A DNA stretch of 64,000 nucleotides from Escherichia phage BAU.Micro_ELP-22, in the sequence record OR699282.2, one strand, 5' to 3'. This document shows, piece by piece, positions 1-64,000 of the stretch (within the stretch, counting starts at the first letter, position 1; every line of letters starts with the position of its first letter). The notes beneath the pieces were generated by a model that worked only from the letters and a program-made list of their open reading frames with translations, did not search any database and had not been told where the DNA came from. Both the position numbers and the translations under genes were made by a program.

Positions 1-23
1 ATAAAAATAAAGATCCTGAATAA

Positions 24-242
24 ATGGAAAAATACGATATAATTTACGATTATTATGGTAAGGCTTATATGAAGTGTGGGCGTTATGTTGAACTCTCTAA
101 TAGAGAATCAATAGATCCCCACACTCTTATAACAATTCATAATTCGTACTATAAAAAAGTTACAATAGCTAATTTTGCAACATACGTAAATAATCCTTTA
201 TTTCCTTACATTATTCAGTACTACTGTAGAGTTATCAAATAA
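24..242 (+). CDS. hypothetical protein (72 aa)
   Basis: Six-frame ORF, same orientation and tight spacing with neighbours; no recognisable motif. Confidence 0.4.
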   Translation: MEKYDIIYDYYGKAYMKCGRYVELSNRESIDPHTLITIHNSYYKKVTIANFATYVNNPLFPYIIQYYCRVIK

Positions 243-253
243 GGTAAAAAGAA

Positions 254-664
254 ATGTTAGCTGATGAATTTATGTCACTAAGTATCAAGATATTTGATAT
301 ACTAGGTGATGAAACAGATTTCAATCTAAGCGACAAAGATATTCCATTGGAAGATGGTGGATACTTTTTTGCGATTGGAACTACGTATAATCTGGATCTT
401 TCAAAGCCTATCAGTGATGATAGTGATTATAATGCAACAACATATTTTGATTTCCAGCTTGATGGACATAAAGAGCGTTTACTAACGTACAGACGTAAAG
501 GTAGTTTCAATAGAACCGAGATTACAATAATGGATTTTGAAAAACGCATTGAACTAGCTAAGAAACATCCATTCATCAGTACTCATACATTTAATAGACT
601 AATCGATCTATTAGATAATTATCCATATACAATCCGAGGGTCGTTACGTTTAAATGCAGAATGA
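254..664 (+). CDS. hypothetical protein (136 aa)
   Basis: ORF in compact same-strand array; no motif recognised. Confidence 0.45.
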   Translation: MLADEFMSLSIKIFDILGDETDFNLSDKDIPLEDGGYFFAIGTTYNLDLSKPISDDSDYNATTYFDFQLDGHKERLLTYRRKGSFNRTEITIMDFEKRIELAKKHPFISTHTFNRLIDLLDNYPYTIRGSLRLNAE

Positions 665-839
665 AATCTTCAAAAAAGAATACGATGGTGAAAGTCTCTA
701 TGATATTCAAAGAGACGTACATGAAGCATTCGATTCAAGATTTAACCCATTAGCTGAACAAATCCCACAAGATGAGTTTGGTTTTCAGGAAGGCACTTTC
801 ACAGTGACTATTACATGGAGTCCAGATGAGACTAGCTAA
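654..839 (+). CDS. hypothetical protein (61 aa)
   Basis: ORF overlapping the upstream stop by 11 nt, typical phage coupling; no motif. Confidence 0.35.
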   Translation: MQNEIFKKEYDGESLYDIQRDVHEAFDSRFNPLAEQIPQDEFGFQEGTFTVTITWSPDETS

Positions 840-942
840 ACTTGTAATAGGTTGTAGTGCACTTGCTGCATATATGCTTTTTTCCGCACCAACCAATGTA
901 TTACTGTTAATTTGGGCAGTTGTTATATTAGCAGTACTTTAA
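826..942 (+). CDS. small hydrophobic protein (38 aa, one predicted TM helix)
   Basis: Own translation MRLAKLVIGCSALAAYMLFSAPTNVLLLIWAVVILAVL, below the ORF-track size cutoff; followed directly by a terminator hairpin. Confidence 0.25.
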   Translation: MRLAKLVIGCSALAAYMLFSAPTNVLLLIWAVVILAVL

Positions 943-969
943 AGCACCCTAGTGGTGCTTTTTCTATTT
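943..969 (+). terminator. intrinsic terminator (agcacc-ctagt-ggtgct + T-run)
   Basis: Perfect 6-bp inverted repeat followed by TTTTCTATTT. Confidence 0.5.
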
Positions 970-1101
970 GTGCAAATAAAAACCAATGTGACTTTTCCTT
1001 GATATAGGTCAAGAGAAATAACCTGTTCTGACGCTATAATGTTGTCTGGTGATATTAAATATCTTCACCCCCAGATGATTTCAAAATACAAGGAATGTAC
1101 A

Positions 1102-2907
1102 ATGCAATTAGATAAATTATATACTGACGTAACGAATTTCCTCAATCAGAGCAATACTGATCTTACCAACGAAAATGCGAACAAAGATGCGAAATGCGTC
1201 AATACACACAGGGATTTACTTGCAGGTATCCTATCTAAGCATTATTCACAAGATGTTATTCCAAATGAGCTAATGCAGTGGCATAATGATGGTTATGGTC
1301 ATATTCATGATTTAGACTACTATATCAGCCCATTAACCAACTGTTGCTTAGTTAACTACCCAGATATGCTAAAAAATGGATTTACCATTGGTTGTGCCAA
1401 AATTGAAGAACCAAAGAGTTTTAGTGTAGCATGTACAGTACTGACACAAATTGTTCAGGCTGTTGCTAGTTCCCAGTATGGTGGACAATCGTTGGCTCAT
1501 ATTGACGTTGGTCTTGAACCTTACGTTCAAAAGTCATGGGATAAGCTGTTAGAAAAACAAAAGAAATATAATCTAAGTGATGAATTCATTGAAGAAGAAC
1601 TACGAAAAGAAGTATACGATGGCTGTCAAACATTACTTTACCAAACTAATTCAATGATTAGTACTAATGGTCAAGCTGCATTTATTTCTCTTAGTTTAGG
1701 TCTTAATACTTCTAAATTTGGTAAATTAATTACTGAACAGTACTTAAAAGTTCATGAGAATGGTTTAGGTAAAGATAAGATTACTCCAGTGTTTCCTAAA
1801 GTTATTTTCTTTCTACAAGATGGTATAAACATGAATGCAAATGATAGCAATTATGACCTCAAACAGTTAGCTATGCGTTGTGCATCAAAAAGAATCTATC
1901 CAGATTTTGTTTCAGTACCATTAAATCACAAAGTGACTGGAAGTAGTAGTACTGCTGTAACACCGATGGGCTGTCGTTCATTCTTAGGAAAATGGGAAGA
2001 TTCAAATGGAAATGAACAATATAACGGTCGTTTCAATTTAGGCGTAGTTTCTATCAATTTACCTCTAATTGCTCTTGAGAGTGCTTCTGATGGAGAGTTT
2101 TTTGATAAGATAGACGAGCACATGAATATTGCATATCGTGCTCAGATGAACCGTGTGGAGCGTTTAAAAGGCACTAAAGCGAAGCAGAATCCAATTTTGT
2201 TCATGGAAGGTGCATTAGCACGTTTAGGTGCAGAAGAAACCATTGACAAGCTATTTTACAATGGTTATGCTAGTATTAGTATTGGTTATGTTGGTCTTGT
2301 TGAATGTTCAGAAATCCTCACTGGTTCTATCAGTAAGGAGTTTTGTATGTCAGTACTGAATTATATGAAAGTAAAATGTGATGAGTTCAAAAAAGAAAGT
2401 AATATTGCTTTTAGTCTATATGGAACTCCAGCAGAGTCGCTTTGTTATAAATTTGCACGTTGCATTGAAGCAAAATATCCTTCAGTACTAAAACGTGATT
2501 ACATCACAAATTCCTTCCATCAACCAGTATGGGTAGAAAGTTCTCCATTTGATAAATGGAGTTATGAAGAAGGGTTTGCTTACCTAAGTAACGGTGGAAA
2601 CATCAGTTATGTTGAATCTCCAAACTTAGCAAACAACATTCAAGCACTTGAAACATTAGTTAACTATGCGTACACTAAGATACCATATTTTGGTATTAAC
2701 CAACCAGTTGACCATTGTTATGAATGTGGCTTCCAGGGTGAGTTCAGTGTAGATAAACATGGTTTCCACTGTCCTGTATGTGATAATCGTAATGAGAAGA
2801 CAATCTCAGTGATTCGTCGTGTTTCTGGGTACTTGGGTAATCCTTCTTCGCGTGGCTTCAATAAAGGCAAGCAACAAGAGTGTTGTGAGCGTATTCAGCA
2901 CAAATAA
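1102..2907 (+). CDS. nrdD: anaerobic ribonucleoside-triphosphate reductase, class III (glycyl-radical enzyme)
   Basis: NENANKD, QRDLLAGI, PMGCRSF, CYECGF...CPVCD zinc site and C-terminal RRVSGYLGNP glycyl-radical motif, matching E. coli/T4 NrdD from memory. ORF track starts at 1039 overlapping a TATAAT; start moved to the Met at 1102, which has an AAGGA RBS 7 nt upstream. No ATP-cone, as in T4. Confidence 0.9.
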   Translation: MQLDKLYTDVTNFLNQSNTDLTNENANKDAKCVNTHRDLLAGILSKHYSQDVIPNELMQWHNDGYGHIHDLDYYISPLTNCCLVNYPDMLKNGFTIGCAKIEEPKSFSVACTVLTQIVQAVASSQYGGQSLAHIDVGLEPYVQKSWDKLLEKQKKYNLSDEFIEEELRKEVYDGCQTLLYQTNSMISTNGQAAFISLSLGLNTSKFGKLITEQYLKVHENGLGKDKITPVFPKVIFFLQDGINMNANDSNYDLKQLAMRCASKRIYPDFVSVPLNHKVTGSSSTAVTPMGCRSFLGKWEDSNGNEQYNGRFNLGVVSINLPLIALESASDGEFFDKIDEHMNIAYRAQMNRVERLKGTKAKQNPILFMEGALARLGAEETIDKLFYNGYASISIGYVGLVECSEILTGSISKEFCMSVLNYMKVKCDEFKKESNIAFSLYGTPAESLCYKFARCIEAKYPSVLKRDYITNSFHQPVWVESSPFDKWSYEEGFAYLSNGGNISYVESPNLANNIQALETLVNYAYTKIPYFGINQPVDHCYECGFQGEFSVDKHGFHCPVCDNRNEKTISVIRRVSGYLGNPSSRGFNKGKQQECCERIQHK

Positions 2908-2915
2908 GGTAAATT

Positions 2916-3248
2916 ATGGATTTAAAGCCAATTGTGGTTAACAAATACAAAGAACCGTATGATGTGTATATTGGACGTGGGTCTAAATGGGGAAACCCAT
3001 TTACCCATATTAAAGATAAACAAACCAAAGCCGAGTTCATTGTTAGTACAAGAGAAGAATCAATTGAAAAATTCAGAGAATACATTATTGAACGTATTTC
3101 TTGTGGAGAAGTTAAGATTGATGAATTACTTGAACTCGCAGGGAAACGCCTTGGTTGTTTCTGTAAACCAAAATCATGTCACGGCGATGTTCTTGTCGAA
3201 ATAGTGAGTGCAATATTAGATGAATTACCAGACGATAATCAAGGATGA
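2916..3248 (+). CDS. conserved small protein, DUF4326-like (YDVYIGRGSKWGNPF motif)
   Basis: Motif YDVYIGRGSKWGNPF...CFCKPKSCHGDVL recalled as DUF4326-type; sits between nrdD and nrdG; 3' end overlaps the nrdG start by 29 nt. Confidence 0.45.
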   Translation: MDLKPIVVNKYKEPYDVYIGRGSKWGNPFTHIKDKQTKAEFIVSTREESIEKFREYIIERISCGEVKIDELLELAGKRLGCFCKPKSCHGDVLVEIVSAILDELPDDNQG

Positions 3249-3690
3249 TTTAGTAAATGGAGAGGGCGTTCGCTGCTCTTTATTTGTTAGTGGGTGTTCG
3301 CACGGATGTGATGGTTGCTTCAATGAAGAAGCATGGGATTACAGAAGTGGTCAATTGTTCAGTACTGAAACAGTTGAGATTATACTACAGGAACTAAAAA
3401 AACCATATGTTAGTGGTTTGTCACTTCTAGGCGGCGATCCATTAATGAAAAAGAATATAGATGAAGTTTTAAATCTATGCAAAGTAGTTAAAGAAACTTA
3501 TCCTAGTAAAACTATTTGGTGCTGGAGTGGGTATACTTTAGATGAGATTATGAAAAATCATGCTAAAGATATACTTCAGTACTTAGATGTATTAGTTGAT
3601 GGTAAGTTTATTGAGTCCGAAAAGAATTTAAAATTACCTTTCCGTGGTTCAAATAATCAAAGAATACTATATAAAAATAAAGATTTTTAG
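3220..3690 (+). CDS. nrdG: anaerobic ribonucleotide reductase activating protein (radical SAM)
   Basis: N-terminus MNYQ...VNGEGVRCSLFVSGCSHGCDGCFN with a CxxxCxxC-type cluster; 156 aa, same length and N-terminus pattern as T4 NrdG from memory. Confidence 0.85.
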   Translation: MNYQTIIKDDLVNGEGVRCSLFVSGCSHGCDGCFNEEAWDYRSGQLFSTETVEIILQELKKPYVSGLSLLGGDPLMKKNIDEVLNLCKVVKETYPSKTIWCWSGYTLDEIMKNHAKDILQYLDVLVDGKFIESEKNLKLPFRGSNNQRILYKNKDF

Positions 3691-3694
3691 CATA

Positions 3695-3718
3695 AGCACC
3701 CGTTGGGTGCTTTTTTAT
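3695..3718 (+). terminator. intrinsic terminator (agcaccc-gtt-gggtgct + TTTTTT)
   Basis: 7-bp perfect stem plus T-run immediately after the nrdG stop. Confidence 0.6.
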
Positions 3719-3724
3719 TATGTA

Positions 3725-3732
3725 TATAAATA
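3725..3732 (+). promoter_or_regulatory. T4-type late promoter box TATAAATA
   Basis: Exact TATAAATA about 35 nt upstream of the first large structural gene (3767). Confidence 0.4.
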
Positions 3733-3766
3733 CATTAACTAATATCTAATTTATAAGGGATATATA

Positions 3767-6463
3767 ATGTCAAAGAAAATATATGGTGGCTTAGATGTCA
3801 CACATAATGTGACAGTTAATGGTAAAAGAACAATTCAAGGAATAAATGAACAAGTTTTTGATTCCAACGGTAACTTGGAATTAGATACTTATTCCAGAGA
3901 TGAAGTACTAGATATAGTAAGTATGATGCCAATCTCCCATTATGGTTCACAAAACTATCTACCTGCGGGTGTTTCTGGGGATTTCAATGGTGCATCAGAA
4001 AACCAGTCACAACGTAGAAATAAAATTTTATTAGAAAACGATGGTACACTAGTACTTTTACGTAGTGGGACAAACGGTAGTGTTGAGGGATTATTTTATT
4101 CATATTTGGCTAACGCATTATCAGTTGATGACATGAGCCGTACAATTAACACCAGTCGTCAATACAAGCCTGGGTTTTTTGGTTCAAATAGAGTTGCGAT
4201 TGGTTTATACAATACTGATCCAAATATTTTACTCGGTAGATATATTGATACTTCTAACAGTACTAATGGTTTGTTCATATCAATTACCAATGGTACATTA
4301 GATGATAAATTGCATACTGGTTTTTTCGTTAACCAAGCAGATATATCACCTGAAGGTGGTATTGAATATGCTATGATGGCAGAAGATGGTTCTATATATG
4401 TTTTTAACGTACTTAATGAAAATAACCAACTACAATTAGTTGTTGTTAAAGTTGTTTATAATATAAGCAATGGTACTTATACTGCAACTCGAATTACTGG
4501 ATGGACTACTAAAACATTTTATAACACAACTTATTCTGCACAAAATAATATGGTTATTACTAATCAGGTAACATCAACAAATATTGCTGATAAACCTTAT
4601 GTGTATGTTCCACAAAATCTACGTGGTATTGGGATTTACATGACATCAATTGATTTATATGTTGCACAGCAGCCAGGAACGCAGAATTTCCGCTTTAGAA
4701 TGAACGGGGACGCTTGGTTTACAATGGCAACATATAATACACGTCCACAGCATAGTTACAGTTTTGTGTTCAATATGAGTACTAAACAATGTACATTAGA
4801 TGCAGGTAACGATATTGGTTCATATCAAGCACCATTAGTTATAACTAATACTGGTTCGGCATTAGTTCCTACTGGTAACGTTTTAAATAACGATCCATTG
4901 TATAACCATGCAAATGCAAGAAACATTTATAGTTCATATTTTTATTTGAATTCTGGTGAAGCTTTTTGTACTGCATGTCCAAACTTAGCAGAACCATTAC
5001 TTATGCAAAAAGCTAAGTTTCCTATTCAAATAGTTTATAGTATGCTGAATGTCCGTGCTGTACTTTCTACTGACTTCAAAGGTGGTATAGTTCGCCCGTC
5101 TTTTGGTTCAGCGGTTGGTTCATTTATTAATGGTGTAGAATTACTACCAGATAACAGTACTAAACAATATTCACGTGCATCAGGTAGTGGTGGATTTAGA
5201 CCATCATATGCAGTTCATAAAAGTACTCCTAATTTTACATTTAAATCATTATCTTTAGGAACAATACAAGGTTATGAACCTACAGTTGAACGTGCTAATG
5301 TTGATGATAATGCAAATAATAGAATTTTTATTAGTAGTATTTCTGGGTCAACTGTCACAACCAATGGTGGTATTTTTATGGTTGGGCAACGTTATTCACA
5401 ATCATTATCCTATGATAAAAACTTAAATGGCACAGGAATTATAAGCGTTACACAATCAGTACTGGACAATTTTAGAAATACTGAATATGCCAAAGTTCTA
5501 AGTGATTGGAATTTATCAGCACAAGCATACCGTGATATGACACTATTTGTTCCACAACAAACAGACATTCCAGCTTTTGTTATGTTGAGTACAATTACTA
5601 ATGATTATAGAAACTATATTAGAATTGCTGAAGTTAATGTCAATACTAGAGTTGGTAATATTACATCTATTACATTTAAGCGTTTAGTACTTGAGAATAC
5701 GTATGGTGATAACTTTACACCAACTGGGAATGGTTCGATTGCATCTTCTTCTGTTGGTTTGACAATATATGATGGTGGTTCATTCTACTTCATTGGTGGT
5801 TCTGACCCATTATCACATCCAACAATAGGTAATACTGCAACTCATCAATTTAGAGCATATGTAACTAAATCAACTGCACAATTTACAAGTTTTATAATTA
5901 CTGGTTCTCATGCCAGTTATGAACAAGGAAGTCAACCAGCAGCATTACCTGGTATTGGTTTTGGAATTTTTGAACCAATTGATTACTCAAATAAAATGAC
6001 ATTCAAAAAATATGGAACAACGATTGCAGACTATAATAACTGGACTGCACAAGGTAGCCCAATTAACGTAGTATCCCAGGACGTTGCTCAAGGGTTTATT
6101 GTATATTTTACAGAGGAAACACCAGTTATTCTTTCAGGTAAGTCATTTTCACTACCAGTTTCAAATATTGATTTGAGAACTATTAAGTCTAATCCAGCAA
6201 ATACAACATTTTATGTATATGTTAAATTGGAACAAGGATTGGCAAACTATTACATAACTACTGATGTTATTTCTGAAACAGGAACAACTGCATATAATAT
6301 TTTTTGGATAGGTACAATTCAAACTAATGCAATTCAAATCGAAACAATTAATATACAAAAACGTTCCCGTTTAGATATATTTGGTGCTTCACTTGAATCA
6401 GCAGGTTCATCGTTCCCAGTTAGCTACGGTCTACCATCACAAACAGGAACCATAAACTGGTAA
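3767..6463 (+). CDS. large virion fibre/adhesin-like protein, paralog 1 (898 aa)
   Basis: Long Ser/Thr/Asn/Gly-rich ORF; shares an N-terminal motif (RDEVLDIVSMMPISHYG, LRSGTNGS) and a C-terminal module (VVSQDVAQGF...KSNPANTTFY...SSFPVS.G.PS.TGT..W) with 6475 and 7079. Confidence 0.6.
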   Translation: MSKKIYGGLDVTHNVTVNGKRTIQGINEQVFDSNGNLELDTYSRDEVLDIVSMMPISHYGSQNYLPAGVSGDFNGASENQSQRRNKILLENDGTLVLLRSGTNGSVEGLFYSYLANALSVDDMSRTINTSRQYKPGFFGSNRVAIGLYNTDPNILLGRYIDTSNSTNGLFISITNGTLDDKLHTGFFVNQADISPEGGIEYAMMAEDGSIYVFNVLNENNQLQLVVVKVVYNISNGTYTATRITGWTTKTFYNTTYSAQNNMVITNQVTSTNIADKPYVYVPQNLRGIGIYMTSIDLYVAQQPGTQNFRFRMNGDAWFTMATYNTRPQHSYSFVFNMSTKQCTLDAGNDIGSYQAPLVITNTGSALVPTGNVLNNDPLYNHANARNIYSSYFYLNSGEAFCTACPNLAEPLLMQKAKFPIQIVYSMLNVRAVLSTDFKGGIVRPSFGSAVGSFINGVELLPDNSTKQYSRASGSGGFRPSYAVHKSTPNFTFKSLSLGTIQGYEPTVERANVDDNANNRIFISSISGSTVTTNGGIFMVGQRYSQSLSYDKNLNGTGIISVTQSVLDNFRNTEYAKVLSDWNLSAQAYRDMTLFVPQQTDIPAFVMLSTITNDYRNYIRIAEVNVNTRVGNITSITFKRLVLENTYGDNFTPTGNGSIASSSVGLTIYDGGSFYFIGGSDPLSHPTIGNTATHQFRAYVTKSTAQFTSFIITGSHASYEQGSQPAALPGIGFGIFEPIDYSNKMTFKKYGTTIADYNNWTAQGSPINVVSQDVAQGFIVYFTEETPVILSGKSFSLPVSNIDLRTIKSNPANTTFYVYVKLEQGLANYYITTDVISETGTTAYNIFWIGTIQTNAIQIETINIQKRSRLDIFGASLESAGSSFPVSYGLPSQTGTINW

Positions 6464-6474
6464 AGGATTACATA

Positions 6475-7062
6475 ATGGCATATAAAATAAGAGCAGACCT
6501 TAAGGCAATGCAACAAGTTACAGTTCAGGGTAAAAGTACTGGTCTTGGTGTATTAGGTAATAATATGACTTATTACCCAACAAATTCAAATGGGGAATGT
6601 ACATTCCCCTCTATTACCAAAGATGAAGTTAACTTTATTGTCAATGGATTACCACTTACACAATACGGAGAATTGTATGATGACGCTAGTCTAAATATTA
6701 CTTCATCAGGCTATAGTCTTACATTTAACAGACAGATACCATCATTTATTGGTGGTTATCTTTATAAATTTCCAGCAGTTTCTATTTTTGCTTCAACTGT
6801 TTCATCTGGAACACAAACACAATACGTATATGCAACGTTAGTTCTCGGTGAACCAATTTATAAAATATCACCAACACAAATACAAGAATCTGAAATTATA
6901 ATGTTTATTGGTACTCTGACCGTTGGTACAAGTGGTATTACAAATATAAACATTAATAAAGTATCCAGATTTAGTACATATAGACCTAGTGTTACACAAA
7001 AAGGTTCTTCATTCCCAGTCAGTACTGGAAAACCATCAGAAACTGGTACAATTGGTTGGTAA
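6475..7062 (+). CDS. short paralog (195 aa) carrying the N- and C-terminal modules of the flanking fibre-like proteins
   Basis: TKDEVNFIVNGLPLTQYG near the N-terminus and ...RPSVTQKGSSFPVSTGKPSETGTIGW at the C-terminus. Confidence 0.5.
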   Translation: MAYKIRADLKAMQQVTVQGKSTGLGVLGNNMTYYPTNSNGECTFPSITKDEVNFIVNGLPLTQYGELYDDASLNITSSGYSLTFNRQIPSFIGGYLYKFPAVSIFASTVSSGTQTQYVYATLVLGEPIYKISPTQIQESEIIMFIGTLTVGTSGITNININKVSRFSTYRPSVTQKGSSFPVSTGKPSETGTIGW

Positions 7063-7078
7063 ATTAAGGAAAAGAAAG

Positions 7079-9808
7079 ATGTCATCAAAACGAATTATAG
7101 GAAGTGCCGAGATCCTTGGGAACTTGGCAATTGGACAAAGGTACGCTATGCGTACTTTTAATGGAACCTCACCGAATGCCAATACTGGAATTGTTCAATA
7201 TCCAATATATAAGCGTTCAGAAGTTCAAAGTATTTTAGATATGTTGCCTATATCACGTGTAGGAGAAATGGATTACTTACCATTAAACGTAAGTGGGTCG
7301 TATGAAGGTGCTACACCTATGTCAAGTGACCAAGTAGTTCAGCCAACAATTATTGAAGATGATGGAACCGCCGTTGTTCTGCGTAGCGGAACCAATGGTA
7401 GTACTAAAGGTTTTTATTATTCATTTATACGAGAAATCAGAAATATAACTATGATTTCACAAGAAAGTGTTATTTCAACCAATTCAATGTATAAACCTTC
7501 AATTATGAGTAGTACTGAAAATATTAAGTATTTTATTGGCTCTAATGGTTATGAGATGCTTGGATGTTTAAGTACTGAAGATAATTATATTTTTACTATA
7601 ACCAATGGCACATTTAACGAAATATCACATATTCATGCTAAAGTGCCAAGTACTTCTTTTGGTAATGATATGCCAATATATACACATATTGTTGGGACAA
7701 AGGTTTATATTTGGTGTAAAGATAAAAGTGTTTCTAATTTAGGATTAGCACTTTCAATTTATACAGTAGAGCTAAGTGATGTGAAAGCAAGCTCAATGGC
7801 ATCATTAACAAAAGTTACTGGGTTATCAGGTCAAACTGTTCGAAACACAAGTTATTCTGCATCTAATAACATAAGAGTGTTCGATAAATTATATAGTGTT
7901 GGTACTAGCTCGGATTCATTATTCGAAGTTACATCACCAGTATCACGTGTAGAATTTTCAGACTATACAGACTTTAACATTCAAGCCAACGTTAGTCCTG
8001 ATTTATCAAAAATACGTGTAACTTTATATCCAACACATCGAATGGTTACACCTTTGTATATTTCAACAGTTTATGGTACTGGAATCAGTTTTGTTTATAA
8101 TATAAACTCAAAATCTATGTCACTAGATGGTAGTGCTCGTGCACCTGCAACTGTTTCATATAATAATGGATTTCAAGTTTCTAACCCATTTGAAATTAAT
8201 ATGGTCAACTTCACAGGGACAACTGCTGCTGGTGTATTAGGAAACGCAGGTGGTTTATGTCAAACTAAAGATGGTTTGGTATTTGCATCTAAATTTAGAT
8301 GGAGTTCAACTGAATTTTATGGTCTACAACGATATAAGGTTAGTGGTACACCGTTTGATTCATGGGTTGCCAGTACTAGAACCGCAAGTAACGTTATAAA
8401 TGCAAACGTTTTACCAGTTTTTGGTAGTGCTGTTGGTGCAAACCTTTTAGGTGTACGTTTCATCGATAATAGAAAAATATTATTAGCATGTTCTGGTACG
8501 TATGATGATGTAACATATAATTATAATAATACTGTTTTTTCTGAAATAGGTTCACAACCAACATATCAATATAACTCAGTTCAAAATAATACTACATTAA
8601 ATGGTTTTGCACCACAATCTAATCGTAAACAAATAGGCGATGATTTTACATACACTGCTATGATTTCTCTTGTTGATACCGATGGTAGTGTTAGATGCTA
8701 TGGAACATCATTCATTGAAGGTGTATATAAAACAAGTGGTGGATTATTAAATCCAGATACTTTAGAATTTGATGAAACATATACAATAGAACCAACGGTA
8801 TTAGAATCATTAAAACAAGATATTTTTGCTAATATAGGAAACTCTGGCATTGTTGGTACACTATCTGGACAAATTGTATTATATTATGTACCTGATAATA
8901 CTTTTTCTAAATCCATCGCAGTAGTTTCAGCATATAATCTTAACAATAACCAAGGTTATGCAATCTATGCCGAAGTTGATGTTGTATTATCTGGAACTAA
9001 CATAACTTCAGCTACATTGGTGAGTACTAGATATGAAACACTGAGTTCTGTTACAGGAATTATTACTGAAGCATATATGAAACGTTGTACTGGTCTAACA
9101 GTTGCAAAATATTCAGGATTTGGTTACATTGGTGTTGATGCCGTTCATCAATTTTCACAACCAGGTAATGCACAATTTAAGATGATGATAGCTAAAACAG
9201 TAGATGGTGTCATAACATCAAATCGTTTTTTATCATCTAGTTACATCCAACTTGGTGCAGCATATCAACATGGTGTTATTCCTGGTGTTGGTTTTGGATA
9301 TTACAATTTTCAAGATTCTGACTATCAAACCAAATCTGTATTCAGCGTTTTTGGTACAACATCTGCTGAAATGGATGGTTTAATTAGTGGAAATGGTAGC
9401 GTTAAAGAAAAGATTGTGGTAGTATCACAAGACGTTGCACAAGGATTCTCAGTGTACTTTACACGTGAAGTTCCGGTGTTTTTAGGTGGAATTTTCGACA
9501 GACTACCTATACAAAGTGTTGATTTAAGTACTGTAAAAAGTAACCCAGCTAATACTACGTTCTATTTGTATATACAAATGAACAGGAATACTAAGAAAGC
9601 GTCATATGTTATTAGTACTGAAACAATTGATGAATCTTTAACTAGCACTTACATTGGTAAGATAGTTACTGGAACTTCAGGAATAACTTCAATTGATACA
9701 GAAAAAGTAACTCGTTTTTTGACATATCGTCCAAGTACAACGAAACGTGGTTCAGCGATACCTGCCAGTACTGGTGTACCATCAGGTCCAGGTACACGTT
9801 GGAAATAA
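7079..9808 (+). CDS. large virion fibre/adhesin-like protein, paralog 2 (about 909 aa)
   Basis: ORF track starts at 6989 overlapping the previous gene; start moved to Met 7079 with AGGA RBS. Shares KRSEVQSILDMLPISRVG, LRSGTNGS and the C-terminal VVVSQDVAQGF...KSNPANTTFY...TGVPSGPGTRWK module. Confidence 0.6.
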   Translation: MSSKRIIGSAEILGNLAIGQRYAMRTFNGTSPNANTGIVQYPIYKRSEVQSILDMLPISRVGEMDYLPLNVSGSYEGATPMSSDQVVQPTIIEDDGTAVVLRSGTNGSTKGFYYSFIREIRNITMISQESVISTNSMYKPSIMSSTENIKYFIGSNGYEMLGCLSTEDNYIFTITNGTFNEISHIHAKVPSTSFGNDMPIYTHIVGTKVYIWCKDKSVSNLGLALSIYTVELSDVKASSMASLTKVTGLSGQTVRNTSYSASNNIRVFDKLYSVGTSSDSLFEVTSPVSRVEFSDYTDFNIQANVSPDLSKIRVTLYPTHRMVTPLYISTVYGTGISFVYNINSKSMSLDGSARAPATVSYNNGFQVSNPFEINMVNFTGTTAAGVLGNAGGLCQTKDGLVFASKFRWSSTEFYGLQRYKVSGTPFDSWVASTRTASNVINANVLPVFGSAVGANLLGVRFIDNRKILLACSGTYDDVTYNYNNTVFSEIGSQPTYQYNSVQNNTTLNGFAPQSNRKQIGDDFTYTAMISLVDTDGSVRCYGTSFIEGVYKTSGGLLNPDTLEFDETYTIEPTVLESLKQDIFANIGNSGIVGTLSGQIVLYYVPDNTFSKSIAVVSAYNLNNNQGYAIYAEVDVVLSGTNITSATLVSTRYETLSSVTGIITEAYMKRCTGLTVAKYSGFGYIGVDAVHQFSQPGNAQFKMMIAKTVDGVITSNRFLSSSYIQLGAAYQHGVIPGVGFGYYNFQDSDYQTKSVFSVFGTTSAEMDGLISGNGSVKEKIVVVSQDVAQGFSVYFTREVPVFLGGIFDRLPIQSVDLSTVKSNPANTTFYLYIQMNRNTKKASYVISTETIDESLTSTYIGKIVTGTSGITSIDTEKVTRFLTYRPSTTKRGSAIPASTGVPSGPGTRWK

Positions 9809-9813
9809 ATTTA

Positions 9814-9842
9814 AAGCTCGTCTATTGACGGGCTTTTCTTTT
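9814..9842 (+). terminator. intrinsic terminator (gctcgtc-tatt-gacgggc + T-run)
   Basis: Stem with one G-U pair followed by TTTTCTTTT after the 7079 gene. Confidence 0.45.
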
Positions 9843-9853
9843 ATGTGTATAAT
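9825..9853 (+). promoter_or_regulatory. sigma70-like promoter (TTGACG-17-TATAAT)
   Basis: -35 TTGACG embedded in the terminator stem, 17-nt spacer, -10 TATAAT; AGGAGG RBS before the 9876 ATG. Confidence 0.35.
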
Positions 9854-9875
9854 TGAATAAAAATAGGAGGAAATT

Positions 9876-10442
9876 ATGGTCAAAACTTTATTACCACCAC
9901 CAAAACGTCACAAAATCAAAGAAATGAAAGAACAACGTACATTAAAGATGTACAACAATTTAGTTAAGTTACTGTGTAAAAGTCCATCGCTCAAAGCAGA
10001 GTTTAAAACTGATGATGACCGTAAAGCACTAATTGAGATGAAATATATGCTCAGTAAAATGTCCTTTTACAAATTTGTAAAAGAATACGCATCTGACCCA
10101 TTTAGTCCTCGTTGGAGAGCCAAACCAAGAGAGTATTTTTACGGTGGTTCATATACAGATCGCATTCAAGACACAGTGATGGGAGTTGAATTTGAAATCG
10201 ATTATGAGCCGAATGGTGAGGAAATCTTGCAGATTGAGAAACGTTTACCAAGTGAAGAAGAAATTTATGTTTATGCAAGAAAACTTTCAACTTACAGTTC
10301 AAGAATTACTCTAGGCAATTTAGATTCATTAATTATTTTCTATACACGTGTTGGTGTAGATAAGATGGTAACTAAACTCAATGAACTTTCATTACAACAA
10401 AAACAGATTAATGCATACAAAGACATTACTGATTTATACTAA
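9876..10442 (+). CDS. hypothetical protein, tandem paralog family member 1
   Basis: Shares D-x-D-R-K-x-L-I-E-x-KY-x-LSK and a downstream W/Y-rich segment with 10449 and 10967. Confidence 0.5.
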   Translation: MVKTLLPPPKRHKIKEMKEQRTLKMYNNLVKLLCKSPSLKAEFKTDDDRKALIEMKYMLSKMSFYKFVKEYASDPFSPRWRAKPREYFYGGSYTDRIQDTVMGVEFEIDYEPNGEEILQIEKRLPSEEEIYVYARKLSTYSSRITLGNLDSLIIFYTRVGVDKMVTKLNELSLQQKQINAYKDITDLY

Positions 10443-10448
10443 TGAGGA

Positions 10449-10970
10449 ATGGATATGTTTTTTGGATCAGTTGGAAAACAAAACAGTACTTTAATTTGGC
10501 ATGAAATTATCTTTAAAATTATATCTAAAAGCTACTCACTAAAGGATATTATCACCACAGATAATGATAGACGTATCCTGTTAGATGCAAAATATAAATT
10601 GAGCAAACACCCTTTACTTTCTTTAATCATTGATTACGTTAATGATTATGAATCTAGTCGTTGGAAGTGGGAAGACGGCGGTTTATTTCGTGGAAAAACA
10701 TTCTACGGTGCGGAACGATATGTTTTCAGTGATGCATCAAATGGCGTTAAGTTTGTTATTAGAAACTTTAACTCCAAAGAAAATGATTATCTTGAAAGTG
10801 GAGTGAAAGTATATATCGATAATAATAGCAATGTCCTAACATATGACGAATCACTAATTATGTTACAAATAATGCGTGGTGTTGAAGGTGTAAGAAACAA
10901 CCTTACTAAATTGAAAATCCAGCAAAATGATATACATAATAGACAGAAAATTAAGGGTTTATATAAATGA
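10449..10970 (+). CDS. hypothetical protein, tandem paralog family member 2
   Basis: TDNDRRILLDAKYKLSK motif aligning with neighbours. Confidence 0.5.
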   Translation: MDMFFGSVGKQNSTLIWHEIIFKIISKSYSLKDIITTDNDRRILLDAKYKLSKHPLLSLIIDYVNDYESSRWKWEDGGLFRGKTFYGAERYVFSDASNGVKFVIRNFNSKENDYLESGVKVYIDNNSNVLTYDESLIMLQIMRGVEGVRNNLTKLKIQQNDIHNRQKIKGLYK

Positions 10971-11476
10971 TTTCATTTTTCAAAAAGAAACAAAAAGTTG
11001 ATGAAACAGGATTAGAATCGTTTCTATGGACTCTTATCATCAAAAAAAGTCCATTGATAAAAGAATATGCTATCAATGATGCTAATAGAAAAACTATCAT
11101 TGAATACAAATACGAATTATCAAAATGTGATCCAATCGTTTATCACTTTGCGAAGTACTGTTCAAAAAATTTATCGGATATCACAATAGACCATGAGTCA
11201 GTTCCAATGAGCTTTCCTTATGGTGATTGGGTAGATACTTTTGATATTTTTGATGGGTCCAATGGATTCAGTTTCTTTTACTCGTCAAATAAAGCAAATG
11301 TTCGTATTAAAACAGAGATAGGTTGGGCACAGCATAGCTCAAATAAAGAAGATTATAATTTACTAGCTGACGTATACCGAAGTGTGAAGAATTCAAAGGA
11401 TATTGATGAAAGAATTAAAAAGCAAAATCGTATTTCTTTATCACTTGAAACATACAAGTCAAAGTATGGTGGTTAA
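10967..11476 (+). CDS. hypothetical protein, tandem paralog family member 3
   Basis: NDANRKTIIEYKYELSK motif; 4-nt overlap with upstream gene. Confidence 0.5.
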   Translation: MISFFKKKQKVDETGLESFLWTLIIKKSPLIKEYAINDANRKTIIEYKYELSKCDPIVYHFAKYCSKNLSDITIDHESVPMSFPYGDWVDTFDIFDGSNGFSFFYSSNKANVRIKTEIGWAQHSSNKEDYNLLADVYRSVKNSKDIDERIKKQNRISLSLETYKSKYGG

Positions 11477-11478
11477 CG

Positions 11479-11880
11479 ATGACTACAGTTGATGATATCT
11501 ACAGCACTATACGCAATATGAGTACAGATAGAAAAGTATTTGGTGATAAAGAAAAATCTAAGTGTTATGGTATTGATTCTTTTGATATAATTTCTTATGA
11601 GTACAACACGAGTGGAAATAGTTCACTGAATATCGTCTGCCCTCGTGACCCAGAAAATAATTTTATGTATGTTGAAATTAATAATGATGGAATATTTTTT
11701 ACAAAAGTTTTTAAAGGTGGAATTAATTACGAACCAATTGAATGTATGAATGAAGAAACTTTCTTTCAAGAAGATACAATTATCAATTTAGGTTTTAGTT
11801 TTGATGATTATAAAACATTAGAACATGACTTTAATCGTTATTATAACGGTTTCTTAAAGGAGTTAACAATTTATCTATGA
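11479..11880 (+). CDS. hypothetical protein (133 aa)
   Basis: ORF in the same array; no clear motif. Confidence 0.4.
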   Translation: MTTVDDIYSTIRNMSTDRKVFGDKEKSKCYGIDSFDIISYEYNTSGNSSLNIVCPRDPENNFMYVEINNDGIFFTKVFKGGINYEPIECMNEETFFQEDTIINLGFSFDDYKTLEHDFNRYYNGFLKELTIYL

Positions 11881-13109
11881 ATAACCAATATGTTGAACAA
11901 ACAATAGTGAAACACTTGGCTGGGTCACAAGCCTACGGAACCAGTACACCTGAAAGTGATACTGATTATCGTGGTATTTTTCTTGCTAATAAAGAATTTA
12001 TTCTTACGCCATTCTATAAGGTCAAAGAAGTAGCTGATAAAAATGAAGAAGATACTAAATTCTATGAGTTAAATCAGTATTTAAAATTATACACTGAAGC
12101 CAACCCTAATATATTGGAATCACTATGGGTCGATCCAGAACACATTGTAGAAAGTACTGAGATTTATGACTATCTTCGTTCATTTAACCAAAAACTTCTT
12201 AGTTCCAAGATTGCATTTTCATACACTGGATATGCATATAATCAGATTAAGCGTATGACAAATCATCACGGTTGGATGGATAAAGAGCGTATTGCTGAAA
12301 AACGATTAAATGAGATTTTAGAAGAACACCCTGTCGATGAGGTTCTTGCGTGGATGTATGATTCATTCCCACAGTATCTTGTTGAACGTTTAGATACATC
12401 CAACTTACATCCATTTAATGCTAAAAAGATTGATTTTGAAAAATATATGCGTGATACGTCATTGCAGTTAGTTTCGAAAAATCCATTAAAGCAATATCAT
12501 TTTGTAAGATTAGTGCATAACTACACTACTGAAAAAATTCTTGATCGTGATTTCAATTTATTGAATTTTAATAATGGTTATGAACTAATTCATTACGGAG
12601 AAAACATTTTTGCGATTATTAAAAATCCGAATGAAAGCACTATCAACGGTGATGGATCATTGCGTTATTTTTCTAAAGAGCGTAGTACTGAAGAGTTGAA
12701 AACCAAACCAGAACTAATTGTCAAATTTAACGAAAAAGAATATCAGGAAAATAGTGAGAATAGGAAAAGTTATCATAAATGGAAAGAAAATCGTAATGCC
12801 AAACGTGCTATTTTAGAATCACAACACGGATACGATTGTAAACATGCTATGCACACAATCCGACTTTTGAATAGTGCAGAAGAAGCATTACAAAGTGGAA
12901 TTATTCAAGTTAAACGACCAGATGCACAAATGTTGATGGATATTCGTAATGGTAAATGGAAGTATGAAGAAGTATTAGAATATTTCGATGATAAAGTACA
13001 ATACATTCGTGATGTTCTATATAAGAAATCAGTACTTCCTAAAAAACCAAACATCAAGTTAGCATCAAAAATTATCATTGATATTAGAGAAATGCAATGG
13101 TATAAGTAA
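11877..13109 (+). CDS. Pol-beta-superfamily nucleotidyltransferase (410 aa), specificity unknown
   Basis: N-terminal HLAGSQAYGTSTPESDTDYRGIF = G-S-x9-S-D-x-D signature of minimal nucleotidyltransferases; further acidic residue in LWVDPE. Confidence 0.5.
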   Translation: MNNQYVEQTIVKHLAGSQAYGTSTPESDTDYRGIFLANKEFILTPFYKVKEVADKNEEDTKFYELNQYLKLYTEANPNILESLWVDPEHIVESTEIYDYLRSFNQKLLSSKIAFSYTGYAYNQIKRMTNHHGWMDKERIAEKRLNEILEEHPVDEVLAWMYDSFPQYLVERLDTSNLHPFNAKKIDFEKYMRDTSLQLVSKNPLKQYHFVRLVHNYTTEKILDRDFNLLNFNNGYELIHYGENIFAIIKNPNESTINGDGSLRYFSKERSTEELKTKPELIVKFNEKEYQENSENRKSYHKWKENRNAKRAILESQHGYDCKHAMHTIRLLNSAEEALQSGIIQVKRPDAQMLMDIRNGKWKYEEVLEYFDDKVQYIRDVLYKKSVLPKKPNIKLASKIIIDIREMQWYK

Positions 13110-13186
13110 CATATACAAGTGTAATGGTACTAAAAATGCCATTACACTCAATAAATACTCAATATAAATTAACACAAGGATTAAGT

Positions 13187-13315
13187 ATGGCACAACAAAT
13201 TTTCACAGATATCCACACTACCGGAGTTATTAAATTTCAAAATAATTTTTCAGGTGCAACTGGTGTAGACATTAAAAATGATGGTTTTAACATTGTCAGT
13301 ACTCGGATCTATTGA
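13187..13315 (+). CDS. small ORF (42 aa) overlapping the start of the next gene
   Basis: Start chosen at Met with AGGA RBS (ORF track 13124); ends inside ORF 13278, which is in the +1 frame. Confidence 0.25.
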   Translation: MAQQIFTDIHTTGVIKFQNNFSGATGVDIKNDGFNIVSTRIY

Positions 13316-13814
13316 TGGTGAAGATAGTTCTCTTAGTGATTCTGTGATTGCATCATTCGGAACTAATAAAAACAGTTCTTTTATTATATCTGGATGGACT
13401 GGAATGACTGATTCTGAAAATAATGTTAAGATAAAAGCTAAAGCTACTAACGAGAATCATGAAACAGAATGGGTAACATTATATGATAGTGCAAGTAATA
13501 AGTTATATAATGTATTAAGTTCTAATAATATTTTAATTAATCCACTGTCGGGTAATGCTGTTTTTAATATTAATTTATCTGATAGAAATACTACTATTTC
13601 GATTGGTGCGGCTCCTACTGAAGTTTATTCAATTACCATCCTATTAACACAACAAACAGGTTCAAACCTAGTTAATTGGGGTTCTAATGTTAAATGGTCA
13701 TATAACAGACCAGTTGTTCTTTCTTATGAAATTGGTGAAAAAGATATTATTTCATTAGAAACATATGATAAAGGAGTTACATGGTACGGTGCATTAATTA
13801 GAGCAGGAGTATGA
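13278..13814 (+). CDS. hypothetical structural-type protein (178 aa)
   Basis: Ser/Asn/Thr-rich ORF directly upstream of the large 13816 gene; start uncertain (no RBS at 13278). Confidence 0.4.
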   Translation: MMVLTLSVLGSIDGEDSSLSDSVIASFGTNKNSSFIISGWTGMTDSENNVKIKAKATNENHETEWVTLYDSASNKLYNVLSSNNILINPLSGNAVFNINLSDRNTTISIGAAPTEVYSITILLTQQTGSNLVNWGSNVKWSYNRPVVLSYEIGEKDIISLETYDKGVTWYGALIRAGV

Positions 13815-13815
13815 T

Positions 13816-16605
13816 ATGTTAAACAATAATATTGATAATATTGTACAACTTCTTTATGGGCATCACAAATTTATTGAAAGAAATACTGGTGATACAATAG
13901 ACCCAACAGTACAACATTATGTGGTGAATAATCAGGGTGTTTTGGCGAACAACCGTCATTTTATTAACTATTCTGCAATGGAAGGTCAACCAAACGGTGA
14001 CGGGACAACAGAAGGTCAAAGTCTATTAATTTTAGGATACATTTATGCGTATCTGGCAACAAATGATCCAATGTTTTTAGATAAAGCCAAATGGTACTGG
14101 GATGCATATCATCAGTACTTTTATGCTGGACGTGAATTACCAGATCCACCTACACCACTACAATGTAACTGGATAGTTAATGCCAAAGAACCTATATTGG
14201 CTAACTGGCCTTTAGCTGATGATGGATGGCCTACACATGGTGGTTTCAAGGGTGTAGAATTTACATTTACAAATGGACAATGTAAAATACCACATGGTGC
14301 ACCTTATTATGGTCAGTTCTTGGATAAAGTAACATTTGCATTCAAAGGTGCTTTAGCATGGAACCAAATAAATGCGTCAGTAAAAGCATTATTACCAGAT
14401 GGTAGTGTTGATTGGGATACACCAGGTGAACAATATGATGTTGACTGGATTATCGATTTCATGGGTAGAAAAATCGACTGGGATGGTAATATTTTAGCAG
14501 AAGGTTTTGACGAATCTGAAAAAGGAACTGTTCAATTAAAGAATACAACAATTAATGGTGTATATAAATTAAATTTTGCAAATCGTCAACCAGTAGAATA
14601 TGGTGGTGTGATAATTCAACGAAATGAAATGCAACACAACCGCCCACTTCATGTTCCAATTGATTTGGAATTTGCGGATAACGCATCAGATGCAGAATTG
14701 TGGTTTAGTGATGCTTCTTATTTGTTATATAAAATAACAAAAGAAAGAAAACATTATTTGGGTTGGAAATGTTCACTACTAACGTGTTATGCTTATGGTG
14801 ATATTGACTCCAGAGATAAATTTTTCAGACAAAGTACAATTGTAACCACACCATTCACTGATGGTATTTCCTATGAATATTTTTATCCAAGTGATGCTAT
14901 TGCTAAGTTTGGTAGAAATTCTCTAGGATATATTACTATCAGGCAAGACCAAAGTGCACAAAGTACAATGGAACAACAAGCTATTTGGTTCAGGGTCAAT
15001 GCTGATTCTAAATTACTTGTAGACTATGGTGGTGTATGTGATGATGGTAAGCCGTTATCATTTAAACCAGTACTGGAATTGTCAAAAACAAAAAATGACC
15101 ATGATGTTGTTCGTTATCGTTGTGGCTTACCGGAAAGTAAAGACCAAAATATCACACATTCATTAACACCTTTAAGTGCATTTGTTAGAGAAAAGAAAGC
15201 AGATGGTTCCCCTTATATAATTGCTGATAGTAGAATTGTTGTTCCTTATGGTGCAGCTACGTCCGAAATGATATATAGTACTGATATATTAGTTACACGC
15301 CGCGATACCATTAATCAGTTAGTTTGTGGTGAAGATGATGGTGCTGTTATTGGATTTTGGCTATTAGCAACAAATAAGTCTGAAGTTAAATCTTTTACCT
15401 ATCGTTCATATGAAGATGATTACAATATAAGAATTGTAGATGATAATGGTTGGAGATGGTGGTGGATGATTCCTGCAACACACGGGGAATGGACTACAAT
15501 CACACTAAGTCCCGATACATTACGTTTATCTGGGTATCAGCCAAATCATCCAAGTTCTGACCCAAGACCAGATGCACCAGTTTATAGTGAACTAGAAGAT
15601 ATTACTATTTTACCTGATACAACCCCAGTAGATGGTGTTACTGCAATAATTGATTGGTATTGTATTAATGACATTCCAGAATTATACACGGATGCTGACG
15701 GTGATGACTATACTATGACATTTTCAATAACAATTGCAGGTGAATCACCATATACTGCACAGTTAGGGGATTGTGTAATCAAAGATTATTTGTTAAACTC
15801 ATTGCATTACACACCAGGAACAATACCATTTTCTAACATCACTGACCCGTATGCGAACCAGTATTCAGGATGGCGTGGTTTACCGTATCCAGGTTATCAA
15901 TATCCTGTGATATATTGTTTTAAAGACCAGCCAGTAGATAACACACGCTTAGGAAACATGTTAAGCTTTATGAAAGATTCCCAAACATGGTTTACTCAAC
16001 AATTCGGTACTGTTGGTCCGTGTGCACAAGCATATGTTTGGAACCGCTGGGATAACTTAAAATATGGTGAACCAGATACATTTACTATGCTACATTGGGG
16101 TGATCAAGCATGGAGTGGGTATGAACCACGTGCGTTCTTTGGGGCTGCCAGAGCATGGCAAGAACTCGCAGAGAGAGGAATTGAACCACCAGCAGATCTT
16201 GTTGAATTTTGTGAGAATTGGATTCACTTTTTAATTCAATTTCAAAAAGATAATGATGGTCGTTCACCAACAATCTTCAATAAAGATGGCACAGTTGAAG
16301 GTCCAGATTGGGACTTTACAGGTCATATGTGTGGGTTGTGGTTAGCTGGGGCTTGTGCTGCTGGATTGGCTGGATGTAAAATAGAAGGTCTAACAACACT
16401 CGCTGATAACTTAGTTCTCGAACTTCAAAAGAATTATGTTATTGTAAATCCAGGTTCACCAATGAATGGTTCATGGAGTCCAGCAGTTAGAGAAGGTACT
16501 GATAATGGTATGTTTTTTGGTTTCTGGGCAGGTGAGATTATGCGTGGATTGGGATTATACTCAATGTACCGCTTAAACACACCAAATCGTTTCCGTGATT
16601 TATAA
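13816..16605 (+). CDS. large W/Y-rich protein (929 aa), putative tail-associated glycan-degrading enzyme
   Basis: Aromatic-rich composition (WYWDAYHQYFYAG, WRWWWMIP, GLWLAGACAAGLAG) reminiscent of alpha/alpha-toroid glycoside hydrolases; by impression only. Confidence 0.3.
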   Translation: MLNNNIDNIVQLLYGHHKFIERNTGDTIDPTVQHYVVNNQGVLANNRHFINYSAMEGQPNGDGTTEGQSLLILGYIYAYLATNDPMFLDKAKWYWDAYHQYFYAGRELPDPPTPLQCNWIVNAKEPILANWPLADDGWPTHGGFKGVEFTFTNGQCKIPHGAPYYGQFLDKVTFAFKGALAWNQINASVKALLPDGSVDWDTPGEQYDVDWIIDFMGRKIDWDGNILAEGFDESEKGTVQLKNTTINGVYKLNFANRQPVEYGGVIIQRNEMQHNRPLHVPIDLEFADNASDAELWFSDASYLLYKITKERKHYLGWKCSLLTCYAYGDIDSRDKFFRQSTIVTTPFTDGISYEYFYPSDAIAKFGRNSLGYITIRQDQSAQSTMEQQAIWFRVNADSKLLVDYGGVCDDGKPLSFKPVLELSKTKNDHDVVRYRCGLPESKDQNITHSLTPLSAFVREKKADGSPYIIADSRIVVPYGAATSEMIYSTDILVTRRDTINQLVCGEDDGAVIGFWLLATNKSEVKSFTYRSYEDDYNIRIVDDNGWRWWWMIPATHGEWTTITLSPDTLRLSGYQPNHPSSDPRPDAPVYSELEDITILPDTTPVDGVTAIIDWYCINDIPELYTDADGDDYTMTFSITIAGESPYTAQLGDCVIKDYLLNSLHYTPGTIPFSNITDPYANQYSGWRGLPYPGYQYPVIYCFKDQPVDNTRLGNMLSFMKDSQTWFTQQFGTVGPCAQAYVWNRWDNLKYGEPDTFTMLHWGDQAWSGYEPRAFFGAARAWQELAERGIEPPADLVEFCENWIHFLIQFQKDNDGRSPTIFNKDGTVEGPDWDFTGHMCGLWLAGACAAGLAGCKIEGLTTLADNLVLELQKNYVIVNPGSPMNGSWSPAVREGTDNGMFFGFWAGEIMRGLGLYSMYRLNTPNRFRDL

Positions 16606-16606
16606 C

Positions 16607-16635
16607 TTGACATAGAAAAAGTAATTATGTATAAT
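16607..16635 (+). promoter_or_regulatory. consensus sigma70-type promoter (TTGACA-17-TATAAT)
   Basis: Exact -35 and -10 hexamers with 17-nt spacer immediately after the 13816 stop. Confidence 0.5.
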
Positions 16636-16636
16636 C

Positions 16637-16667
16637 AGAGAACTTCATATGGAGTTCTCTTTTTTTA
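16637..16667 (+). terminator. intrinsic terminator (agagaact-8 nt loop-agttctct + TTTTTTT)
   Basis: 8-bp perfect stem and T-run; overlaps the predicted transcript start of the promoter above. Confidence 0.5.
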
Positions 16668-16679
16668 TAAGGTGATAAA

Positions 16680-17099
16680 ATGTTAAATGAACGTATTAAA
16701 AATGCACTACATGTATTGAACCAAGAAGTAAATTCTATTGATAAAAGTACTGACCGTTATAAAGTAATGCATGAAATCAAACAAGAATTGGAATCTATTA
16801 ATAAGGGAGAATGGTGGTATCTTCAGCCCGAATATCAAACTCGTGAATTAAACGATGTTGAAAAAGAAATTGTCAAATTCATCACTACTCGTTACTGTGA
16901 TACATCAGAGAATGATGTATCAGCGAACTTCAATCTTACTAAATTGGAAGTCGAAGAAAAATTCAATTTTGATTGGCTTGATTGGCTTGAAATGGTCATG
17001 GAACTAGAAGAAAAATTCAATGTTGAAGTTGATGAAAAGTTCGAGAATAATGAAACTAAGCTGTATGAACTAGCAGAACATATTCAAAAAATGCTGTAA
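16680..17099 (+). CDS. hypothetical acidic protein (139 aa)
   Basis: ORF with GGTG RBS-like sequence upstream; no motif. Confidence 0.45.
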   Translation: MLNERIKNALHVLNQEVNSIDKSTDRYKVMHEIKQELESINKGEWWYLQPEYQTRELNDVEKEIVKFITTRYCDTSENDVSANFNLTKLEVEEKFNFDWLDWLEMVMELEEKFNVEVDEKFENNETKLYELAEHIQKML

Positions 17100-17152
17100 A
17101 CCTATACAATTGTATACTCTAAATAATATCATCAACTATAGGAGATATTATT

Positions 17153-17527
17153 ATGAGTATGTTAGAAATAATTGTTTCAAAAATTCTGATTCCATTTTGG
17201 AAACCAATTTCTTTTGTATTATTGATTGGCGGTTCAGCTTATGCTGGTTGGGAAGCTAATACTTATTACAGTGGCTATCAACAAAGCATAGAGCAACAAA
17301 TAGCTAAAAAAGTTGATACCGCCTTGGATAAAATGCAACAAGAAAATGCAAAAAATTACCTTGAAACGAAAAAAATCATGGAAGATAATGCTAAAGTTAT
17401 TGAAACAAAGGTTCCTTTTATTGTAGAACGTGAAGTTTATAAGAATGTATGTTTAGATGAAGATGGTGTAAAAGTACTGAATGAACTAAAACAAAATTCT
17501 CAAGCTGCGAGGAATAAATTCAAATGA
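17153..17527 (+). CDS. i-spanin-like (inner-membrane spanin component)
   Basis: N-terminal TM helix (ILIPFWKPISFVLLIGGSAYAGW) followed by a charged coiled-coil-like region; 4-nt overlap with the lipoprotein gene. Confidence 0.5.
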   Translation: MSMLEIIVSKILIPFWKPISFVLLIGGSAYAGWEANTYYSGYQQSIEQQIAKKVDTALDKMQQENAKNYLETKKIMEDNAKVIETKVPFIVEREVYKNVCLDEDGVKVLNELKQNSQAARNKFK

Positions 17528-17832
17528 AAAAATTATTAGTTCCGTTTATTTCTTTTTTAATTATAAGTGGATGTGCCGAACAAGTAAAACTACAATCCCC
17601 TGCACCAATTAAACAAGAAATTCTGTTAGAAAGATGTGATGATGATACACCTCTACCACAAAAAATTATGATTGACAAAAATGGTTTTAAAGGTTATGAT
17701 GGTGCAGAAATTCTTAAAGTACTTACTCGTTGGGATGCAGTCTACAATGAATGTGCTTTAAAACACGACGCATTGATTAAAACTATTCGTGATTTACAAG
17801 GTAAAGATATTAAAATCAATATCAAGGAATAA
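17524..17832 (+). CDS. o-spanin-like outer-membrane lipoprotein
   Basis: Signal peptide with lipobox LIISGC; small size; immediately follows the i-spanin candidate. Confidence 0.55.
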   Translation: MKKLLVPFISFLIISGCAEQVKLQSPAPIKQEILLERCDDDTPLPQKIMIDKNGFKGYDGAEILKVLTRWDAVYNECALKHDALIKTIRDLQGKDIKINIKE

Positions 17833-17833
17833 A

Positions 17834-18445
17834 ATGAACAAATATCATGTTTACTATACGACAAAATTATCACTTCTTGAAGAATTAAATCAACGAAGTA
17901 CTAAGATGAAACGCTACACTTTAAATGGTATTACTTTTCGATATTTCCCACAAAAAGTTCTTACTTTTGTTAAGAATCCAAAATGCGTGGCATGTGGGAT
18001 TGAAGCTACTGAAGTACGCATTGAACGTTCATTATGTTCTGATCCAGTATATGGTAAACCACATTTAAATGTATATGCTGTATGTGGTCTTTATGAAGTT
18101 TTAATGACAGTTGACCATAATCATCTGGCATCTAAGGGTGGACCTGATTTAGAGTCAAACTTTAATACTATGTGCTCCAGATGTAATCAACTACGTTCGA
18201 ATAAAACTGAAACAGTTGATGAGTTTCTTGAGAAAGTTAAAGGTCGTAATCTTCTCCAAGAACATATGAATAATTTCTTTAATGTACAAAAAAAGAAAAA
18301 TAACATTGACAAGTCGAAACTACTAGAAGAACGTAGGTTACGTCAAGAATTATGGGAAACTGATCATCTATGGCATGTTCGAGAGTTTGGTCGTCATATG
18401 AAAGCTTTGAAAAAAGAACAGAAGAAATTGAATAAACATGATTGA
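17834..18445 (+). CDS. HNH endonuclease (free-standing, homing-endonuclease-like)
   Basis: CVACG...VDHNHLASKGG...N...CSRCNQLRSNK = HNH/zinc motif; start moved from 17789 to Met 17834 with AGGA RBS. Confidence 0.65.
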   Translation: MNKYHVYYTTKLSLLEELNQRSTKMKRYTLNGITFRYFPQKVLTFVKNPKCVACGIEATEVRIERSLCSDPVYGKPHLNVYAVCGLYEVLMTVDHNHLASKGGPDLESNFNTMCSRCNQLRSNKTETVDEFLEKVKGRNLLQEHMNNFFNVQKKKNNIDKSKLLEERRLRQELWETDHLWHVREFGRHMKALKKEQKKLNKHD

Positions 18446-18457
18446 TATGATATTATA

Positions 18458-18487
18458 GGGACTTGAGTATTCAAGTCCTTTTTTTTG
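18458..18487 (+). terminator. intrinsic terminator (gggacttga-gtat-tcaagtcc + TTTTTTTT)
   Basis: 8-bp perfect stem and T8 after the HNH gene. Confidence 0.6.
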
Positions 18488-18497
18488 GAGAAAATAA

Positions 18498-18854
18498 ATG
18501 AAATCTAAAATCTTTTTACCACAATTAATGTGGCATCTAGCAGAGTTAGATGAAAATGATGAATATACGGACTATGGTGCATGGGATGACAGTACTGAAA
18601 CTTTTAAACCAGATGTAAAATATAAAATCATCTGCAATGAAAGCAAAGGACACAAAAGGTGGACTGAAGAATTTGATCTCGTATTTCTTGACATGAGCAC
18701 AAATAAGTTTTATCATTGTAATTATGAACGAGGTTTAACAGAAGATAGACCAGTACAACCATTCAGTACTGAAACTGATGGTATTAAGTGCAATGAAGTT
18801 TCTGTTACCAGAGAAGAAATTATCACTTATCGAACTTTGTGGAAATATTTGTAA
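18498..18854 (+). CDS. hypothetical protein (118 aa)
   Basis: ORF with GGAG RBS-like sequence; no motif. Confidence 0.45.
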   Translation: MKSKIFLPQLMWHLAELDENDEYTDYGAWDDSTETFKPDVKYKIICNESKGHKRWTEEFDLVFLDMSTNKFYHCNYERGLTEDRPVQPFSTETDGIKCNEVSVTREEIITYRTLWKYL

Positions 18855-18855
18855 A

Positions 18856-19254
18856 ATGCTTAAAGAATTAGATTTTTCAAACTTAGAAATTATCAGTGCT
18901 GTAAAAAACATTTCCGATATGGGAGATGAGAAAGCAGTTCTTGTTACTATTACTTTTGTAAAAGAAAAAGATAGCTATAGCCATTTAACTGGTATTGAAG
19001 AACTAATTCATAAAACCAATCTTGAGAATGATGGTAAACTCATCAAGCTTCAGGCTTCCTACACGCAAAAAACGTCAAATTTTATAGACCTAAATAATGT
19101 AGTCAAGGTGGTATACAATCATCCTGAACACACATATAGGAACACGACAAGAAATGAAAATGTTGCTAACGATTCGAATATTATCGAAGATGTTGAATTC
19201 ATAAACACAATTTTTGATCGTTGTTCTAAGGATTTAAAAAAAGTATACATGTAA
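18856..19254 (+). CDS. hypothetical protein (about 132 aa)
   Basis: Start moved to the Met just after the upstream stop (ORF track 18778). Confidence 0.4.
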   Translation: MLKELDFSNLEIISAVKNISDMGDEKAVLVTITFVKEKDSYSHLTGIEELIHKTNLENDGKLIKLQASYTQKTSNFIDLNNVVKVVYNHPEHTYRNTTRNENVANDSNIIEDVEFINTIFDRCSKDLKKVYM

Positions 19255-19255
19255 T

Positions 19256-19283
19256 GGGACATTATATGTTCCAATGATATAAT
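19256..19283 (+). promoter_or_regulatory. promoter, GGGACA -35-like box, 16-nt spacer, TGATATAAT extended -10
   Basis: atGGGACA-n16-TATAAT; same architecture recurs at 30352 and 49365. Confidence 0.4.
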
Positions 19284-19289
19284 GTATAT

Positions 19290-19806
19290 AGAAAATGACA
19301 ACGGACATTGAAAAATGGACACTGAGAACCTACTTCTCTTGAAAATGTAAAGGATAGATGAGCTTTACCGTTGTAGCGAACAGCAGAAGAAACCTGTTAG
19401 AGTACTGGCATTCAAACAAACACGATGTAAGACCACGAATCACGGCGACACGGCTGTATAAAGAACTCCGATAAGCATACAGAGAGTTCCTAGATAGATG
19501 TATAAGGTTCGCACCTTACCAGATTTGCTAAGGGAGTTCAAGAATAGCGGACGCAATTTTTACAAGAAAGTTGCGTCCAAAATTTGAGAACAAGTACTAC
19601 TTTGATCGAATAGAGTTAGTACTGAGTGCTGTTGATGAAAAGACCAGCGACCGTTGCATATGACTGCGATAGAGAGAAACCGAGCAACCCGCTTTCGCTC
19701 TCTAAATTTTGGTACAAGAAAGATCCGTCCAAAATTTGAGAAATTCGCAATTCGATAATATCCGATGCCATCATCGTCAAGAGAGACTTAATTGTCTCTT
19801 TTTTAT
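19290..19806 (+). ncRNA. putative structured non-coding RNA locus (about 520 nt), no ORF over 15 codons
   Basis: Bounded by the promoter above and the terminator at 19781; visibly GC-richer than flanks; 30-nt direct repeat at 19561-19590 and 19723-19752; hairpins ggacgcaa/ttgcgtcc, aaggt-tcgc-acctt, cccc-tgc-gggg. Confidence 0.35.
19781..19806 (+). terminator. intrinsic terminator (agagac-ttaatt-gtctct + TTTTTTATT)
   Basis: Perfect 6-7 bp stem followed by a T-run at the 3' end of the non-coding locus. Confidence 0.5.
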
Positions 19807-19944
19807 TACCTTCATTCCCCTGCGGGGGGATGTAATAGTCCTCAACAAATCCCGTCAAGTTTTTAAAGTACATTATCATTTTCAGAAGGAACTAGTTTAC
19901 GAAGTAAACGCAGTGACTTCTTGAGTTACGAGAGAACGAAGTGA

Positions 19945-20373
19945 ATGAGTAACACAACGAAAATATCCGATAAATCCGAATTAACACAAATGTTATTCAA
20001 AGAATATTTTGAGTTTCAGATAAAAGACGAACAACAATTACCACAGCAATATTTGAAAAGAATTAAAGATCCGTCAGTAATTACTAAAGAAACTAATTTT
20101 TATAATAGTATTTTGGATTTCGTTAAATCAGTTCATACAACAAGACCTATTGTAGTTTTGTTTTTTGATAAATCTATTCCTTTAGTAGTTCCTGAAAATG
20201 TATTTTTTATTTCAGAAACTGATTTAAATAATCAAAGTACTGTAAGTAGATTAAGAAATTGCTTACTTGTAGTATGTGATTCTTCTTTGTATAATAACAG
20301 AATACTATGGGATAGAAGTAAACGCAATGCAGTTTCTGAAATGAATCCTGAAATTACCTTTATTATTAACTAA
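19945..20373 (+). CDS. hypothetical protein (142 aa)
   Basis: ORF downstream of the non-coding locus; no motif. Confidence 0.45.
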   Translation: MSNTTKISDKSELTQMLFKEYFEFQIKDEQQLPQQYLKRIKDPSVITKETNFYNSILDFVKSVHTTRPIVVLFFDKSIPLVVPENVFFISETDLNNQSTVSRLRNCLLVVCDSSLYNNRILWDRSKRNAVSEMNPEITFIIN

Positions 20374-20405
20374 ATAATAAGAGAATAACTCTAAGGAGAG
20401 ATATT

Positions 20406-20846
20406 ATGGAAGATATTAATGATTTACGACACGTAATGGACTTTATCGGAAGTACTGAAGAAGATAATTCGTATGATGAAGTACTATTAACTTTTATTGA
20501 AAATAGTTTGTTTTTAAGTTCTGCTGCACATAACTGGCACTTACAATGTCATTTTTATACAAAGCATTTACAATTAGATGAACTATATAAAGAATTACCA
20601 GAATATGTAGACGCATTTGTTGAAGGTATCATGAATAATCGTGGTGCTTTACAAGTTGGAACTGGTAATAGTTATCGTTTTACACCAATTGAAGATTGTG
20701 TACCAATTCTTGAAGAATATGTAGAGCAATGTAGAGCAATTCATGATATGCTTGAAGAATCAGGTGATTACGGCAGTGTAAACACATTAGAAGATATTAT
20801 GAGTTTTGTTGAAGGAACACTTTACAAACTTAAAGTTTTACAATAA
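20406..20846 (+). CDS. ferritin-like / Dps-like four-helix-bundle protein (146 aa)
   Basis: AAHNWHLQCHFYTKHLQLDELYKELPEYVDAFVEGI resembles the Dps ferroxidase-centre region, with His, His, Asp and Glu at the expected spacing. Confidence 0.35.
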   Translation: MEDINDLRHVMDFIGSTEEDNSYDEVLLTFIENSLFLSSAAHNWHLQCHFYTKHLQLDELYKELPEYVDAFVEGIMNNRGALQVGTGNSYRFTPIEDCVPILEEYVEQCRAIHDMLEESGDYGSVNTLEDIMSFVEGTLYKLKVLQ

Positions 20847-20853
20847 AATATAT

Positions 20854-20884
20854 GGAGAGTCATTGTGACTCTCCTTTTCTTTTG
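20854..20884 (+). terminator. intrinsic terminator (ggagagtca-ttg-tgactctcc + T-run)
   Basis: 9-bp perfect stem and TTTTCTTTT. Confidence 0.6.
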
Positions 20885-20894
20885 GACAAATAAA

Positions 20895-21512
20895 ATGAAA
20901 TCTCATGATTTAGCAAAATTACTACTATCTCAACCAAATCTAGAAATTTATCATTATGATGCAGAGAGTGACTTGCATTATCAGAATTTTGATAATAAAT
21001 TAATGGTCACCCCATCTGGCATTTTCACAACGGTAAAACCCACATCAGTTTCTGAAAATGTACTTACACCATACGAAACCCCGCTCTTGGGTCATGTACA
21101 AATTTTCTTTAAGGATGGTACTATTACTCCAAAATTGGAGGGTTCATCTATTCAAACTGTTCTTAACTTAGAATCTGGGTTGATATTTAACATTCCTTAT
21201 GAAAAGCCAATTGTTTTATTAGGTAAAAATCAATCAGCACCATCAGGGAATCAAAATGCTGTTTGGTATACACCCGATGATATTGATTTCATTTCTGTAC
21301 TGACAGAATATGAACCTAATACTTGGCATGGAACATGGGAAACTATGTCGTATGATGAAGCAATTGAATGTGGTAAAAATTTAGTTAAAATGTTATTTCC
21401 ACAAAAAGAAGAACTTTCACAAGAACAAATTGATTCATTTTCTAAAGATTTTCCTGATTCTGAATTCAATGTAAAAGTATCACCTTCTATGATTGATAAA
21501 ATTAAAAAATAA
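20895..21512 (+). CDS. hypothetical protein, paralog of 22248
   Basis: Start moved to the Met after the terminator (ORF track 20865). Shares DLAKLLLSQPNLEIYHYD, TPSGIF and YTPDDIDF...TWHGTWETMSYDEA with the 22248 product. Confidence 0.5.
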   Translation: MKSHDLAKLLLSQPNLEIYHYDAESDLHYQNFDNKLMVTPSGIFTTVKPTSVSENVLTPYETPLLGHVQIFFKDGTITPKLEGSSIQTVLNLESGLIFNIPYEKPIVLLGKNQSAPSGNQNAVWYTPDDIDFISVLTEYEPNTWHGTWETMSYDEAIECGKNLVKMLFPQKEELSQEQIDSFSKDFPDSEFNVKVSPSMIDKIKK

Positions 21513-21518
21513 AAGAGG

Positions 21519-21878
21519 TTGAACATGAGTGATTACCGCGTAACATCTGGACTAATGGCACGTCTTATTGAAGCAGTTCCTGAAGATGATTATGAAGCTA
21601 TTTCAGATCGTCTTTTTGACGCAGATTCTAAACTCCATATTACATATGATGGTGCATTGATTTACAGTACTGATATTGATATGTCTAGTTATGAATTTGA
21701 GATTTCTTTTGGTAACAAACTAACTACTGAAGAATTCGCTCGAAAATGTGAGCGTGAAGGATTCTGTATTGATATTAGTTCAGTTCAGCCATACACATCA
21801 CTGTGGTATGATGGTGCTGATAGTCCAATGTCTACTACATCTTTACAGGATTTTCTAAATGCAAATCAAAAAGATTAA
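21519..21878 (+). CDS. hypothetical acidic protein (119 aa)
   Basis: ORF with AGAGG RBS; no motif. Confidence 0.45.
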   Translation: MNMSDYRVTSGLMARLIEAVPEDDYEAISDRLFDADSKLHITYDGALIYSTDIDMSSYEFEISFGNKLTTEEFARKCEREGFCIDISSVQPYTSLWYDGADSPMSTTSLQDFLNANQKD

Positions 21879-22251
21879 ATTCCACCAGCATTGTTCTATA
21901 CATGAATGTGATGATTGTGGTATACAAATGAGTGACATTTATACAGTTTCCTGTAAAGGTTTCAAATTCACTCACGGTGAACCTGCTTATTGTTATGGTA
22001 CAGAAGAAGGTGATATCGAAGTAGTACTGAAAGAATTGTTCCAGTACTTGCAAAGTGTAGGTCATGATGTTACAATACCCACATATTATGAAGATGATTA
22101 TGATGCACATGTAGAAGAAAATACATATTATAATCAATTCGTTTATGGTAATGGTTTTATCACATACCTACATGAGAATGGTATTGAGGTAAAAACTAAG
22201 TACACCAGTGATGATTATGATGATGATAATTCTATGGAGATTGAAGATTGA
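21859..22251 (+). CDS. hypothetical Cys-rich acidic protein (130 aa; start uncertain)
   Basis: HQHCSIHECDDCG...SCKGF suggests a small metal-binding N-terminus; alternative start at Met 21928. Confidence 0.35.
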   Translation: MQIKKIKFHQHCSIHECDDCGIQMSDIYTVSCKGFKFTHGEPAYCYGTEEGDIEVVLKELFQYLQSVGHDVTIPTYYEDDYDAHVEENTYYNQFVYGNGFITYLHENGIEVKTKYTSDDYDDDNSMEIED

Positions 22252-22832
22252 AAGCAAAAGACTTAGCAGCACTGTTGTTGCAGAATCCTGAAATGGAAGT
22301 GTATCATGAGCACATGCACATTGATGACATGTGTGACGCTTATTATTCACCAGAAAATGTGTCTGGTATTGAAATTACCCCTAGTGGAGTATTCATCAGT
22401 ACTGAACGTATTGATTATAATTCTCAGCAAGAAATCAAAACTCCACATAATAAACCTCGCATTGGTGCTATTGACCTAGTATTTCATCAGGACCGTTTGG
22501 TGGAATATGATGAAGACGATGGTACTACCCGAACTGATGTTGAGAATGTTGTTTTTCGTTTTTATAATGCATACGAAGACCCAACTACTGGAGAAGATTT
22601 CTTCCGTGAGCTATTAGAGGATGGAGAAGTTTATGGTCAGGATGGTACGGTTTTTGTACTGGACCCTAACTATGAGCCAGATCACAATACATGGCAATTC
22701 TATACACCAGAAGATGTAATGGAAGTTAAAGTACTTACTGATCTTGACGATAATTGGAATCCTATGTATACTTCAATGACATATGAAGAAGCCAAAGAAT
22801 ACTTCGTTTCTAAACTAAACATTACAAAATAA
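22248..22832 (+). CDS. hypothetical protein, paralog of 20895
   Basis: DLAALLLQNPEMEVYHEH, TPSGVF and YTPEDVMEV...NWNPMYTSMTYEEA align with the 20895 product. Confidence 0.5.
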   Translation: MKAKDLAALLLQNPEMEVYHEHMHIDDMCDAYYSPENVSGIEITPSGVFISTERIDYNSQQEIKTPHNKPRIGAIDLVFHQDRLVEYDEDDGTTRTDVENVVFRFYNAYEDPTTGEDFFRELLEDGEVYGQDGTVFVLDPNYEPDHNTWQFYTPEDVMEVKVLTDLDDNWNPMYTSMTYEEAKEYFVSKLNITK

Positions 22833-22849
22833 TAAGGATTCACAAATTT

Positions 22850-23131
22850 ATGAAAATTGTTGCAAGTGCATGGATGAAACTACCAGATGGTACAACTGCG
22901 TTTGAAGAATATGGCTTTGTTGAAAGTGTCGATGAATTAAAGCGTTTCAAGTGTGAAAATGATGATGATGTTTTTGATATTGTATTTGTATATCATCATA
23001 TTCCTAATGATACTGATTATGAACATTATTATTATCATCCTGATTTGTTGGAAACACTTGTATGCGACAACTATCATGAAATTGATGAAAATACAGCTTT
23101 ACTAATGTTGAGTACCGTATCTCCGGTATAA
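22850..23131 (+). CDS. hypothetical acidic protein (93 aa)
   Basis: ORF; no motif. Confidence 0.4.
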   Translation: MKIVASAWMKLPDGTTAFEEYGFVESVDELKRFKCENDDDVFDIVFVYHHIPNDTDYEHYYYHPDLLETLVCDNYHEIDENTALLMLSTVSPV

Positions 23132-23139
23132 GGAGTAAT

Positions 23140-23619
23140 ATGTATAATCTTATAATTATCCGCGAACCATATGAATCTGACAACAGTTCAACTGATGGTG
23201 AGGTTTTAGTATATCAAAGTTATGAACAAAGTGGCATTGAACATGAATTAAAAGATTATTTACGTCAACATATATATCTATATCGTACTGAACCACGTGA
23301 ACAGTATGGAGATATAATGTTTATCGTAACTCATAATGGTGCAGTAATTGAACATGTAAATATGACAAATAACATGTATTTTCATAATTACACTGACACG
23401 TCTAAAGAATTAGGAAACGATTTCAAGTCTGTTTTCGATGCATTGCGTATCAATTTTTTTAAAAATGACAAATTCTGTACTGATATTAGATTAGAAGAAG
23501 CAAATACAAAAAAGAAACTTTCTCGAAAATACGAGAGTGATAGAAAAAAAGAACAAGAGATTCAGCGTTTACACGAATTGATGAAAAAATACCCTAATGA
23601 GGTACAACATGGCTCTTAG
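23140..23619 (+). CDS. hypothetical protein (159 aa)
   Basis: ORF; basic C-terminal tail. Confidence 0.4.
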   Translation: MYNLIIIREPYESDNSSTDGEVLVYQSYEQSGIEHELKDYLRQHIYLYRTEPREQYGDIMFIVTHNGAVIEHVNMTNNMYFHNYTDTSKELGNDFKSVFDALRINFFKNDKFCTDIRLEEANTKKKLSRKYESDRKKEQEIQRLHELMKKYPNEVQHGS

Positions 23620-23947
23620 AGGTTCAAATCAATATAAATGTATTGCAGAGATCAGGAAGAAAGATGGAACACTTGTAGACCGAGCATTGAAGCAAGAATA
23701 TAAAGAATTACGTGATGTGGTACATAATGATAGTTATGGTGGGATGCGTCGTCAAAAAATTTATGAATATCTAAAGAAAGGTTTAGAAATTCAGGTTAAT
23801 GGTCTTCATTGCATTCAAACAAAAAACGATCCTGATATTCTACGTTTGTTGAAAGAAGATAAGATTGAAATGTTTAATGTTCCTATTTCATTCTATGGTA
23901 ATAAACTAAAATGTAAGCATACTTTCTTGAGGATTAAAAATGGTTGA
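23597..23947 (+). CDS. hypothetical basic protein (116 aa)
   Basis: ORF overlapping upstream gene; no motif. Confidence 0.4.
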   Translation: MRYNMALRGSNQYKCIAEIRKKDGTLVDRALKQEYKELRDVVHNDSYGGMRRQKIYEYLKKGLEIQVNGLHCIQTKNDPDILRLLKEDKIEMFNVPISFYGNKLKCKHTFLRIKNG

Positions 23948-24164
23948 TTCATTTATGAAAAAAATCTTTAAAAAATTACTATCTGGATTTGAAAAAGCAG
24001 TAAGTCTTATTTTCAGTTCAGTTGTAATGGTTATTACAGTACTGGCGTTTTCTCTAGTACTGCATTTTGTACCATTCTGGTTAATCTTTATTGTACTTAT
24101 TGCTCTGCTAGGTGCACATGTTTATTATGTTTACCGTGACGCATTGGATGATGATAACGATTAA
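23940..24164 (+). CDS. small membrane protein (74 aa, two predicted TM helices)
   Basis: Two hydrophobic stretches (AVSLIFSSVVMVITVLAFSLVL and FWLIFIVLIALLGAHVYYVY) and an acidic C-terminus. Confidence 0.45.
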   Translation: MVDSFMKKIFKKLLSGFEKAVSLIFSSVVMVITVLAFSLVLHFVPFWLIFIVLIALLGAHVYYVYRDALDDDND

Positions 24165-24172
24165 ATGTATTT

Positions 24173-24198
24173 GACCTCACTATGTGGGGTCTTTTTTT
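24173..24198 (+). terminator. intrinsic terminator (gacctcac-tat-gtggggtc + TTTTTTT)
   Basis: Stem with one G-U pair plus T7. Confidence 0.5.
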
Positions 24199-24210
24199 AA
24201 GGAAAATTAT

Positions 24211-24663
24211 ATGCTTATAGAAACAGAAACATTTAAGCGTTTTATTGACGTATGTCGTGATACGTGTTTTTGTTATCTTTCATCACAAGAACAGTTCGAT
24301 GCAATGAGTGATGTGTTAGGATATCGCCGTTCGGTATTGATGTATTTTGATGGTCCTTTGATTGAAGTTCATGATGATGTGTATTCCCTACAATATGTAT
24401 CAATTAACAATGCGTTCATTTTTATTGCTGACTCGTACTCAATTGTAGTTGAGGAACGTGGTAAAGGTATACCAACAACACACTATATTGATTGTCAAAG
24501 AACTGATTGTGTTTATAGTTCTGGACTAATACAAACACCAATTCCATATCCTAGCATTTATATAAACACACTCCATCAAGAAATTATTGAGTACTGTAAT
24601 AGTATTTCTGATACAGATACACAGTATTTTCCTATTGTATTATTGAAAGGAGTTAGAACATGA
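24211..24663 (+). CDS. hypothetical protein (about 150 aa)
   Basis: Start moved to the Met after the terminator with AAGGA RBS (ORF track used a GTG inside the terminator). Confidence 0.45.
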   Translation: MLIETETFKRFIDVCRDTCFCYLSSQEQFDAMSDVLGYRRSVLMYFDGPLIEVHDDVYSLQYVSINNAFIFIADSYSIVVEERGKGIPTTHYIDCQRTDCVYSSGLIQTPIPYPSIYINTLHQEIIEYCNSISDTDTQYFPIVLLKGVRT

Positions 24664-25049
24664 GATGGCGTAAACGACACGTAAAAAGATTTGATAAAAT
24701 AATCAAAAAATATTACTCACATAAGTTAGATCCAATCATACTTCAACTAAGAAGTAGTATGTTTGATAGACGTTTTCCACAGTGTTTAGAATCGTACAGT
24801 CGTAAACGTTACAAGAATGAATACCTGGTATATCGTTATGATTTATCAGAATTCTTTTTGAATACTCGTGTATCTGTACCCATCAGACTGTACTCAAGGG
24901 TAAAACGAAGTAGGGTTCAAGATATTACATATGGATATCTTATGATTGAAATCGACGACCTCAATGAAAAAACTGGCAGAAATTACAGTACTTTATGTCT
25001 GGAAAACCATGATTCAATAAAAAGAATCATAGAAGAGTTGGGAAAGTGA
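24660..25049 (+). CDS. hypothetical basic protein (129 aa)
   Basis: ORF with 4-nt overlap; Arg/Lys-rich. Confidence 0.4.
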   Translation: MRWRKRHVKRFDKIIKKYYSHKLDPIILQLRSSMFDRRFPQCLESYSRKRYKNEYLVYRYDLSEFFLNTRVSVPIRLYSRVKRSRVQDITYGYLMIEIDDLNEKTGRNYSTLCLENHDSIKRIIEELGK

Positions 25050-25066
25050 GATTTTTAGTGCTATAA

Positions 25067-25423
25067 TTGGAGATGAGTATGAAATACATCGATAAAGGTA
25101 CAGTGGAGACACAGTACTGGAATATCCATATTGCTGGTGATATTCAAACAGCAAGAGAATACACAAGAAAATTTGCGTTTAAGCATGGCTTTTGTGTACA
25201 ATTAATTCCCTGTGAATATATCTACACTGGTGGTCTTGAAAGTGGGATGTGTGCTCGTATTATTCAGTACCCACGCTTTCCAAAAGAAGAAGTATATCTC
25301 AACCGAGATGTATTAAACTATGCAAAGGGTTTAGCTGAAGAGTTGTGTCAAAAGAGCTTTACTATAGAGCGAAATAATGATACAATTTATTATGAAAGTG
25401 ATGAACCTTTACACAAGAAATAA
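25067..25423 (+). CDS. hypothetical protein (118 aa)
   Basis: ORF with GGAG RBS. Confidence 0.4.
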   Translation: MEMSMKYIDKGTVETQYWNIHIAGDIQTAREYTRKFAFKHGFCVQLIPCEYIYTGGLESGMCARIIQYPRFPKEEVYLNRDVLNYAKGLAEELCQKSFTIERNNDTIYYESDEPLHKK

Positions 25424-25434
25424 AAGGAAAATAT

Positions 25435-25566
25435 ATGAATGGACTAAAGAAATTTGGTAAAGATTTTCTAAAATGTATACGCTATACATATGATGCAAAC
25501 CCAGAAATGACTGCTATTGTGGGTGTGTTTATTACACTTGTTGTATTAAGTTTTATTGTGGTGTAA
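25435..25566 (+). CDS. small membrane protein (43 aa)
   Basis: Own translation MNGLKKFGKDFLKCIRYTYDANPEMTAIVGVFITLVVLSFIVV with AAGGAAA RBS; below ORF-track cutoff. Confidence 0.3.
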   Translation: MNGLKKFGKDFLKCIRYTYDANPEMTAIVGVFITLVVLSFIVV

Positions 25567-25570
25567 AAGT

Positions 25571-25774
25571 ATGATTGAAATCAATGCTGATATCTATTGT
25601 AGTGCAGCACCAAATTACTTCATTTATGCTTTGAGTACATTTGGTGAAACTGACGGTGAAACTTTTGTTTTAGTAGATAATACGACATGGTACAAAACAA
25701 GTAATAAAATTCCTAAAGACGTTTTGGAAACATATGTTCGTATTGAAAATAAAAACATATATGTAAATTTATAG
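25571..25774 (+). CDS. hypothetical protein (about 67 aa)
   Basis: Start moved to Met 25571 (ORF track 25556 overlaps the small ORF). Confidence 0.35.
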   Translation: MIEINADIYCSAAPNYFIYALSTFGETDGETFVLVDNTTWYKTSNKIPKDVLETYVRIENKNIYVNL

Positions 25775-25781
25775 GTAAAAT

Positions 25782-26192
25782 ATGATTGAAATGGAAGGAA
25801 CTCTGGTGTATGATCCAGACCGTGGCACTATGAAAAAGAAGAAGGACTTCTGGTTAGTACTACAACTTCCATTACAGTTGGTTCGATACTACCAGTACTT
25901 CATCAGAACTGACTTACATATTGATATTAAAGACCCACAATGGGGAGCACATGTCAGTATCGTTCGTGGTGAAGTGCCACCAAATCCAGAGTACTGGAAA
26001 AAGTACGATGGAATGAAAGTAAAGATAAAGTTCAATCCTTGTATTGAGATAGTAAAAGATAAAAAGAATCCAGGTTCATTCTTTATCATTGAATTTGAAG
26101 ATGATTTCATCACACATATTAGAAATGAACTAGGACTACCAACCAAGTACTTTAAATATCACATCACTGTAGGTAGAACCTACTACGATTAA
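25782..26192 (+). CDS. 2H-phosphoesterase family protein (LigT / cyclic phosphodiesterase / Acb1-like), 136 aa
   Basis: Two H-h-[ST]-h motifs (AHVSIV near residue 57 and YHITVG near residue 127) about 70 residues apart, the hallmark of the 2H fold. Confidence 0.5.
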   Translation: MIEMEGTLVYDPDRGTMKKKKDFWLVLQLPLQLVRYYQYFIRTDLHIDIKDPQWGAHVSIVRGEVPPNPEYWKKYDGMKVKIKFNPCIEIVKDKKNPGSFFIIEFEDDFITHIRNELGLPTKYFKYHITVGRTYYD

Positions 26193-26360
26193 TGTGGTTT
26201 TTATGGTAAATATATCTTGTAATAAAATAAAAATATGCTATACTACTTAAACATTTGAAAAGAACGTTTTTGTACTGTAGAAAGTCCGATGAGGCTTTTG
26301 CAAATGGCCTCTTTGCCATCTTTGTGATTGCCCATCTTAACAATCAACAAAGGAGGCGTT

Positions 26361-27287
26361 TTGAAACAAGCGAAAAAAGCACTGAAAACTAAGACTACTT
26401 ATGGTGTTCTAGTTTGCACAGTACTTGTCGCTGCGATTGGATTTTATGGTTTTTCTCAAAATGATCGTGTATCATCATCGGACGAAAGTCAGGTACACAA
26501 TTTAAAACCACAAGTTACGCAAATTCAAAAGCAGGAATTACCAAAGGTAGAAATATCAAAGGATGTTCCACGCGGCGAGAAGCATTATACGGTTCAACCT
26601 GGTGATAGTTATTATTCTATTGCTAAAAAGTTTAAACCTAAAAATGTACAACTTGAAGAGTATGTTATTTTGTTGAAAAATATCAATTTAAATGCTACTC
26701 TTCATACTTCTCAGGGTATCTTTATCCCAACAAAAGAGGATTTGAAGAACGTATTGTTACCAGATGTGACTGTACTGTTTGATTATAATGATCCAGAAAT
26801 TGTCAATCACATCAAAGAAGCTGAAGGTTCAATTGAATTTCAGTCCAAGAACAAACGCCGTTTACTTGGTGGGAAAGTCGGAGTTCCTTTCCACAATTCT
26901 AAATTTCATCCTTACAAGGACATGAAAGGTAATTATACAATAGGTTATGGGCATTATTTGGGTAGAAAAGAATCTGATGCGATTAAGTACAGAAACGGTA
27001 TTACCAAAGCTCAAGCCAATAAACTTTTAATGCAAGATATGAAAAGAACATATAATGACTTTTTATTATTGATGCAGAAAAAAGAAGCAGTAAATCTGAC
27101 CAAAGAACAACAACGTATTCTTTATGAAATGTCCTATACAATGGGTGTTGATAAATTAGCAACGTTTAATAAACTTTGGAAAAGTGTGAAAAATGATAAC
27201 CCTAAGAAATTTAAAAAAGAAATTATGAATTCCTTATGGTATCGTCAAGTTACAAACCGAGCAGATTTGTTGTTAAGTTCACTCTAA
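26361..27287 (+). CDS. membrane-anchored LysM-domain lysozyme (GH24, T4 lysozyme-like catalytic region)
   Basis: N-terminal hydrophobic segment (YGVLVCTVLVAAIGFYGF), LysM-like HYTVQPGDSYYSIAKKF, then YKDMKGNYTIGYGH and WYRQVTNRADLL matching T4 lysozyme motifs from memory. Start set at TTG 26361 after AGGAGG; ORF track 26328 is also TTG. Confidence 0.6.
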   Translation: MKQAKKALKTKTTYGVLVCTVLVAAIGFYGFSQNDRVSSSDESQVHNLKPQVTQIQKQELPKVEISKDVPRGEKHYTVQPGDSYYSIAKKFKPKNVQLEEYVILLKNINLNATLHTSQGIFIPTKEDLKNVLLPDVTVLFDYNDPEIVNHIKEAEGSIEFQSKNKRRLLGGKVGVPFHNSKFHPYKDMKGNYTIGYGHYLGRKESDAIKYRNGITKAQANKLLMQDMKRTYNDFLLLMQKKEAVNLTKEQQRILYEMSYTMGVDKLATFNKLWKSVKNDNPKKFKKEIMNSLWYRQVTNRADLLLSSL

Positions 27288-27303
27288 AAAAGGAAGGTGA
27301 AGT

Positions 27304-35016: not shown

Positions 35017-37680
35017 ATGGCAGGAGATCTACTCTCACCTGGCGTTTCCATTTCAGTAACTGATGAAAGTATGAGTACCGCTGCTGCTCCTGGCACTGTA
35101 CCACTATTTGTAATCGCTACTGCTGAAGACAAACTTGTCCCAGGAAGCAGTGCAATAGCTGCGGGAACTACTAAAGCAAACGCTGGAAAACTACAGCTTC
35201 TAACATCACAAAAAAGCTCACTTGATACCTATGGTACACCAATTTTTCAAATGAATAACGGTTCTGTTGTTCAAGGTGATGAACTAAACGAATATGGCCT
35301 ACATGCAGTATATTCTTATCTAGGCATTACTAACCGTGCATATGTAATTCGTGCTGATATCGATCTAGCACAACTAGCACCAAGTGCTGAAGCACCAACT
35401 GGCCCAGTATCCAATGGTACTTTGTGGTTTGATACCGCACAATCACAAGTAGAAGCGTATGTAGCGAAGAAAGATAGTCCAAGCAGTTTTTATGATTGGC
35501 AACTTAAGCCAGTAACTATTGTAAGTGCTGAAGAAGTTGAAGATGTAAGTCTAGTAGGTTTAAATGTTGATGATTTAGTTCTACGTTACAAACCAAGCAA
35601 TGGTCAGATGCTAATGTATAAACGTTCTGCTTCTGGGCTAGTGCAAATGGAAACTTATCTATCACCAATTAACAAAGTTCCAGTTGGCTCAACTGTAGAA
35701 AAAGGTAACATTTGGATTCGTGATGGTTACACCCAAAATGGTTCAAACTATTTTGGTACTCGTTTTGTTATTAAACGTTATGCATCCCTAACTCAAGTTT
35801 GGAATATTGTACCAGCATATACTGGTAATTCATTCCAAGAAATTGAAGCGAAAAGTGGTGTACTAAACAATAGTTATATCGCATCTCGTTTTGATGAAGA
35901 TAGTAAGAGTTTCTCTTTCTATATTCAAAGTGCAAAACTAACAACAATTAGTGCTCCTGCTTTGCCACTTGGTGAAACTATTATTGAACAAGCAGGTGCT
36001 GATAGTTATATGACTTTTGTTTATTTGAATAAATCAGTTAAAGTACTAGCAGTTCCACAAGGCGGTGTTATTAATACCCAAACTATCATCAATAATCTAA
36101 ATGCAAATGCTGAAATTATTAACGATGGTTTTAAATTTAAACGTGAAACTAATGGTGGTTTAGTTGTTTCCAATACAAAAGGTTACAGTTTCAAAATCAC
36201 ACAAAGTGGTGATGATATTTTTGCTGAATCTGAACTACAAAAACTAACAGTAGATAGTAACAACTACTCTCTAATTAACGTGAATAACTTCCGTGTTAGT
36301 TATTCAGTACCACGTAGTGTAGCAAAAGAAGGAACTCTCTGGTATGATTTCGGGAACTCCGATAATCTAACTGTAACTATGTATGTTGCTGATGTTGCTA
36401 ATGATGAATGGGATCTAGTACAAGAAGAAAACAAATATGTACAAGTTGATGAACCAGCGGCTGACCGTTTAATTTGGGTTTGTCCTTTGTCTCAAGGCAT
36501 TGATGGTTATGATTTCTATCGTAACGTTGATGGTGAATGGGTTAAACTTGACAGTACTGATCAAAGTACACTAAATGGTATGATTTTCCAAGACTTTAAT
36601 TTCCCAAGCCAAGTTCCTGCTGCGGCATTGTATCAAAATGGTATGCTTGCAGTTGACCTAGGTAACACTGAAGGTGTTGTTAAGAAAATGGTTAATGGTC
36701 AATGGGAAGTTGTTAGTGGTGTAAGTCTTGATGGTGCTGGCCTATTTGGTCGTGCTGCACAACGTCAACTAGTAGTTGAAGCACTAGCTGCTGTTATTAT
36801 TGGTAATGATGACATTCGTTCTGAATTTATTGATTTTAACCTAATTTGTGTACCTGGTTACGTTGAAACACTTGATGAATGTGTAACTTTAAACACTGAT
36901 CGTAAAGAAACTGCATTTATTGTTACTGACGTTCCAGCACGTTTGAATCCAACTGGAAACGGTAGTGCTGTACAACAATGGGCTACTAATGCTAACAATG
37001 CACCAAGCAACGGTTCAGTTGGTCGTACAACTGCTTATGATTATGCTGCTCAGTATATGGGTTGGTGTCTAAGTACTAACGTTGATGGTGAAGAAGTTGC
37101 AGTTCCTGGTAGTACTATTGCAATGCGTACATATGCATACAGTGATAGTGTTAGTTATGTATGGTATCCACCTGCTGGTACAACTCGTGGTGTTGTAACA
37201 AACGCTGCAAGTACTGGTTTTATCAACAGCGAAGGTGAATATCAACCAGTAGTATACAACCAAGGTCAACGTGACGTTATGTATACTAACAACATTAACC
37301 CAATTGCAATGCGTCCTAACCGTGGTTTGCTTGTTTATGGAGATAAAACTCTATCTGCTAATCAAACTTCTGCACTAAGTCGTGTTAACGTTGCTCGTTT
37401 AGTTGTTTATATTCGTCGTCAACTAGAAATTATTTCCGAACCATTCCTATTCCGTTTGAATACTCCAAGTACTCGTCAGGAATTTAGTGGTGTAGTTAAT
37501 AGCTTCTTGGCTGAAATTGTTCAACAACAGGGTCTTTATAACTTCGCAGTGGTTTGTGATGAAAGTAACAACACCGCAGAGCGTATTGACCGTAATGAAC
37601 TTTGGATGGATATTGCAATTCAACCAACTAAGAGTATTAACTTCATTTACGTACCAATCCGTATCGAGAAAACTCAATAA
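35017..37680 (+). CDS. contractile tail sheath protein (T4 gp18-like), 887 aa
   Basis: N-terminal LLSPG and C-terminal YGDKT...FAVVCDESNNTAERIDRNELW...IQPTKSINFIYV match the T4 gp18 terminal domains from memory; GGAGGA RBS. Confidence 0.85.
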   Translation: MAGDLLSPGVSISVTDESMSTAAAPGTVPLFVIATAEDKLVPGSSAIAAGTTKANAGKLQLLTSQKSSLDTYGTPIFQMNNGSVVQGDELNEYGLHAVYSYLGITNRAYVIRADIDLAQLAPSAEAPTGPVSNGTLWFDTAQSQVEAYVAKKDSPSSFYDWQLKPVTIVSAEEVEDVSLVGLNVDDLVLRYKPSNGQMLMYKRSASGLVQMETYLSPINKVPVGSTVEKGNIWIRDGYTQNGSNYFGTRFVIKRYASLTQVWNIVPAYTGNSFQEIEAKSGVLNNSYIASRFDEDSKSFSFYIQSAKLTTISAPALPLGETIIEQAGADSYMTFVYLNKSVKVLAVPQGGVINTQTIINNLNANAEIINDGFKFKRETNGGLVVSNTKGYSFKITQSGDDIFAESELQKLTVDSNNYSLINVNNFRVSYSVPRSVAKEGTLWYDFGNSDNLTVTMYVADVANDEWDLVQEENKYVQVDEPAADRLIWVCPLSQGIDGYDFYRNVDGEWVKLDSTDQSTLNGMIFQDFNFPSQVPAAALYQNGMLAVDLGNTEGVVKKMVNGQWEVVSGVSLDGAGLFGRAAQRQLVVEALAAVIIGNDDIRSEFIDFNLICVPGYVETLDECVTLNTDRKETAFIVTDVPARLNPTGNGSAVQQWATNANNAPSNGSVGRTTAYDYAAQYMGWCLSTNVDGEEVAVPGSTIAMRTYAYSDSVSYVWYPPAGTTRGVVTNAASTGFINSEGEYQPVVYNQGQRDVMYTNNINPIAMRPNRGLLVYGDKTLSANQTSALSRVNVARLVVYIRRQLEIISEPFLFRLNTPSTRQEFSGVVNSFLAEIVQQQGLYNFAVVCDESNNTAERIDRNELWMDIAIQPTKSINFIYVPIRIEKTQ

Positions 37681-37686
37681 AACACT

Positions 37687-37714
37687 AAGGGAACCTTTTG
37701 GTTCCCTTTTTTAT
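37687..37714 (+). terminator. intrinsic terminator (aagggaacc-tttt-ggttccctt + TTTTTT)
   Basis: 9-bp perfect stem and T-run after the sheath gene. Confidence 0.7.
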
Positions 37715-37759
37715 TGATTAAAATTAAATACCTTTATATTGATGTTATAAAGGAACATT

Positions 37760-37885
37760 ATGGATATGGAAGAAATACTAAAAAAAACAATACAAGATGT
37801 CAGTAAAATAGTTTTAACTCAGTTGGAATCAGTACACATACTAAATATATTTTTAAAAAATTTGGAAGATTGTCGGTATAATTGA
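37760..37885 (+). CDS. small ORF (41 aa) in the sheath-tube intergenic region
   Basis: Own translation MDMEEILKKTIQDVSKIVLTQLESVHILNIFLKNLEDCRYN with AAAGGA RBS; speculative. Confidence 0.2.
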   Translation: MDMEEILKKTIQDVSKIVLTQLESVHILNIFLKNLEDCRYN

Positions 37886-38075
37886 AAAATACGAAGTATA
37901 CACAAATGGAAAATGGTCTATATCAGTAAACTATATTGACCACACTAAACGAAAAAGATACTTATATTGTGTTAATATTAATTGGTTCCCTGTTGATGAC
38001 ACTTTAGTTAATTAAAAATATACTTCCAGATAGATAAATAATATAAAGATGTCATTCCATAATAGGAGAATATAA

Positions 38076-38762
38076 ATGGCTACAATGCTTGATCGATATG
38101 GCGTACCGCTCGCTGGCGGTGGTCGTATCTCTATGAAACAACCAAAAGCAAAATACAAATTTCGTGTTATTTTCTTTGGTTTTGGTACTAATGATGATGG
38201 TAATATGATTACACTAGACACCAATACAGTTGGGGCAGTATCTGTATCACATGAAAATGTCACTGTTCATAGTTACAACAGTTCTGCACACTATAAAGGT
38301 AAGTACACTTGGGATACAATTGATGTTGCTTTCCGTGACTCAGTAGGTAATGCTTCTGCTAAAGCACTATACAACCAAATGCGTAAAGAATTCAACTACT
38401 ACAGTCAAGAATCTCGCATGACTGATTCACAATTTAAATTCGAAATGTGGATTCAAGAACTTGATGGTTCTAATAGTGAAAATACAACAAACTTGTTTGA
38501 AGGAACATTGAGTACTTGGGTATGTCAAGGTTGCTTTATTGAATCCAGCAACTTTGGTGATTGGGATTATTCCTCAAGTGAAGCACAAGTTATTTCAATG
38601 ACTGTTCAACCAGATGGTTGTGCTAAATTGGGTCCAAATGGCGAAGCGTTCGGTGATGAAGTTAGTGGCTTCGGTAATCCATCAACTGCTACCTCTATTT
38701 CTGGTGCACAAACTAATATTAGTAGTACTACTCTACCAGATAGTAACTTCTACGAAAATTAA
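38076..38762 (+). CDS. tail tube protein (gp19 family), paralog 1
   Basis: KAKYKFRVIFFGFG and YTWDTIDVAFRDSVGNASAKALYNQM fit the gp19-family pattern; AGGAGA RBS; directly downstream of the sheath. Confidence 0.6.
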   Translation: MATMLDRYGVPLAGGGRISMKQPKAKYKFRVIFFGFGTNDDGNMITLDTNTVGAVSVSHENVTVHSYNSSAHYKGKYTWDTIDVAFRDSVGNASAKALYNQMRKEFNYYSQESRMTDSQFKFEMWIQELDGSNSENTTNLFEGTLSTWVCQGCFIESSNFGDWDYSSSEAQVISMTVQPDGCAKLGPNGEAFGDEVSGFGNPSTATSISGAQTNISSTTLPDSNFYEN

Positions 38763-38783
38763 TTTTATTTAAACTTAATATAT

Positions 38784-38812
38784 AGCCTCGAATCTATTCG
38801 GGGCTTTTTTTA
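38784..38812 (+). terminator. intrinsic terminator (agcctcgaa-tcta-ttcggggct + TTTTTTT)
   Basis: 9-bp stem with one mismatch plus T7. Confidence 0.5.
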
Positions 38813-38857
38813 TGCTAAATAAAGTATAATGCCTTATAAAATAAAAAAGAGGTTGCT

Positions 38858-39634
38858 ATGGCAAATAACATGATTAATAAATATGGCGTTCCTTTACCAT
38901 CGGGGCGTAATCGTTCAATGCTACAACCGAAAGCAAAATACAAGTTTCGTGTTATTGTGTATAATTTCGGTACTGATATAGATGAACGTGATCACATCGC
39001 ATTAGATGTTGATAAAATTGATAGACCTACTGTAACATTTAGTACTCATAAACTATATCAATTTACTACTAATACTTCCTATATAGGTAGTCATGATTGG
39101 GAACCAATTACAATATCTATCCGTGATTCAGTTGGTAATGCATCAGCAAAAGCATTATCACGCCAATTACAAAAACAACTTGACTTTCAACGCAGAATAA
39201 CTTCAAGAAGTGACCAAGATTATGGTTCTTATAAATTTGGTTTGGTTATACAGATGTTGAGTGGACGTAACTCAGATGATACACTAGGAAATCTAGGAAG
39301 AGATACTCTAGTAGATGCTGCAACTGCTGCAACAAATAATTCTGGCTTAGTAAATGCAGTAGATCAATTTATTGGTGGTTCTTCATATAACAGTGCTGGT
39401 GTTATGGAATACTTTGTTTTAACCGGATGTGTTATTCAAAACATATCATACGATTCATTAGATTATAGCTCAAGTTCTCCAGTTGAAATGGTAGTGACTA
39501 TCAAACCAGATAATTGTATACAATTTGATAATATTGAAGAAATGTATAGTACCAGAATTAATTCACTTTTACCTGAAAATGTCAATCAAGGTTTAGATAT
39601 CATTGATCGTGTTTTTGGTAGTGTAGGATTTTAA
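38858..39634 (+). CDS. tail tube protein (gp19 family), paralog 2
   Basis: N-terminus MANNMINKYGVPLPSGRNRSMLQPKAKYKFRVIVYNFG and WEPITISIRDSVGNASAKAL nearly duplicate the 38076 product. Confidence 0.6.
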   Translation: MANNMINKYGVPLPSGRNRSMLQPKAKYKFRVIVYNFGTDIDERDHIALDVDKIDRPTVTFSTHKLYQFTTNTSYIGSHDWEPITISIRDSVGNASAKALSRQLQKQLDFQRRITSRSDQDYGSYKFGLVIQMLSGRNSDDTLGNLGRDTLVDAATAATNNSGLVNAVDQFIGGSSYNSAGVMEYFVLTGCVIQNISYDSLDYSSSSPVEMVVTIKPDNCIQFDNIEEMYSTRINSLLPENVNQGLDIIDRVFGSVGF

Positions 39635-39645
39635 GGAGATAATGA

Positions 39646-41753
<2,108 letters not shown>

Positions 41754-41780
41754 CTTAAACGACCTTATGGAGTTATTAAA

Positions 41781-42317
41781 ATGAATAGATTACAACAAAT
41801 CCTAACTGAAAAGAAACCAGTTTATGAATACCGAGTTAAGTTTGCAGTTGAACCAACACCTGAACAACTTAGTAAAGTAACACAGCGACTAATGGATCGC
41901 TATGATGCGTTTGAAATTGGAGCACTAAAGAAAACAATTTTTATGGAAAAACCATTAGATTTCTATGAATTAGATTGTGGTGAAATTTGGATGTTTGACT
42001 TTAAATGTCATCGTGGCGTTCAATCAAATGTACTAATGTATGAAATTGGCAATTTACTAAGCATGACAGAAGCATTGATTCGTGTTCGTAGTAAAGATGA
42101 ACCTCGTCAAATTGAAATGACTGATTTGGAAGATGATATCGATTTTGATGATGTTGATGAACCAGTTATTGGAGTGGATTTTGGCAAACCAGAAGACAGT
42201 TATGACTTAGCTGGACAACAACGTGCAGACACTGCCGTTGATGATGCAATTGAAGCATCGAAAAAAGACAATAAATACTCTCAATATATGAGTGCTGGTT
42301 TTGGTAAAAAGGATTAA
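41781..42317 (+). CDS. hypothetical acidic protein (178 aa)
   Basis: ORF with GGAG RBS; acidic C-terminal half. Confidence 0.45.
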   Translation: MNRLQQILTEKKPVYEYRVKFAVEPTPEQLSKVTQRLMDRYDAFEIGALKKTIFMEKPLDFYELDCGEIWMFDFKCHRGVQSNVLMYEIGNLLSMTEALIRVRSKDEPRQIEMTDLEDDIDFDDVDEPVIGVDFGKPEDSYDLAGQQRADTAVDDAIEASKKDNKYSQYMSAGFGKKD

Positions 42318-42320
42318 CAC

Positions 42321-42863
42321 ATGAGTATACTTAATGAAATGTTAGATTATGAAGACAATGAGTTAAATGAAGCTCGTCCTTATAGTCGTTCACAAAGTGC
42401 AGTTGATAGTGCAAAAGGAAAAGTAAAAGGCTTTTTTGGTAGTGGACAGATTGAACAAGGTGCACAAGAAGTTGGTGCTGAAGCCAACCGCTTATGGGCA
42501 GAGTTTAAACGTTATGTTGGACGTAAATATGGTAAAGCTCAACCATCAGTACCTTACGCTGATGTGGCACAGTTTTTTAAAGGTAACAATCTTGATATTA
42601 AACATTTAGGGAACAATCCTCGTCGTTCTTTTACACCAAAAGATGTAGGTACTGCTCTATTAAATGCTGCTCGTGATATAATGAATGACTACCGTGACCA
42701 ACAAGGTGGCGAAGAAAGTTCAGAATCACAACCATCACAATCGACCTCAACTGAGCAACCAGCACAACAAGAACAACCAAAAGCACAAGGTTCCAGTATC
42801 CCTGATGCTCTACAAAAATTAAGTCCAGAGCAACGCGACCAACTGTTACGTATGCTTTCTTAA
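42321..42863 (+). CDS. hypothetical protein with low-complexity Gln/Ser/Glu-rich C-terminus
   Basis: ORF; no motif. Confidence 0.45.
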   Translation: MSILNEMLDYEDNELNEARPYSRSQSAVDSAKGKVKGFFGSGQIEQGAQEVGAEANRLWAEFKRYVGRKYGKAQPSVPYADVAQFFKGNNLDIKHLGNNPRRSFTPKDVGTALLNAARDIMNDYRDQQGGEESSESQPSQSTSTEQPAQQEQPKAQGSSIPDALQKLSPEQRDQLLRMLS

Positions 42864-42876
42864 GGAGAATCAACAC

Positions 42877-44394
42877 ATGGATAATTTTTTCAGTACTGAA
42901 ACTACCACAGTTCCTAATGGATATGTATATACGTCACATACTGGTGCAAAATATGTATTTCTTGAAGGATTCTGGTTCAATGACAATAATATGTTAATGG
43001 TAGACCCTAGAAAATACCCATCCATGTACGCAAGTGCTCGACAACAGATTGTCGAGCACAATCTAGCTTCAAATGAATATAAGATTGGTAACAAATATAT
43101 TGTTGAAGGTAAAGAGTGTACATTTATTGGTGAAAACCGTTTCAATTCAAAAGATGGAATTCTATTAACTGAAAGTGAATTCATCACTGAATTAATGGCA
43201 GATGATCATCGAGTATATAATGTTTCTAAAGAAACACTACAAAAAGAATGGAATGCATTAAAATTTTACATTCTTCCACCATATGCTGATGATATATCAA
43301 TTCCAGCAGGTATGGAAGTAAGTGGTTTTAAATTTGTTCCAAAGAATCACCGTTTTGTTGATATGAAATCAGGCCGAGCAGTTGATCCAGCAATGACCCG
43401 TAAACTATCAGATGAAGGTATGCGTATTGCTCGTCAGTTAGCTTCTAAAAATAAACTAATTCCAATCAAATCAACCTTAGTACAAGGCAATACACGTTGT
43501 GAGTGGAATGGTAAAGAATTTTGTGATAATGATGGTAATGTAGTAATTCCAGAACAAAATGCACATGCAATTATTAATGCATATCAGCAATTTGTTAAGA
43601 ATAACCCAAGTGATTTTCCAACATTAACTGGTGAACAAGAACATAGTGAGCAACGTTTTGGTTCAGGTGAAAAGCCACAACAAGCTTCACAACCTGCTAA
43701 ACAGCCAGTATTTGCAACTAAAGAATCAATTAATGAAGCAGATGAAGAAATTGAAGAATTTGAAAGCATTACTGTTCCTGACGGTTATAGAATGACTTCT
43801 TCTAAAGGAAAAACATACGCTAAGAAAAATAACTTGTGGTATGATATCGAAAGTAAAAAGCAACTTAACACAAGTGCTTCTAAAAGTGTTGAACGAGCAG
43901 CACAGCGTGATATTTTCCGTCATAACAATTCCGGTGCTATGAAAATCGGTACAAAAGTTAAATCCAAACAAGGCAAAGAATATTCGTATGTTGGTGGTGA
44001 CAGATTCATTAGTGCTGATGGTAAGTTTATACCAAAAGCAACTGCTGCTAAATTACTTGCCAAATATGAACAAGATAAAGAAGTTAAAAGTGATGAAACA
44101 CCTGAAGTAGACTCTGGTACTGAGCAAATTCAATCAAAAGAAGAACCTAAGAAAGAACCAGAATCTGAACAAAAACCAGACGAAGTTTCTGAACCAGAAA
44201 CTAAATCTGAAACAATTGCTGGTGATGATGTACAATCATTAGCTTCTAAAATTAAAGAGTCACCTTATGCTAAAAAAATCACAGTACTACTAACTCGTGG
44301 TGATGAGGTTTCTCTACTTGCTGCTGACATTTTACTTTCAGGTAAAAAGGATGAAACAGTGCAAATTTTAAAATCATTAAATAATAATGATTGA
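42877..44394 (+). CDS. repeat-containing protein (505 aa)
   Basis: Internal duplication (TVPNGYVYTSHTGAKYVF vs ITVPDGYRMTSSKGKTYAK; NRFNSKDGILLTESEF vs DRFISADGKFIPKATA); Lys/Glu-rich linker. Confidence 0.5.
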   Translation: MDNFFSTETTTVPNGYVYTSHTGAKYVFLEGFWFNDNNMLMVDPRKYPSMYASARQQIVEHNLASNEYKIGNKYIVEGKECTFIGENRFNSKDGILLTESEFITELMADDHRVYNVSKETLQKEWNALKFYILPPYADDISIPAGMEVSGFKFVPKNHRFVDMKSGRAVDPAMTRKLSDEGMRIARQLASKNKLIPIKSTLVQGNTRCEWNGKEFCDNDGNVVIPEQNAHAIINAYQQFVKNNPSDFPTLTGEQEHSEQRFGSGEKPQQASQPAKQPVFATKESINEADEEIEEFESITVPDGYRMTSSKGKTYAKKNNLWYDIESKKQLNTSASKSVERAAQRDIFRHNNSGAMKIGTKVKSKQGKEYSYVGGDRFISADGKFIPKATAAKLLAKYEQDKEVKSDETPEVDSGTEQIQSKEEPKKEPESEQKPDEVSEPETKSETIAGDDVQSLASKIKESPYAKKITVLLTRGDEVSLLAADILLSGKKDETVQILKSLNNND

Positions 44395-44416
44395 TAACTA
44401 AAAGGATTTATTTAAA

Positions 44417-45397
44417 ATGGCTAAAAAAATTAATGAAGCACAAGTTAAAATCGATATCGCAGGTTTAGAATCTGATGATTTGGAAACTCTATCACGTATG
44501 TTAGCTCTTGCTGGTCAAGCTGAACGTCAAGACCCAGTAGTTGCTGCTCCAGTACCATCTATGGGGTCTATGACTCCATCTCTTCCACCTATTGCTCCAC
44601 TAGATCTCGATTCTATTGGTGCTGAAGAAGAAATTGGTGGAATTGAAACTTCAGTTGAAGACCCACTAGCAGCGGCAGTTGATGATCTTTCCGCTGATGT
44701 TGGTGATTTTGGTGCTGACACAGATGAAGTTAGTATGGATGCTGAATTTTCAGAACCAGGTGTAGAAGGTGAAGAAGATTTTTCTCTTGACCTTAGTGGT
44801 CAACCTCAACTAGAATCAGTTGAAGAAGACGATGAGGAAGAAGAGGAAATTATTGAAGAAGAATTCGATTTTAGTCGTATGCTATCCCTTGCTGGTATTA
44901 ACGAAGAAGAAGACGAAGATTTTTCCGTAGAGGGTAATCCTGCTACCGATAAAGAAATGAAAGATACCCAATTTCTACCAGATCTAAGTATCTCTGAAGA
45001 TGAAGAACCATCTAACAGTACTGATTATGGTCCATATGAAACAGAAGCTGATGCCGTTCGTGATGGTCAACTAAAGACTAATGGTGTTGAAGGTGACCAT
45101 TTTGTTGTAATTGCAAAAGGCAATCAATTTTATTGGAGACGTGTTGTAGATGAAGATCTTGACAATCGTCCAGAACCTGAGTATTATGATAATGAAGGGA
45201 ACGAAAATCGTGTTCATAAATTTGAACCAAAATTCCCAGGCACTGCATTAGGAGATAACCCACTAAATGTTAATGAAAGTGAAGAAGATGATTCACCTGA
45301 AGGTAACATTGACTTGGAAGATGATTCTGATGAAGAAGTAGAAGATATTTTTGAAAGTCTCCAAGAAAAATACAAGAAATTTTTAGGAGACAAATAA
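44417..45397 (+). CDS. highly acidic protein (326 aa) with internal repeat
   Basis: Asp/Glu runs (EEDDEEEEEIIEEEFDF) and a repeated LSRMLALAGQAERQD / FSRMLSLAGINEEED motif. Confidence 0.5.
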   Translation: MAKKINEAQVKIDIAGLESDDLETLSRMLALAGQAERQDPVVAAPVPSMGSMTPSLPPIAPLDLDSIGAEEEIGGIETSVEDPLAAAVDDLSADVGDFGADTDEVSMDAEFSEPGVEGEEDFSLDLSGQPQLESVEEDDEEEEEIIEEEFDFSRMLSLAGINEEEDEDFSVEGNPATDKEMKDTQFLPDLSISEDEEPSNSTDYGPYETEADAVRDGQLKTNGVEGDHFVVIAKGNQFYWRRVVDEDLDNRPEPEYYDNEGNENRVHKFEPKFPGTALGDNPLNVNESEEDDSPEGNIDLEDDSDEEVEDIFESLQEKYKKFLGDK

Positions 45398-45398
45398 T

Positions 45399-45794
45399 AT
45401 GCAATATAATTATCGTGAACTAGTTGAAGCGTTAGACGAAATTACCGGAAGAGATGAAGACGAAAGTTTTTCAGTTGAAGTTGAATCCGATGTTGTAGCA
45501 GTTGATGTTCTTAAGGATATTACCAAATGTCTTATTGATATTGTTGATAAGATTAAATCTGGTGAAGACCAAAAAGAAATTGTAGATAAACTACAAAAAG
45601 CCTGTGACATTTTGTCTGACATTCGATATAATGATGAAAGTACTGAAGTTGCTGATGAAGAAGTGTTGGAAGCCATTGCAGGTTGTTTTGGAACTGAAGG
45701 TATGGGACCAACAATTGACAAAGAAGGCGTACAACACTATAATGAGCCTGGTGCACCATCTTATGCTGCACGTCAAGGTTTTGTTGGAGACTAA
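45399..45794 (+). CDS. hypothetical acidic protein (131 aa)
   Basis: ORF coupled to upstream stop. Confidence 0.45.
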   Translation: MQYNYRELVEALDEITGRDEDESFSVEVESDVVAVDVLKDITKCLIDIVDKIKSGEDQKEIVDKLQKACDILSDIRYNDESTEVADEEVLEAIAGCFGTEGMGPTIDKEGVQHYNEPGAPSYAARQGFVGD

Positions 45795-45797
45795 TAT

Positions 45798-46178
45798 ATG
45801 TTTCCAGAACCATCACATAACAGTACTGAATATCAAAATAATGTACTTTCCAAAGTTAGGGAAGTACATGAATCAGATTCAGAAATAACAGACCGTATGC
45901 TTCTGATGTCAATTTTTGAAAATTTCAGAACTGGCGGTGGTTTACGTCTTAGCAAGTTTGGGTATGGAATTTGTAAAGAAAATAATCTTTATGAATTTAC
46001 AAAAATCCCCTTGCAAAGAGAATTTAAAAGTTCTATAATGTTTACATCACTTGACAGAATATGTACTTCACCTTATTATGTTGAAGGTCAGTACATATAT
46101 CTGACAGATGCAATGATAATAACTGAATTAACATTGTGTTGTGATGATTTTAAACAGTTATTTTCTATTCATATGTAA
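45798..46178 (+). CDS. hypothetical protein (126 aa)
   Basis: ORF; no motif. Confidence 0.4.
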   Translation: MFPEPSHNSTEYQNNVLSKVREVHESDSEITDRMLLMSIFENFRTGGGLRLSKFGYGICKENNLYEFTKIPLQREFKSSIMFTSLDRICTSPYYVEGQYIYLTDAMIITELTLCCDDFKQLFSIHM

Positions 46179-46201
46179 GAAAAATGAATTAAAAATAAAT
46201 G

Positions 46202-46229
46202 TTGACAAGATAGAATGATGTGATACAAT
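46202..46229 (+). promoter_or_regulatory. consensus sigma70-type promoter P1 (TTGACA-16-TGaTACAAT)
   Basis: Exact -35, 16-nt spacer, TACAAT with upstream TG. Confidence 0.55.
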
Positions 46230-46295
46230 AAGCATCAGACATAAAGTTTTCAAGCGACACAAGATGTGAGTTTGAAAAAAAAAGAAAAAAAGTGA

Positions 46296-46323
46296 TTGAC
46301 AAGTTGAAACGATGTGATATAAT
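46296..46323 (+). promoter_or_regulatory. consensus sigma70-type promoter P2 (TTGACA-16-TGaTATAAT)
   Basis: Near-duplicate of P1 (TTGACAAG...GATGTGATATAAT) 94 nt downstream. Confidence 0.55.
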
Positions 46324-46492
46324 GTTCACATCAAGACAGCAAAGAGATTTACCTTTTAAACACACGGATGATTCATGAAGTAACAAAGGAACTGATAAGT
46401 TAAATTATTTTAACACAGTTCCTTTACTTTTGCCCACGGATTGGCTATAATAGAAACTTAAACGATTTTATCCAACAAAAGGAAATATATAC

Positions 46493-47818
46493 ATGACTAC
46501 TCAAAACGATATCCTGAACGTTAAACTGACTCCAAAGAAAGCTAAAGAAGCAATGGCACTAGCTGACATGATTCAAGATAGCCTGATGATTTGGGGTAGC
46601 CCAGGTATCGGTAAGTCTGCAATCGCTCGTCAATACGCTGATGAAAATTACCCACTGCGTAAAGATAACGTAGCTAAAATCGAGTTCATGAAACAACAAA
46701 TCGAAGCTGACCCTGAAAATGCTGATCAGCTACGTCGTGAACTGGCTGCATTTGAAGCAAAACTAATCGACCAAGATACTAACTTTATCGATTTCCGTTT
46801 GTCTCAAATCGAACCAAGTGACCTTCGCGGTATTCCAGTACCAGAGAAGCTTTTCCGTAAAACTGACGGTTCTCTTCTGAAAGAATCTGAGCTTGCCGAA
46901 GCAAAAGATTATGTAGCTGAAACTGCGGTAGTATGGGCTGCACCTAAAGTTCTGAAATTGTCCGAAGATTGGAAAGGTGTTATTCTGTTTGACGAAATTA
47001 ACTCTGCAATGCCTATTGTTCAGGCAGCGTCTTATCAGCTAATCCTCGACCGTTGTGTTGGTGAGATGAAGCTACCTAAGACTGCACTGATTCTTGCAGC
47101 AGGTAACCGTGAAACTGATGGCGGTGTAACTTTCTCTCTTGCTACACCACTGCGTGACCGTATGACTCACATTGAGATGATTCCTTATCATCAAGATTGG
47201 ATTAACGATTATGCGATTGCAAAACGTTTGAACCCAGCAACTGTTGCGTTCATCAACAACACTGGTTCTAAGTACTTTAACACACTTAGTCCACAAGATC
47301 CTTCTCACAGTGGTGGTACTTCTCCACGTTCATGGGAAGCAGTAGCACGCTACGAAGATCTCAAGAAAACTAAGACAATTGATAAAGAAGTGTTCCGTGC
47401 AATGATTGCTGGTCGTGTTGGTGAAGGTGTTGCAACTGAATACATTGAGTACGTTGAGAACGTTGCTAAACTACCAGATACTATGTCTATTCTGTCTGGT
47501 GAAATCAAAGAAATCGACGCAACGCTGGATATTTCTGCGAACTACTTTATCACTCTGAACTTGGTTTATAAAATTATCGACCTGTTCAATGAGAAGCAAG
47601 AACAACGTCTACCAGTGGAAGAATGGGGTAAACTGTGTAACAACTTCATCACCTTCCTAGACCATAACTTCTCTGCAACTCAAGCAGAACTGGCAGTACT
47701 GGCAATTCGTACCATCACGCTTCATAAGGTTGCGATTTCCATTAAAGATGTACCAGCGTTTAAAGATTTCATCGCTAAGTACTCTGATCTTGTACGTAAA
47801 GCACGCTCTCTTGGCTAA
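46493..47818 (+). CDS. AAA+ ATPase, MoxR/CobS-like (441 aa)
   Basis: Walker A MIWGSPGIGKSAIARQY and Walker B VILFDEINSA; codon choice (ctg, cgt, ggt, atc, ttc, aaa) differs visibly from neighbours. Confidence 0.7.
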   Translation: MTTQNDILNVKLTPKKAKEAMALADMIQDSLMIWGSPGIGKSAIARQYADENYPLRKDNVAKIEFMKQQIEADPENADQLRRELAAFEAKLIDQDTNFIDFRLSQIEPSDLRGIPVPEKLFRKTDGSLLKESELAEAKDYVAETAVVWAAPKVLKLSEDWKGVILFDEINSAMPIVQAASYQLILDRCVGEMKLPKTALILAAGNRETDGGVTFSLATPLRDRMTHIEMIPYHQDWINDYAIAKRLNPATVAFINNTGSKYFNTLSPQDPSHSGGTSPRSWEAVARYEDLKKTKTIDKEVFRAMIAGRVGEGVATEYIEYVENVAKLPDTMSILSGEIKEIDATLDISANYFITLNLVYKIIDLFNEKQEQRLPVEEWGKLCNNFITFLDHNFSATQAELAVLAIRTITLHKVAISIKDVPAFKDFIAKYSDLVRKARSLG

Positions 47819-47839
47819 TTAACAAAGAGTTGTTGACAA

Positions 47840-47868
47840 GAAGGATGCCTAATGGTATCCTTCTTTTA
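47840..47868 (+). terminator. intrinsic terminator (gaaggatgcc-taat-ggtatccttc + T-run)
   Basis: 10-bp stem with one G-U pair plus TTTTATC. Confidence 0.5.
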
Positions 47869-47892
47869 TCTTAACTAAACGAGGAAATATAC

Positions 47893-49317
47893 ATGTCAGA
47901 TAACAAATCTACTTCAAGATTCAATGAAGTATCTCCGGCACTCCAGAAAGAATGTCAAGAACGTCTGGTTCTGGCTCGTACATCTTTGATGTTAACTGCA
48001 CCATTCTTTGGTGTACTCGCTTCACGTTTACGTCCAGTTCCTAATAATACATGGTGTCGTACTCTAGCAGTGGATGGTAAACATCTATTCTACAACGTAG
48101 AATTTGTAATGGGCATTCAAGACCCATCTAAAAAGAAAGAATATGAAGAAGCTATTCGTGAAAAGCACCCTGAAGTTACAGACGAACAATTAAAAGAAAT
48201 GACTGAAGGTTTGACTGATGAAAACCTTGTTGCTGTAATTTGTCATGAAATTCTACACTGTGCTTACGATCACTTCCTTCGTCGTGGTATGCGTGATCCG
48301 CAACGTTATAACCGTGCAGCGGATTATGCCATTAACCAAATCATCGTTCGTGAGAAAATTGGAAAAATCCAAAGTTCATGGTTGTATGATAAAAAATATG
48401 AAGGTATGACCGCAGAAGAGATTTACATTCTTCTTGAAGAAGAAGAACAAAAAGAAGATGGTGAAGGTGAAGGTCAACCACAAAGTGGTGGTGGCGAAGG
48501 TGAAGGTAAAAATCGCGGTACTTTTGGCGATATTAAAGATGGTAAGGGTAAACCAAAAGGTACTACCATTGACCAGCATGACGTTCCACAAGAAGGTCAA
48601 GAGGGTGGTTCAAGTGAACAGCAAAAACGTGATTACATGGATGATTTCAAAACAGCAATGATGAATGCTGCTCGTGCAGGTGGTACACCAGCAGAAATCG
48701 CTCGTATGATTAACAACTTTAAAGAACCAAAGATTGACTGGCGTTCAAAACTTCAACGTACACTTCGTAGTTGGTTGAAGTCTGATGCAACATATCAAAA
48801 TCCGAATCGTCGTTCTTGGGGTGCAGGTTTTGGTTCTAATGGTTCATTCTATGGTAATCCAATTTACCCAGGGATGAAACCAGATGATGATATTGATATT
48901 GCGATTGCACTAGATGCTTCTGGGTCTATTTCTGAAGATATGCTTCGTGATTTCATTAGTGAAGTTCTTGGCATCACTAAACAATTCAAACAGTTTAAGA
49001 TTCGTATCATGACTTTTGATACTGAAGTTTATACTGTAAAGGATTACAAAACTGGCGAAGAACGTAAGATTCTGGAATATCCAGTAAAAGGTGGTGGTGG
49101 TACTGACTTTGAAGCAGTATGGGTTCATATGAAGAACGACAACTACAAGCCTAAACAGCTTGTAATGTTTACTGATGGTGAACCGTGGCAGTCATGGGGT
49201 GATCCAAACTACTGTAAAACACTGTTCGTGATTCACAGTAACCCAAATAAAGTTGCACCATTTGGTGAGACTGTACACTACGAATATGAAGCTGATAAAA
49301 AGCGTCAACGTAGTTAA
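47893..49317 (+). CDS. vWA-domain protein with N-terminal HExxH putative metallopeptidase-like domain (DUF2201-type partner of MoxR ATPases)
   Basis: ICHEILHCAYDH (HExxH) in the N-terminal half, Gly/Glu-rich linker, then vWA MIDAS-like DIAIALDASGSIS and ...MFTDGEP. Confidence 0.6.
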   Translation: MSDNKSTSRFNEVSPALQKECQERLVLARTSLMLTAPFFGVLASRLRPVPNNTWCRTLAVDGKHLFYNVEFVMGIQDPSKKKEYEEAIREKHPEVTDEQLKEMTEGLTDENLVAVICHEILHCAYDHFLRRGMRDPQRYNRAADYAINQIIVREKIGKIQSSWLYDKKYEGMTAEEIYILLEEEEQKEDGEGEGQPQSGGGEGEGKNRGTFGDIKDGKGKPKGTTIDQHDVPQEGQEGGSSEQQKRDYMDDFKTAMMNAARAGGTPAEIARMINNFKEPKIDWRSKLQRTLRSWLKSDATYQNPNRRSWGAGFGSNGSFYGNPIYPGMKPDDDIDIAIALDASGSISEDMLRDFISEVLGITKQFKQFKIRIMTFDTEVYTVKDYKTGEERKILEYPVKGGGGTDFEAVWVHMKNDNYKPKQLVMFTDGEPWQSWGDPNYCKTLFVIHSNPNKVAPFGETVHYEYEADKKRQRS

Positions 49318-49330
49318 GTACTAAATAATG

Positions 49331-49358
49331 AGAACGGAATTTTCCGTTCTCTTCTTTT
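49331..49358 (+). terminator. intrinsic terminator (agaacgg-aatttt-ccgttct + T-rich)
   Basis: 7-bp perfect stem plus CTTCTTTTAT. Confidence 0.55.
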
Positions 49359-49364
49359 ATAAGT

Positions 49365-49392
49365 GGGACAACTTATAAAAATATGATATAAT
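49365..49392 (+). promoter_or_regulatory. promoter, gtGGGACA-n16-TGATATAAT class
   Basis: Same architecture as the sites at 19256 and 30352. Confidence 0.4.
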
Positions 49393-49426
49393 AGTTAATG
49401 TACCAATATACATGGAGAGTATTAAA

Positions 49427-49672
49427 ATGGAACAAGAAAATAATCAAATTCAACTAACCCTTCTAGACCTAATCAATGCTGCAAAAATCATGGAAGCTGC
49501 TGTTGCACGAAACACCTTTAAAGTTGAAGAACTTGTCGAGGTTGCTCCAGTTGTATCTAAATTTGTTTCTTTTGCAAATGTCGCTCTTGAAGATATTAAA
49601 GCACAAGAAGATGCAGCTAAAGAAGAAGCTGAATCACAAGATAGTGAAACTCAAGAAGATAAAGGAGAATAA
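49427..49672 (+). CDS. small acidic protein (about 81 aa)
   Basis: Start moved to the Met with GGAGAG RBS (ORF track 49412). Confidence 0.45.
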   Translation: MEQENNQIQLTLLDLINAAKIMEAAVARNTFKVEELVEVAPVVSKFVSFANVALEDIKAQEDAAKEEAESQDSETQEDKGE

Positions 49673-49674
49673 TT

Positions 49675-50331
49675 ATGGCAGCTATTCGTCATGTTGGTGT
49701 AATGCGTAATACAGGTTCTCGTGTTTTTGTTGTTTGGCGTTCACTACCAGATGATCCTGAACACTGCCTTATCGTTTATCGTGATTCACTACCAGAAGCA
49801 TATGTTCACGCAGTAACTGATATTGTTATGGGTCATGGTCAATCTAATATTGATTTGTGGGAAGTAATGCATAAAATTGGTTATCTCGATGGACGCAAAA
49901 TGCTAGATGTTCTACACAACATGCAGCATCTACGTCGCGTTCGTACTTGTGACATTGATATGCACACTGGTGGTAATAATAAAATTTCTCTTGATGTTCT
50001 AAACAAAGCATTAGATGAGAATCAAGCGAAAGTACAAGAAGATGGTAAAGTAAAAGACTTTAACCCATTCAATCCACAAGAAGCAGACACTAAAGTAGAA
50101 GAAGCTACTATTGTAGAAAAACTTCTCTCTGATGCACAAAAATTTGAACAACTGGCTAAAGAACATTATGAACGTGCATACAATTTAGAGCCAAGCTTGC
50201 GTCCGCAAACACAAGTTGTTGAACAACCGAAAGATAGTAAAACAATTTATCTAGAAATTCCAGAAGGTATTTCACAGACTAAAGCTATTGAGAAAGTAAA
50301 ACAACTATTTGCAGAACGTAAAGCAAAATAA
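49675..50331 (+). CDS. hypothetical protein (218 aa)
   Basis: ORF coupled to upstream stop; no motif. Confidence 0.45.
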   Translation: MAAIRHVGVMRNTGSRVFVVWRSLPDDPEHCLIVYRDSLPEAYVHAVTDIVMGHGQSNIDLWEVMHKIGYLDGRKMLDVLHNMQHLRRVRTCDIDMHTGGNNKISLDVLNKALDENQAKVQEDGKVKDFNPFNPQEADTKVEEATIVEKLLSDAQKFEQLAKEHYERAYNLEPSLRPQTQVVEQPKDSKTIYLEIPEGISQTKAIEKVKQLFAERKAK

Positions 50332-50334
50332 AAT

Positions 50335-50928
50335 ATGAAAAAGAATGAATTAGATGAAGCAATTAAAGGTTTATCTAATGTATGTTTTAGTGGCGGGGCA
50401 GCAGGTGCTGACCGCCTTTTTTCTATCTATGCAAAAAATAATGGATTTGAAGTTATTAATTTTTCATTCAAAGGTCATGAGCATAGTGTAGATGAAAGTA
50501 CTATATTAGAAATACCATCCAATATTCTATCTGATATTTCTATATTAAATCAACTAAACATTGCATGTTACTCGTTGCAGCGAAAAGTGCCAAAGCCTGG
50601 TTCTTATGTTTACAACTTACTTGCAAGGAATAGTTATCAGATACTTAATACAGAAAGAATATATTGTATTGCAAATATCACATCACCAACTAAGGTAAGT
50701 GGTGGTACTGCATGGGCAGTACAGATGTATATGGATTCAGTTGAAAATCCTGAAATTTATTGTTATGATATGAATTCACGTTCAGTATTTTATTTCGATA
50801 CAGTACTGAAAGAGTTCACACAAACATTCGTCGTTCCAGCACCACATGGTAACTGGACTGGTATTGGTTCACGCAATGCCACAGAAAAACATATGGAACA
50901 TTTTATTACATTTTTCAAGGAAGAATAA
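50335..50928 (+). CDS. Rossmann-like protein with glycine-rich loop (SLOG/LOG/DprA-like)
   Basis: VCFSGGAAGADRLFS near the N-terminus resembles the phosphate-binding loop of SLOG-type domains; weak. Confidence 0.25.
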   Translation: MKKNELDEAIKGLSNVCFSGGAAGADRLFSIYAKNNGFEVINFSFKGHEHSVDESTILEIPSNILSDISILNQLNIACYSLQRKVPKPGSYVYNLLARNSYQILNTERIYCIANITSPTKVSGGTAWAVQMYMDSVENPEIYCYDMNSRSVFYFDTVLKEFTQTFVVPAPHGNWTGIGSRNATEKHMEHFITFFKEE

Positions 50929-51857
50929 TGAAACAACTACAAGAACTATATCAAAAAATTCTAGATGAAGGCGTAGAAAGCGTTGACCGTACTGGTGTTG
51001 GAACAATCAAACTTATCGGTCAACAAATGCGTTTTGACCTTAAAGATGGTTTCCCAGCAGTGACGACAAAACGTCTAGCTTGGAAAGCAATGACTTCAGA
51101 ATTACTATGGTTTATTGAAGGTTCCCATGATGAGCGTCGCCTTTGTGAAATTTTGCATGGAACTCGTGATACAGAAAAGAAAACTATTTGGACAGATAAT
51201 TACCTAAATCAAGGCGTTGCTCTTGGTTATACTGATGGTGAGTTAGGTCCAGTGTATGGTAAGCAATGGCGTGAATGGGAAGATTATAAATTTAGTTCCA
51301 GTACTGAAGAAATTCAAGAATTAAAAGATAAAGGATACAAAGTTATCGATTATACTGGTTCACATGGTGTTGTTATGAAACGTACAACTGACCAATTACA
51401 GGAACTAATCAATGGTATAAATTCCGATCCATATGGTCGTCGCCATATTCTAAGTGCATGGAACGTTGGTGAGCTTGATGATATGACGTTGCCACCTTGT
51501 CATAGCTTTGTACAATTTTGTGTAGTACAAGGGAAACTAAGCTGCATTCTACATCAAAGATCCGCTGATCTATTTTTGGGAGTTCCATTTAATATCAGTA
51601 GTTATTCACTACTAACTCATATGATTGCACAAATTACGGGTTTAGATGTTGGTGAATTTATTTGGAATGGTGGTGATTGCCACATTTATAAAAACCACGT
51701 TGAACAAGTAAAAGAACAACTACAGAGAAAACCTCGTGAATTACCTGAATTATGGCTTGATCCTACAATTACTAATATTGAAGATTTCACAATGGATTCT
51801 TTCAAATTAATGAATTACAATCCAATGCCAACAATTAAAGCACCGATGGCTGTATAA
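50928..51857 (+). CDS. td: thymidylate synthase (ThyA family), uninterrupted
   Basis: DRTGVGT, LPPCHSFVQF (catalytic Cys), HQRSADLFLGVPFNISSY and GGDCHIY match ThyA along its length; contains a 30-40 aa insertion relative to E. coli ThyA; 1-nt overlap with upstream stop. Confidence 0.9.
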   Translation: MKQLQELYQKILDEGVESVDRTGVGTIKLIGQQMRFDLKDGFPAVTTKRLAWKAMTSELLWFIEGSHDERRLCEILHGTRDTEKKTIWTDNYLNQGVALGYTDGELGPVYGKQWREWEDYKFSSSTEEIQELKDKGYKVIDYTGSHGVVMKRTTDQLQELINGINSDPYGRRHILSAWNVGELDDMTLPPCHSFVQFCVVQGKLSCILHQRSADLFLGVPFNISSYSLLTHMIAQITGLDVGEFIWNGGDCHIYKNHVEQVKEQLQRKPRELPELWLDPTITNIEDFTMDSFKLMNYNPMPTIKAPMAV

Positions 51858-51860
51858 AAG

Positions 51861-51891
51861 AAAAGGGAGAACTGATGTTCTCCCTTTTTTA
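51861..51891. terminator. bidirectional intrinsic terminator at the convergent gene junction
   Basis: gggagaac-tgat-gttctccc flanked by an A-run on one side and a T-run on the other; lies between the td stop (51857) and the minus-strand fibre gene stop (51892). Confidence 0.6.
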
Positions 51892-53856
51892 TTATCTAAT
51901 TGTTACCAATGTTCTTCCGTCGAAACGTACATCAGGTGTTGAAGGTATACTGAACACTACGTTAGTGCCGTTAAACGTCACGCTATCGACCTCAACACGA
52001 GTATAGACACCAGGACTAACCTGTTCCTGTATCTCTGCTGTGACGATGTTTGAGGCTGTTACAGTAAGGGTGTAGTAGTTACCACTTAAGACCCAAGATG
52101 AAATGGTAAAAGCATCGGTTCTCACTGAACCTGAACCAATTGGAACCCATTGACCTTGAACTTTTTGCATTGAAGTACGCTCGGTATTGGAGTATGCAAT
52201 CATACCATCAACGCCAACAGAGTTATCAATAGTAGCTAGTACTGGTAATTGGATACCATATCTATTAAAACGTGTTCTTATAGTTCCATTATCATAGATA
52301 CTTACATCAGCATAATTACCCATTGATAGTTTTAAATCAGAACTAACTAATTGGATTGTACTTTGATTAGTAGCACTTTCTAATGTAATTATACCATTAG
52401 CTAATAGATTTATATTTTTAAATTTATTAGTTGTTCCATTAAAATTAGTATTAGCTGTAAAAGTACTAACACCATTAACTGTAATGGTATCTGATGCAGC
52501 ATCACCTAATGTGGTATTACCTTGAATGTTCAAATTACCACTAGCAGTTATATTACTAGCTGATGTATCCCCAGTTAATGTACTTGTACCATCAACAACA
52601 ATATTACCATGAAACGCACTTTCGCCATTTTTAAATTCAACTTGAACTTTATTCATTGAACTAAATGAAATAATATTACTACTAGCACTTAATCCCACAT
52701 TAGTATTAGTTGCATTATCAAATCTTAGTACTGGCGTTGATGCAGGTGTTGATGTTGATTGATATAATGTTAGTGTTGAATTATTAATTCGAACACGTTC
52801 TGTACCAGCAGTACTGAACCCAATTGCGTCATCGGCTGGATGAAATATACCAGTATTAGCATCGGACCACTTAGTTGGGTCATTACCTGGGTTATTCGTT
52901 GGGTCAAACGGATTATTGTTAAATGTCAATGCTGGTGCTGCTGCACTTCCATACACCACCCCAAAACGCCCAGAGCCGTCTGTTCCATCATTATACATGG
53001 AATCACCAGTTCTACGTAAACACTCAATCACAACGTTATCTATGGATGTTTGAACGGTCCCTGCGTTTGTCCTAAATTGACGATGATTTGCAATCATTAC
53101 AGTATTGTCATATAATACTGAAGCAGCGGAAATGCTTGTTCTTGACTGGCGTAGACGTATGTTTTTATCTTCAGTTATAATAATCCAATCACCATCTGAT
53201 AGTGCGGTTTGGTTCATTGGAACACCTGAAGCAAATGGTTTGGTTAAGTCAGCATCTGTTGCTAAATTTTTAAGACCATCATGACCAGTACTCGGAATAG
53301 ATGCAGGAATAATTCTAGCGAAAGCGTATGTTACTAGTTTAGCACCAGATATATTTGGATTAGAGTCAACATAATATAAAATTTCAATCCAATTACCTTG
53401 TCCAGTTGGATTTGTAGGAGTAAATGTAACAGGACTTGTTTGTGGATTATTTGCTTCATAATGGGCTTGTGCGGCATCCATAATACCACGAACAACATAA
53501 TAATCACCATTTAGTGATGCTGCTGGTGCTGGTAGTGGAGTTTGTGCTAAAGGTGGATCAATATCATCTGGAATAGGATTATATGTACCAACAAATTGTA
53601 AACCACTAGTTACTGAATCTGGTAATTGGGAAGTAAGAAGTTTACCATTTGCATCTAAGTTTGCAAAACGGCGATATGCCATCGTACCATCTTCAAAATC
53701 CAGAACACCTTCAAACGATTTCCATTCCTTATTGTATCTAATCATCCCTGATCTTATTACATCAGCGGTTTCTTTTGATGGTGCTTTCGGTAACTCTAAA
53801 AAAGATTTACTATCAATAATTACACCACCATCACCTCTAATTCGATTTATACTCAT
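51892..53856 (-). CDS. tail fibre protein (654 aa)
   Basis: Thr/Ser/Asn/Gly-rich with beta-helix-like repeats (TLTGDTSASNITASGNLNIQGNTTLGDAASDTITVNGVSTF); ATG with GAGGAAA RBS; TATAAAT late-like box about 25 nt upstream. Confidence 0.6.
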   Translation of the reverse strand: MSINRIRGDGGVIIDSKSFLELPKAPSKETADVIRSGMIRYNKEWKSFEGVLDFEDGTMAYRRFANLDANGKLLTSQLPDSVTSGLQFVGTYNPIPDDIDPPLAQTPLPAPAASLNGDYYVVRGIMDAAQAHYEANNPQTSPVTFTPTNPTGQGNWIEILYYVDSNPNISGAKLVTYAFARIIPASIPSTGHDGLKNLATDADLTKPFASGVPMNQTALSDGDWIIITEDKNIRLRQSRTSISAASVLYDNTVMIANHRQFRTNAGTVQTSIDNVVIECLRRTGDSMYNDGTDGSGRFGVVYGSAAAPALTFNNNPFDPTNNPGNDPTKWSDANTGIFHPADDAIGFSTAGTERVRINNSTLTLYQSTSTPASTPVLRFDNATNTNVGLSASSNIISFSSMNKVQVEFKNGESAFHGNIVVDGTSTLTGDTSASNITASGNLNIQGNTTLGDAASDTITVNGVSTFTANTNFNGTTNKFKNINLLANGIITLESATNQSTIQLVSSDLKLSMGNYADVSIYDNGTIRTRFNRYGIQLPVLATIDNSVGVDGMIAYSNTERTSMQKVQGQWVPIGSGSVRTDAFTISSWVLSGNYYTLTVTASNIVTAEIQEQVSPGVYTRVEVDSVTFNGTNVVFSIPSTPDVRFDGRTLVTIR

Positions 53857-53901
53857 TTAAATATTTCCTCAGAATAGATTTATATGATGTATTTATTTTA
53901 G

Positions 53902-53934
53902 TTAAAAGAAAAGGCCAAGCATAGACTTGACCTT
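53902..53934 (-). terminator. intrinsic terminator on minus strand
   Basis: Minus-strand hairpin aaggtcaag/cttggcctt (one mismatch) followed by TTTTCTTTT after the 53944 gene. Confidence 0.45.
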
Positions 53935-53943
53935 AATATGTTA

Positions 53944-55680
53944 TTAAACTACAGAAACTCCACTCATTGAAGGTGGAACGATTTGTTCAGCAATTAATAA
54001 TAAATTAGTTACTGTAAACTTACCACCATGTGACATTAACGTAATAGGTGTTCCATTAGTTACTAGGTTACCATTTTCATCAACACTTAAAAATGTATTA
54101 AATGAAATAGTATCAACCGTGATAGTTGGTGTTCTAACTTGATTGATATTATTAAATTGAGTATTTGTAAAATTAATAGCAAAACTCATATTAGACGAAC
54201 TAGTAGTCCATGTACCGTATATATTTAATTTGAAATTTAGAGAGGAATTGAAATTATAAACATTTAACTTATTACTTGTTGTATTGAAGAAACTATCTAG
54301 TGTTCCACTAGTGGGTGTGAATGATTTAAGTATTTGAATTAAATTTTGTTCAATTCCATCAGTGAATTGTATATTTAAGTTTGAATAATATAATTCTCTT
54401 TTTCGACGAATTAGGTTAGTAGTATTATTACCATTAACAAATAATCCAGTACTATCTGATGTTAATATATTACCAGAGGTATTACTGATTTTAGATGAAA
54501 TTACATTAGCGTCAATAGATATACCATTTCCCGCAGTATATGAGGATGGCCCAGATGGAACATACAACCCATTTACGTCAGTTGTTAACGTATTTCCTGG
54601 CGTTGTGCTTATTTTAGTTGAAATTGTTTCAGAACTAATAGATATACCAGTACCACCAACGTAATTTATTCTTGTATTAGGTACAAATAATCCAGTACTG
54701 TCAGTAGATAGTATATTACCAGAAGTAGAACTAATTTTAGTACTGATTACTTCACCACTGATAGAAACACCGGAACCAGCACTATAAGATACTGAATTAT
54801 CAGGCACAAATAAACCATTACTTGTAGAAGATAGTATGTTTTCTGATGTCGGGTCAACCTTCACACTTATTACATCATCACTAATTGAAATTCCATTTCC
54901 TCCATTATAAGTAATTGAGCTATTAGGTACGAATAATCCATTAATATCTGATGTTAGTATATTACCAACAGTAGAACTAATTTTAGTACTTATTTGGTCA
55001 TCACTAATAGTAATGCCAGTACCAGCATTATAAGTTATCGAATTATCCGGCACGAATAGACCAGTACTATCAGTTGTAAGGATATTTCCTAAAGATGTGC
55101 TTATTTTTGATGATATAATATTATTATCTATTTTAATACTTTCACTACCTGTATATGTTACGGTATTATCAGGTACATATAAACCATCTTCGGCAATCGT
55201 GAGGATGTTACTAGGTGATGTACTGATTTTAGTTGAGATAGTATTATCACTTATTGATACACCCGTGCCACCAGAATACACAATTGAGGTATTAGGTACA
55301 TATAAACCATTAGCATCAGATATCAGAATATTTCCAGAATTTAAACTCACTTTAGCAGATATAACATTTGTATTAACATCTATACCATTTCCAGCTACAT
55401 AACTTACAGTATTATCAGGAACATACAAACCATTAGAATCATTACTAAGAATATTGCCTTGTGTTGAACTTATTTTTGTGGATATTAAATTAGAAGATAT
55501 TGATATACCAGTTCCACCTTGATAGTTAATAGTATTATCTGGAACATATAAACCATCACTTTCATGAATTAAAATATTTTTATTTTTAGTACTAATATCA
55601 GGCACTGGTATCTTGCCTATTAGTTCGCCGTCATAACTGATATCACCATTTACAATAATATCTGTTCTTATATTATACAT
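53944..55680 (-). CDS. tail fibre protein built from about 12 tandem 33-aa repeats
   Basis: Repeats of the form GNILT.DSTGLFVPDNS.TY.AGTGI.IS...ISTKIS.T.; start moved to ATG (55680) with AGGAAA RBS (ORF track used TTG at 55704). Confidence 0.6.
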   Translation of the reverse strand: MYNIRTDIIVNGDISYDGELIGKIPVPDISTKNKNILIHESDGLYVPDNTINYQGGTGISISSNLISTKISSTQGNILSNDSNGLYVPDNTVSYVAGNGIDVNTNVISAKVSLNSGNILISDANGLYVPNTSIVYSGGTGVSISDNTISTKISTSPSNILTIAEDGLYVPDNTVTYTGSESIKIDNNIISSKISTSLGNILTTDSTGLFVPDNSITYNAGTGITISDDQISTKISSTVGNILTSDINGLFVPNSSITYNGGNGISISDDVISVKVDPTSENILSSTSNGLFVPDNSVSYSAGSGVSISGEVISTKISSTSGNILSTDSTGLFVPNTRINYVGGTGISISSETISTKISTTPGNTLTTDVNGLYVPSGPSSYTAGNGISIDANVISSKISNTSGNILTSDSTGLFVNGNNTTNLIRRKRELYYSNLNIQFTDGIEQNLIQILKSFTPTSGTLDSFFNTTSNKLNVYNFNSSLNFKLNIYGTWTTSSSNMSFAINFTNTQFNNINQVRTPTITVDTISFNTFLSVDENGNLVTNGTPITLMSHGGKFTVTNLLLIAEQIVPPSMSGVSVV

Positions 55681-55702
55681 ATATTTTTCCTTATAATGAA
55701 AC

Positions 55703-55729
55703 AAAAAAAGGTCAACTATTGTTGACCTT
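55703..55729 (-). terminator. intrinsic terminator on minus strand
   Basis: Minus-strand hairpin aaggtcaac-aatag-ttgacctt followed by TTTTTTT after the 55736 gene. Confidence 0.55.
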
Positions 55730-55735
55730 TATTAA

Positions 55736-56515
55736 TTAACGTATACGTTCAGGAATATCAATACCTTCATATACCCAAATTGCAGCTTGTTGTGCTTTAT
55801 AAATTGCATCAGGATCTAAATCATCAACCGCATCAATTGCAGAACACTGTTTATCACATTCGGTAAACAATTGCTCAATCATTGCAAATGCTTCAGTATA
55901 TAGTTGTGTCATTTCAGCAGCAGATAATTTAACAATTGCATCATCAAGAAAAATAGAAACACTTTCAGAGCCTGAAGTGACTTGTGTATAATAATTAAGA
56001 AGCATTTGACGACCAGACATATCAGTACTGTAACGATGACCATTGAACATATAACCAGAATTCATACGATTTGTACGTTCTGATATAGTTCTTGCTTTTA
56101 AATCAGCTTTAACATCTGCTATTGGCATATCAATATAATGATATGTTTTAAGAACAGTTAGTGCTTTATATTCTTCGGTAGCGTCTTCTAAAAATTCAAC
56201 AATAGGTTGATTTTCATCTTTTAATTTAATAAACTCCAACGGTTGTTCAATAGCATTAACATTTCCAACATTTTTATACACTAACCACCAAAAACCTTCT
56301 TCTTTTCTAACAGCATCATTAGGTTCTACTGGGGAACCATCTTTACTTGAAATACCATAAAGAGTTCTAATATCACTATAAAGATAACGATAGGTTTGTG
56401 GATCTTCTGGTGTTGCACCAGGACGTTCTTTAAGTCCTTTTACACCAATTGGATTGGAAATAATGTTTCCCAATTCATAATTTTCTTTTGAATTTCCTTT
56501 CACATATGTGAACAT
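55736..56515 (-). CDS. hypothetical protein (259 aa), possible fibre assembly/chaperone by position
   Basis: ORF immediately downstream of the giant fibre gene; no motif. Confidence 0.45.
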   Translation of the reverse strand: MFTYVKGNSKENYELGNIISNPIGVKGLKERPGATPEDPQTYRYLYSDIRTLYGISSKDGSPVEPNDAVRKEEGFWWLVYKNVGNVNAIEQPLEFIKLKDENQPIVEFLEDATEEYKALTVLKTYHYIDMPIADVKADLKARTISERTNRMNSGYMFNGHRYSTDMSGRQMLLNYYTQVTSGSESVSIFLDDAIVKLSAAEMTQLYTEAFAMIEQLFTECDKQCSAIDAVDDLDPDAIYKAQQAAIWVYEGIDIPERIR

Positions 56516-56579
56516 ATAACTACCTCACTTGTTATGATGGTGTCACCCAAAATGAGTGACACCTTTATTATTATAATTA

Positions 56580-59500
56580 TTAAGCTGTACGTTGTGCAAT
56601 AAACATATCTGCTACTGGACTCACACCGTCATAAATGACTTGGTAAATGGTCACACTACCAGCAGTTTTGTTTAGAGTTCCATCAACAACCGCATAAGTA
56701 CCGTCAGTAGTAAAGTTTCTATTACCTGTTGCATCTTGTTTTACATAAATGTATACTGAAGATGCTTTACCACCACCAATTAGACCAGTGATTGGTGCTA
56801 GAGTTGTATCTTGATCTAGAGTGATAAAGTATACGTTGCTAGTACCGTCTGGGGTCCAAGTACCAGTTGGTGCGATAACAGAAGAAGTTACTTGATTAGG
56901 AATAACATCATATTTTTTAGTAGTTACTGTTGTAGTAGTTAGGTCAGCATTAGTAGTTGTTAATTGACCAGTTACAGTTACATCTTTATCAAATACCGCA
57001 TTTTCTTTGAAAGAAGATGTTGCATTGACAGTTAATGTATCAGCAGCAGCGTCACCTAAAACAACACTACCATTTGCAGTCATTAAACCAGTAACAGTTA
57101 AAGTACCACCGATGGTTGCTGCTCCAGTAACAGATGCACTAGCAAGTGTTGCTGCACCAGAAGTAGTAATGGTAGTTACTGAAGTTGCTGCTAGGGTTGC
57201 AGTACCTGTTGCAGAAATATCACCACCAACAGTTAGGTTACCAGAAGTAATTCCAACGGTTCCAGTAATGTTAGCACCACTTGACATTGTTACTGCACCA
57301 CCAAATGAACCAGTAGTAGTTACTTCAAGGGTGTTCCCTTTTAGTAGACCAGTTGCAGTAATACTTGTACCTGCGGTAATGCTAGTACCAGCAGCAACAC
57401 TGTTGGTTGCAGTTAATGATTTAACAGCTACATCAGAGTTTGCTTGGTTTAGTGTTGCGTTTAGAAGACCAGTTACTGTAAAGTTACCGTTGTTAACTAC
57501 GTTACCATTGATTGTTAAGTTGTTGTTTTGTGAACCAACATCACCAATAGTTGCTGATTTGGAAATCAACTCTGCACCAGAAGTAATGTTACCCGCTGCA
57601 CTAATAGTGTCAGCCGCAACAACTGCATAAGGTTCAATTGTTTGACCACTAACGTCAATATCAGCGTTGATACCACCATCTACACGCAAGGAGCCTGCAA
57701 TGTAAGTATTAGGGAAAATCTGAACTGTCTCTGGTTGATCACCAATTTTAGTACCAATAATAACATCAGAACCAGTTTTAACTGCACCAGAGGTTGTTAG
57801 AGAACCTAAAGTTGTAGCACCAGTTACGCCTAATGTTCCACCAATTGTTGCGTTATTGGTAACTGCTAATGCAGCACCTTCACCATTAAGAGCGATTGAT
57901 GGAGCAGATACTGCACCAGTTACGCCTAATGTTCCACCAATTGTTGCGTTGCCATCTGAATGTAGAGTTGTAGCTACAGAAAGACTGTTAGCAACTACAT
58001 CAGTACTAGCTAAATCCAATGCACCTGGGGTTAATGTACCAGTAATGTTAACATTATTACCAAAGGTTGCTGCACCAGTCACATCTAGTGTAGTACTAAA
58101 TGTACCAGAGGTTGCAGAGATTGCACCTGAATCTAGTGATCCAACAGTTGCTTTACCAGTTACACCTAAAGTTCCACCAACAGTTCCATTTGTGGTTACA
58201 TCCAATGTACCAGTACTTAGTTCTTGTGCGGTTACCTTACCGGATGCAGTAACAGTTGAAGTGGAAACGCCACCAGTTAGAGTACTAGCACCAGTAACAC
58301 TTAATGTGGTTGCAGCAGTTACGCTATTTACGCTAAGATCAGCACCGGATAAGTCCAAACCACCTTCAGGAACAAATACACCCTTAACAGTTAGTTTTTG
58401 TACTGTACTATCACCTGTTACATCCAAGGTAGAAGCAGTTAAACCACCATTCATACTTGCTGCACCAGTAACACCTAGTGTAGTGGTTACAGTAGCACTA
58501 TTAAGTGTTGAACTACCAGAAATATTAGCACTAGGAGCAGTAATAGTTCCAGAATCAACTTGTATACCACCTGCAACAACCTGAATTCCACCAGCATTAA
58601 CTGTTAGTTTACCAGCAGTATTCAATGTATTTGAAACTGTTGTTGCACCAGTTAAAGTTGTAGTACCAGTTACACCTAAGTTACCAGAAATAGATGGACT
58701 ACCTGTAATATTACCAGTAGTTAGTATCAAATCAGTACCTACGGTAGTGGAGCCAGTACTTTCTAGTGTTACACCAACGATGTTTGCAGAACTTAGGTTA
58801 ATAGTACCATCAACAGTTAAGTTACCTTGAACGGTTGCATCACCTAGAGAAGTTAATGTCTTCACAGACACATCAGTTGTGCTAAGATCAATAACACCCG
58901 CAGTTAGTGTTCCAGATACTGCTAAATTACCAGTAATCGCGGTATTTTTAGTAATGGATACATTTTCTGCCGCTGAAGTAATAGAACCAACAGTAAGTAC
59001 ACCACCAACAGTTGCGTTATTAGTTACATTTAGAGCAGTTCCAACACCAGATAGTGTTGCTGACCCACCAGTAATTGCACCTGAGATTGAAGCTGTTGCT
59101 GCTGAAACATCACCAGAAACTACTGCATTTGTTGCATTTAGAGCAGACACTGTTACTTCAGTACTTTGAACTTTAGGTAGAACGTTGATACCTTCTGCAC
59201 TACTAACTGTAATAATACCAGTACTTGTTATAGATTTAACAGATACATCAGCACCACTTAAATCAACTGTACCAGAAACAACAAGATCTCCACCAATATT
59301 TGCTCCAGCGGTAGTAGTAATGGATTTTGCACTTACATCAGTTGTGCTCAAATCAATTGCACCTGGTGTTACTGTACCAGAAACTGTTAGGTCACCAGTA
59401 ATAGATGTATTATTGGAAATAGATACACCATCAACGTTACTAATTGTTGGGGTTTCTACAGAAACTGCTTTAACTTTACCTGAAGAAGTTACGTCAGCTA

Positions 59501-62105
59501 CGGTAGATGCACCAGTAACATTCAAATTAGTAATATTTGCAGTTGTTGAACCAAGGGTTGCAATAGTTGCATCAGTACTTTGAAGTTTAGGTAGAACACT
59601 ACTAATTGTGGATTCATTACTAACAATTGCACCAGTACTAGTTAAAGATTTGACAGTAACATCAGCCGTAGTAAGATCTACTGTACCATTAACAGTTAGG
59701 TTACCACCAATAGTTGCACCAGCAGTAGTAGTAATGGATTTAGCATTAACATCAGTTGTTGCTAGATCGATAGAGCCTGGAATAACTGCACCAGTAACGG
59801 TTAGGTCACCAGTTACATTTGTATTATTGGAAATAGTGACACCACTTGCATTTGAAATGGTTGGGGTAACCAACGATGCAGTTGTAGTTTCACCAGTTAC
59901 AGTTAAAGTTGACCCAACTAGAACAGATGAGCTTGAGTAAATTGTACCCAAATTAGCAGATCCGGAAACAGTTATATCATCAGCATTAACAGTAGTTGCC
60001 GTTATGGTAGTACTATTAAGTACTGGAAGTACGTTAGCATTAACAAGATCATTACTTTTAACAATACCAGAAGTAGTTAATGATTTAACATTAAGGTCGG
60101 CTGCTGATAAATCAAAAGAGCCTTGAACTACTAAATCACCACCAATAGTTGCACCAGCAGTAGTAGTGATTGATTTAGCATTAATATCGGTAGTGCTCAA
60201 GTCTAGAGAACCAACAGTTAAGCTACCAGTAATATCAACATTTTCTGTAAAGTTAGTATTACCACTAATAGTTGGTGCAGTCAGAGTTGTTGCACTAATA
60301 TTAGTACCGTTAATTGTTTGCCCACTTACAGTTCCACTCGCAGTGATAGTAGGAGCCGTTACTTCAGTAGATGCACTAATTGTTGGTGCAGATACAGAAG
60401 TTGTACCAGTAATAGAACCAGAACTTACTGAACCAGCGGATAATGCACCAGAAAGAGTTGCAGTTGTACCAGCAATATCACCAGTAACAGTTAGTTTAGC
60501 ACCCACGGTAGTGTTACCAGTACTTTCAAGTGTTGCACCTTTAATATTTGCTGCCGCGACAACAGAATTAGGTGTTAGATCCTGACCACTAACATCAACA
60601 GTTAGTCCAGTTACTGTTCCAGTAAATTCAACATCATTAAGAATTGCTTTACCACCAACTTGTAGGAATGGTGTACCTGGAGCTTGTGTTTCGTTACCAG
60701 TAATAGTTAGGTAATCTAGTTTGTTTAGACCGTTACCAGTAATACCATAAGTGGAAAGAGAAGCGTTACCGAAAGTTGCTGTTTTAAGAACGTTCAATGT
60801 AGAAGGAGAAACAACTTCTGATTGAACTTCGTTAGGTAGAATAACTGTTGGGCGTTGACCTGGTGCAGTATATCCAAAACCTAGTTTCACTGCCGCATCT
60901 TGACTATTTTGACCTAAGCTGATAGCTTTAAAGGATGCAGTACTGTTATAACCAGTAATATTAGAACCAAGAGTAACACCACCAACTAATGAAGTTACAC
61001 CAGTAACGTTCAAAGATACTGCATTGATATCGTCTAGTTGGAACGTTCCACCAAGAAGTCCAGAAACATTAATGTTATTAAAATTAGCAGTACCAGTACT
61101 TTCGATATTTGGAATAGTTGCAGTTCCGGTTACTTCAAAGTCCGCAACTTTAGTTTTGCCTTTTTGAACTTCTAATAGTGGTGTGTCTGGTGATTGTGTA
61201 TTGTTACCAGAAACTGTTAGATAATCTAATTTGTTTAGACCATTACCAGTAATACCATAAGAAGATAATGACGCATTACCAAAAGAAGCAGAGGTCAATA
61301 CTGTCAAGTTTGCAGGTGACATTAGCTCGGACTGAATTTCGTTTTGTAGAATAACAGTTGGGCGTTTACCAGGAGCAGTGTAAGGGAAGCTTAATCTGAA
61401 GGTTTGTGATTCAGAGTTAGAACCAATACGAATGTCTTTAAAAGTAGCAGTACTGTTAATACCAGTTACGTTAGCACCGAAAGTTACTGCACCTTGTTGG
61501 TTAGATGCACCAGTAACGTTCAATGTTACTGCATTTAAGTCAGATAGATTAAACTCACCACCAAGTGTACCACTAATTGTCACATCTTTAAATGTAGCAG
61601 TACCAGTACTACTAATATCTGTTGTACTTACATTAGTAATTTCTGCGGTATTAGCAGTAATTTTATCAAATGCAGCAGTAGTCCCAACATCAGCAGTAAT
61701 ATTACCTTTAAATGCTGTTGTTTCAGCAACTTCTAAGTTTTTAACTTTAGTTGCTTGTAGAGTGGTTGTACCAGCAGTTTGTGTAAAATCAGAACCAACT
61801 GATACAGTACCGTTAAAGGTAGCGTTTGAATTAATTGTTGCTGTATCAGACCCGACAACTGCACTACCGATTGTAGTATTACCCTCAACACCAAGACCAC
61901 CAGAAAGTGTTGCTTTGCCACCTACATCTAAAGTAGATGTAATATTGGCAGTTGATGATTCAATGGCAGTAAAAGTTGCATTTGCAAAAGTTACAGTACC
62001 ATTTACAGTTAGGTTATTATTGAAAACAGCATTTCCTTTGACTAAAAGATCCTTACCAACCGTACCAGCACCAGTAATATCTAAGTCAGTTTTTATTGAG
62101 TACAT
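56580..62105 (-). CDS. giant repeat-rich tail fibre / adhesin (1841 aa)
   Basis: Continuous minus-strand ORF, extremely Thr/Gly/Ser/Val/Asn-rich; ATG with GGAGGG RBS; two about 180-aa tandem repeats and four or more about 140-aa repeats (TTDVNAKSITTTAGATIGGDLVV.G..DLS.ADLNVKSLT.SG). Confidence 0.7.
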   Translation of the reverse strand: MYSIKTDLDITGAGTVGKDLLVKGNAVFNNNLTVNGTVTFANATFTAIESSTANITSTLDVGGKATLSGGLGVEGNTTIGSAVVGSDTATINSNATFNGTVSVGSDFTQTAGTTTLQATKVKNLEVAETTAFKGNITADVGTTAAFDKITANTAEITNVSTTDISSTGTATFKDVTISGTLGGEFNLSDLNAVTLNVTGASNQQGAVTFGANVTGINSTATFKDIRIGSNSESQTFRLSFPYTAPGKRPTVILQNEIQSELMSPANLTVLTSASFGNASLSSYGITGNGLNKLDYLTVSGNNTQSPDTPLLEVQKGKTKVADFEVTGTATIPNIESTGTANFNNINVSGLLGGTFQLDDINAVSLNVTGVTSLVGGVTLGSNITGYNSTASFKAISLGQNSQDAAVKLGFGYTAPGQRPTVILPNEVQSEVVSPSTLNVLKTATFGNASLSTYGITGNGLNKLDYLTITGNETQAPGTPFLQVGGKAILNDVEFTGTVTGLTVDVSGQDLTPNSVVAAANIKGATLESTGNTTVGAKLTVTGDIAGTTATLSGALSAGSVSSGSITGTTSVSAPTISASTEVTAPTITASGTVSGQTINGTNISATTLTAPTISGNTNFTENVDITGSLTVGSLDLSTTDINAKSITTTAGATIGGDLVVQGSFDLSAADLNVKSLTTSGIVKSNDLVNANVLPVLNSTTITATTVNADDITVSGSANLGTIYSSSSVLVGSTLTVTGETTTASLVTPTISNASGVTISNNTNVTGDLTVTGAVIPGSIDLATTDVNAKSITTTAGATIGGNLTVNGTVDLTTADVTVKSLTSTGAIVSNESTISSVLPKLQSTDATIATLGSTTANITNLNVTGASTVADVTSSGKVKAVSVETPTISNVDGVSISNNTSITGDLTVSGTVTPGAIDLSTTDVSAKSITTTAGANIGGDLVVSGTVDLSGADVSVKSITSTGIITVSSAEGINVLPKVQSTEVTVSALNATNAVVSGDVSAATASISGAITGGSATLSGVGTALNVTNNATVGGVLTVGSITSAAENVSITKNTAITGNLAVSGTLTAGVIDLSTTDVSVKTLTSLGDATVQGNLTVDGTINLSSANIVGVTLESTGSTTVGTDLILTTGNITGSPSISGNLGVTGTTTLTGATTVSNTLNTAGKLTVNAGGIQVVAGGIQVDSGTITAPSANISGSSTLNSATVTTTLGVTGAASMNGGLTASTLDVTGDSTVQKLTVKGVFVPEGGLDLSGADLSVNSVTAATTLSVTGASTLTGGVSTSTVTASGKVTAQELSTGTLDVTTNGTVGGTLGVTGKATVGSLDSGAISATSGTFSTTLDVTGAATFGNNVNITGTLTPGALDLASTDVVANSLSVATTLHSDGNATIGGTLGVTGAVSAPSIALNGEGAALAVTNNATIGGTLGVTGATTLGSLTTSGAVKTGSDVIIGTKIGDQPETVQIFPNTYIAGSLRVDGGINADIDVSGQTIEPYAVVAADTISAAGNITSGAELISKSATIGDVGSQNNNLTINGNVVNNGNFTVTGLLNATLNQANSDVAVKSLTATNSVAAGTSITAGTSITATGLLKGNTLEVTTTGSFGGAVTMSSGANITGTVGITSGNLTVGGDISATGTATLAATSVTTITTSGAATLASASVTGAATIGGTLTVTGLMTANGSVVLGDAAADTLTVNATSSFKENAVFDKDVTVTGQLTTTNADLTTTTVTTKKYDVIPNQVTSSVIAPTGTWTPDGTSNVYFITLDQDTTLAPITGLIGGGKASSVYIYVKQDATGNRNFTTDGTYAVVDGTLNKTAGSVTIYQVIYDGVSPVADMFIAQRTA
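57817..57950. repeat. 38-bp exact direct repeat pair inside the giant fibre gene
   Basis: gcaccagttacgcctaatgttccaccaattgttgcgtt at about 57817-57854 and 57913-57950. Confidence 0.6.
58780..60300. repeat. four or more tandem copies of an about 420-bp coding repeat unit
   Basis: Recurring acatcagttgtgct(c/a)a(a/g)atc...accagtaat... blocks at about 58.85, 59.3, 59.7 and 60.15 kb. Confidence 0.5.
60640..61720. repeat. two tandem about 540-bp coding repeats (about 75-80% identical by eye)
   Basis: Blocks beginning at about 60640 and 61180 share long collinear stretches (ttgtttagacc(g/a)ttaccagtaataccataag...gttgggcgtt...). Confidence 0.55.
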
Positions 62106-62202
62106 TTATACCCTCCATTATAACCTTGTTAATATGTATATATTTAGTTTTATTATGCTGTTATCCAACAATTAATATGTTATTTGACAAAAGCAAATAT
62201 AA

Positions 62203-62236
62203 TAAAAAACCAGACTTATTTAGAACAAGTCTGGTT
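62203..62236 (-). terminator. intrinsic terminator on minus strand
   Basis: 10-bp perfect stem aaccagactt/aagtctggtt with T-runs on both strands, after the 62244 gene. Confidence 0.6.
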
Positions 62237-62243
62237 AATTTTT

Positions 62244-63140
62244 TTACTTACCAGAGATTACAATCTTACCACTGAAAGAAATATCAGAAGTGAAGATTAC
62301 ATCACCAGTACTACTAATTTGTGTATCAGTCACTACCAATTCAAATGGAGATGACGCAACACTCCCAGGTGTTTTATTTGCATAAATTGAAATATACAAA
62401 TTATCTGGTGTTTGATTGTGTTCAGATGCAGGAATAGTGATTGTAAAATCACCAGCACTAGAAACCCAATCTGCTTGGTTTACCAATTTACTATAAGGTA
62501 CTGTCATTGTTGTTGCTCCTATAATGTTTACTTTAACACTTGCATAATCTGTGATTTGACCAATCACATCAATTGTTATATCCCCAATACCACTAACTGT
62601 TACTGTGGTTTGGAATACTGATTCCAATGCAACATTACCTGGGTCACCTTGTAGTTGGATCATAATATCAGAACCTCTACCATGAACTGATTCTGGTAGT
62701 GTGTAAGTATAATGATCAGTAGTATCTGGTACTAATGTAAATGCAGAAACAGGAACTATTTCAGTAGTTACATATGAACTATCAGTCCCAGGTGAGCTAC
62801 CTTTAAATGGTTTCCAAATACCAAGATCTTTAATATAAATTTGAAGAACATTAGTACTATCAACCAAAAAGTAAACGTCACCATCTAGACCGATTGAATC
62901 GGATGGTGCTGTTGTTCCACGTAAGATACCAGAACTACCACCACCACTGTGTGCGTTTAAATATCCCAATGTAACCAAGTGTGTGTTTGCAGTTGGTTCA
63001 CCTGCTGAAATTGGAAGAAGTTGTGTTCCTGAGTAGTTTTGAATTTGCACAACACTACCATTTGTGGTAATCTGTGCACCATTCTTCCCAAGAATGAAGG
63101 ACTTCTTCATGGTTCCTTCTAAATTAGAAAAAACTGCCAT
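62244..63140 (-). CDS. tail fibre / receptor-binding-like protein (298 aa)
   Basis: Ser/Thr/Gly-rich; ATG with AAGGAGA RBS. Confidence 0.5.
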   Translation of the reverse strand: MAVFSNLEGTMKKSFILGKNGAQITTNGSVVQIQNYSGTQLLPISAGEPTANTHLVTLGYLNAHSGGGSSGILRGTTAPSDSIGLDGDVYFLVDSTNVLQIYIKDLGIWKPFKGSSPGTDSSYVTTEIVPVSAFTLVPDTTDHYTYTLPESVHGRGSDIMIQLQGDPGNVALESVFQTTVTVSGIGDITIDVIGQITDYASVKVNIIGATTMTVPYSKLVNQADWVSSAGDFTITIPASEHNQTPDNLYISIYANKTPGSVASSPFELVVTDTQISSTGDVIFTSDISFSGKIVISGK

Positions 63141-63156
63141 TTTAATATAATCTCCT

Positions 63157-64000
63157 TTATGGTAGGGTTATGTAAGTTACGGGTTGGGCAGCTTTTAATG
63201 CTGCACCAGCGGCAGTTGCTGTTATGATAGGATCTGCAATATCAATTCTATATACGTTGTTTACAACATACACTGCACGAGTTATATACGTTCTCAAATC
63301 ACCACCATTTTCACCAGCACCGGATATAATGATCTCAGTACCAGCAGCTTTTGCATATTGGTTTTCACCCCATGACACACCCAATGCTTCTATGTATGTT
63401 TGTCCTACTACCGTTTGTCTAATTGTGTCATATTTTCCGAAAAAAGAACCACCAACAGTTACAATATATTTTCCACCCGATTGTTTATGAATAATCGTGC
63501 CTTCAGAGAAATAGCGTCCCCCAGGAAAAGTATCGTATGGAATATAATATTGCTCAACTACAGGTATCAGTACTGGGCCACGGTGACCTGTACCATCGAT
63601 TGCAGTTGTAACTTTAAAGTTATTAGATGATTGGTCTATTCTGTCTACATACATTTTAGAAAAACTATATTTTGAAACATTACAATCATCTTGAACAACA
63701 CAGTTAGTCCAATTAGTATAAGTATATTTAGAGCGAGTATAGATACCACCACCTTCGCCTTCGGTAGAGAGGTGTTGACCAATTACATCTAATTCTTTAG
63801 TTCTAATATCACTAAATTTAGATGATGATGGCAAACCACGCCAAAGGATTTTAGAACAGGTGATATTGCTCAATTCTGTATTATTTAACCAATTATCAGA
63901 ACCGGAAGTATAAACAAGTATAGAAGACTCTGGAATATAGAGATTAGAAATTTTAAAGTTTCTAGGTGGTCCAGCAAAACGACCAGAAGTTACACCCCAG
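63157..64000 (-). CDS. structural protein, 5'-partial (runs off the window end)
   Basis: Minus-strand frame is open from 63157 to the window edge; the ORF-track start at 63873 is an internal TTG. Confidence 0.45.
   Translation of the reverse strand, partial: WGVTSGRFAGPPRNFKISNLYIPESSILVYTSGSDNWLNNTELSNITCSKILWRGLPSSSKFSDIRTKELDVIGQHLSTEGEGGGIYTRSKYTYTNWTNCVVQDDCNVSKYSFSKMYVDRIDQSSNNFKVTTAIDGTGHRGPVLIPVVEQYYIPYDTFPGGRYFSEGTIIHKQSGGKYIVTVGGSFFGKYDTIRQTVVGQTYIEALGVSWGENQYAKAAGTEIIISGAGENGGDLRTYITRAVYVVNNVYRIDIADPIITATAAGAALKAAQPVTYITLP

Follow-up and report, generated by a model that had tools for sequence, protein, structure and literature searches.

A predicted large noncoding RNA with an elaborate fold, multi-copy in Enterobacterales jumbo phages and also present in integrated bacterial elements

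RESULTS

A conserved noncoding locus lies between two phage genes

We analyzed a 64,000-nucleotide stretch of DNA from Escherichia phage BAU.Micro_ELP-22 (hereafter the window), in which a promoter-driven, ORF-free locus encoding structured RNA had been predicted. The locus occupies a gap of 690 bp between two + strand genes, of which the upstream one ends at 19254 and the next begins at 19945. Both this gap and its elevated GC content (0.415 to 0.43, versus approximately 0.29 to 0.34 in the flanks) agree with the original prediction. The accompanying claim that the gap has no ORF over 15 codons is mechanically wrong, as the + strand contains ORFs of 29 to 71 amino acids (e.g., 19358-19474, 38 amino acids with an ATG start). 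None of these ORFs is kept in orthologues, even at 80 to 97% identity; the homologous loci of relatives contain no conserved ORF that would mark the locus as a decayed gene. Hypothetical proteins are annotated over these loci in many database records. In a Pfam scan, the neighbors in the window include a stand-alone HNH protein (218 amino acids, encoded upstream by a separate gene), DUF7325, and a DUF5856/ferritin-like protein. The main features of the locus are as follows.

19256-19283, + strand: predicted promoter (consensus scan), with a -35-like GGGACA at 19256-19261 and an extended -10 element, TGATATAAT, at 19275-19283
19297-19858, + strand: conserved element, from homology across copies
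19297-19536, + strand: 5' domain
19536-19591, + strand: variable region 1 (VR1), a peripheral hairpin closed by GUUC (19536-19539) and GAAC (19588-19591)
19593-19778, + strand: 3' domain core
19698-19742, + strand: variable region 2 (VR2), a peripheral hairpin on helix P14
19780-19806, + strand: terminator-like hairpin, AGAGAGAC/GUCUCUUU, then a U-run
19811-19858, + strand: conserved 3' block, a hairpin followed by the tail CCUCAACAAAUCCCGUCAA ending at 19858

The predicted promoter is conserved, and the element extends beyond the terminator-like hairpin

The predicted promoter-like site was recovered by the consensus scan, with GGGACA, a 16-nt spacer, TATAAT at 19278-19283, and TG upstream; its earlier description as GGGACA-n16-TGATATAAT counts TGA twice, because the 16-nt spacer already contains it. 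A perfect TATAAT is found on the same strand in all 56 non-redundant copies that we used for promoter and invariance counts, and 55 of them have TGnTATAAT 45 to 90 nt upstream of the core. TGnTATAAT also represents a general promoter class of these phages, occurring 85 times on the + strand of phage 121Q versus 25.5 expected, and 16 times on the - strand. Promoter-like sites on the - strand of the locus overlap only the + strand promoter region in the consensus scan. From the position of the promoter, transcription would start near 19290, giving an RNA of approximately 517 nt if it stops at the U-run or approximately 569 nt if it is read through to 19858.

A terminator had been predicted to bound the locus. 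We found the hairpin and U-run (AGAGAGAC-UUAAUU-GUCUCUUUUUU, 19780-19804), but the locus is not terminator-bounded, because homology and near-invariant sequence extend to 19858, approximately 50 nt past the hairpin. The hairpin belongs to the single-sequence minimum free energy (MFE) fold, and its stems covary in 28 of the 35 copies used for covariation analysis; it is missing in the other 7, including 121Q c1 and c2, and in such copies the 3' block sits directly after CGUCAA. A simple terminator and consensus scan does not list the hairpin on the + strand. We think this is because the scan takes the longest possible stem, and here the stem can be extended by A-U pairs into the U-run. The hairpin could serve as a leaky terminator or as a pause site, or it could be a peripheral helix. 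Since in 28 of 35 copies the hairpin and U-run precede the most conserved block, the mature 3' end is uncertain, and read-through or processing must be assumed.

Covariation supports a single RNA of two domains

Folding of the whole region gave lower energies than shuffled sequences on both strands (z = -3.99 for + and -3.46 for -), and the strand can therefore not be chosen by folding energy alone. We turned to comparison of 35 non-redundant copies. For the 5' domain, RNAalifold on the 35 copies, pair counts, and a covariation scan yielded the following elements.

19297-19304 with 19367-19374: pseudoknot 1, the P1 5' strand pairing with the loop of hairpin P3
19330-19340/19350-19357, + strand: P2, with a conserved 9-nt loop, GAAAAUGUA
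19357-19362, + strand: invariant GAUGAG
19362-19364/19375-19377, + strand: P3, a local hairpin
19380-19384/19453-19457, + strand: P4
19394-19397/19442-19445, + strand: P5, with a variable extension at 19402-19439
19448-19450 with 19499-19501, + strand: pseudoknot 3
19463-19468/19484-19489, + strand: P6
19503-19506/19515-19518, + strand: P8
19529-19536, + strand: invariant UAAGGGAG

In alignment A3 of this domain, 96.7% of predicted pair cells are paired, versus 79.7% in shuffled alignments and 27 to 42% when the partners are slid; 23 pairs changed on both sides, and covariation is 0.443 versus 0.129 (0 of 500 shuffles). Pair counts on alignment A4 underlie the remaining elements.

19593-19599/19617-19623 and 19601-19603/19612-19614, + strand: hairpin S1
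19605-19611 with 19750-19756, + strand: pseudoknot 2, from the S1 loop
19626-19629/19647-19651, + strand: P10
19653-19655/19662-19664, + strand: P11
19665-19669/19745-19749, + strand: P12
19672-19676/19692-19696, + strand: P13
19698-19702/19738-19742, + strand: P14
19764-19767/19775-19778, + strand: P15
19811-19820/19825-19834, + strand: 3' block hairpin, UUCAUUCCCC-UGC-GGGGGGAUGAA

The 3' domain is likewise well paired (92.5%, versus 81.8% shuffled and 41 to 51% slid), with 31 pairs changed on both sides and a covariation of 0.342 versus 0.155 (0 of 500). It contains the near-invariant strings CGACCGUUGC, GAGAGAAAC, AACCCGCUUUCG, GAGAAAUUC, and CAUCGUCA, and its 230 G-U cells versus 34 A-C cells provide a strand signal. 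An S1 hairpin of 10 to 14 bp with an 8-nt loop is present in 48 of 56 copies, and in 46 of those 48 the seven loop nucleotides of pseudoknot 2 are fully complementary to the distal strand, despite 10 different loop sequences. The fold is not uniform, because eight class-C copies from Mimasvirus and Eneladusvirus lack the S1/pseudoknot-2 hairpin. Columns of the 3' block are among the most invariant in the 56 copies, and its hairpin retains pairing through G-U/G-C changes.

Three candidate readings of conserved strings were rejected. RNAalifold paired CAAAU in the 3' tail with 19600-19604, but this partner strand belongs to S1, as 19600-19604 covary with 19612-19614 (pair 14-27 appears as UA, GC, AU, and CG, and none is unpaired). 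By eye, pairing of CGUCA with UGAC (19659-19662) fails because the UGAC side varies and CGUCA is constant, and the invariant positions of GCAGAAGAAACC are out of the A-R-N register of an Hfq-type (ARN)n site.

Across both domains, 92.5 to 96.7% of predicted pair cells are paired versus 27 to 51% when partners are slid, and 54 pairs changed in a compensatory manner, among them pairs of helices whose strands lie approximately 150 nt apart; the controls do not entirely eliminate phylogenetic non-independence, and MAFFT aligned the 5' leader and the outer S1 stem imperfectly. The predicted RNA that emerges from this comparison has two domains built from some 20 helices, together with three pseudoknots supported by covariation, arranged around invariant unpaired strings. 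Interpretation of the locus as one large structured RNA, of roughly 520 to 570 nt, is thus strongly supported. The central claim of the original prediction is upheld by conservation, by covariation, and by preservation of the promoter across 56 copies, while its suggestion of one or two paralogous small RNAs gives way to one large two-domain RNA.

The direct repeat is a peripheral hairpin module

A 30-nt direct repeat had been noted at the locus. We confirmed it as non-random, with 100 shuffles giving 0 matches, although its second copy had been placed at 19723, with a spacing of 162 nt, rather than at 19713-19742, with a spacing of 152 nt. Its elements are as follows.

19561-19590, + strand: direct-repeat copy 1, carried by VR1
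19549-19556/19571-19578, + strand: VR1 inner stem, GGACGCAA/UUGCGUCC
19713-19742, + strand: direct-repeat copy 2, carried by VR2

An inverted repeat reported earlier (ggacgcaa/ttgcgtcc) coincides with the VR1 inner stem, and two reported tight hairpins are also present, aaggt-tcgc-acctt at 19504-19517 and cccc-tgc-gggg at 19817-19827. In other copies, the VR1 arm consists either of the module or of a tetraloop hairpin alone (e.g., GCCA-GAAA-UGGC in GAP32), and across paralogue classes the module occurs in VR1 only, in VR2 only, in both, or in neither. The repeat is a hairpin module at the periphery, duplicated within one RNA on the tips of two different helices, and does not represent two genes. 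No repeat array of the CRISPR or type III antitoxin kind is present, as there are only two 30-nt units, 152 nt apart, in separate hairpin arms. Apart from this internal repeat, the window contains no further paralogues.

We considered whether the locus is something other than an RNA gene, namely the remnant of a decayed protein gene, a DNA element bound by protein, or a pair of small sRNAs defined by the direct repeat. Mechanical ORFs do exist, hypothetical proteins are annotated over the region in several database records, and at the DNA level the 3' hairpin forms a near-palindrome. Yet the ORFs are unconserved between orthologues that are 80 to 97% identical, the repeat module is optional and peripheral, and the 54 compensatory pairs, some spanning about 150 nt, together with a G-U asymmetry that points to one strand, leave such readings a nearly negligible probability.

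The RNA forms a family of four or five paralogues per jumbo phage genome

Between 60 and 71 jumbo-phage records match the RNA at 67 to 100% identity, and their ORFs differ. Phage 121Q has exactly four paralogues, all on the + strand and all in ORF-free gaps, and five copies each are present in GAP32, CBB, BF, Yen9-04, and three uncultured genomes. Extra diverged copies were recovered by a pattern search with the conserved 3' block; two viral matches to this pattern in a giant-virus gene are chance matches in coding sequence. These data show that the RNA belongs to a family whose ancient paralogues number four to five per genome in jumbo phages of Asteriusvirus, Mimasvirus, Eneladusvirus, and the 7t3-like group. 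The paralogue classes are syntenic across genera, at five loci. We found no paralogue-specific guide-like segment, and clustering of flanking proteins by BLASTP revealed no protein family common to all five syntenic loci.

This last result bears on the idea that the RNA is a subunit of a ribonucleoprotein with a phage-encoded partner, such as an assembly, packaging, or RNA-processing factor. The invariant unpaired strings could be protein-binding sites (a CGUCMA motif occurs four times in this copy), multi-copy genes would suit a stoichiometric component, and jumbo phages encode hundreds of unknown proteins. Nevertheless, the five syntenic loci have no protein family that goes with the RNA, and an E. 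coli island and temperate elements, described below, have intact copies and no protein in common with 121Q. We consider such a partnership unlikely.

A giant cis-regulatory leader or attenuator governing read-through into the downstream gene appears highly improbable. The terminator-like hairpin does lie inside the element, and in four of the five syntenic classes a co-directional gene begins 20 to 120 nt downstream. The downstream genes, on the other hand, come from unrelated families, with no consistent family of the kind expected for a riboswitch or leader, and class A has opposite-strand genes on both sides. Promoter-like sites also occur between the RNA and the next gene (e.g., TTGACA-17-TAGAAT after 121Q c1), and the hairpin is missing in 7 of 35 copies.

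Intact copies occur in bacterial chromosomes and integrated elements

Bacterial occurrences are few, with the RNA present in 2 of 5,426 E. coli genomes. In a pattern scan of genome contigs, 119 of the 120 loci listed were chance matches, and the prevalence in bacteria is a lower bound. In the two E. coli chromosomes, an intact copy lies in an island beside ffs that also contains an integrase and the candidate defense genes PDC-M45 and PDC-S16, and the RNA segment is the only part of the island that matches the phages. Other integrated elements of Enterobacteriaceae with intact single copies likewise share the RNA alone with jumbo phages. In one Enterobacteriaceae chromosome, the RNA adjoins a CI-like repressor, and two contigs have the order serine recombinase, RNA, orf165, CI-like repressor. 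In all four bacterial or temperate copies, the helices are retained despite different sequences, as are the invariant strings; a divergent subfamily is alignable in the 3' domain only. Plasmids gave no match to the RNA.

Movement of the RNA alone between unrelated elements is one of the observations that could fit a self-processing or mobile ribozyme, in which the YCGUCAR strings at 19774-19780 and 19852-19859 would be cleavage or ligation sites and the RNA would spread selfishly between mobile elements. CGUCA is invariant at both positions in the 56 copies, and the size, pseudoknots, and invariant junction nucleotides resemble those of large ribozymes. This possibility is made distinctly unlikely by the synteny of the loci over genera, which argues against recent mobility within phages, and by the facts that no gene is interrupted, no target-site duplication was seen, and no known ribozyme model matches.

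The bacterial copies also bear on a role in cis as a replication-origin transcript, with the RNA priming from an R-loop at its 3' end (cf. ColE1 RNA II and T4 oriF/oriG) and one copy serving each origin. A role in cis would also fit elements that are multi-copy, dispersed, and uniform in orientation. Here there are four or five such copies, and the predicted transcript, of approximately 550 nt, would start from a strong sigma-70-type promoter; its 3' block contains a G6 run that is invariant, with AT-rich DNA after it. The phages have T4-type replication genes, including those for UvsW and RNase H, and one syntenic locus adjoins a baseplate-hub gene. Against this, intact copies are found in a small island of the chromosome and in integrated elements without a T4-type replisome, the conserved tertiary structure far exceeds the needs of known primer RNAs, and no antisense regulator is evident (in the consensus scan, - strand promoter-like sites overlap only the + promoter region). 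Cumulative GC skew over the whole 121Q genome is uninformative, tracking gene orientation only and giving no origin signal at the copies. We view an origin function as improbable.

DISCUSSION

Our preferred interpretation, to which we assign a probability of approximately 0.6, is that a free-standing gene at 19256-19858 encodes a large noncoding RNA that acts in trans as a folded molecule. The RNA probably acts alone or with host factors. Host sigma-70 RNA polymerase would transcribe it soon after infection; in islands and prophages, transcription would be constitutive. The folded RNA could then work unaided, either as a ribozyme or as an RNA-only assembly of the ROOL and GOLLD type, or alternatively could bind a host component; it would be neither a cis element nor a leader, nor the partner of a phage-specific protein. 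The presence of four or five conserved copies per genome implies strong selection and probably high abundance, and the multiple copies would most likely be functionally equivalent and supply dosage.

Because the bacterial copies occur among accessory and defense genes, a role in phage-host or phage-phage conflict is suggested, an association based on three or four contexts. We speculate, tentatively and as an unlikely extension, that the RNA is a new class of autonomous machine, either a ribozyme or an RNA-only assembly, which jumbo phages direct in high dosage against a host process, and that some bacteria and temperate elements captured it into defense or immunity regions, as a decoy or competitor against those phages or for counter-defense of their own. 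Were this true, an arms race would be waged with a large structured RNA instead of proteins. The copies beside candidate defense genes offer a direct, testable link to phage-host conflict. Genetics, RNA-seq, structure probing, and cryo-EM are feasible because culturable coliphages (PBECO4, 121Q, phAPEC6, and relatives) and sequenced E. coli isolates, among them LR-29-1 and EEC_W5, are available. Our results also correct the annotation of loci to which many database records assign hypothetical proteins.

Comparison with known RNAs

The RNA corresponds to no family that we searched. Among the 4227 models of Rfam 15, none matched the window at the gathering threshold, and at E values up to 10 the window gave scattered snoRNA and miRNA noise only. 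Permissive searches of 11 further loci with diverse copies returned nine sub-threshold matches, to nine families, none within the RNA element. Our literature searches yielded no published description of the RNA, and the CBB genome paper does not mention it. As the original prediction had stated, the region has no tRNA (ARAGORN finds 0 tRNA or tmRNA genes in the 64-kb window) and no group I or II intron signature, with Rfam intron models giving no match even at E values up to 10.

In size class, multi-domain fold, long-range helices and pseudoknots, and junction conservation, the RNA resembles RNase P RNA and group I and II introns. It differs from them in having no covariance-model match and no exon context, reverse transcriptase, or maturase. 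Introns differ further in that the RNA locus interrupts no gene, its flanking genes being complete and different among the five syntenic loci. No reverse transcriptase of the group II intron or retron/DRT kind is present among the window neighbors scanned with Pfam. An RVT_1 gene occurs near the RNA at a single locus (L267), 3 kb away with other genes between. There is also no Rfam match to the omega-RNA (HEARO) of IscB/TnpB, and the upstream HNH protein is a 218-amino-acid stand-alone.

ColE1 RNA II is a structured sigma-70 transcript of approximately 550 nt whose 3'-proximal G-run could anchor an RNA-DNA hybrid. The RNA described here is similar in predicted length, sigma-70-type promoter, and G-run close to the 3' end, but no equivalent of the antisense RNA I was found, copies occur in non-replicating chromosomal islands, and the covarying tertiary structure is far more elaborate. 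The distantly related jumbo phage PA5oct has four ORF-free transcribed loci of 236 to 619 nt, ncRNA001 to ncRNA004, that RNA-seq defined as putative lncRNAs, with high expression of two of them throughout infection (PMC7318152). At its 3' end, ncRNA004 carries a pyrimidine/purine hairpin similar to our 3' hairpin. We rejected the PA5oct ncRNAs as homologues, as none contains an invariant string and the best nhmmer match (E = 0.08) is not significant.

Close parallels exist with ROOL, GOLLD, and OLE, which PMC12286853 describes as forming RNA-only homo-oligomers. Like them, our RNA exceeds 500 nt and combines many conserved or covarying helices with pseudoknots and invariant unpaired nucleotides. 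Like ROOL and GOLLD, it occurs in phages and in integrated elements and has no constant protein partner. ROOL and GOLLD are often near tRNA genes, whereas the window contains no tRNAs, and in 121Q the tRNA cluster lies at 72 to 78 kb and the RNA copies at 90, 193, 247, and 327 kb. Our RNA also differs from all three in that their Rfam models match it in neither sequence nor structure, in being multi-copy (four to five per genome), and in residing in Enterobacterales jumbo phages. Large, intricately folded noncoding RNAs of unknown function are rare, and OLE, GOLLD, and ROOL have each opened new RNA biology.

A conserved element in a gap between + strand genes

The window derives from an Asteriusvirus jumbo coliphage. 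Over 19200-19960 it matches PBECO4 and several further records at 100% identity, and the related jumbo phage 121Q at 97%. The flanking + strand genes stop at 19254 and resume at 19945, leaving the 690-bp gap that the original prediction had described, with a GC fraction (0.415-0.43) above that of its flanks (~0.29-0.34). The earlier claim of no ORF over 15 codons does not hold: mechanical + strand ORFs of 29-71 aa are present, without conservation in orthologues. A decayed gene had been named as the competing possibility, and here too the ORFs over the locus proved not to be conserved among orthologues. Many database records instead place short hypothetical proteins over the RNA, such as 121Q gp516 on the - strand (window 19616-19879), six small CDS in SHEFM2K and Salmonella SD phages, and g347/g348 in fHe-Yen9-04; because these ORFs are not conserved, they are probably mis-annotations. 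Upstream, the ORFs 18498-18854 and 18778-19254 overlap by 77 nt as listed. Since the DUF7325 match is confined to residues 27-158 of the second ORF and the 121Q annotation shows the two genes abutting, the true start of the DUF7325 gene is probably near 18856.

The RNA forms a multi-copy family in jumbo phages

Sensitive BLASTN against 50,697 phage records returned 60-71 matching records, all of them ~350-kb jumbo phages, at 67 to 100% identity and at several sites per genome in varied gene contexts. Their hosts are Escherichia, Klebsiella, Salmonella, Erwinia, Yersinia, Cronobacter, Pectobacterium, Serratia and 'Xanthomonas'. The complete 121Q genome holds exactly four copies (~90.3, 192.8, 247.5 and 326.6 kb), all on the + strand and each within an ORF-free gap of 600-840 bp; the 247.5-kb copy is the counterpart of the window copy. 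Elsewhere in 121Q and outside the window, a 2-kb stretch without annotated gene (135195-137160; L016:35195-37160 in locus coordinates) is flanked by arrays of very small early-type ORFs. Two pattern scans over viral contigs and a subsequent nhmmer search enlarged the set to 56 full-length, non-redundant copies (<97% identical), with five copies each in GAP32, CBB, BF, Yen9-04 and three uncultured genomes. Clustering of flanking proteins identified five syntenic loci kept across genera:

Syntenic loci of the RNA
Class A: endonuclease VII, RNA, baseplate hub
Class B: gp415-like, RNA, gp416-like and DNA methyltransferase
Class C (the window's locus): DUF7325 protein, RNA, small ORF and Dps-like protein
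Class D: GAP32_343-like, RNA, ADP-ribosylglycohydrolase
Class E: RNA, two proteins of ~300 aa

The same clustering found no protein family common to all five loci; the paralogues are therefore old and independently maintained.

Anatomy of the window copy

Features of the window copy
19256-19283, +: promoter, with a putative start near 19290
19297-19536, +: 5' domain
19536-19591, +: variable arm VR1
19593-19778, +: 3' domain, including VR2
19698-19742, +: variable arm VR2, inside the 3' domain
19780-19806, +: terminator-like hairpin and U-run
19811-19858, +: 3' block, a C4/G6 hairpin followed by the tail CCUCAACAAAUCCCGUCAA

The elements originally recognized in the sequence were recovered, including the hairpin with U-run (19780-19804), the inverted repeat (19549-19556 / 19571-19578) and the small hairpins at 19504-19517 and 19817-19827. 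The 30-nt direct repeat is real, with 0 occurrences in shuffles, but its second copy lies at 19713-19742, a spacing of 152 nt rather than 162. Nor does it mark two genes, as had been suggested; it is a peripheral hairpin module within one RNA (consensus UACAAKAWAG.U.CGUCYAAAAUUYGAG) that caps, depending on paralogue class, VR1, VR2, both arms (window, Turkey5, A4 and an E. coli island) or neither. The terminator had been taken as the boundary of the locus, but the conserved element extends beyond it. The hairpin and U-run have covarying stems in 28/35 copies and are absent in the other 7, where CGUCAA runs straight into the 3' block. Because of this direct junction, and because pairing in the 3' hairpin is maintained across G-U/G-C changes, we read the 3' block as a likely part of the RNA, via read-through or as a longer isoform.

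The window RNA contains four instances of the motif CGUC(C/A)A: once per repeat module (19574-19579 and 19726-19731), once before the terminator-like hairpin (19774-19779) and once at the extreme 3' end (19852-19857). The last two sites are invariant in 56/56 copies, and the motif may serve in recognition or processing.

Covariation supports a pseudoknotted fold

From 35 copies, some pairs of which are only ~45% identical, RNAalifold predicted ~20 helices. Many are canonical in 35/35 copies with three or four pair types, some of them spanning ~150 nt between strands. The comparison with relatives that had been proposed yielded compensatory changes in both domains:

Pairing and covariation (shuffle controls leave the shared ancestry of the copies in)
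5' domain (alignment A3): cells paired 96.7%, shuffled 79.7%, partners slid 1-3 columns 27-42%; 23 pairs changed on both sides; covariation 0.443 observed, 0.129 shuffled
3' domain (alignment A4): cells paired 92.5%, shuffled 81.8%, partners slid 1-3 columns 41-51%; 31 pairs changed on both sides; covariation 0.342 observed, 0.155 shuffled

No shuffle equalled the observed covariation score in either domain (0/500 each). The underlying MAFFT alignments are weak in two places, the 5' leader and the outer stem of S1 (hairpin 19593-19623). Beside these values, readings of the locus that involve no RNA are scarcely credible.

Three pseudoknots are supported. The first joins the 5' strand 19297-19304 to the loop of hairpin 19362-19377. 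In PK2, seven nt of the 8-nt S1 loop pair with 19750-19756; S1 is present in 48/56 copies, and 46 of these 48 retain full seven-base complementarity to the distal strand through ten different sequences. PK3 pairs 19448-19450 with 19499-19501, its central pair being A-U in 11 copies, G-C in 24 and unpaired in none. Across the 56 copies, invariant or near-invariant strings lie between helices: AUGAG, GCA.A..A.ACC.G, ACGGC.A...GGC, GAUAGA, UAAGGGA, GACCGU, GAGAAAC, ACCCGC, CGUCA, GGGGGGA.G and CAAA.C.CGUCA. Conservation centred in this way on junctions and pseudoknots would be the signature of a catalytic or a ligand- or partner-binding core; that the RNA is specifically a self-processing ribozyme we consider unlikely. 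The excess of G-U over A-C cells in the 3' domain (230 versus 34) and the placement of the promoter on the + strand in all copies assign the putative RNA to that strand.

Each copy has its own predicted promoter

Upstream of the window copy we found the promoter-like site as described: GGGACA (19256-19261), a 16-nt spacer and TATAAT (19278-19283), with TG upstream. The spacer length holds; the additional TGA once written after it does not, as the spacer already includes the TGA of the extended -10. A perfect TATAAT lies 45-90 nt upstream of the core on the same strand in 56/56 copies, and TGnTATAAT in 55/56. The latter, often paired with a -35-like GGGACA, TGGAAC or TGAAAC, occurs 85 times on the + strand of 121Q and 16 times on the - strand (25.5 expected per strand), and in the window 14 times on the + strand (11583, 19275, 25059, 27952, 30371, 30435, 33972, 34844, 40572, 42674, 46315, 49384, 52760 and 55111) and 3 times on the - strand. 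In these phages it looks like the general promoter class, of the host sigma-70 type. In class B (121Q copy c2, L017:42762-42810, and copies such as L026 and L009), TGnTATAAT is followed within a few nt by a strong hairpin and U-run and then by the RNA, so that a terminator-like hairpin would form the 5' end of the transcript. The hairpin may be the terminator of the gene upstream, overlapping with the promoter, or may stabilise the 5' end.

Intact copies occur in bacteria and temperate elements

Of 5,426 complete E. coli genomes searched by BLASTN, two carry the RNA on the chromosome (76% identity). The E. coli copy is full length (nhmmer, E = 1e-130) and equipped with its own TGTGATATAAT promoter, both modules, the hairpin and U-run, and the 3' block. 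It occupies a 1.4-kb ORF-free gap in an island of ~10.7 kb (39% GC) beside ffs:

Genes of the E. coli island
tyrosine integrase, split by IS3
several proteins without known function
mSLOG-DUF4326, DUF488 and DuOB proteins, the last two matching PADLOC candidate system PDC-M45A/C
serine recombinase
DUF2188 protein, matching PDC-S16

Between island and phages the match is limited to the RNA segment, and the island proteins have no homologues in 121Q. Directly 3' of the island RNA (LR-29-1, L227:15535-16209) lie ~670 nt without annotated gene, with G+C-rich segments and several inverted repeats.

Among the matches listed in a scan of species-representative genomes, at least one is true, an Enterobacteriaceae chromosome (50.6% GC), so that the prevalence in bacteria is a minimum figure. 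Its nucleoside symporter, ADP-ribosylglycohydrolase, PfkB kinase, GntR regulator, phosphomethylpyrimidine kinase and hydroxyethylthiazole kinase genes appear to resemble the E. coli yegT-thiM region; an AT-rich insert follows, in which the RNA is convergent with a CI-like repressor. No copy was found on plasmids. In a metagenome scan covering 48 loci, 47 copies proved true, most of them jumbo-phage-like. Two contigs carry, in order, a large serine recombinase, the RNA, orf165 and a CI-like repressor, and in one T4-like phage (44% GC) the RNA adjoins a baseplate gene. A divergent subfamily is alignable in the 3' domain only and keeps PK2, P12 and P13 with new sequences. On one temperate-type contig a reverse transcriptase (RVT_1, L267:1343-2272) lies ~3 kb from the RNA, past the CI-like repressor, and is probably an unrelated defence gene of the retron or Abi type in the same accessory region.

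The four bacterial or temperate copies show full pairing in P2-P5, PK3, P12, P13 and the 3' hairpin with differing sequences, one or two positions left unpaired in some of P6, P8, PK2 and P14, and most or all invariant strings. By these measures they are intact genes, not debris.

A trans-acting RNA is the favored reading

The comparisons show what appears to be a gene, with a promoter of its own, for a large RNA with pseudoknots, under strong purifying selection, held in several equivalent copies and able to move alone between unrelated mobile elements. We favor, with a probability of roughly 0.6, a folded RNA that acts in trans, either alone or together with host components. The elements share only the RNA and an enterobacterial host, which would argue against both a phage-specific protein partner and a role in cis. 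A subunit of a phage RNP is a minor possibility, though the strongest of the alternatives; a transcript that primes replication is improbable, and a giant leader very improbable. For the trans-acting RNA, several copies would most likely supply dosage, since no segment tells the paralogues apart. The position of bacterial copies between integrase and immunity genes or beside candidate defence genes would indicate a role in conflict.

Comparison with known RNAs

The original prediction held that the locus is not a tRNA cluster, and no tRNA match was found; the proposed Rfam scan gave no family match, and no intron model matched. Rfam searches do not place the RNA in ROOL, GOLLD, OLE or another family, and neither full-text searches nor the CBB genome paper yielded a description of it. 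PA5oct, a distant relative, has four RNA-seq-defined ncRNAs (PMC7318152), none with detectable homology to the RNA. The 3' end of its transcribed ncRNA004 (L065:1173-1218, a PA5oct locus) reads UUUCCUUCCC-AAAC-GGGGAGGAAA, then UCUUCUC, and is like the family's 3' hairpin and tail, the remainder being unalignable (E = 0.08); this could reflect convergence or very distant kinship. We rate the RNA as a putative new class; in function and architecture, ROOL, GOLLD and OLE, all of them large ornate RNAs (PMC12286853), are its nearest precedents.

Follow-up and report, generated by a model that had tools for sequence, protein, structure and literature searches.

The window, a stretch of 64,000 nucleotides, comes from an Asteriusvirus jumbo coliphage of the PBECO4/121Q type that is 99.8% identical to phage JP4, whose whole genome we used as the reference for genome-wide motif counts. 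On the + strand of the window the pattern GGGACA-N16-TATAAT occurs three times, at 19256-19283, 30352-30379 and 49365-49392, exactly where a preliminary description had placed three gtGGGACA-n16 boxes. That description had also noted a GT or AT before GGGACA and an extended -10 element, and all three sites indeed share the sequence (A/G)TGGGACA-N13-TGATATAAT. Its list was, however, incomplete: a degenerate pattern, TGRRAMR-N13-TGNTATAAT, matches four window sites as against 0.02 expected, and the additional match, at 25039-25067, is a fourth member. The features of the locus are as follows.

19255 to 19283, + strand: promoter 1, predicted middle-type; TGGGACA at 19255-19261, a 13-nt spacer at 19262-19274 and TGATATAAT at 19275-19283
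25039 to 25067, + strand: variant member, TGGGAAA-N13-TGCTATAAT, matching the degenerate motif and kept in phage Ecwhy_1
30351 to 30379, + strand: promoter 2, predicted middle-type; TGGGACA-N13-TGATATAAT, predicted start at about 30386
49330 to 49351, + strand: terminator-like hairpin of 9 pairs followed by a T-run, between an HNH-endonuclease gene and promoter 3
49364 to 49392, + strand: promoter 3, predicted middle-type; TGGGACA-N13-TGATATAAT, predicted start at about 49399

The units downstream of the three sites are those named in the preliminary description. Promoter 1, with a predicted start at about 19290, precedes roughly 520 nt of non-coding DNA (19284 to about 19806) that ends with a hairpin and then a T-run, and in which an ORF check and Rfam and tRNA scans found no ORF, no Rfam match and no tRNA. 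Promoter 2 heads a block encoding Nudix, thioredoxin-like and macro-domain proteins (annotated as phosphatase / Appr-1-p processing), with the first start at 30452/30455. Promoter 3 heads a small ORF (49412/49426), followed by a DprA-like gene and then by thymidylate synthase. A terminator had been placed before each box; this holds for site 3, with its hairpin at 49330-49351, but none was found upstream of sites 1 and 2, both of which lie immediately next to the preceding ORF's stop codon. Likewise, the distance of 30-40 nt given for the next start is roughly right for site 3 alone (about 20-35 nt); at site 2 it is about 73-76 nt, and no ORF start follows site 1. The -10 element of the variant member, whose JP4 counterpart lies at 261480, adjoins a TTG-started ORF at 25067, with the JP4-annotated gene start some 11 nt further downstream. 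Elsewhere in the window, the Dps-like 'starvation-inducible regulator' encoded at 20406-20846 gives a match to DUF5856 and a weak one, under Pfam's cut-off, to the ferritin-like domain. The product of 27304-27636, called 'putative sigma 54' in its Ecwhy_1 counterpart, was considered as a reader of the box and set aside, as it belongs to the ribosome-hibernation (S30AE/HPF) family and is not a transcription factor.

We asked how often such sites arise by chance. Across 100 dinucleotide shuffles of the window, GGGACA-N16-TATAAT is expected 0.08 times, as against the three occurrences observed, and no shuffle (0/100) reaches three; of the ten GGGACA hexamers in the window, only these three have a -10 element downstream. 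In JP4, GGGACA-N15-17-TATAAT occurs exactly 12 times, every time on the + strand, and a strict form of the pattern yields 16 sites where 30 Markov-1 simulations predict 0.1. All 16 lie on the + strand and are co-oriented with the genes, and 14 fall in the gaps between genes of a 90% coding genome. Shuffles and simulations together exclude a chance origin, and the full-genome motif search, proposed earlier as a check, shows that the motif is nearly always intergenic.

A looser filter brings the family to about 26 intergenic members in JP4, with the consensus TG(G/A)GAC(A)-N13-TG(A/C)TATAAT, or more fully a-rich - TG(G/A)GACA - N13 - gTG(A/C)TATAAT; TGGGACA is the commonest form of the box across the whole genome. 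Among 26 members, T1, G2, G4, A5 and A7 of the box are each present in 22-26 (G at position 4 in 22) and C6 in 19, while the TG of the -10 element is invariant. The class initially defined by GGGACA is therefore real but broader, comprising TGrGACA together with minor TGGAACA and TGGGAAA forms. The genes that lie 3' of its members include primase, SSB (with two tandem promoters), exonucleases, topoisomerase, DNA methylase and tRNA-Ser/Arg, and a box stands 58 nt upstream of the JP4 gene for a gp55-like late sigma factor.

Members of the family are arranged as sigma-70-family promoters: at all sites the -35/-10 register, a spacer of 16-18 bp and a TG at -15/-14 are present, and the hexamer GrGACA lies 16 bp 5' of TATAAT, in the register where region 4.2 of sigma-70-family factors binds. 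Extended -10 promoters can function without a good -35 element, and a generic sigma-70 scan scores all three window sites at 10/12 with the TG present. Because TGnTATAAT is a perfect sigma-70 extended -10 element and GGGACA matches TTGACA at 4/6 positions, these sites could serve host polymerase in its unmodified form. They might accordingly be regarded as ordinary host promoters with a partial -35 element (GACA), used from the start of infection without any phage factor, a reading that we consider improbable in view of where the sites lie and of how the box evolves. JP4 contains 36 intergenic TTGACA-N16-18-TATAAT promoters, 23 of them within the early region at 120-162 kb and only five with a TG extension; in a motif scan of JP4 from 100 to 200 kb, no TGrGACA site was found, such that the class is excluded from the region where host-type promoters are concentrated. 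A dispensable -35 element, moreover, should drift at -36 to -33, whereas T, G, r and G are kept there in 22-26 of about 26 members, and also in the diverged relative Ecwhy_1 despite changes in the spacer.

Comparison of the four window sites with Ecwhy_1 makes this point directly, as box and -10 element are identical at 61 of 64 positions and the spacer at 29 of 52 (Fisher p = 3e-7). Promoter 1 retains its box and -10 element with 7 of 13 spacer positions identical; promoter 2 keeps 7/7 of the box and 9/9 of the -10 element, with only 5/13 of the spacer. Promoter 3 reads CGGGACA...TGATATAAT in Ecwhy_1, and the variant member TGGGCAA...TGCTATAAT. The same layout of 7, 13 and 9 nt recurs at syntenic gaps in SSB-anchored 40-kb regions of JP4, SE_PL, Hallingskeid, EJP2, RaK2, GAP32 and XbC2, with two copies about 90 and 170-190 nt 5' of SSB and one copy each before primase and exonuclease. 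The box itself is specific to the genus: it is TGGGACA in SE_PL, TGGGAC/TGAGATA in Hallingskeid, TGAGACA in EJP2, CTGAACA in RaK2, and TGAAACG or TGGAATG in GAP32, XbC2 and CBB. The Mimasvirus form, TGAAACG, agrees with TTGACA at no more than 2 of 6 positions but is no less conserved. Since the box differs among genera whose hosts share sigma-70 specificity, while the early promoters of the same phages remain canonical TTGACA, its reader is likely to be phage-encoded. The earlier separation of this class from the TTGACA promoters and from the late TATAAATA box is thus upheld by a strand-consistent intergenic family that is segregated from the TTGACA class, conserved in its boxes, syntenic in relatives and independently predicted in CBB and GAP32. 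In PA5oct-type phages, where the SSB synteny is shared, we found no such box, only TTGACA-type promoters.

A candidate for the reader is an RpoD-like sigma factor encoded by the phage, a protein of 321 amino acids with Pfam Sigma70_r2, r3 and r4 domains and an NCBIfam RpoD_Cterm match, whose gene lies 1.6 kb 3' of a canonical TTGACA promoter. No Pseudomonas phage is among the tblastn matches to this sigma, as compared with 11 among those to SSB; judging from such organism counts in the two lists, PA5oct probably lacks an RpoD-like sigma. The motif RSS[IVL]HR[KR]Y is retained across Asteriusvirus-type sigmas at 48-60% overall identity, with one S/A exception at its third position. A structure model built with database homologues is poor overall (pLDDT 62), although its C-terminal domain is confident and its recognition helix reaches a pLDDT of about 85. 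In region 4 the model predicts a beta-hairpin insertion of 8-10 amino acids in the turn of the helix-turn-helix, and the assignment of sigma-70 residue equivalents is for this reason itself a model.

In E. coli sigma-70, specificity at -33 is set by residues 585 and 588 (PMC2613000). Among the phages whose sigma has a histidine at the R588 equivalent (JP4, SE_PL, Hallingskeid and EJP2), 27 of 28 syntenic sites carry G at the fourth box position (-33), and the four window-region sites of Ecwhy_1 likewise have G at this position. An A/S at the 585/588 equivalents is accompanied by A at position 4, in 7/7 GAP32 sites, in those that the published account gives for CBB and in six further GAP32-type loci; XbC2 has A there in 8/8 sites, a box count only, its sigma lying outside the comparison. 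For Hallingskeid and EJP2, the base in the box was predicted from the sigma before the promoter sequences were obtained, and both predictions proved correct. By overall identity the sigmas of SE_PL, Hallingskeid and EJP2 group with that of GAP32 rather than that of JP4, indicating that the box tracks the recognition helix and not global similarity. Few independent events nevertheless underlie the covariation, in essence those of the Mimasvirus and RaK2 lineages, and common descent could account for it; a scan of IMG/VR for more sigma lineages gave 12 loci in all, mostly from genomes already sampled.

A different phage DNA-binding protein could co-vary with the box equally well, and the upstream half of these promoters might then be read by an activator or appropriation factor of the MotA/AsiA kind, with host sigma-70 reading the extended -10 and the phage sigma serving elsewhere. 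T4 middle promoters follow this logic, joining a sigma-70 -10 element to a phage-specific upstream box, and TGnTATAAT, which does not vary among genera, reproduces the sigma-70 extended -10 consensus exactly. The phage sigmas of all genera, meanwhile, lack W433, W434 and the TG-reading E458 of sigma-70, have H or Y in place of H455 (several having lost the histidine), and carry at the Q437 equivalent M in JP4 and RaK2 and Q in GAP32 and SE_PL, although the -10 element is identical everywhere; for these reasons their reading of the -10 is not obviously sigma-70-like. In GAP32 and CBB, an HTH regulator is also encoded two genes 5' of the sigma gene. On balance we regard a separate protein of this type as unlikely, though it is the alternative that we take most seriously. 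Tblastn, which remote homologues may escape, returned no MotA match in JP4 and a best AsiA value of E = 0.86 with T4 queries that match T4-type records at 100%, and the box occupies the -35 position, 16 bp from TATAAT, rather than the -30 position of a MotA box. In addition, the genus-variable positions of the box co-vary with the 585/588 equivalents of the sigma, and three promoter classes match the three available sigmas, such that an extra factor is not needed.

Alternatively, the box could be an operator overlapping the -35 region of host-type promoters, at which a phage repressor or timing regulator exerts negative control and which plays no part in polymerase recognition. Conservation of a short sequence at constant distance from the -10 would suit an operator too, and binding by a non-sigma protein is compatible with all of our tests. 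The element is, however, a single asymmetric 7-mer with neither dyad nor repeat, in exact -35 register and a fixed 13 nt from the TG, and its covariation with region 4.2 residues would not be expected for an unrelated repressor; we therefore consider this reading very improbable.

Taken together, these data lead us to favor, as probable though well short of certain, the view that the three boxes belong to an Asteriusvirus class of middle-type (delayed-early) promoters dependent on the phage sigma. Host sigma-70 polymerase would first transcribe the early region from TTGACA promoters, including the gene for the RpoD-like sigma, which on the strength of its upstream promoter would be expressed before the class is needed. 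The phage sigma would then direct host core polymerase to the TGrGACA promoters, where initiation is predicted in the middle phase, to drive genes for replication, recombination and nucleotide metabolism, tRNAs, the non-coding locus and the gp55-like late sigma gene; the gp55-like sigma would in turn serve the late TATAAATA promoters. For Rak2-like jumbo phages more widely (Asteriusvirus, Alcyoneusvirus, Mimasvirus and relatives), we see an even chance that RpoD-like sigmas and -35 boxes have co-evolved as pairs, the -10 element being retained while only region 4.2 and the -35 hexamer are re-specified, with the forms GrGACA, TGAACA and GAAACG tracking the equivalents of sigma-70 residues 584/585/588/589.

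If correct, this scheme would constitute a three-sigma cascade, from host sigma-70 to the phage RpoD-like factor to the gp55-like factor, unlike the appropriation of host sigma by MotA/AsiA in T4, and would give the conserved RpoD-like gene a function. It would also allow about 25 transcription units per genome to be annotated from a concrete promoter model in Rak2-like jumbo phages, whose genomes are about 350 kb, one such unit being the candidate non-coding RNA locus in the window. Each genus would possess a private middle-gene regulon on host core polymerase; the simple code that would match helix residue 588 to base -33 could be used for orthogonal gene expression, and the phages would offer a natural orthogonal set of sigmas and promoters for E. 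coli and its relatives.

Such an arrangement would not be conceptually surprising for phage biology. Extended -10 promoters of E. coli likewise combine a TG at -15/-14 with TATAAT (PMC2613000); they have no conserved non-TTGACA -35 box, in contrast to the specific 7-mer at fixed spacing found here. T4 middle promoters resemble the present class in pairing a host-type, often TG-extended -10 with a phage-specific upstream element in place of the -35, in preceding replication, recombination, nucleotide-metabolism and tRNA genes, and in their intermediate place in an early-middle-late cascade that ends in a gp55-type late sigma. The MotA box, (a/t)(a/t)(a/t)TGCTT(t/c)A, is by contrast centered at -30 and lies 11-13 bp from the -10, and a complete RpoD-like sigma, encoded by this phage, is absent from T4; these differences in sequence and spacing, together with the tblastn result for JP4, lead us to reject a T4-type MotA/AsiA system. 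A further parallel is offered by gp28 of Bacillus phage SPO1 and gp36 of coliphage phiEco32, members of the sigma-70 family that turn the host core enzyme to the transcription of middle genes and whose link to their promoters has been shown experimentally. There, as proposed here, an early-made phage sigma replaces that of the host and a phage-specific element occupies the -35 region; the -10 element of those promoters also deviates from the host consensus, whereas here it is the sigma-70 extended -10, and the tie to the sigma is drawn from covariation.

The motif type has already been noticed in two related genera, where in silico work on the Pectobacterium phage CBB and the Cronobacter phage GAP32 predicted it as the 'divergent RpoD-like' promoter, or 'Promoter 1' (Buttimer et al. 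2017, PMC5259590, Table S6; Abbasifar et al. 2014, cited there). In the literature searched we came upon no account of this class in Asteriusvirus of the PBECO4/121Q type; promoters are not analyzed in the paper on the RaK2 genome and go unmentioned in those on Sharanji and fEgEco12. The CBB/GAP32 class, like ours known from in silico prediction alone, has the same 29-nt architecture, a 7-nt box of the TGrrAyr type, a 13-nt spacer and TGnTATAAT, which fits all four window sites and the 16 strict JP4 sites. It is likewise intergenic and co-oriented, stands mainly before genes for DNA synthesis and nucleotide metabolism and before the gene for the gp55-like sigma, as the promoter Porf_244 does in CBB, and is orthologous in position, its syntenic intergenic sites including a tandem pair before SSB and one copy each before primase and exonuclease. 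The box there is TGAAACG, TGGAACG or TGGAATG, with A at -33, and here TG(G/A)GACA, with G at -33. Because the sites do not carry TGAAACG and have G for A at position 4, we regard the Asteriusvirus class as a variant of the CBB/GAP32 class and not an identical member. The CBB/GAP32 publication, finally, did not connect the box to the recognition helix of a phage sigma, a connection that is made here.

A search of the window for GGGACA-N16-TATAAT returned three sites, all on the + strand and with the positions and sequence given in the preliminary description, each reading (A/G)TGGGACA-N13-TGATATAAT; 0.08 such sites are expected, and none of 100 dinucleotide-preserving shuffles produced three. 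By itself, the GGGACA hexamer shows no enrichment (10 occurrences, 16 expected), indicating that the signal lies in the combination of the box with an extended -10 element. A degenerate search for TGRRAMR-N13-TGNTATAAT found four sites against 0.02 expected, adding a fourth member to the class.

Members of the predicted promoter class in the window
19256-19283, + strand: promoter 1
30352-30379, + strand: promoter 2
49365-49392, + strand: promoter 3
25039-25067: fourth member, TGGGAAA...TGCTATAAT, from the degenerate search

The surroundings of the boxes had been characterized less accurately. A terminator, proposed to precede every box, was matched at promoter 3 by a terminator-like hairpin (49330-49351), but promoters 1 and 2 adjoin the upstream stop codon without one; likewise, the 30-40 nt proposed between box and start codon is approximated at promoter 3 (~20-35 nt), but not at promoter 2 (~75 nt) or promoter 1, which no start follows. 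The ~520 nt directly 3' of promoter 1 (19284-19810) lack an ORF, end in a hairpin with a T-run (~19778-19806) and hold a direct repeat, CGTCCAAAATTTGAGAA, with copies at ~19573 and ~19727. Over its first ~150 nt, the part compared, the stretch is nearly unchanged in Ecwhy_1, a diverged Asteriusvirus relative, and Rfam and tRNA scans gave no match; it is a candidate phage non-coding RNA.

The window is 98-99.6% identical to PBECO4, UB, SP27, Sharanji and other Asteriusvirus jumbo phages (~350 kb) and 99.8% identical to Escherichia phage JP4 (370,741 bp; + strand, 236,443-300,4xx), which served as a whole-genome stand-in. Exact GGGACA-N15-17-TATAAT occurs 12 times in JP4, always on the + strand, and inspection of the sequence upstream of every TGnTATAAT revealed GGGACA to be the most frequent version of a broader box that also occurs as TGAGACA, TGGAACA and TGGGAAA, with a constant 13 nt to the TG. 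A strict pattern, TG[AG][AG]A[CT][AG]-N13-TGnTATAAT, matches 16 sites (mean of 30 Markov-1 simulations, 0.1), all on the gene strand and 14 of them intergenic, with coding sequence making up 90% of the genome; the recurrence noted in the window extends to a large family. Relaxing the filter to a 6-of-7 box match gave ~26 intergenic members, one or two of which are probably spurious (e.g., window 30415-30443). Their matrix comprises A-rich upstream sequence, the box (T1 in 23/26, G2 23, G/A3, G4 22, A5 26, C6 19, A7 24), a 13-nt spacer and g-T-G-(A/C)-TATAAT with an invariant TG; we refer to this as the TGrGACA class.

Genes downstream of TGrGACA class members in JP4
DNA primase, two exonucleases, topoisomerase II
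DNA methyltransferase, tRNA-Ser/Arg
Nudix block; DprA/thymidylate-synthase block
RNase H-like exonuclease; gene preceding DNA polymerase
SSB (two tandem promoters)
gp55-like "sigma factor for late transcription" (box 58 nt upstream)

The distribution of the class in JP4 matches the separation from TTGACA promoters that had been claimed from the window. There are 36 intergenic TTGACA-N16-18-TATAAT promoters, with A-rich upstream sequences and a TG extension in only five; 23 lie at 120-162 kb, a small-ORF region that occurs twice in the record. The TGrGACA class has no member between 100 and 200 kb and is scattered across the replication and metabolism regions. The recurring box is real and marks a predicted, phage-specific class of promoters that stands apart from both the early TTGACA and the late TATAAATA ones.

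Several further features of the TTGACA promoters were apparent. Those at 120-162 kb share AGTACTG directly 5' of TATAAT (TTGACA-N9-AGTACTG-TATAAT, 16-nt spacer), and AGTACT was seen by eye to recur near other JP4 promoters inspected beyond this region. A ~20-kb set of early promoters and small ORFs is duplicated in tandem in the JP4 record (~123-143 and 143-163 kb), probably a terminal repeat assembled internally. Within the window, two tandem canonical TTGACA promoters (46202-46229 and 46296-46323), whose -10 boxes TGATACAAT and TGATATAAT both carry the TG extension, are followed by a ~170-nt leader and then an ATPase gene at 46493; the pair is also present in Ecwhy_1.

Comparison with Ecwhy_1 (~90% identity in the region) shows that 61/64 box and extended -10 positions are kept at the four window sites, versus 29/52 spacer positions (Fisher p = 3e-7). 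Such constraint on a pair of elements at constant spacing, with the sequence between them free to change, is what a promoter would be expected to show. Our literature search found no promoter description for Asteriusvirus phages. For the related jumbo phage CBB, three promoter motifs have been predicted (Buttimer et al., PMC5259590): RpoD-like TTGACA promoters, mostly in the presumed early region; a "divergent RpoD-like" motif, also predicted in GAP32, in which TGAAACG replaces the -35 element and which mostly precedes DNA-synthesis genes and the gp55-like sigma gene; and a late motif, ATAAATA. The 29-nt sequences in Table S6 of that study, TG(A/G)AA(C/T)(G/A)-N13-TGnTATAAT, have exactly the 7+13+9 layout of the TGrGACA class, which is the Asteriusvirus sequence variant of the class that in silico work had predicted for CBB and GAP32.

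In SSB-anchored syntenic 40-kb regions, each enterobacterial genus sampled has the motif in the same intergenic gaps, for example twice before SSB and once each before the primase and exonuclease genes; positions are syntenic and the box is genus-specific. Pseudomonas phage PA5oct keeps the SSB synteny, but the motif is absent from its region, which has one canonical TTGACA promoter only; its authors likewise describe only TTGAC/TATAATA promoters. In the more distant Vibrio phage 2.275.O (3600-21800 of the segment compared), the syntenic gaps carry an invariant TGTTATAAT after A-rich sequence but share no evident -35 box; this element is possibly another variant of the class.

Host polymerase might well recognize the TGrGACA sites without modification: window promoters 1-3 score 10/12 plus TG in a generic sigma-70 scan, and their -10 element matches the sigma-70 extended -10 perfectly. 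Early promoters of these phages, however, stay TTGACA while the second box changes with phage genus; the reader of the box must hence be phage-encoded, an argument against recognition by host sigma-70 alone. A candidate is the phage RpoD-like sigma, in JP4 a 321-aa protein encoded outside the window (JP4_CDS0143, 75264-76229; 121Q gp167) with Sigma70 regions 2, 3 and 4 (Pfam) and an RpoD_Cterm match (NCBIfam); among solved structures, primary sigmas are its best relatives. A TTGACA promoter is found 1.6 kb upstream of its gene, and the CBB orthologue falls within the presumed early region (PMC5259590). Sigma factors, minimal or RpoD-like, have been noted in all "group 2" jumbo phages and suggested to recruit host core polymerase (Iyer et al., PMC7824862). 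Orthologues of the RpoD-like sigma occur in all genera with the motif (31-59% identity outside the PBECO4 group); Pseudomonas phages are absent among the sigma matches, though 11 matched SSB.

A product of the window itself, the 110-aa ORF at 27304-27636 (+), has an Ecwhy_1 orthologue annotated "putative sigma 54"; we rejected it as a sigma factor, as its Ribosomal_S30AE match (ribosome hibernation/"sigma 54 modulation" family, E = 3e-10) makes it hibernation-factor-like.

Sigma region 4 carries an 8-10 aa insertion in the helix-turn-helix turn, a predicted beta-hairpin (FV-DDNGK-YV), in 9/9 aligned orthologues of different genera. An AlphaFold model of the JP4 protein, built with 12 database homologues, is poor as a whole (pLDDT 62) and confident in the C-terminal domain (83-87), where R293-A313 form a single long helix, with a short helix (274-280) and the hairpin insertion before it. 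The recognition helix was aligned to E. coli sigma-70, in which T583-Q589 reads TRERIRQ; landmark residues were checked by position.

Boxes by phage, and residues of the RpoD-like sigma equivalent to sigma-70 T583-Q589
JP4: TGGGACA / TGAGACA; SRSSIHR
Ecwhy_1: ARSSLHR (residues)
SE_PL: TGGGACA / TGGGATG; SRTSLHR
Hallingskeid: TGGGAC(A/G) / TG(A/G)GATA; SHSTIHR
EJP2: TGAGACA; NRCTIHR
RaK2: CTGAACA; VRGTLHY
GAP32: TGAAACG / TGGAATG; SKATLSR
XbC2: TGAAACG / TGGAATG (box)
CBB, Kaldavass: SKATLSR (residues)

Asteriusvirus-type sigmas, 48-60% identical overall, keep RSS[IVL]HR[KR]Y; the one exception is an S/A difference at the third position. The Ecwhy_1 and JP4 proteins likewise conserve the recognition helix at 59% overall identity, versus ~90% for sampled genome segments (DNA) and ~86% for SSB (protein); the gene either evolves fast or has been exchanged.

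In sigma-70, E585 and R588 determine -33 specificity and R584 that at -31 (Hook-Barnard and Hinton, PMC2613000). Aligning GrGACA with TTGACA at 16-bp spacing places box position 4 at -33. Phages with H at the 588 equivalent (JP4, SE_PL, Hallingskeid, EJP2) have G there in 27/28 syntenic sites, as do the four window-region sites of Ecwhy_1, and A/S at the 585/588 equivalents goes with A at -33 in 7/7 GAP32 sites and the CBB sites listed in PMC5259590; XbC2, compared by its boxes alone, also has A in 8/8. Six further GAP32-type loci (IMG/VR) combine SKATLSRRY with TGAAAC. For Hallingskeid and EJP2 (H-R helix), we predicted G-type boxes before retrieving their promoter regions, and found them. 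The SE_PL, Hallingskeid and EJP2 sigmas are nearer to GAP32 (41-46% identity) than to JP4 (36-39%) and their boxes are G-type, indicating that the box tracks the helix rather than global similarity. H at the 584 equivalent (Hallingskeid) accompanies T at -31 as a weak tendency.

We therefore consider it reasonably probable that the RpoD-like sigma reads the TGrGACA box, occupying the middle step in a cascade of three sigmas in which such a promoter would also switch on the gp55-like late sigma gene; promoter activity and timing we infer from sequence. Besides the sigma-70-like -10, this proposal has to accommodate few independent covarying events, a residue mapping that is itself a model because of the helix-turn-helix insertion, and the absence of W433, W434 and E458 from all phage sigmas compared. 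Residue 455 is H or Y, and 437 is M in JP4 and RaK2 and Q in GAP32 and SE_PL, with the same -10 everywhere.

Conceptually unsurprising, the class is useful for annotation and offers a cleanly testable sigma/-35 specificity code. That an unrelated phage activator reads the box, as in T4, seems less likely than recognition by the RpoD-like sigma: T4 MotA and AsiA, with queries validated first, have no homologue detectable by tblastn in JP4, and whereas T4 middle promoters carry the MotA box at -30, the TGrGACA box lies in the -35 register.

Follow-up and report, generated by a model that had tools for sequence, protein, structure and literature searches.

A probable conserved accessory-gene block in an Asteriusvirus-type jumbo coliphage, with a Dps-like mini-ferritin, a putatively ancient paralogue pair and a candidate SAM or SAM-AMP lyase

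Phages are known to use SAM lyases, and likewise SAM-AMP lyases, as counter-defence enzymes. The known systems closest to ORF13, the last gene of the region considered here, are Svi3-3 (PDB 6ZM9, 6ZNB), T3 SAMase and the SAM-AMP lyases of C. botulinum and phages (PDB 9GAB; candidate AcrIIIB4); sequence similarity among known SAMases is barely detectable (PMC7877911). T7 Ocr is small, acidic, phage-encoded and carries no enzymatic motifs, in which it is like several ORFs of the region with pI values of 4.1–4.4. T4 RI.-1, to whose family a further product belongs, has been tied to lysis inhibition, and the RaK2-like phages are without the T holin/RI system (PMC3622015).

We analysed a window of 64 000 nucleotides from Escherichia phage BAU.Micro_ELP-22 (sequence record OR699282.2). 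The phage is an Asteriusvirus (PBECO4/121Q-type) jumbo coliphage, with 99.8% identity to phage JP4 and 97–99% identity to PBECO4, 121Q and phAPEC6. Positions 19945–25423 of the window are filled by 13 plus-strand ORFs of 74–205 aa, in which neighbours overlap or are separated by no more than 48 nt (Table 1), and the public annotations of near-identical phages hold the identical set. The first-pass annotation had described the region as an island of about 15 small ORFs, many strongly acidic, separated by several strong terminators and containing a paralogous gene pair. The paralogy holds and the acidity and terminators do so in part; the ORF count is 13, and the island status is not supported.

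Table 1. Coordinates and properties of the features of the region (positions in the window).
Feature	Position	Strand	Properties
ORF1	19945-20373	+	142 aa, pI 6.6; phrog_35272 1e-97; Asteriusvirus-type phages only
Dps-like mini-ferritin (DUF5856, T4 RI.-1 family)	20406-20846	+	146 aa, pI 4.3; Pfam DUF5856 1.9e-28; phrog_858
Intrinsic terminator after Dps-like gene	20854-20874	+	9-bp stem then T-run, -14.3 kcal/mol
Paralogue A (A-type, phrog_18200)	20895-21512	+	205 aa, pI 4.7; ATG 20895; phrog_18200 2e-74
ORF4	21525-21878	+	117 aa (119 from TTG 21519), pI 4.1; phrog_10749 5e-42
ORF5	21859-22251	+	130 aa, pI 4.4; phrog_9509 1e-42; stop overlaps paralogue B start
Paralogue B (B-type, phrog_18200)	22248-22832	+	194 aa, TTG start, pI 4.2, net charge -28; phrog_18200 2e-90
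ORF7	22850-23131	+	93 aa, pI 4.2; phrog_38016 1e-65
ORF8	23140-23619	+	159 aa, pI 5.8; phrog_27487
ORF9, small basic protein	23609-23947	+	112 aa (116 aa, pI 9.6, from 23597); phrog_20476
Small membrane protein (predicted)	23940-24164	+	74 aa; phrog_22328
Intrinsic terminator after membrane-protein gene	24173-24191	+	8-bp stem then T7, -11.6 kcal/mol; ARNOLD-annotated in phage G17
ORF11	24211-24663	+	150 aa, pI 4.5; phrog_35643; fast-evolving
ORF12, basic protein	24660-25049	+	129 aa, pI 9.9; phrog_22631
Sigma-70-like promoter candidate, extended -10 (TTGGGA-N18-TGcTATAAT)	25038-25067	+	consensus scan 10/12 positions + TG; directly upstream of ORF13; putative function
ORF13, PII-like protein with SAM-lyase fold (predicted)	25079-25423	+	114 aa, pI ~5.9; phrog_4848

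The GC content of the region is the same as that of the remaining window. Across Rak2-like genera the block is conserved, with synteny retained, and is not hypervariable; most ORFs are at 30–70% identity. The order of spanin/HNH genes, non-coding gap, rI.-1-like gene with phrog_18200 members, thymidine kinase gene (tk) and small terminal ORF is found in RaK2, Hallingskeid, 7t3, EJP2, fENko-Kae01 and JNE01; lysozyme lies further downstream in RaK2, JNE01, fEgEco12, G17 and phAPEC6, the loci reaching that far. The presence of paralogue A, ORF13 and tk differs between related phages. Our preferred reading, which we consider probable, is that the region is a conserved co-directional accessory-gene block of an Asteriusvirus-type (Rak2-like) jumbo coliphage, and not a mobile or hypervariable island, with three transcription units, a Dps-like mini-ferritin, an ancient pair of paralogues and, in ORF13, a candidate SAM or SAM-AMP lyase. 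We regard the region as mostly ordinary, and no functional clue was obtained for eight of its 13 ORFs.

Two of the terminators lie inside the region and a third upstream of it, at 18457–18480, which is fewer than the several noted earlier. In a set of eight genomes, comprising the window and divergent relatives, a hairpin followed by a T-run occupies the place of the first internal terminator in seven and that of the second in all eight, with differing stems. Since position is kept despite different stem sequences, both are probably functional. They would bound three transcription units. The first would comprise ORF1 and the mini-ferritin gene. The second would hold group-specific ORFans (paralogues A and B, four more acidic or mildly acidic proteins, the small basic protein and the small membrane protein) and cover the position at which relatives have tk. 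ORF11, ORF12 and ORF13 would form the third. Strict host-type promoters number eight on the plus strand of the genome and none on the minus strand, against an expected 1.15, and on this account we hold them to be real; one lies upstream of the region at 19256–19283. A distant relative, PA5oct, requires the host RNA polymerase (PMC7318152). We infer that the block would be expressed early from host-type promoters.

ORF13 is the only gene of the block for which a plausible mechanism relevant to host defence can be proposed, and it is not acidic. Its predicted fold, confident but modelled on only five sequences, has phage SAM lyases and SAM-AMP lyases as top matches by two methods. Comparison with JNE01 shows a clean indel of this one gene, which has its own promoter-like site upstream; this site is kept in fEgEco12 and is absent along with ORF13 in JNE01. 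On the model, ORF13 is a candidate SAM or SAM-AMP lyase, with putative catalysis and substrate. Most likely the protein would form a PII-like trimer and act on S-adenosylmethionine, or on a nucleotide derived from it such as SAM-AMP, splitting it into methylthioadenosine (or MTA-AMP) and homoserine lactone. If so, it would deprive type I restriction and BREX of the SAM on which they depend, or quench signalling by SAM-AMP.

The alternative to which we give a modest chance is that ORF13 belongs to the phage replication/nucleotide-metabolism module as a PII/CutA-like protein that binds small molecules or acts in metabolism, with a non-SAM substrate or a regulatory role, and that its likeness to SAM lyases reflects shared ancestry of the PII-like fold. 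CutA and PII proteins come next in the Foldseek list. PDB profile searches gave no sequence similarity to any characterized SAM lyase, the hhalign probability against T3 SAMase was 0.3%, and the sole PHROG match is to the unannotated phrog_4848. The family invariants (C39, TGG, R60 and YPRF) are not SAM-lyase signatures, and no role in those enzymes has been described for C39, R60 or YPRF; in the model the T-loop is shrunk to a tight turn compared with that of SAM lyases. The family is also far more conserved and more widespread than the known SAMases, whose mutual resemblance is so slight: it is highly conserved across 196 phage records. In most other phages examined the homologues sit amid replication and nucleotide-metabolism genes, not at the leading early end. 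In N4-like roseophages they are flanked by helicase and DNA polymerase genes, in a T4-like Erwinia phage they follow the primase gene, and elsewhere they have DNA ligase/dCMP deaminase and gyrase genes close by. A metabolic role would fit such neighbourhoods too.

It had also been proposed that the region serves host takeover and anti-defence, as an early-expressed set of strongly acidic small proteins that include DNA mimics blocking restriction or other DNA-binding defence proteins. We consider this improbable. What survives of it is an accessory, non-structural region with a possible counter-defence gene in ORF13, as judged from its fold; the acidic DNA mimics are not supported. The proposal draws on six consecutive ORFs (20406–23131) of pI 4.1–4.8 and net charge -12 to -28 which, the Dps-like one apart, have no known domain or fold and are absent from the phAPEC6 virion list, on the strict host-type promoter upstream and on the variable presence of paralogue A, ORF13 and tk among related phages. 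Seven of the 13 ORFs have a pI below 4.8, but 16 of the 46 small ORFs elsewhere in the window are equally acidic (Fisher p=0.33, Mann–Whitney p=0.36), and acidity is the norm in the proteome of this phage. Net charge per residue ranges from -0.06 to -0.16, whereas T7 Ocr has -0.24, about twice the charge density of several of the acidic ORFs (-0.12 to -0.16). Within the window Ocr-like densities are confined to proteins of virion-structural PHROG families, and the two most acidic proteins fall in such families. Searches of Pfam, PHROGs and NCBIfam assigned none of the ORFs to a DNA-mimic or anti-restriction family, with Ocr, ArdA and other anti-restriction families being absent from the Pfam and PHROGs matches, and one acidic ORF encodes the Dps-like ferritin. 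The cross-genus synteny, at 30–70% identity for most ORFs, is likewise unlike typical fast-turnover anti-defence islands.

The Dps-like protein matches DUF5856 above the cut-off and Pfam Ferritin below it (E=0.0019), and gives weak PDB matches to Dps (S. aureus Dps), Dlp-2 and NapA. Residues His42, His54, Asp69 and Glu73 are invariant, and their spacing of 12, 15 and 4 equals that of His28, His40, Asp55 and Glu59 in the aligned Dlp-2, which we take to be di-iron ligands. The four residues, in a His-x11-His ... Asp-x3-Glu pattern, are candidate ferroxidase ligands. Public records label the ORF as an rI.-1 homologue or as a starvation-inducible DNA-binding protein. Its 100% identical counterpart in phAPEC6, gp306c, appears in the virion mass-spectrometry table of that phage with six peptides and 65.8% coverage (one MS study), so that the orthologue would appear to end up in virions. 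We know of no description of T4 RI.-1 in virions; virion detection is reported for the phAPEC6 orthologue.

The paralogues align at 20895–21509 and 22248–22829 with 27% identity (BLASTP, E=2e-13) and are both full-length members of phrog_18200, an unannotated family confined to jumbo phages of the Rak2-like group and their metagenomic relatives. The family alignment backs the start codons proposed earlier for both genes. Theirs is the sole paralogy within the region; about nine further pairs of paralogous ORFs occur in the window. A-type signatures (MKSH-LAK-LL and FFKD-T-TP) and a B-type signature (MKAK-LAALLLQNPE) occur together in Hallingskeid, 7t3, EJP2 and the present phage, and both types have members in the window clade, Hallingskeid, 7t3/fENko-Kae01 and EJP2. 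A neighbour-joining tree, simply distance-based and lacking support values, groups the copies by type and not by phage, with paralogue A clustering with Hall_1, 7t3_1 and EJP2_0. This rough tree suggests that the duplication predates the divergence of the Rak2-like genera. The subfamily split and the co-occurrence of both types in one genome come from our own sequence comparison. That the pair instead arose by recent tandem duplication in this phage, as redundant copies drifting apart with no separate function, is very improbable: the genes lie on the same strand 736 nt apart and many related phages can dispense with the A copy, but identity is just 27%, and the type signatures and the grouping by type are common to Hallingskeid, 7t3 and EJP2.

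Paralogue B is present in all 51 matching phage records; paralogue A is found in only part of the genus, with close orthologues in 24 phage records, and B is the sole copy in at least 11 related coliphages. The phAPEC6 virion list includes neither paralogue, nor was either flagged in the LC-MS/MS data of fENko-Kae01, for which the sample was an ultrafiltered lysate with many non-structural proteins also present. The predicted model of paralogue B matched no known fold. Our best guess is that the paralogues form a diverged pair of intracellular non-virion proteins, of which B would be essential to the group and A dispensable.

Among the remaining ORFs, ORF1 has homologues in five loci only (L001–L003, L007 and L010; tblastn) and no match in Pfam or NCBIfam, and ORF7 has nothing above the cut-off in either. 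PDB profile searches returned nothing for ORF4, which has homologues in JNE01, 7t3, EJP2 and fENko-Kae01, and no PDB match was found for ORF5, ORF9 or ORF12. A weak Pfam match of ORF8 to RusA (E=0.024) fell below the cut-off and was not reproduced in a PDB profile search. The start of ORF11 at ATG 24211 is supported because phrog_35643 covers residues 10–159 of the longer ORF; identity to the fEgEco12 homologue is only 44%. ORF12 has homologues in RaK2 and JNE01, as has the small membrane protein, in which a hydrophobic stretch of about residues 20–66 (Kyte–Doolittle) is enough for two membrane spans. ORF9 is kept in all Rak2-like relatives examined (homologues in L002 and L004–L010) and, in the annotated loci of fEgEco12, RaK2 and EJP2, lies at or close upstream of tk, a gene absent from the window phage. 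ORF5 has invariant His9, His11, Cys17, Cys20 and Cys45, and its homologue in RaK2 (ORF016) there too lies directly upstream of a B-type gene.

The region at 19945-25423 is a block of accessory genes conserved within a known phage group. It shares 99.8% identity with Escherichia phage JP4 and 97-99% identity with UB, PBECO4, phAPEC6, G17 and 121Q, all of which are Asteriusvirus-type, Rak2-like jumbo myoviruses of ~350 kb, and public records label the stretch nearly throughout as hypothetical proteins. The first-pass annotation had described an island of about 15 short ORFs. We count 13 ORFs of 74-205 aa on the plus strand, none separated from or overlapping its neighbour by more than 48 nt, and the term island overstates their distinctness since the GC content is close to that of the rest of the window and the block is syntenic across Rak2-like genomes. 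This synteny is kept in every such genome compared (RaK2, Erwinia phage Hallingskeid, Salmonella phage 7t3, EJP2, fENko-Kae01 and JNE01), the common order being spanin and HNH genes, a non-coding gap, an rI.-1-like gene with one to three phrog_18200 genes, thymidine kinase (tk), a small ORF and a terminator. A lysozyme gene further downstream is visible where the compared locus reaches it, namely in RaK2, JNE01, fEgEco12, G17 and phAPEC6. The tk gene is missing from the clade of the window, at the junction 23947/23940; the fEgEco12 clade has it there, in fEgEco12 itself (locus L002, 6997-7581) between the equivalents of 23609-23947 and 23940-24164, and RaK2, 7t3, EJP2, Hallingskeid and fENko-Kae01 also carry it in the corresponding region.

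As first described, the region offers little out of the ordinary: it is a series of hypothetical genes from a phage group whose genomes have been sequenced and published, and its paralog pair had already been placed together in one PHROG. What is new here is a predicted, divergent member of the SAM-lyase-fold family, a probably ancient split between two types of phrog_18200 and conserved candidate iron ligands in a virion-associated Dps-like protein.

Features of the region and of the surrounding window
Feature	Coordinates	Strand	Remarks
Terminator hairpin	18457-18480		just upstream of region
Non-coding locus	19255-19944		690 nt, just upstream of region; strict sigma-70-like promoter GGGACA-N16-TGATATAAT at 19256-19283
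ORF1	from 19945	+	unannotated PHROG
Dps-like gene	20406-20846	+	phrog_858
Terminator hairpin	20854-20874		after Dps-like gene
Paralog A	20895-21512	+	phrog_18200
ORF4	from 21525	+	unannotated PHROG
ORF5	21859-22251	+	unannotated PHROG; invariant His and Cys residues near N-terminus
Paralog B	22248-22832	+	phrog_18200
ORF7	from 22850	+	unannotated PHROG
ORF8	from 23140	+	unannotated PHROG
ORF9	23609-23947	+	unannotated PHROG; basic, pI 9.6
Membrane-protein gene	23940-24164	+	unannotated PHROG; hydrophobic stretch at about residues 20-66, room for two membrane spans
Terminator hairpin	24173-24191		after small terminal gene
ORF11	from 24211	+	unannotated PHROG
ORF12	24660-25049	+	unannotated PHROG; basic, pI 9.9
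Sigma-70-like site, extended -10	25038-25067	+	TTGGGA-N18-TGcTATAAT, directly upstream of ORF13
ORF13	25079-25423	+	114 aa, pI about 5.9; phrog_4848 (no annotation) the sole PHROG match
Strict host-type promoter sites	16607, 19256, 30352, 45604, 45715, 46202, 46296, 49365	+	pattern scan
Acidic protein gene	44417-45397		326 aa, net charge -75, 29% D+E; PHROG annotated 'virion structural protein'
Acidic protein gene	45399-45794		131 aa, net charge -21; PHROG annotated 'virion structural protein'
Other paralogous ORF sets	3767-6463, 6475-7062, 6989-9808; 9876-10970; 38076-39634; 59185-59940		one set of two proteins of ~900 aa, 27% identity, E=1e-61; 38076/38858 pair, 31% identity

ORF13 is without a match in Pfam, NCBIfam or the PDB sequences, and we found no description of phrog_4848 in the searchable literature. 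The family is nevertheless spread over 196 phage genomes in a tblastn search, comprising Rak2-like jumbo phages, Vequintavirinae/PVP-SE1-like phages, N4-like roseophages, T4-like rhizobiophages and Pakpunavirus, and 11 diverse members share the invariant residues G20, G37, C39, T50-G51-G52, E54, G56, Y64-P65-R66-F67, Q91 and S93. An AlphaFold model calculated from a shallow alignment of five sequences has a pLDDT of 84.5 and a pTM of 0.79, with four of the five models above 82, and displays the topology beta-alpha-beta-beta-alpha-beta-beta. The top ten chains retrieved with this model using Foldseek are SAM or SAM-AMP lyases (E 3.6e-5 to 1.1e-3, TM <=0.67), CutA and PII proteins ranking next, and the predicted PII-like, ferredoxin-type alpha/beta fold matches that of Svi3-3 overall.

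The SAM and SAM-AMP lyases are PII-like trimers that bind the substrate between subunits, and the only residues structurally conserved between the two groups are a glutamate at the C-terminal T-loop end (E69/E71) together with a B-loop glutamine (Q104/Q108) (PMC7877911; PMC12255297). In the ORF13 model the invariant E54 is positioned at the start of beta3, just past the beta2-beta3 turn, and the invariant Q91 in the alpha2-beta4 loop. The two are 37 residues apart, as are E71 and Q108 of the Cbo (C. botulinum) enzyme, compared with 35 for E69 and Q104 of Svi3-3. On topological grounds, E54 and Q91 may be equivalent to the catalytic Glu and the B-loop Gln of the lyases. [quoted passage not shown]

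Homology of ORF13 to a characterised SAMase was not detectable at the level of sequence. A profile of the family retrieved no SAM lyase from all PDB sequences, and hhalign against the T3 SAMase gave a probability of 0.3%, which is not significant. The characterised SAMases can themselves barely be aligned with one another (PMC7877911). The orthologue of ORF13 in the fEgEco12 record is named 'SAM hydrolase', the only public record found to do so; the label is not discussed in the fEgEco12 paper and is without published support, and we found no paper on SAM lyases of phrog_4848 in jumbo or N4-like phages. We judge the assignment of a SAM-lyase-type fold to be highly probable and the proposal that ORF13 has SAM or SAM-AMP lyase activity to be evenly balanced.

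The genomic setting of ORF13 bears on what such a protein might do. JNE01 lacks both the gene and the promoter-like site that precedes it, and there the flanking genes abut. Gene and site together are a moron-like single-gene indel, an arrangement that fits an accessory or counter-defence role. Speaking against such a role, most of the homologues examined in other phages have replication and nucleotide-metabolism genes as neighbours (between helicase and DNA polymerase, after primase, near ligase/dCMP deaminase and gyrase), and these settings keep alive a metabolic role or a different substrate. The suggestion of the first-pass annotation that the region holds counter-defence genes is left with one credible candidate, the non-acidic ORF13, and not with the acidic DNA mimics it had in mind. 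As a candidate that can be tested directly, ORF13 may provide SAM-directed counter-defence against type I R-M, BREX or SAM-AMP signalling. Confirmation could allow many 'hypothetical protein' entries to be re-annotated, the family spanning ~200 phage genomes, and the presence or absence of the gene, for example in JNE01, could help to explain differences in host range among therapeutic Asteriusvirus isolates.

The proposal of acidic DNA mimics finds nothing in its favour. The acidity itself is real, with seven of the 13 ORFs having a pI below 4.8, six of these adjoining one another at 20406-23131, but it is at background level: equally acidic small ORFs make up 16 of 46 elsewhere in the window, compared with 7/13 here (Fisher p=0.33, Mann-Whitney p=0.36). 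Net charge per residue among the acidic ORFs of the region ranges from -0.06 to -0.16, against -0.239 for the T7 Ocr control, so that those at 20895-23131 have neither the charge density of DNA mimics nor one that exceeds the proteome background, and searches of Pfam, PHROGs and NCBIfam gave no DNA-mimic or anti-restriction family for them. Paralog B, the only acidic ORF of 20895-23131 that was modelled, gave a structure prediction of pLDDT 71 that matched no known fold. The sole Ocr-like value in the window, -0.230 per residue, belongs to 44417-45397. This protein and that of 45399-45794 are the most acidic of the window. The lack of enrichment, the charge density below that of Ocr and the placing of the one Ocr-like protein in a virion-structural PHROG together make acidity of little use for recognising DNA mimics in this genome. 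An easy misreading is thereby corrected: acidity here is the norm of the proteome, a mark of virion and ferritin-like proteins and not of DNA mimics.

One of the acidic ORFs, 20406-20846, is a ferritin-like protein rather than a DNA mimic. It matches Pfam DUF5856 with 99.8 bits (1.9e-28), well above the cut-off of 34.6, and belongs to phrog_858, 'starvation-inducible transcriptional regulator' (1.9e-35); the match to Pfam Ferritin, at 18.6 bits, is under the cut-off of 24.5, and its PDB matches are weak but all to Dps-family proteins. His42, His54, Asp69 and Glu73 are invariant in an alignment of six homologues with identity down to 49%, and their spacing (12/15/4) is that of H28, H40, D55 and E59 of the aligned Dlp-2 (1JIG), which we take to be the Dps di-iron ligands. 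The protein is 100% identical to gp306c (16.9 kDa) of phAPEC6. The mass-spectrometry table of the phAPEC6 virion lists gp306c with six peptides and 65.8% coverage, and none of gp296-305 (PMC7247149). The orthologue in fENko-Kae01 is flagged as 'identified with LC-MS/MS', a flag to which we give little weight since the sample, an ultrafiltered lysate, yielded 220 proteins, many of them non-structural. Probably, then, the Dps-like protein is packaged or at least abundant late. Its counterparts in the RaK2 and G17 records are labelled as homologues of T4 rI.-1; the authors of the RaK2 study considered the lysis-inhibition role proposed for T4 RI.-1 to be doubtful in phages without the T holin and RI (PMC3622015). 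A virion-carried, Dps-like ferritin of jumbo phages with conserved candidate iron ligands is an under-explored subject.

Paralogs A and B had been recognised as a duplicated pair, and this is borne out. The products of 20895-21509 and 22248-22829 align over nearly their full length in BLASTP (27% identity, E=2e-13), and both are full-length members of phrog_18200 (2.1e-74 and 2e-90, respectively). The proposed starts, ATG at 20895 and TTG at 22248, also stand, as both keep the N-terminus MK[AS][KH][DE]LA..LL of most aligned family members; the start of a longer, GTG-initiated ORF at 20865 would fall within the terminator hairpin. In an all-against-all BLASTP of the window ORFs this is the sole paralogy within the region, and with about nine other paralogous ORF pairs in the window such duplication is commonplace.

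The family is confined to Rak2-like jumbo phages. It occurs in 51 phage records, and searches of 5.8 billion and 1.84 billion proteins gave 24 clusters and 34 representatives, respectively. Every plausible member stands alone and is about 160-220 aa long, the roughly 34 relatives from the two protein sets being about 180-200 aa. Multi-stretch hits to two repeat proteins, one of 1189 aa with YDG repeats (P0046) and one of 407 aa (P0052), were rejected, as they seem to add up weak repeat matches, and the consensus-TPR matches of the paralog profile in the PDB were weak and came down to one 22-residue stretch, no stretch passing by itself. All 51 records have paralog B and 24 have a close orthologue of paralog A, with at least 11 related coliphages matching through the B copy only. 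Local tblastn finds two or three copies each in Hallingskeid, 7t3, EJP2 and fENko-Kae01 (one fENko-Kae01 copy being broken) and a single copy each in RaK2 and JNE01. In a simple neighbour-joining distance tree, which carries no support values, the copies cluster by type and not by phage: 20895 groups with Hall_1, 7t3_1, fENko_1 and EJP2_0, and 22248 with RaK2, JNE01, Hall_2, 7t3_2 and EJP2_1/2. This clustering argues that the A/B duplication is probably older than the split of these genera.

Neither paralog is listed in the phAPEC6 virion table, which points to an intracellular role. The A and B types are kept in several genera and could form a heteromeric pair. A separate, broader reading takes phrog_4848 to be a deep, unusually conserved branch of the SAM-lyase/PII-like enzymes, with its own invariant Cys, Arg and YPRF motif and residing mostly in replication modules; we hold both readings to be tentative and rather unlikely. 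If the second were true, SAM depletion would be a far commoner phage strategy than is recognised, or else another sulfonium or nucleotide-linked substrate (SAM-AMP or a new signal) would be involved.

Several public annotations of these paralogs depart from the sequences. phAPEC6 carries an intact paralog A (locus L007, 2451-3065; 99.5% identical) that is annotated as a 168-nt CDS only, in JP4 (locus L001, 5349-5888) the start of paralog B has been placed 45 nt late, cutting off the conserved N-terminus, and the A-type copy of fENko-Kae01 (locus L009, 4749-5332) seems to be frameshifted.

The strong terminators reported by the first-pass annotation are real, and within the region they number two. 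Of the eight genomes compared (the window and divergent relatives), seven have the hairpin that follows the Dps-like gene and all eight have the one that follows the small terminal gene, at the same position, with stem sequences that are quite different in both cases. Conservation of position despite such divergence is good comparative evidence that both are functional, and the two suggest three transcription units, 19945-20846, 20895-24164 and 24211 onward.

A strict host-type promoter pattern, [TG][TG]GACA-N15-18-TAYAMT, occurs eight times on the plus strand of the window and not at all on the minus strand (1.15 expected); all of them lie outside the region, the closest at 19256-19283. A generic sigma-70 scan of 18000-27500 gave 53 sites, against 51 in shuffled sequence, and the stricter pattern alone is informative. 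PA5oct, a distant relative, depends on host RNA polymerase and has TTGAC/TATAATA promoters (PMC7318152). We found no Asteriusvirus transcriptome, and expression of the region is presumed to be early. The T4 late-promoter octamer TATAAATA is markedly depleted, with one copy in the window (3725-3732) against 11.1 +/- 3.3 expected, and a T4-type late promoter therefore does not mark the genes of the region.

The non-coding locus upstream appears to be a conserved locus for non-coding RNA. It is 85.9% identical in nucleotide sequence to JNE01, although identity drops to 46-50% in the flanking proteins, is partly kept in RaK2 and Hallingskeid, and contains an internal direct repeat at about 19555-19590 and 19705-19742. 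Rfam matched nothing in this locus or elsewhere in the window.

Scans of all 13 ORFs against Pfam, PHROGs and NCBIfam returned no functional family besides DUF5856. The remaining ORFs have no NCBIfam match, ORF4, ORF5, ORF8, ORF9 and ORF12 have no PDB profile match, and PDB-sequence profile searches with the paralog family and ORF13 gave nothing meaningful. Sub-threshold Pfam matches were to RusA (ORF8), DUF3051, DUF1125 and DUF1430, of which RusA was not reproduced by the PDB profile search. The stop of ORF5 overlaps the start of paralog B, an arrangement shared with RaK2. In the flank, the product of 25782-26192 is plausibly the 2H phosphoesterase it had been called: it scores 25.6 bits against Pfam 2H-SAK, under the cut-off of 27, and its translation contains two H-x-S/T motifs (HVS and HIT).

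Follow-up and report, generated by a model that had tools for sequence, protein, structure and literature searches.

A predicted Dps-like protein of jumbo coliphages, related in sequence to T4 RI.-1 and probably associated with the virion

We describe a single gene of an Asteriusvirus jumbo coliphage of the PBECO4/121Q/phAPEC6/JP4 group, lying in a window of 64,000 nucleotides, which is the whole stretch of DNA that was analysed. Read from the sequence, the open reading frame occupies 20406..20846 on the + strand, starts with ATG and encodes 146 aa. It is preceded by a strong ribosome-binding signal and followed by a strong terminator-like hairpin (20854-20874) with a GC-rich stem of 9 bp, which leads into a run of T residues. 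The features of the locus are listed here, with helix boundaries taken from DSSP analysis of the AlphaFold (AF2) model.

20393..20400, + strand: strong Shine-Dalgarno sequence AAGGAGAG, 5 nt before the ATG, read from the sequence
20406..20846, + strand: coding sequence for a Dps-like protein of the DUF5856 / PHROG 858 / T4 RI.-1 family (146 aa, 16.9 kDa, pI 4.3)
20406..20465, + strand: acidic N-terminal extension, residues 1-20, low pLDDT
20421-20444, + strand: motif D-L-R-H-V-M-D-F, residues 6-13, conserved in the N-terminal extension
20466..20546, + strand: predicted helix A, residues 21-47, holding H42 and the invariant H45
20538..20624, + strand: ferroxidase-like ligand block H45-x8-H54-x14-D69-x3-E73, from profile alignment and conservation
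20538-20540, 20565-67, 20610-12 and 20622-24, + strand: codons of the candidate ligands H45, H54, D69 and E73, respectively
20556..20642, + strand: predicted helix B, residues 51-79, carrying H54, Y61, D69 and E73
20586-88, + strand: codon of the invariant Y61, which aligns with Tyr50 of Listeria Dps
20643..20687, + strand: long B-C crossover loop, residues 80-94, predicted coil
20688..20834, + strand: helices C (residues 95-119) and D (residues 122-143), from the model and from conservation
20820..20840, + strand: C-terminal signature L-Y-K-L-K-x-L, with Y140 conserved at 97%, K141 at 93% and L145 at 99%
20854..20883, + strand: intrinsic-terminator-like hairpin GGAGAGTC-ATTGT-GACTCTCC, then TTTTCTTTT, directly 3' of the stop codon

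Gene neighbourhoods were taken from annotated phage records. Over the 4 kb around the reading frame the sequence is 99.8% identical to that of phage JP4, and the flanking genes in the window belong to PHROGs without known function, with no virion gene among the immediate neighbours within the window. No T4-type late promoter (TATAAATA) occurs near the gene, the motif being matched once in the whole window, and sigma-70-like promoter matches beside it are at chance level. No rI-like gene was found next to it, and it is not adjacent to lysis-inhibition genes. In JP4 the same gene carries the label 'starvation-inducible transcriptional regulator'. This is the label of PHROG 858, and it looks like a corrupted form of the Dps name 'DNA starvation/stationary phase protection protein'. 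We rejected a regulator role, as no DNA-binding domain was found in the 146-aa protein, which is very acidic.

The protein is a member of DUF5856, a compact sister family of Dps-like proteins, and is not a canonical Dps. It matches the Pfam DUF5856 model over its full length (model positions 1-94 of 94) with 99.8 bits (E=1.9e-28) against a curated gathering threshold of 34.6 bits, and it matches PHROG 858 at E=1.9e-35. Pfam Ferritin (PF00210) gives 18.6 bits, below its gathering score of 24.5 bits, and the NCBIfam Dps equivalog NF006975 gives 15.4 bits, far below a cut-off of 114 bits. Two PROSITE-type Dps patterns both match E. coli Dps, and neither matches the phage protein. A word-indexed protein search returned 27 close relatives, all of them DUF5856, two of which are named 'DNA-binding ferritin-like protein' by JGI. 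When 1.84 billion representatives were searched exhaustively by HMM, at least 758 DUF5856-family proteins were recovered at E<=1e-3. Most are 115-150 aa long, and about one third of the best 150 of the 758 are proteins of 200-830 aa that carry the domain at one end. By tblastn the family is present in 179-427 phage records, from Rak2-like jumbo phages through T4-like phages of Aeromonas, Proteus and Morganella to nearly all Ackermannviridae. The best explanation is that DUF5856 is a phage-only family and a compact offshoot of the Dps mini-ferritins.

One member of the family is the product of T4 rI.-1 (NP_049716.1; synonym MobD.6), a protein of 128 aa that matches DUF5856 with 114.5 bits (E=5e-33). 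The RaK2 ortholog, gp015, is annotated 'rI.-1', and the record of Aeromonas phage Aeh1 traces the name to T4. Judged by sequence, the 146-aa protein is a homolog of T4 RI.-1. The two share the H-x8-H-x14-D-x3-E block, which in T4 RI.-1 reads H33-x8-H42-x14-D57-x3-E61, and a C-terminal Y-x-x-K-x-L end. They differ in that T4 RI.-1 lacks the acidic N-terminal extension, and in that T4 rI.-1 lies in the rI lysis-inhibition operon, whereas the jumbo-phage gene does not stand beside such genes.

The initial annotation had proposed that this reading frame encodes a Dps/ferritin-like protein of 146 aa, and for fold and ligands this was borne out. AlphaFold predicts a four-helix bundle with a pLDDT of 83, and the structural neighbours of the model come from the ferritin superfamily only (Dps, Dpr, bacterioferritin and mini-ferritin). 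Homology searches against the PDB agree with the predicted fold. The single sequence retrieved Dps matches only, and a 90-sequence family profile retrieved Dps of S. aureus (2.4e-9), MrgA (3e-7), and Listeria Dps and Dlp-2 (both 5.6e-7). Every profile match with E below about 0.01 was a Dps-family protein, making Dps the only significant matches.

The candidate ligands lie in the peptide AAHNWHLQCHFYTKHLQLDELYKELPEYVDAFVEGI (residues 40-75), for which a His/His/Asp/Glu spacing like that of the Dps ferroxidase centre had been claimed. A HMMER alignment to Listeria Dps (1QGH) equates H45 with His31, H54 with His43, D69 with Asp58 and E73 with Glu62, and Y61 with Tyr50. His31, His43, Asp58 and Glu62 are the ferroxidase ligands of Listeria Dps. 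The same alignment places a 3-residue deletion in the A-B loop of the phage protein. The claimed likeness thus holds for the residues, which align with Dps ligands, but not for the first interval, since Dps has H-x11-H-x14-D-x3-E and the phage protein has H-x8-H followed by the same x14 and x3 spacers. An x11 spacing exactly as in Dps is found between H42 and H54. An hhalign comparison of the family profile with the single E. coli Dps sequence, at a probability of only 21%, pairs H54, D69 and E73 with His63, Asp78 and Glu82, and pairs H42, not H45, with His51. The first His ligand is ambiguous in these alignments, as HMMER points to H45 and hhalign to H42. Our preference is for H45, the only invariant one of the two, as position 42 is Trp in the subgroup with a long N-terminal domain.

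Conservation across the family singles out the same residues. The His/His/Asp/Glu pattern is beyond chance, because H-x8-H-x14-D-x3-E appeared in 26 of 20000 shuffles of the protein (0.13%). It is exact in 171 of 176 collected relatives; the five exceptions comprise two C-terminal fragments, two proteins in which 1-residue indels alter the spacing but leave the four residues in place, and one Asp-to-Ser change, so that 173 of 174 full-length relatives keep the complete set. H42, W44, H45, H54, D58, Y61, D69 and E73 are all invariant in 26 close relatives. In a set of 150 representatives sharing no more than 50% pairwise identity, H45, H54 and E73 are conserved at 100% and D69 and Y61 at 99%, compared with 74% for H42 (74-90% in all) and 42% for D58. 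Fixed columns in this set are few, namely H45, H54, D69, E73, Y61, Y140, K141 and L145. On helices C and D the 150 representatives show no conserved Glu or His, and only Y140, K141 and L145 exceed 85% there. For this reason the putative site is of the Dps type, formed between subunits from helices A and B, and not of the ferritin type. Maxi-ferritins and bacterioferritin use Glu and Glu-x-x-His pairs from helices A-D of one subunit, an arrangement not seen here, and an intrasubunit di-iron site of that kind is ruled out by the lack of conserved ligands on helices C and D. Taken together, we consider it very probable that this is a Dps-like metal-binding four-helix protein.

We compared the protein with Dps mini-ferritins of Listeria innocua (1QGH), S. 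aureus (2D5K), Borrelia (NapA, 2PYB) and E. coli, and with MrgA of B. subtilis (2CHP). Like them, it is a predicted four-helix bundle of ~16 kDa with putative metal ligands on helices A and B only. It shares the aligned His, His and Asp-x3-Glu, the nearby Tyr and an aromatic residue on helix D, where Y140 aligns with the conserved Dps Trp in the alignment to Borrelia NapA. It departs from Dps in its A-B loop, 3 residues shorter, and in the predicted model, where residues 80-94 are assigned as coil by DSSP and no Dps-type BC helix is present. The BC helix of Dps is located at the two-fold interface. Leu replaces the Trp that immediately follows the first His in Dps, and a Trp instead sits one residue before the His. 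Further departures are scores below the PF00210 and NCBIfam Dps cut-offs, a phage-borne gene and the finding of the protein in virions.

The charge of the protein is also unlike that of E. coli Dps. The whole protein has a pI of 4.30 and a net charge of -20, and its residues 1-28 carry a net charge of -8, compared with +3 over the first 22 residues of E. coli Dps, whose basic, Lys-rich N-terminal DNA-binding tail it lacks. Such a tail is a feature of E. coli-type Dps and not of all Dps. Because of the low pI and the acidic N-terminus, direct binding or coating of DNA by this protein is unlikely, and the suggestion that it could protect DNA in that way loses ground accordingly. Within the N-terminal extension, the D-L-R-H-V-M-D-F motif is specific to the jumbo-phage subfamily and is absent from the T4 and Ackermannviridae homologs. 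Inspection by eye for a possible capsid-targeting sequence revealed no canonical T4 prohead-protease site ([LI]-x-E) in residues 1-35, such motifs being present inside helices only.

Canonical Dps genes have been described in phages, including CPT_0123 of Campylobacter phage CPt10 and genes of Lactobacillus plantarum phages and the 'Gratiaviridae', with a proposed role in countering oxidative or iron stress (PMC2853527, PMC8008677). The 146-aa protein resembles these as a phage-borne member of the Dps/ferritin-like superfamily. The CPt10 type is an ordinary Dps that BLAST recognises as kin of bacterial Dps (30% identity and E=4e-12 for CPt10), whereas the protein described here belongs to the separate DUF5856 family.

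Published proteomes place members of the family in purified particles. The 146-aa protein is identical at 146/146 positions to gp306c of phAPEC6, a phage of the same species. In CsCl-purified phAPEC6 particles, analysed as whole-lane gel slices by LC-MS/MS, gp306c (16.90 kDa) was detected with 6 unique peptides and 65.8% coverage, the seventh highest coverage among 62 proteins on the virion list and comparable with 68.0% for the tail sheath and 74.9% for the major capsid protein (PMC7247149). The list also includes evident non-structural proteins (thymidylate synthase, a RecA-like protein and SSB), and listing is therefore not proof of specific packaging. Two further members were detected by mass spectrometry in purified virions. 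ORF78 of Dickeya phage LIMEstone1 (DUF5856, E=8.8e-29, with a weak TOBE match as well) was confirmed with 3 peptides and 28% coverage, and its gene, which is part of a virion-gene block (ORF78-85), is preceded by an annotated late promoter (PMC3296691). Salmonella phage Sajous1 gp217 (DUF5856, E=1.3e-28) yielded 10 spectra in CsCl-purified virions and a Phyre2 'Ferritin' assignment at 96.7% (PMC10892097). Both proteins carry the same ligand block as the jumbo-phage protein. They differ from it in their length of 117 aa, in lacking the N-terminal extension and in sharing only ~30% identity with it, and their genes lie inside a late-transcribed virion block, whereas the neighbours of the jumbo-phage gene are non-virion genes.

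Other proteomes contribute less. RaK2 gp015, the closest characterised relative from a phage with a virion proteome, is absent from the 54 RaK2 virion proteins. The JP4 virion analysis was confined to bands of 18-385 kDa and so says nothing on this point, the CBB paper makes no mention of the family, and the phiD3 proteome covers 10 proteins only. On balance, we think it likely that the virion association of the 146-aa protein is genuine. To read the suggested role during infection as purely intracellular is probably incomplete, since the protein is found in purified virions.

Domain fusions offer a separate indication of where the family may act. In one representative, P0082, the N-terminal part is a DUF2213-like domain and the C-terminal part a DUF5856 domain. 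Homologs of the N-terminal part that stand alone occupy the protease/scaffold slot of Shigella phage Sf11 and Brevundimonas phage StAshley, with the decoration and major-capsid genes directly downstream. Matches to the model of the 146-aa protein in the BFVD structure library include domains in proteins annotated 'Prohead protease' and in multi-domain phage 'Dps' proteins. Fusions of this kind would fit delivery of the DUF5856 domain into the procapsid.

We weighed these observations against the alternative that the protein is a purely intracellular Dps-like protein and that its detection in virions reflects co-purification. Once host responses have been shut down, such a protein would buffer iron or peroxide stress, or hold iron for the phage ribonucleotide reductase. 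The fold and ligand evidence fits this alternative equally well, and so do the RaK2 result, the cytoplasmic enzymes on the phAPEC6 list, the non-virion neighbours in the window and the early promoter that the T4 rI operon also has (PMC2962797). A dense, iron-loaded mini-ferritin shell could, moreover, band near phage in CsCl. Against co-purification stand detection by three laboratories in three phages of two distant lineages, the high coverage in phAPEC6, the position of the Ackermannviridae gene within a virion-gene block behind a late promoter, and the fusions to head-assembly proteins, which point to the particle. We regard an exclusively intracellular protein as somewhat unlikely.

We propose instead that the protein is a ferritin-like, Dps-derived and particle-associated iron-binding or ferroxidase protein, a combined statement of predicted function that we hold with no more than even confidence. 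It would assemble at least into Dps-like dimers and possibly into a 12-mer shell, in which H45 and H54 of one chain, together with D69 and E73 of the two-fold neighbour, would bind and oxidise Fe(II). Tyr61 may serve as a radical trap, as its presumed analogue, Tyr50, would in Listeria Dps. The protein would be a late product that accompanies the particle, most probably within the head. By sequestering iron, either in the head or once ejected into the next host, it would reduce Fenton damage to the 350-kb genome. Given its strong acidity and its lack of a basic tail, it would work through metal chemistry and not by coating DNA.

An encapsulin is an HK97-fold shell that encloses ferritin-like proteins, and the proposed arrangement is analogous, in that a ferritin-superfamily protein would sit inside a shell of that fold. 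The likeness extends to the fusion of some DUF5856 domains to proteins of head assembly, an arrangement that would direct these domains into the interior of the shell. The analogy has limits: DUF5856 shows no sequence kinship to the encapsulated Flp/EncFtn proteins, no targeting peptide was identified, the phage shell also holds the genome, and the interior site of the 146-aa protein is putative. A bolder reading would make DUF5856, T4 RI.-1 included, a phage-wide set of Dps-like nanocages inside HK97-fold capsids, which in jumbo phages may belong to the inner body. Such cages would carry or scavenge iron within the particle and shield the condensed genome from Fenton chemistry. They would be the counterpart of encapsulin-ferritin cargo and might pass into the next host along with the DNA. 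We consider this reading doubtful.

The virion data and the fusions to scaffold-slot proteins could also be accommodated by a metal-independent structural protein of the head, derived from a Dps ancestor and acting as an inner-body or scaffold-like component. phAPEC6 has an inner body of 91 x 18 nm, and the strong acidity of the protein recalls that of some head-internal peptides. Such a role is improbable, as the near-absolute conservation of the four Dps ligand positions and Tyr61, among relatives no more than 50% identical, is hard to explain without metal chemistry.

The kinship with T4 RI.-1 raises a further alternative, an accessory function in lysis inhibition in which the protein would tune the timing of RIII, RI or holin T through protein-protein interaction and its Dps-like fold would be incidental. 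T4 rI.-1, a DUF5856 member, shares an operon with the antiholin gene rI, whose stop codon it overlaps by 4 nt. In the sole experimental work that we found on rI.-1, plasmid-borne overexpression slightly prolonged lysis inhibition (LIN), with synergy with rIII, and the protein was described as hydrophilic, with a pI of 5.6 and unknown function (Golec et al. 2010, PMC2962797). This effect is weak and was seen on overexpression only, and a 2019 review calls the role of rI.-1 'as yet undefined' (PMC6832632). The family also occurs in RaK2-like and Ackermannviridae phages, and according to the RaK2 authors that phage has no T holin, RI, RI.1 or RIII (PMC3622015), so that lysis inhibition cannot be the general function of DUF5856. 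A pure interaction role would, in addition, leave four invariant metal-ligand residues unexplained. We judge this alternative very improbable.

There is only a slight chance that the particle displays or carries iron through this protein so as to exploit host siderophore or iron receptors at adsorption as a 'Ferrojan horse', as proposed for Sajous1 gp214-217: in Vi01-like phages the virion ferritin-like protein adjoins tail-associated and molybdate-binding-like proteins, but plating was unchanged on tonB, feoB and tonB feoB Salmonella (PMC10892097), and the fusions point to the head and not to the tail, where a location is putative.

The identification of the protein as Dps/ferritin-like is correct but not new, because the labels, the DUF number, the virion mass spectrometry match and the Phyre2 'ferritin' call (in a 2024 paper) are public. 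Literature searches for 'DUF5856' and for jumbo-phage 'Dps-like' proteins returned nothing. In the searchable literature we did not find it stated that T4 RI.-1, phAPEC6 gp306c and the Ackermannviridae virion 'ferritin' form a single family, or that the shortened DUF5856 scaffold retains a complete, invariant set of Dps ferroxidase ligands; nor did we find there any report of Fe(II) oxidation by H2O2 or O2, or of iron-core formation, for DUF5856 proteins. The value of this analysis lies in that linkage and in a testable hypothesis, and not in the discovery of a fold.

Recognition of the family would correct a widespread misannotation, 'starvation-inducible transcriptional regulator', which spread from PHROG 858 and for which we find no support here. 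If an active, particle-borne mini-ferritin is confirmed, phages from relatives of T4 to jumbo phages of 350 kb would carry iron-detoxifying machinery in the virion. This would bear on the survival of densely packed genomes in oxidative environments and on phage stability for therapy, and likewise on whether phage particles contain meaningful iron and on the function of the conserved T4 gene rI.-1. Should the nanocage reading also prove true, phages would truly carry iron in their particles, as the 'Ferrojan horse' idea supposes at its still unproven core.

Beyond small stand-alone genes, larger phage proteins also carry DUF5856 as a terminal domain, among them the metagenomic representatives P0082, P0175, P0155, P0169 and P0046-type proteins and the BFVD structure-library entries A0A6J7WIS1 and A0A6J7XDU5. 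The domain was observed in these arrangements: C-terminal, fused to a DUF2213-like head-assembly domain; joined to phrog_3041/395 proteins labelled 'cytidyltransferase'; internal, within proteins of 620-832 aa; or N-terminal, in a sizeable set of proteins that measure 200-390 aa and differ in their tails, for which a full-length match in cultured phages was not found. The PHROG 858 product name 'starvation-inducible transcriptional regulator' is carried by the gene of the close relative JP4 (L001 7407-7847), by RaK2 (L003) and by two further phage loci (L005, L006), and is spreading across phage annotations, the T4 RefSeq record included. This name is without support: the protein is acidic, and a DNA-binding domain was not found in it. 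The name appears to be a distorted form of that of Dps.

The following features lie within and downstream of the Dps-like ORF (window 20406-20846, + strand):
20421-20444, + strand, residues 6-13: D-[LIM]-R-x-x-[MI]-D-[YF] motif, conserved in 26 sequences
20854-20883: perfect 9-bp hairpin, GGAGAGTC(ATTGT)GACTCTCC, followed by T-runs on both strands
20895-21512, + strand: first phrog_18200 gene, directly downstream of the ORF
22248-22832, + strand: second phrog_18200 gene, ~1.4 kb further downstream

The motif belongs to the jumbo-phage subfamily, where the rest of the surrounding N-terminal extension is disordered and acidic, and is missing from the T4 and Ackermannviridae versions of the family. 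It could serve in interaction or targeting. The hairpin looks like a bidirectional intrinsic terminator that would end a transcription unit just 3' of the ORF. The two genes beyond it are paralogs (27% identity, E=2e-13), the first starting at ATG 20895, matching the JP4 annotation; the mechanical ORF list places this start at GTG 20865, within the putative terminator hairpin. The T4 late-promoter octamer TATAAATA is strongly avoided in this AT-rich phage, which encodes its own sigma factor, with a single match in the whole 64-kb window (3725-3732) versus 11.1 +/- 3.3 expected from shuffles.

The following genes were noted in related loci:
L003 226-594: RaK2 gp010 (F403_gp524), RefSeq name 'Rz-like spanin'
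L001 4154-4528: its equivalent in the JP4/window lineage, ~3 kb upstream of the Dps-like ORF
L007 2593-3162: LIMEstone1 ORF080, virion protein
L008 3080-3649: Sajous1 gp215, virion protein

We note that the RefSeq name of RaK2 gp010 conflicts with its detection in the virion by MS, together with gp011 (Table S3 of PMC3622015).

In the two Ackermannviridae loci, the ORF080/gp215 virion protein is encoded two genes upstream of DUF5856. It shows a weak resemblance to TOBE/molybdate-binding-like domains (Pfam E=0.0045), and Phyre2 called BiMOP for it (PMC10892097). This hints that Ackermannviridae virions may contain a small metal- or anion-binding module.
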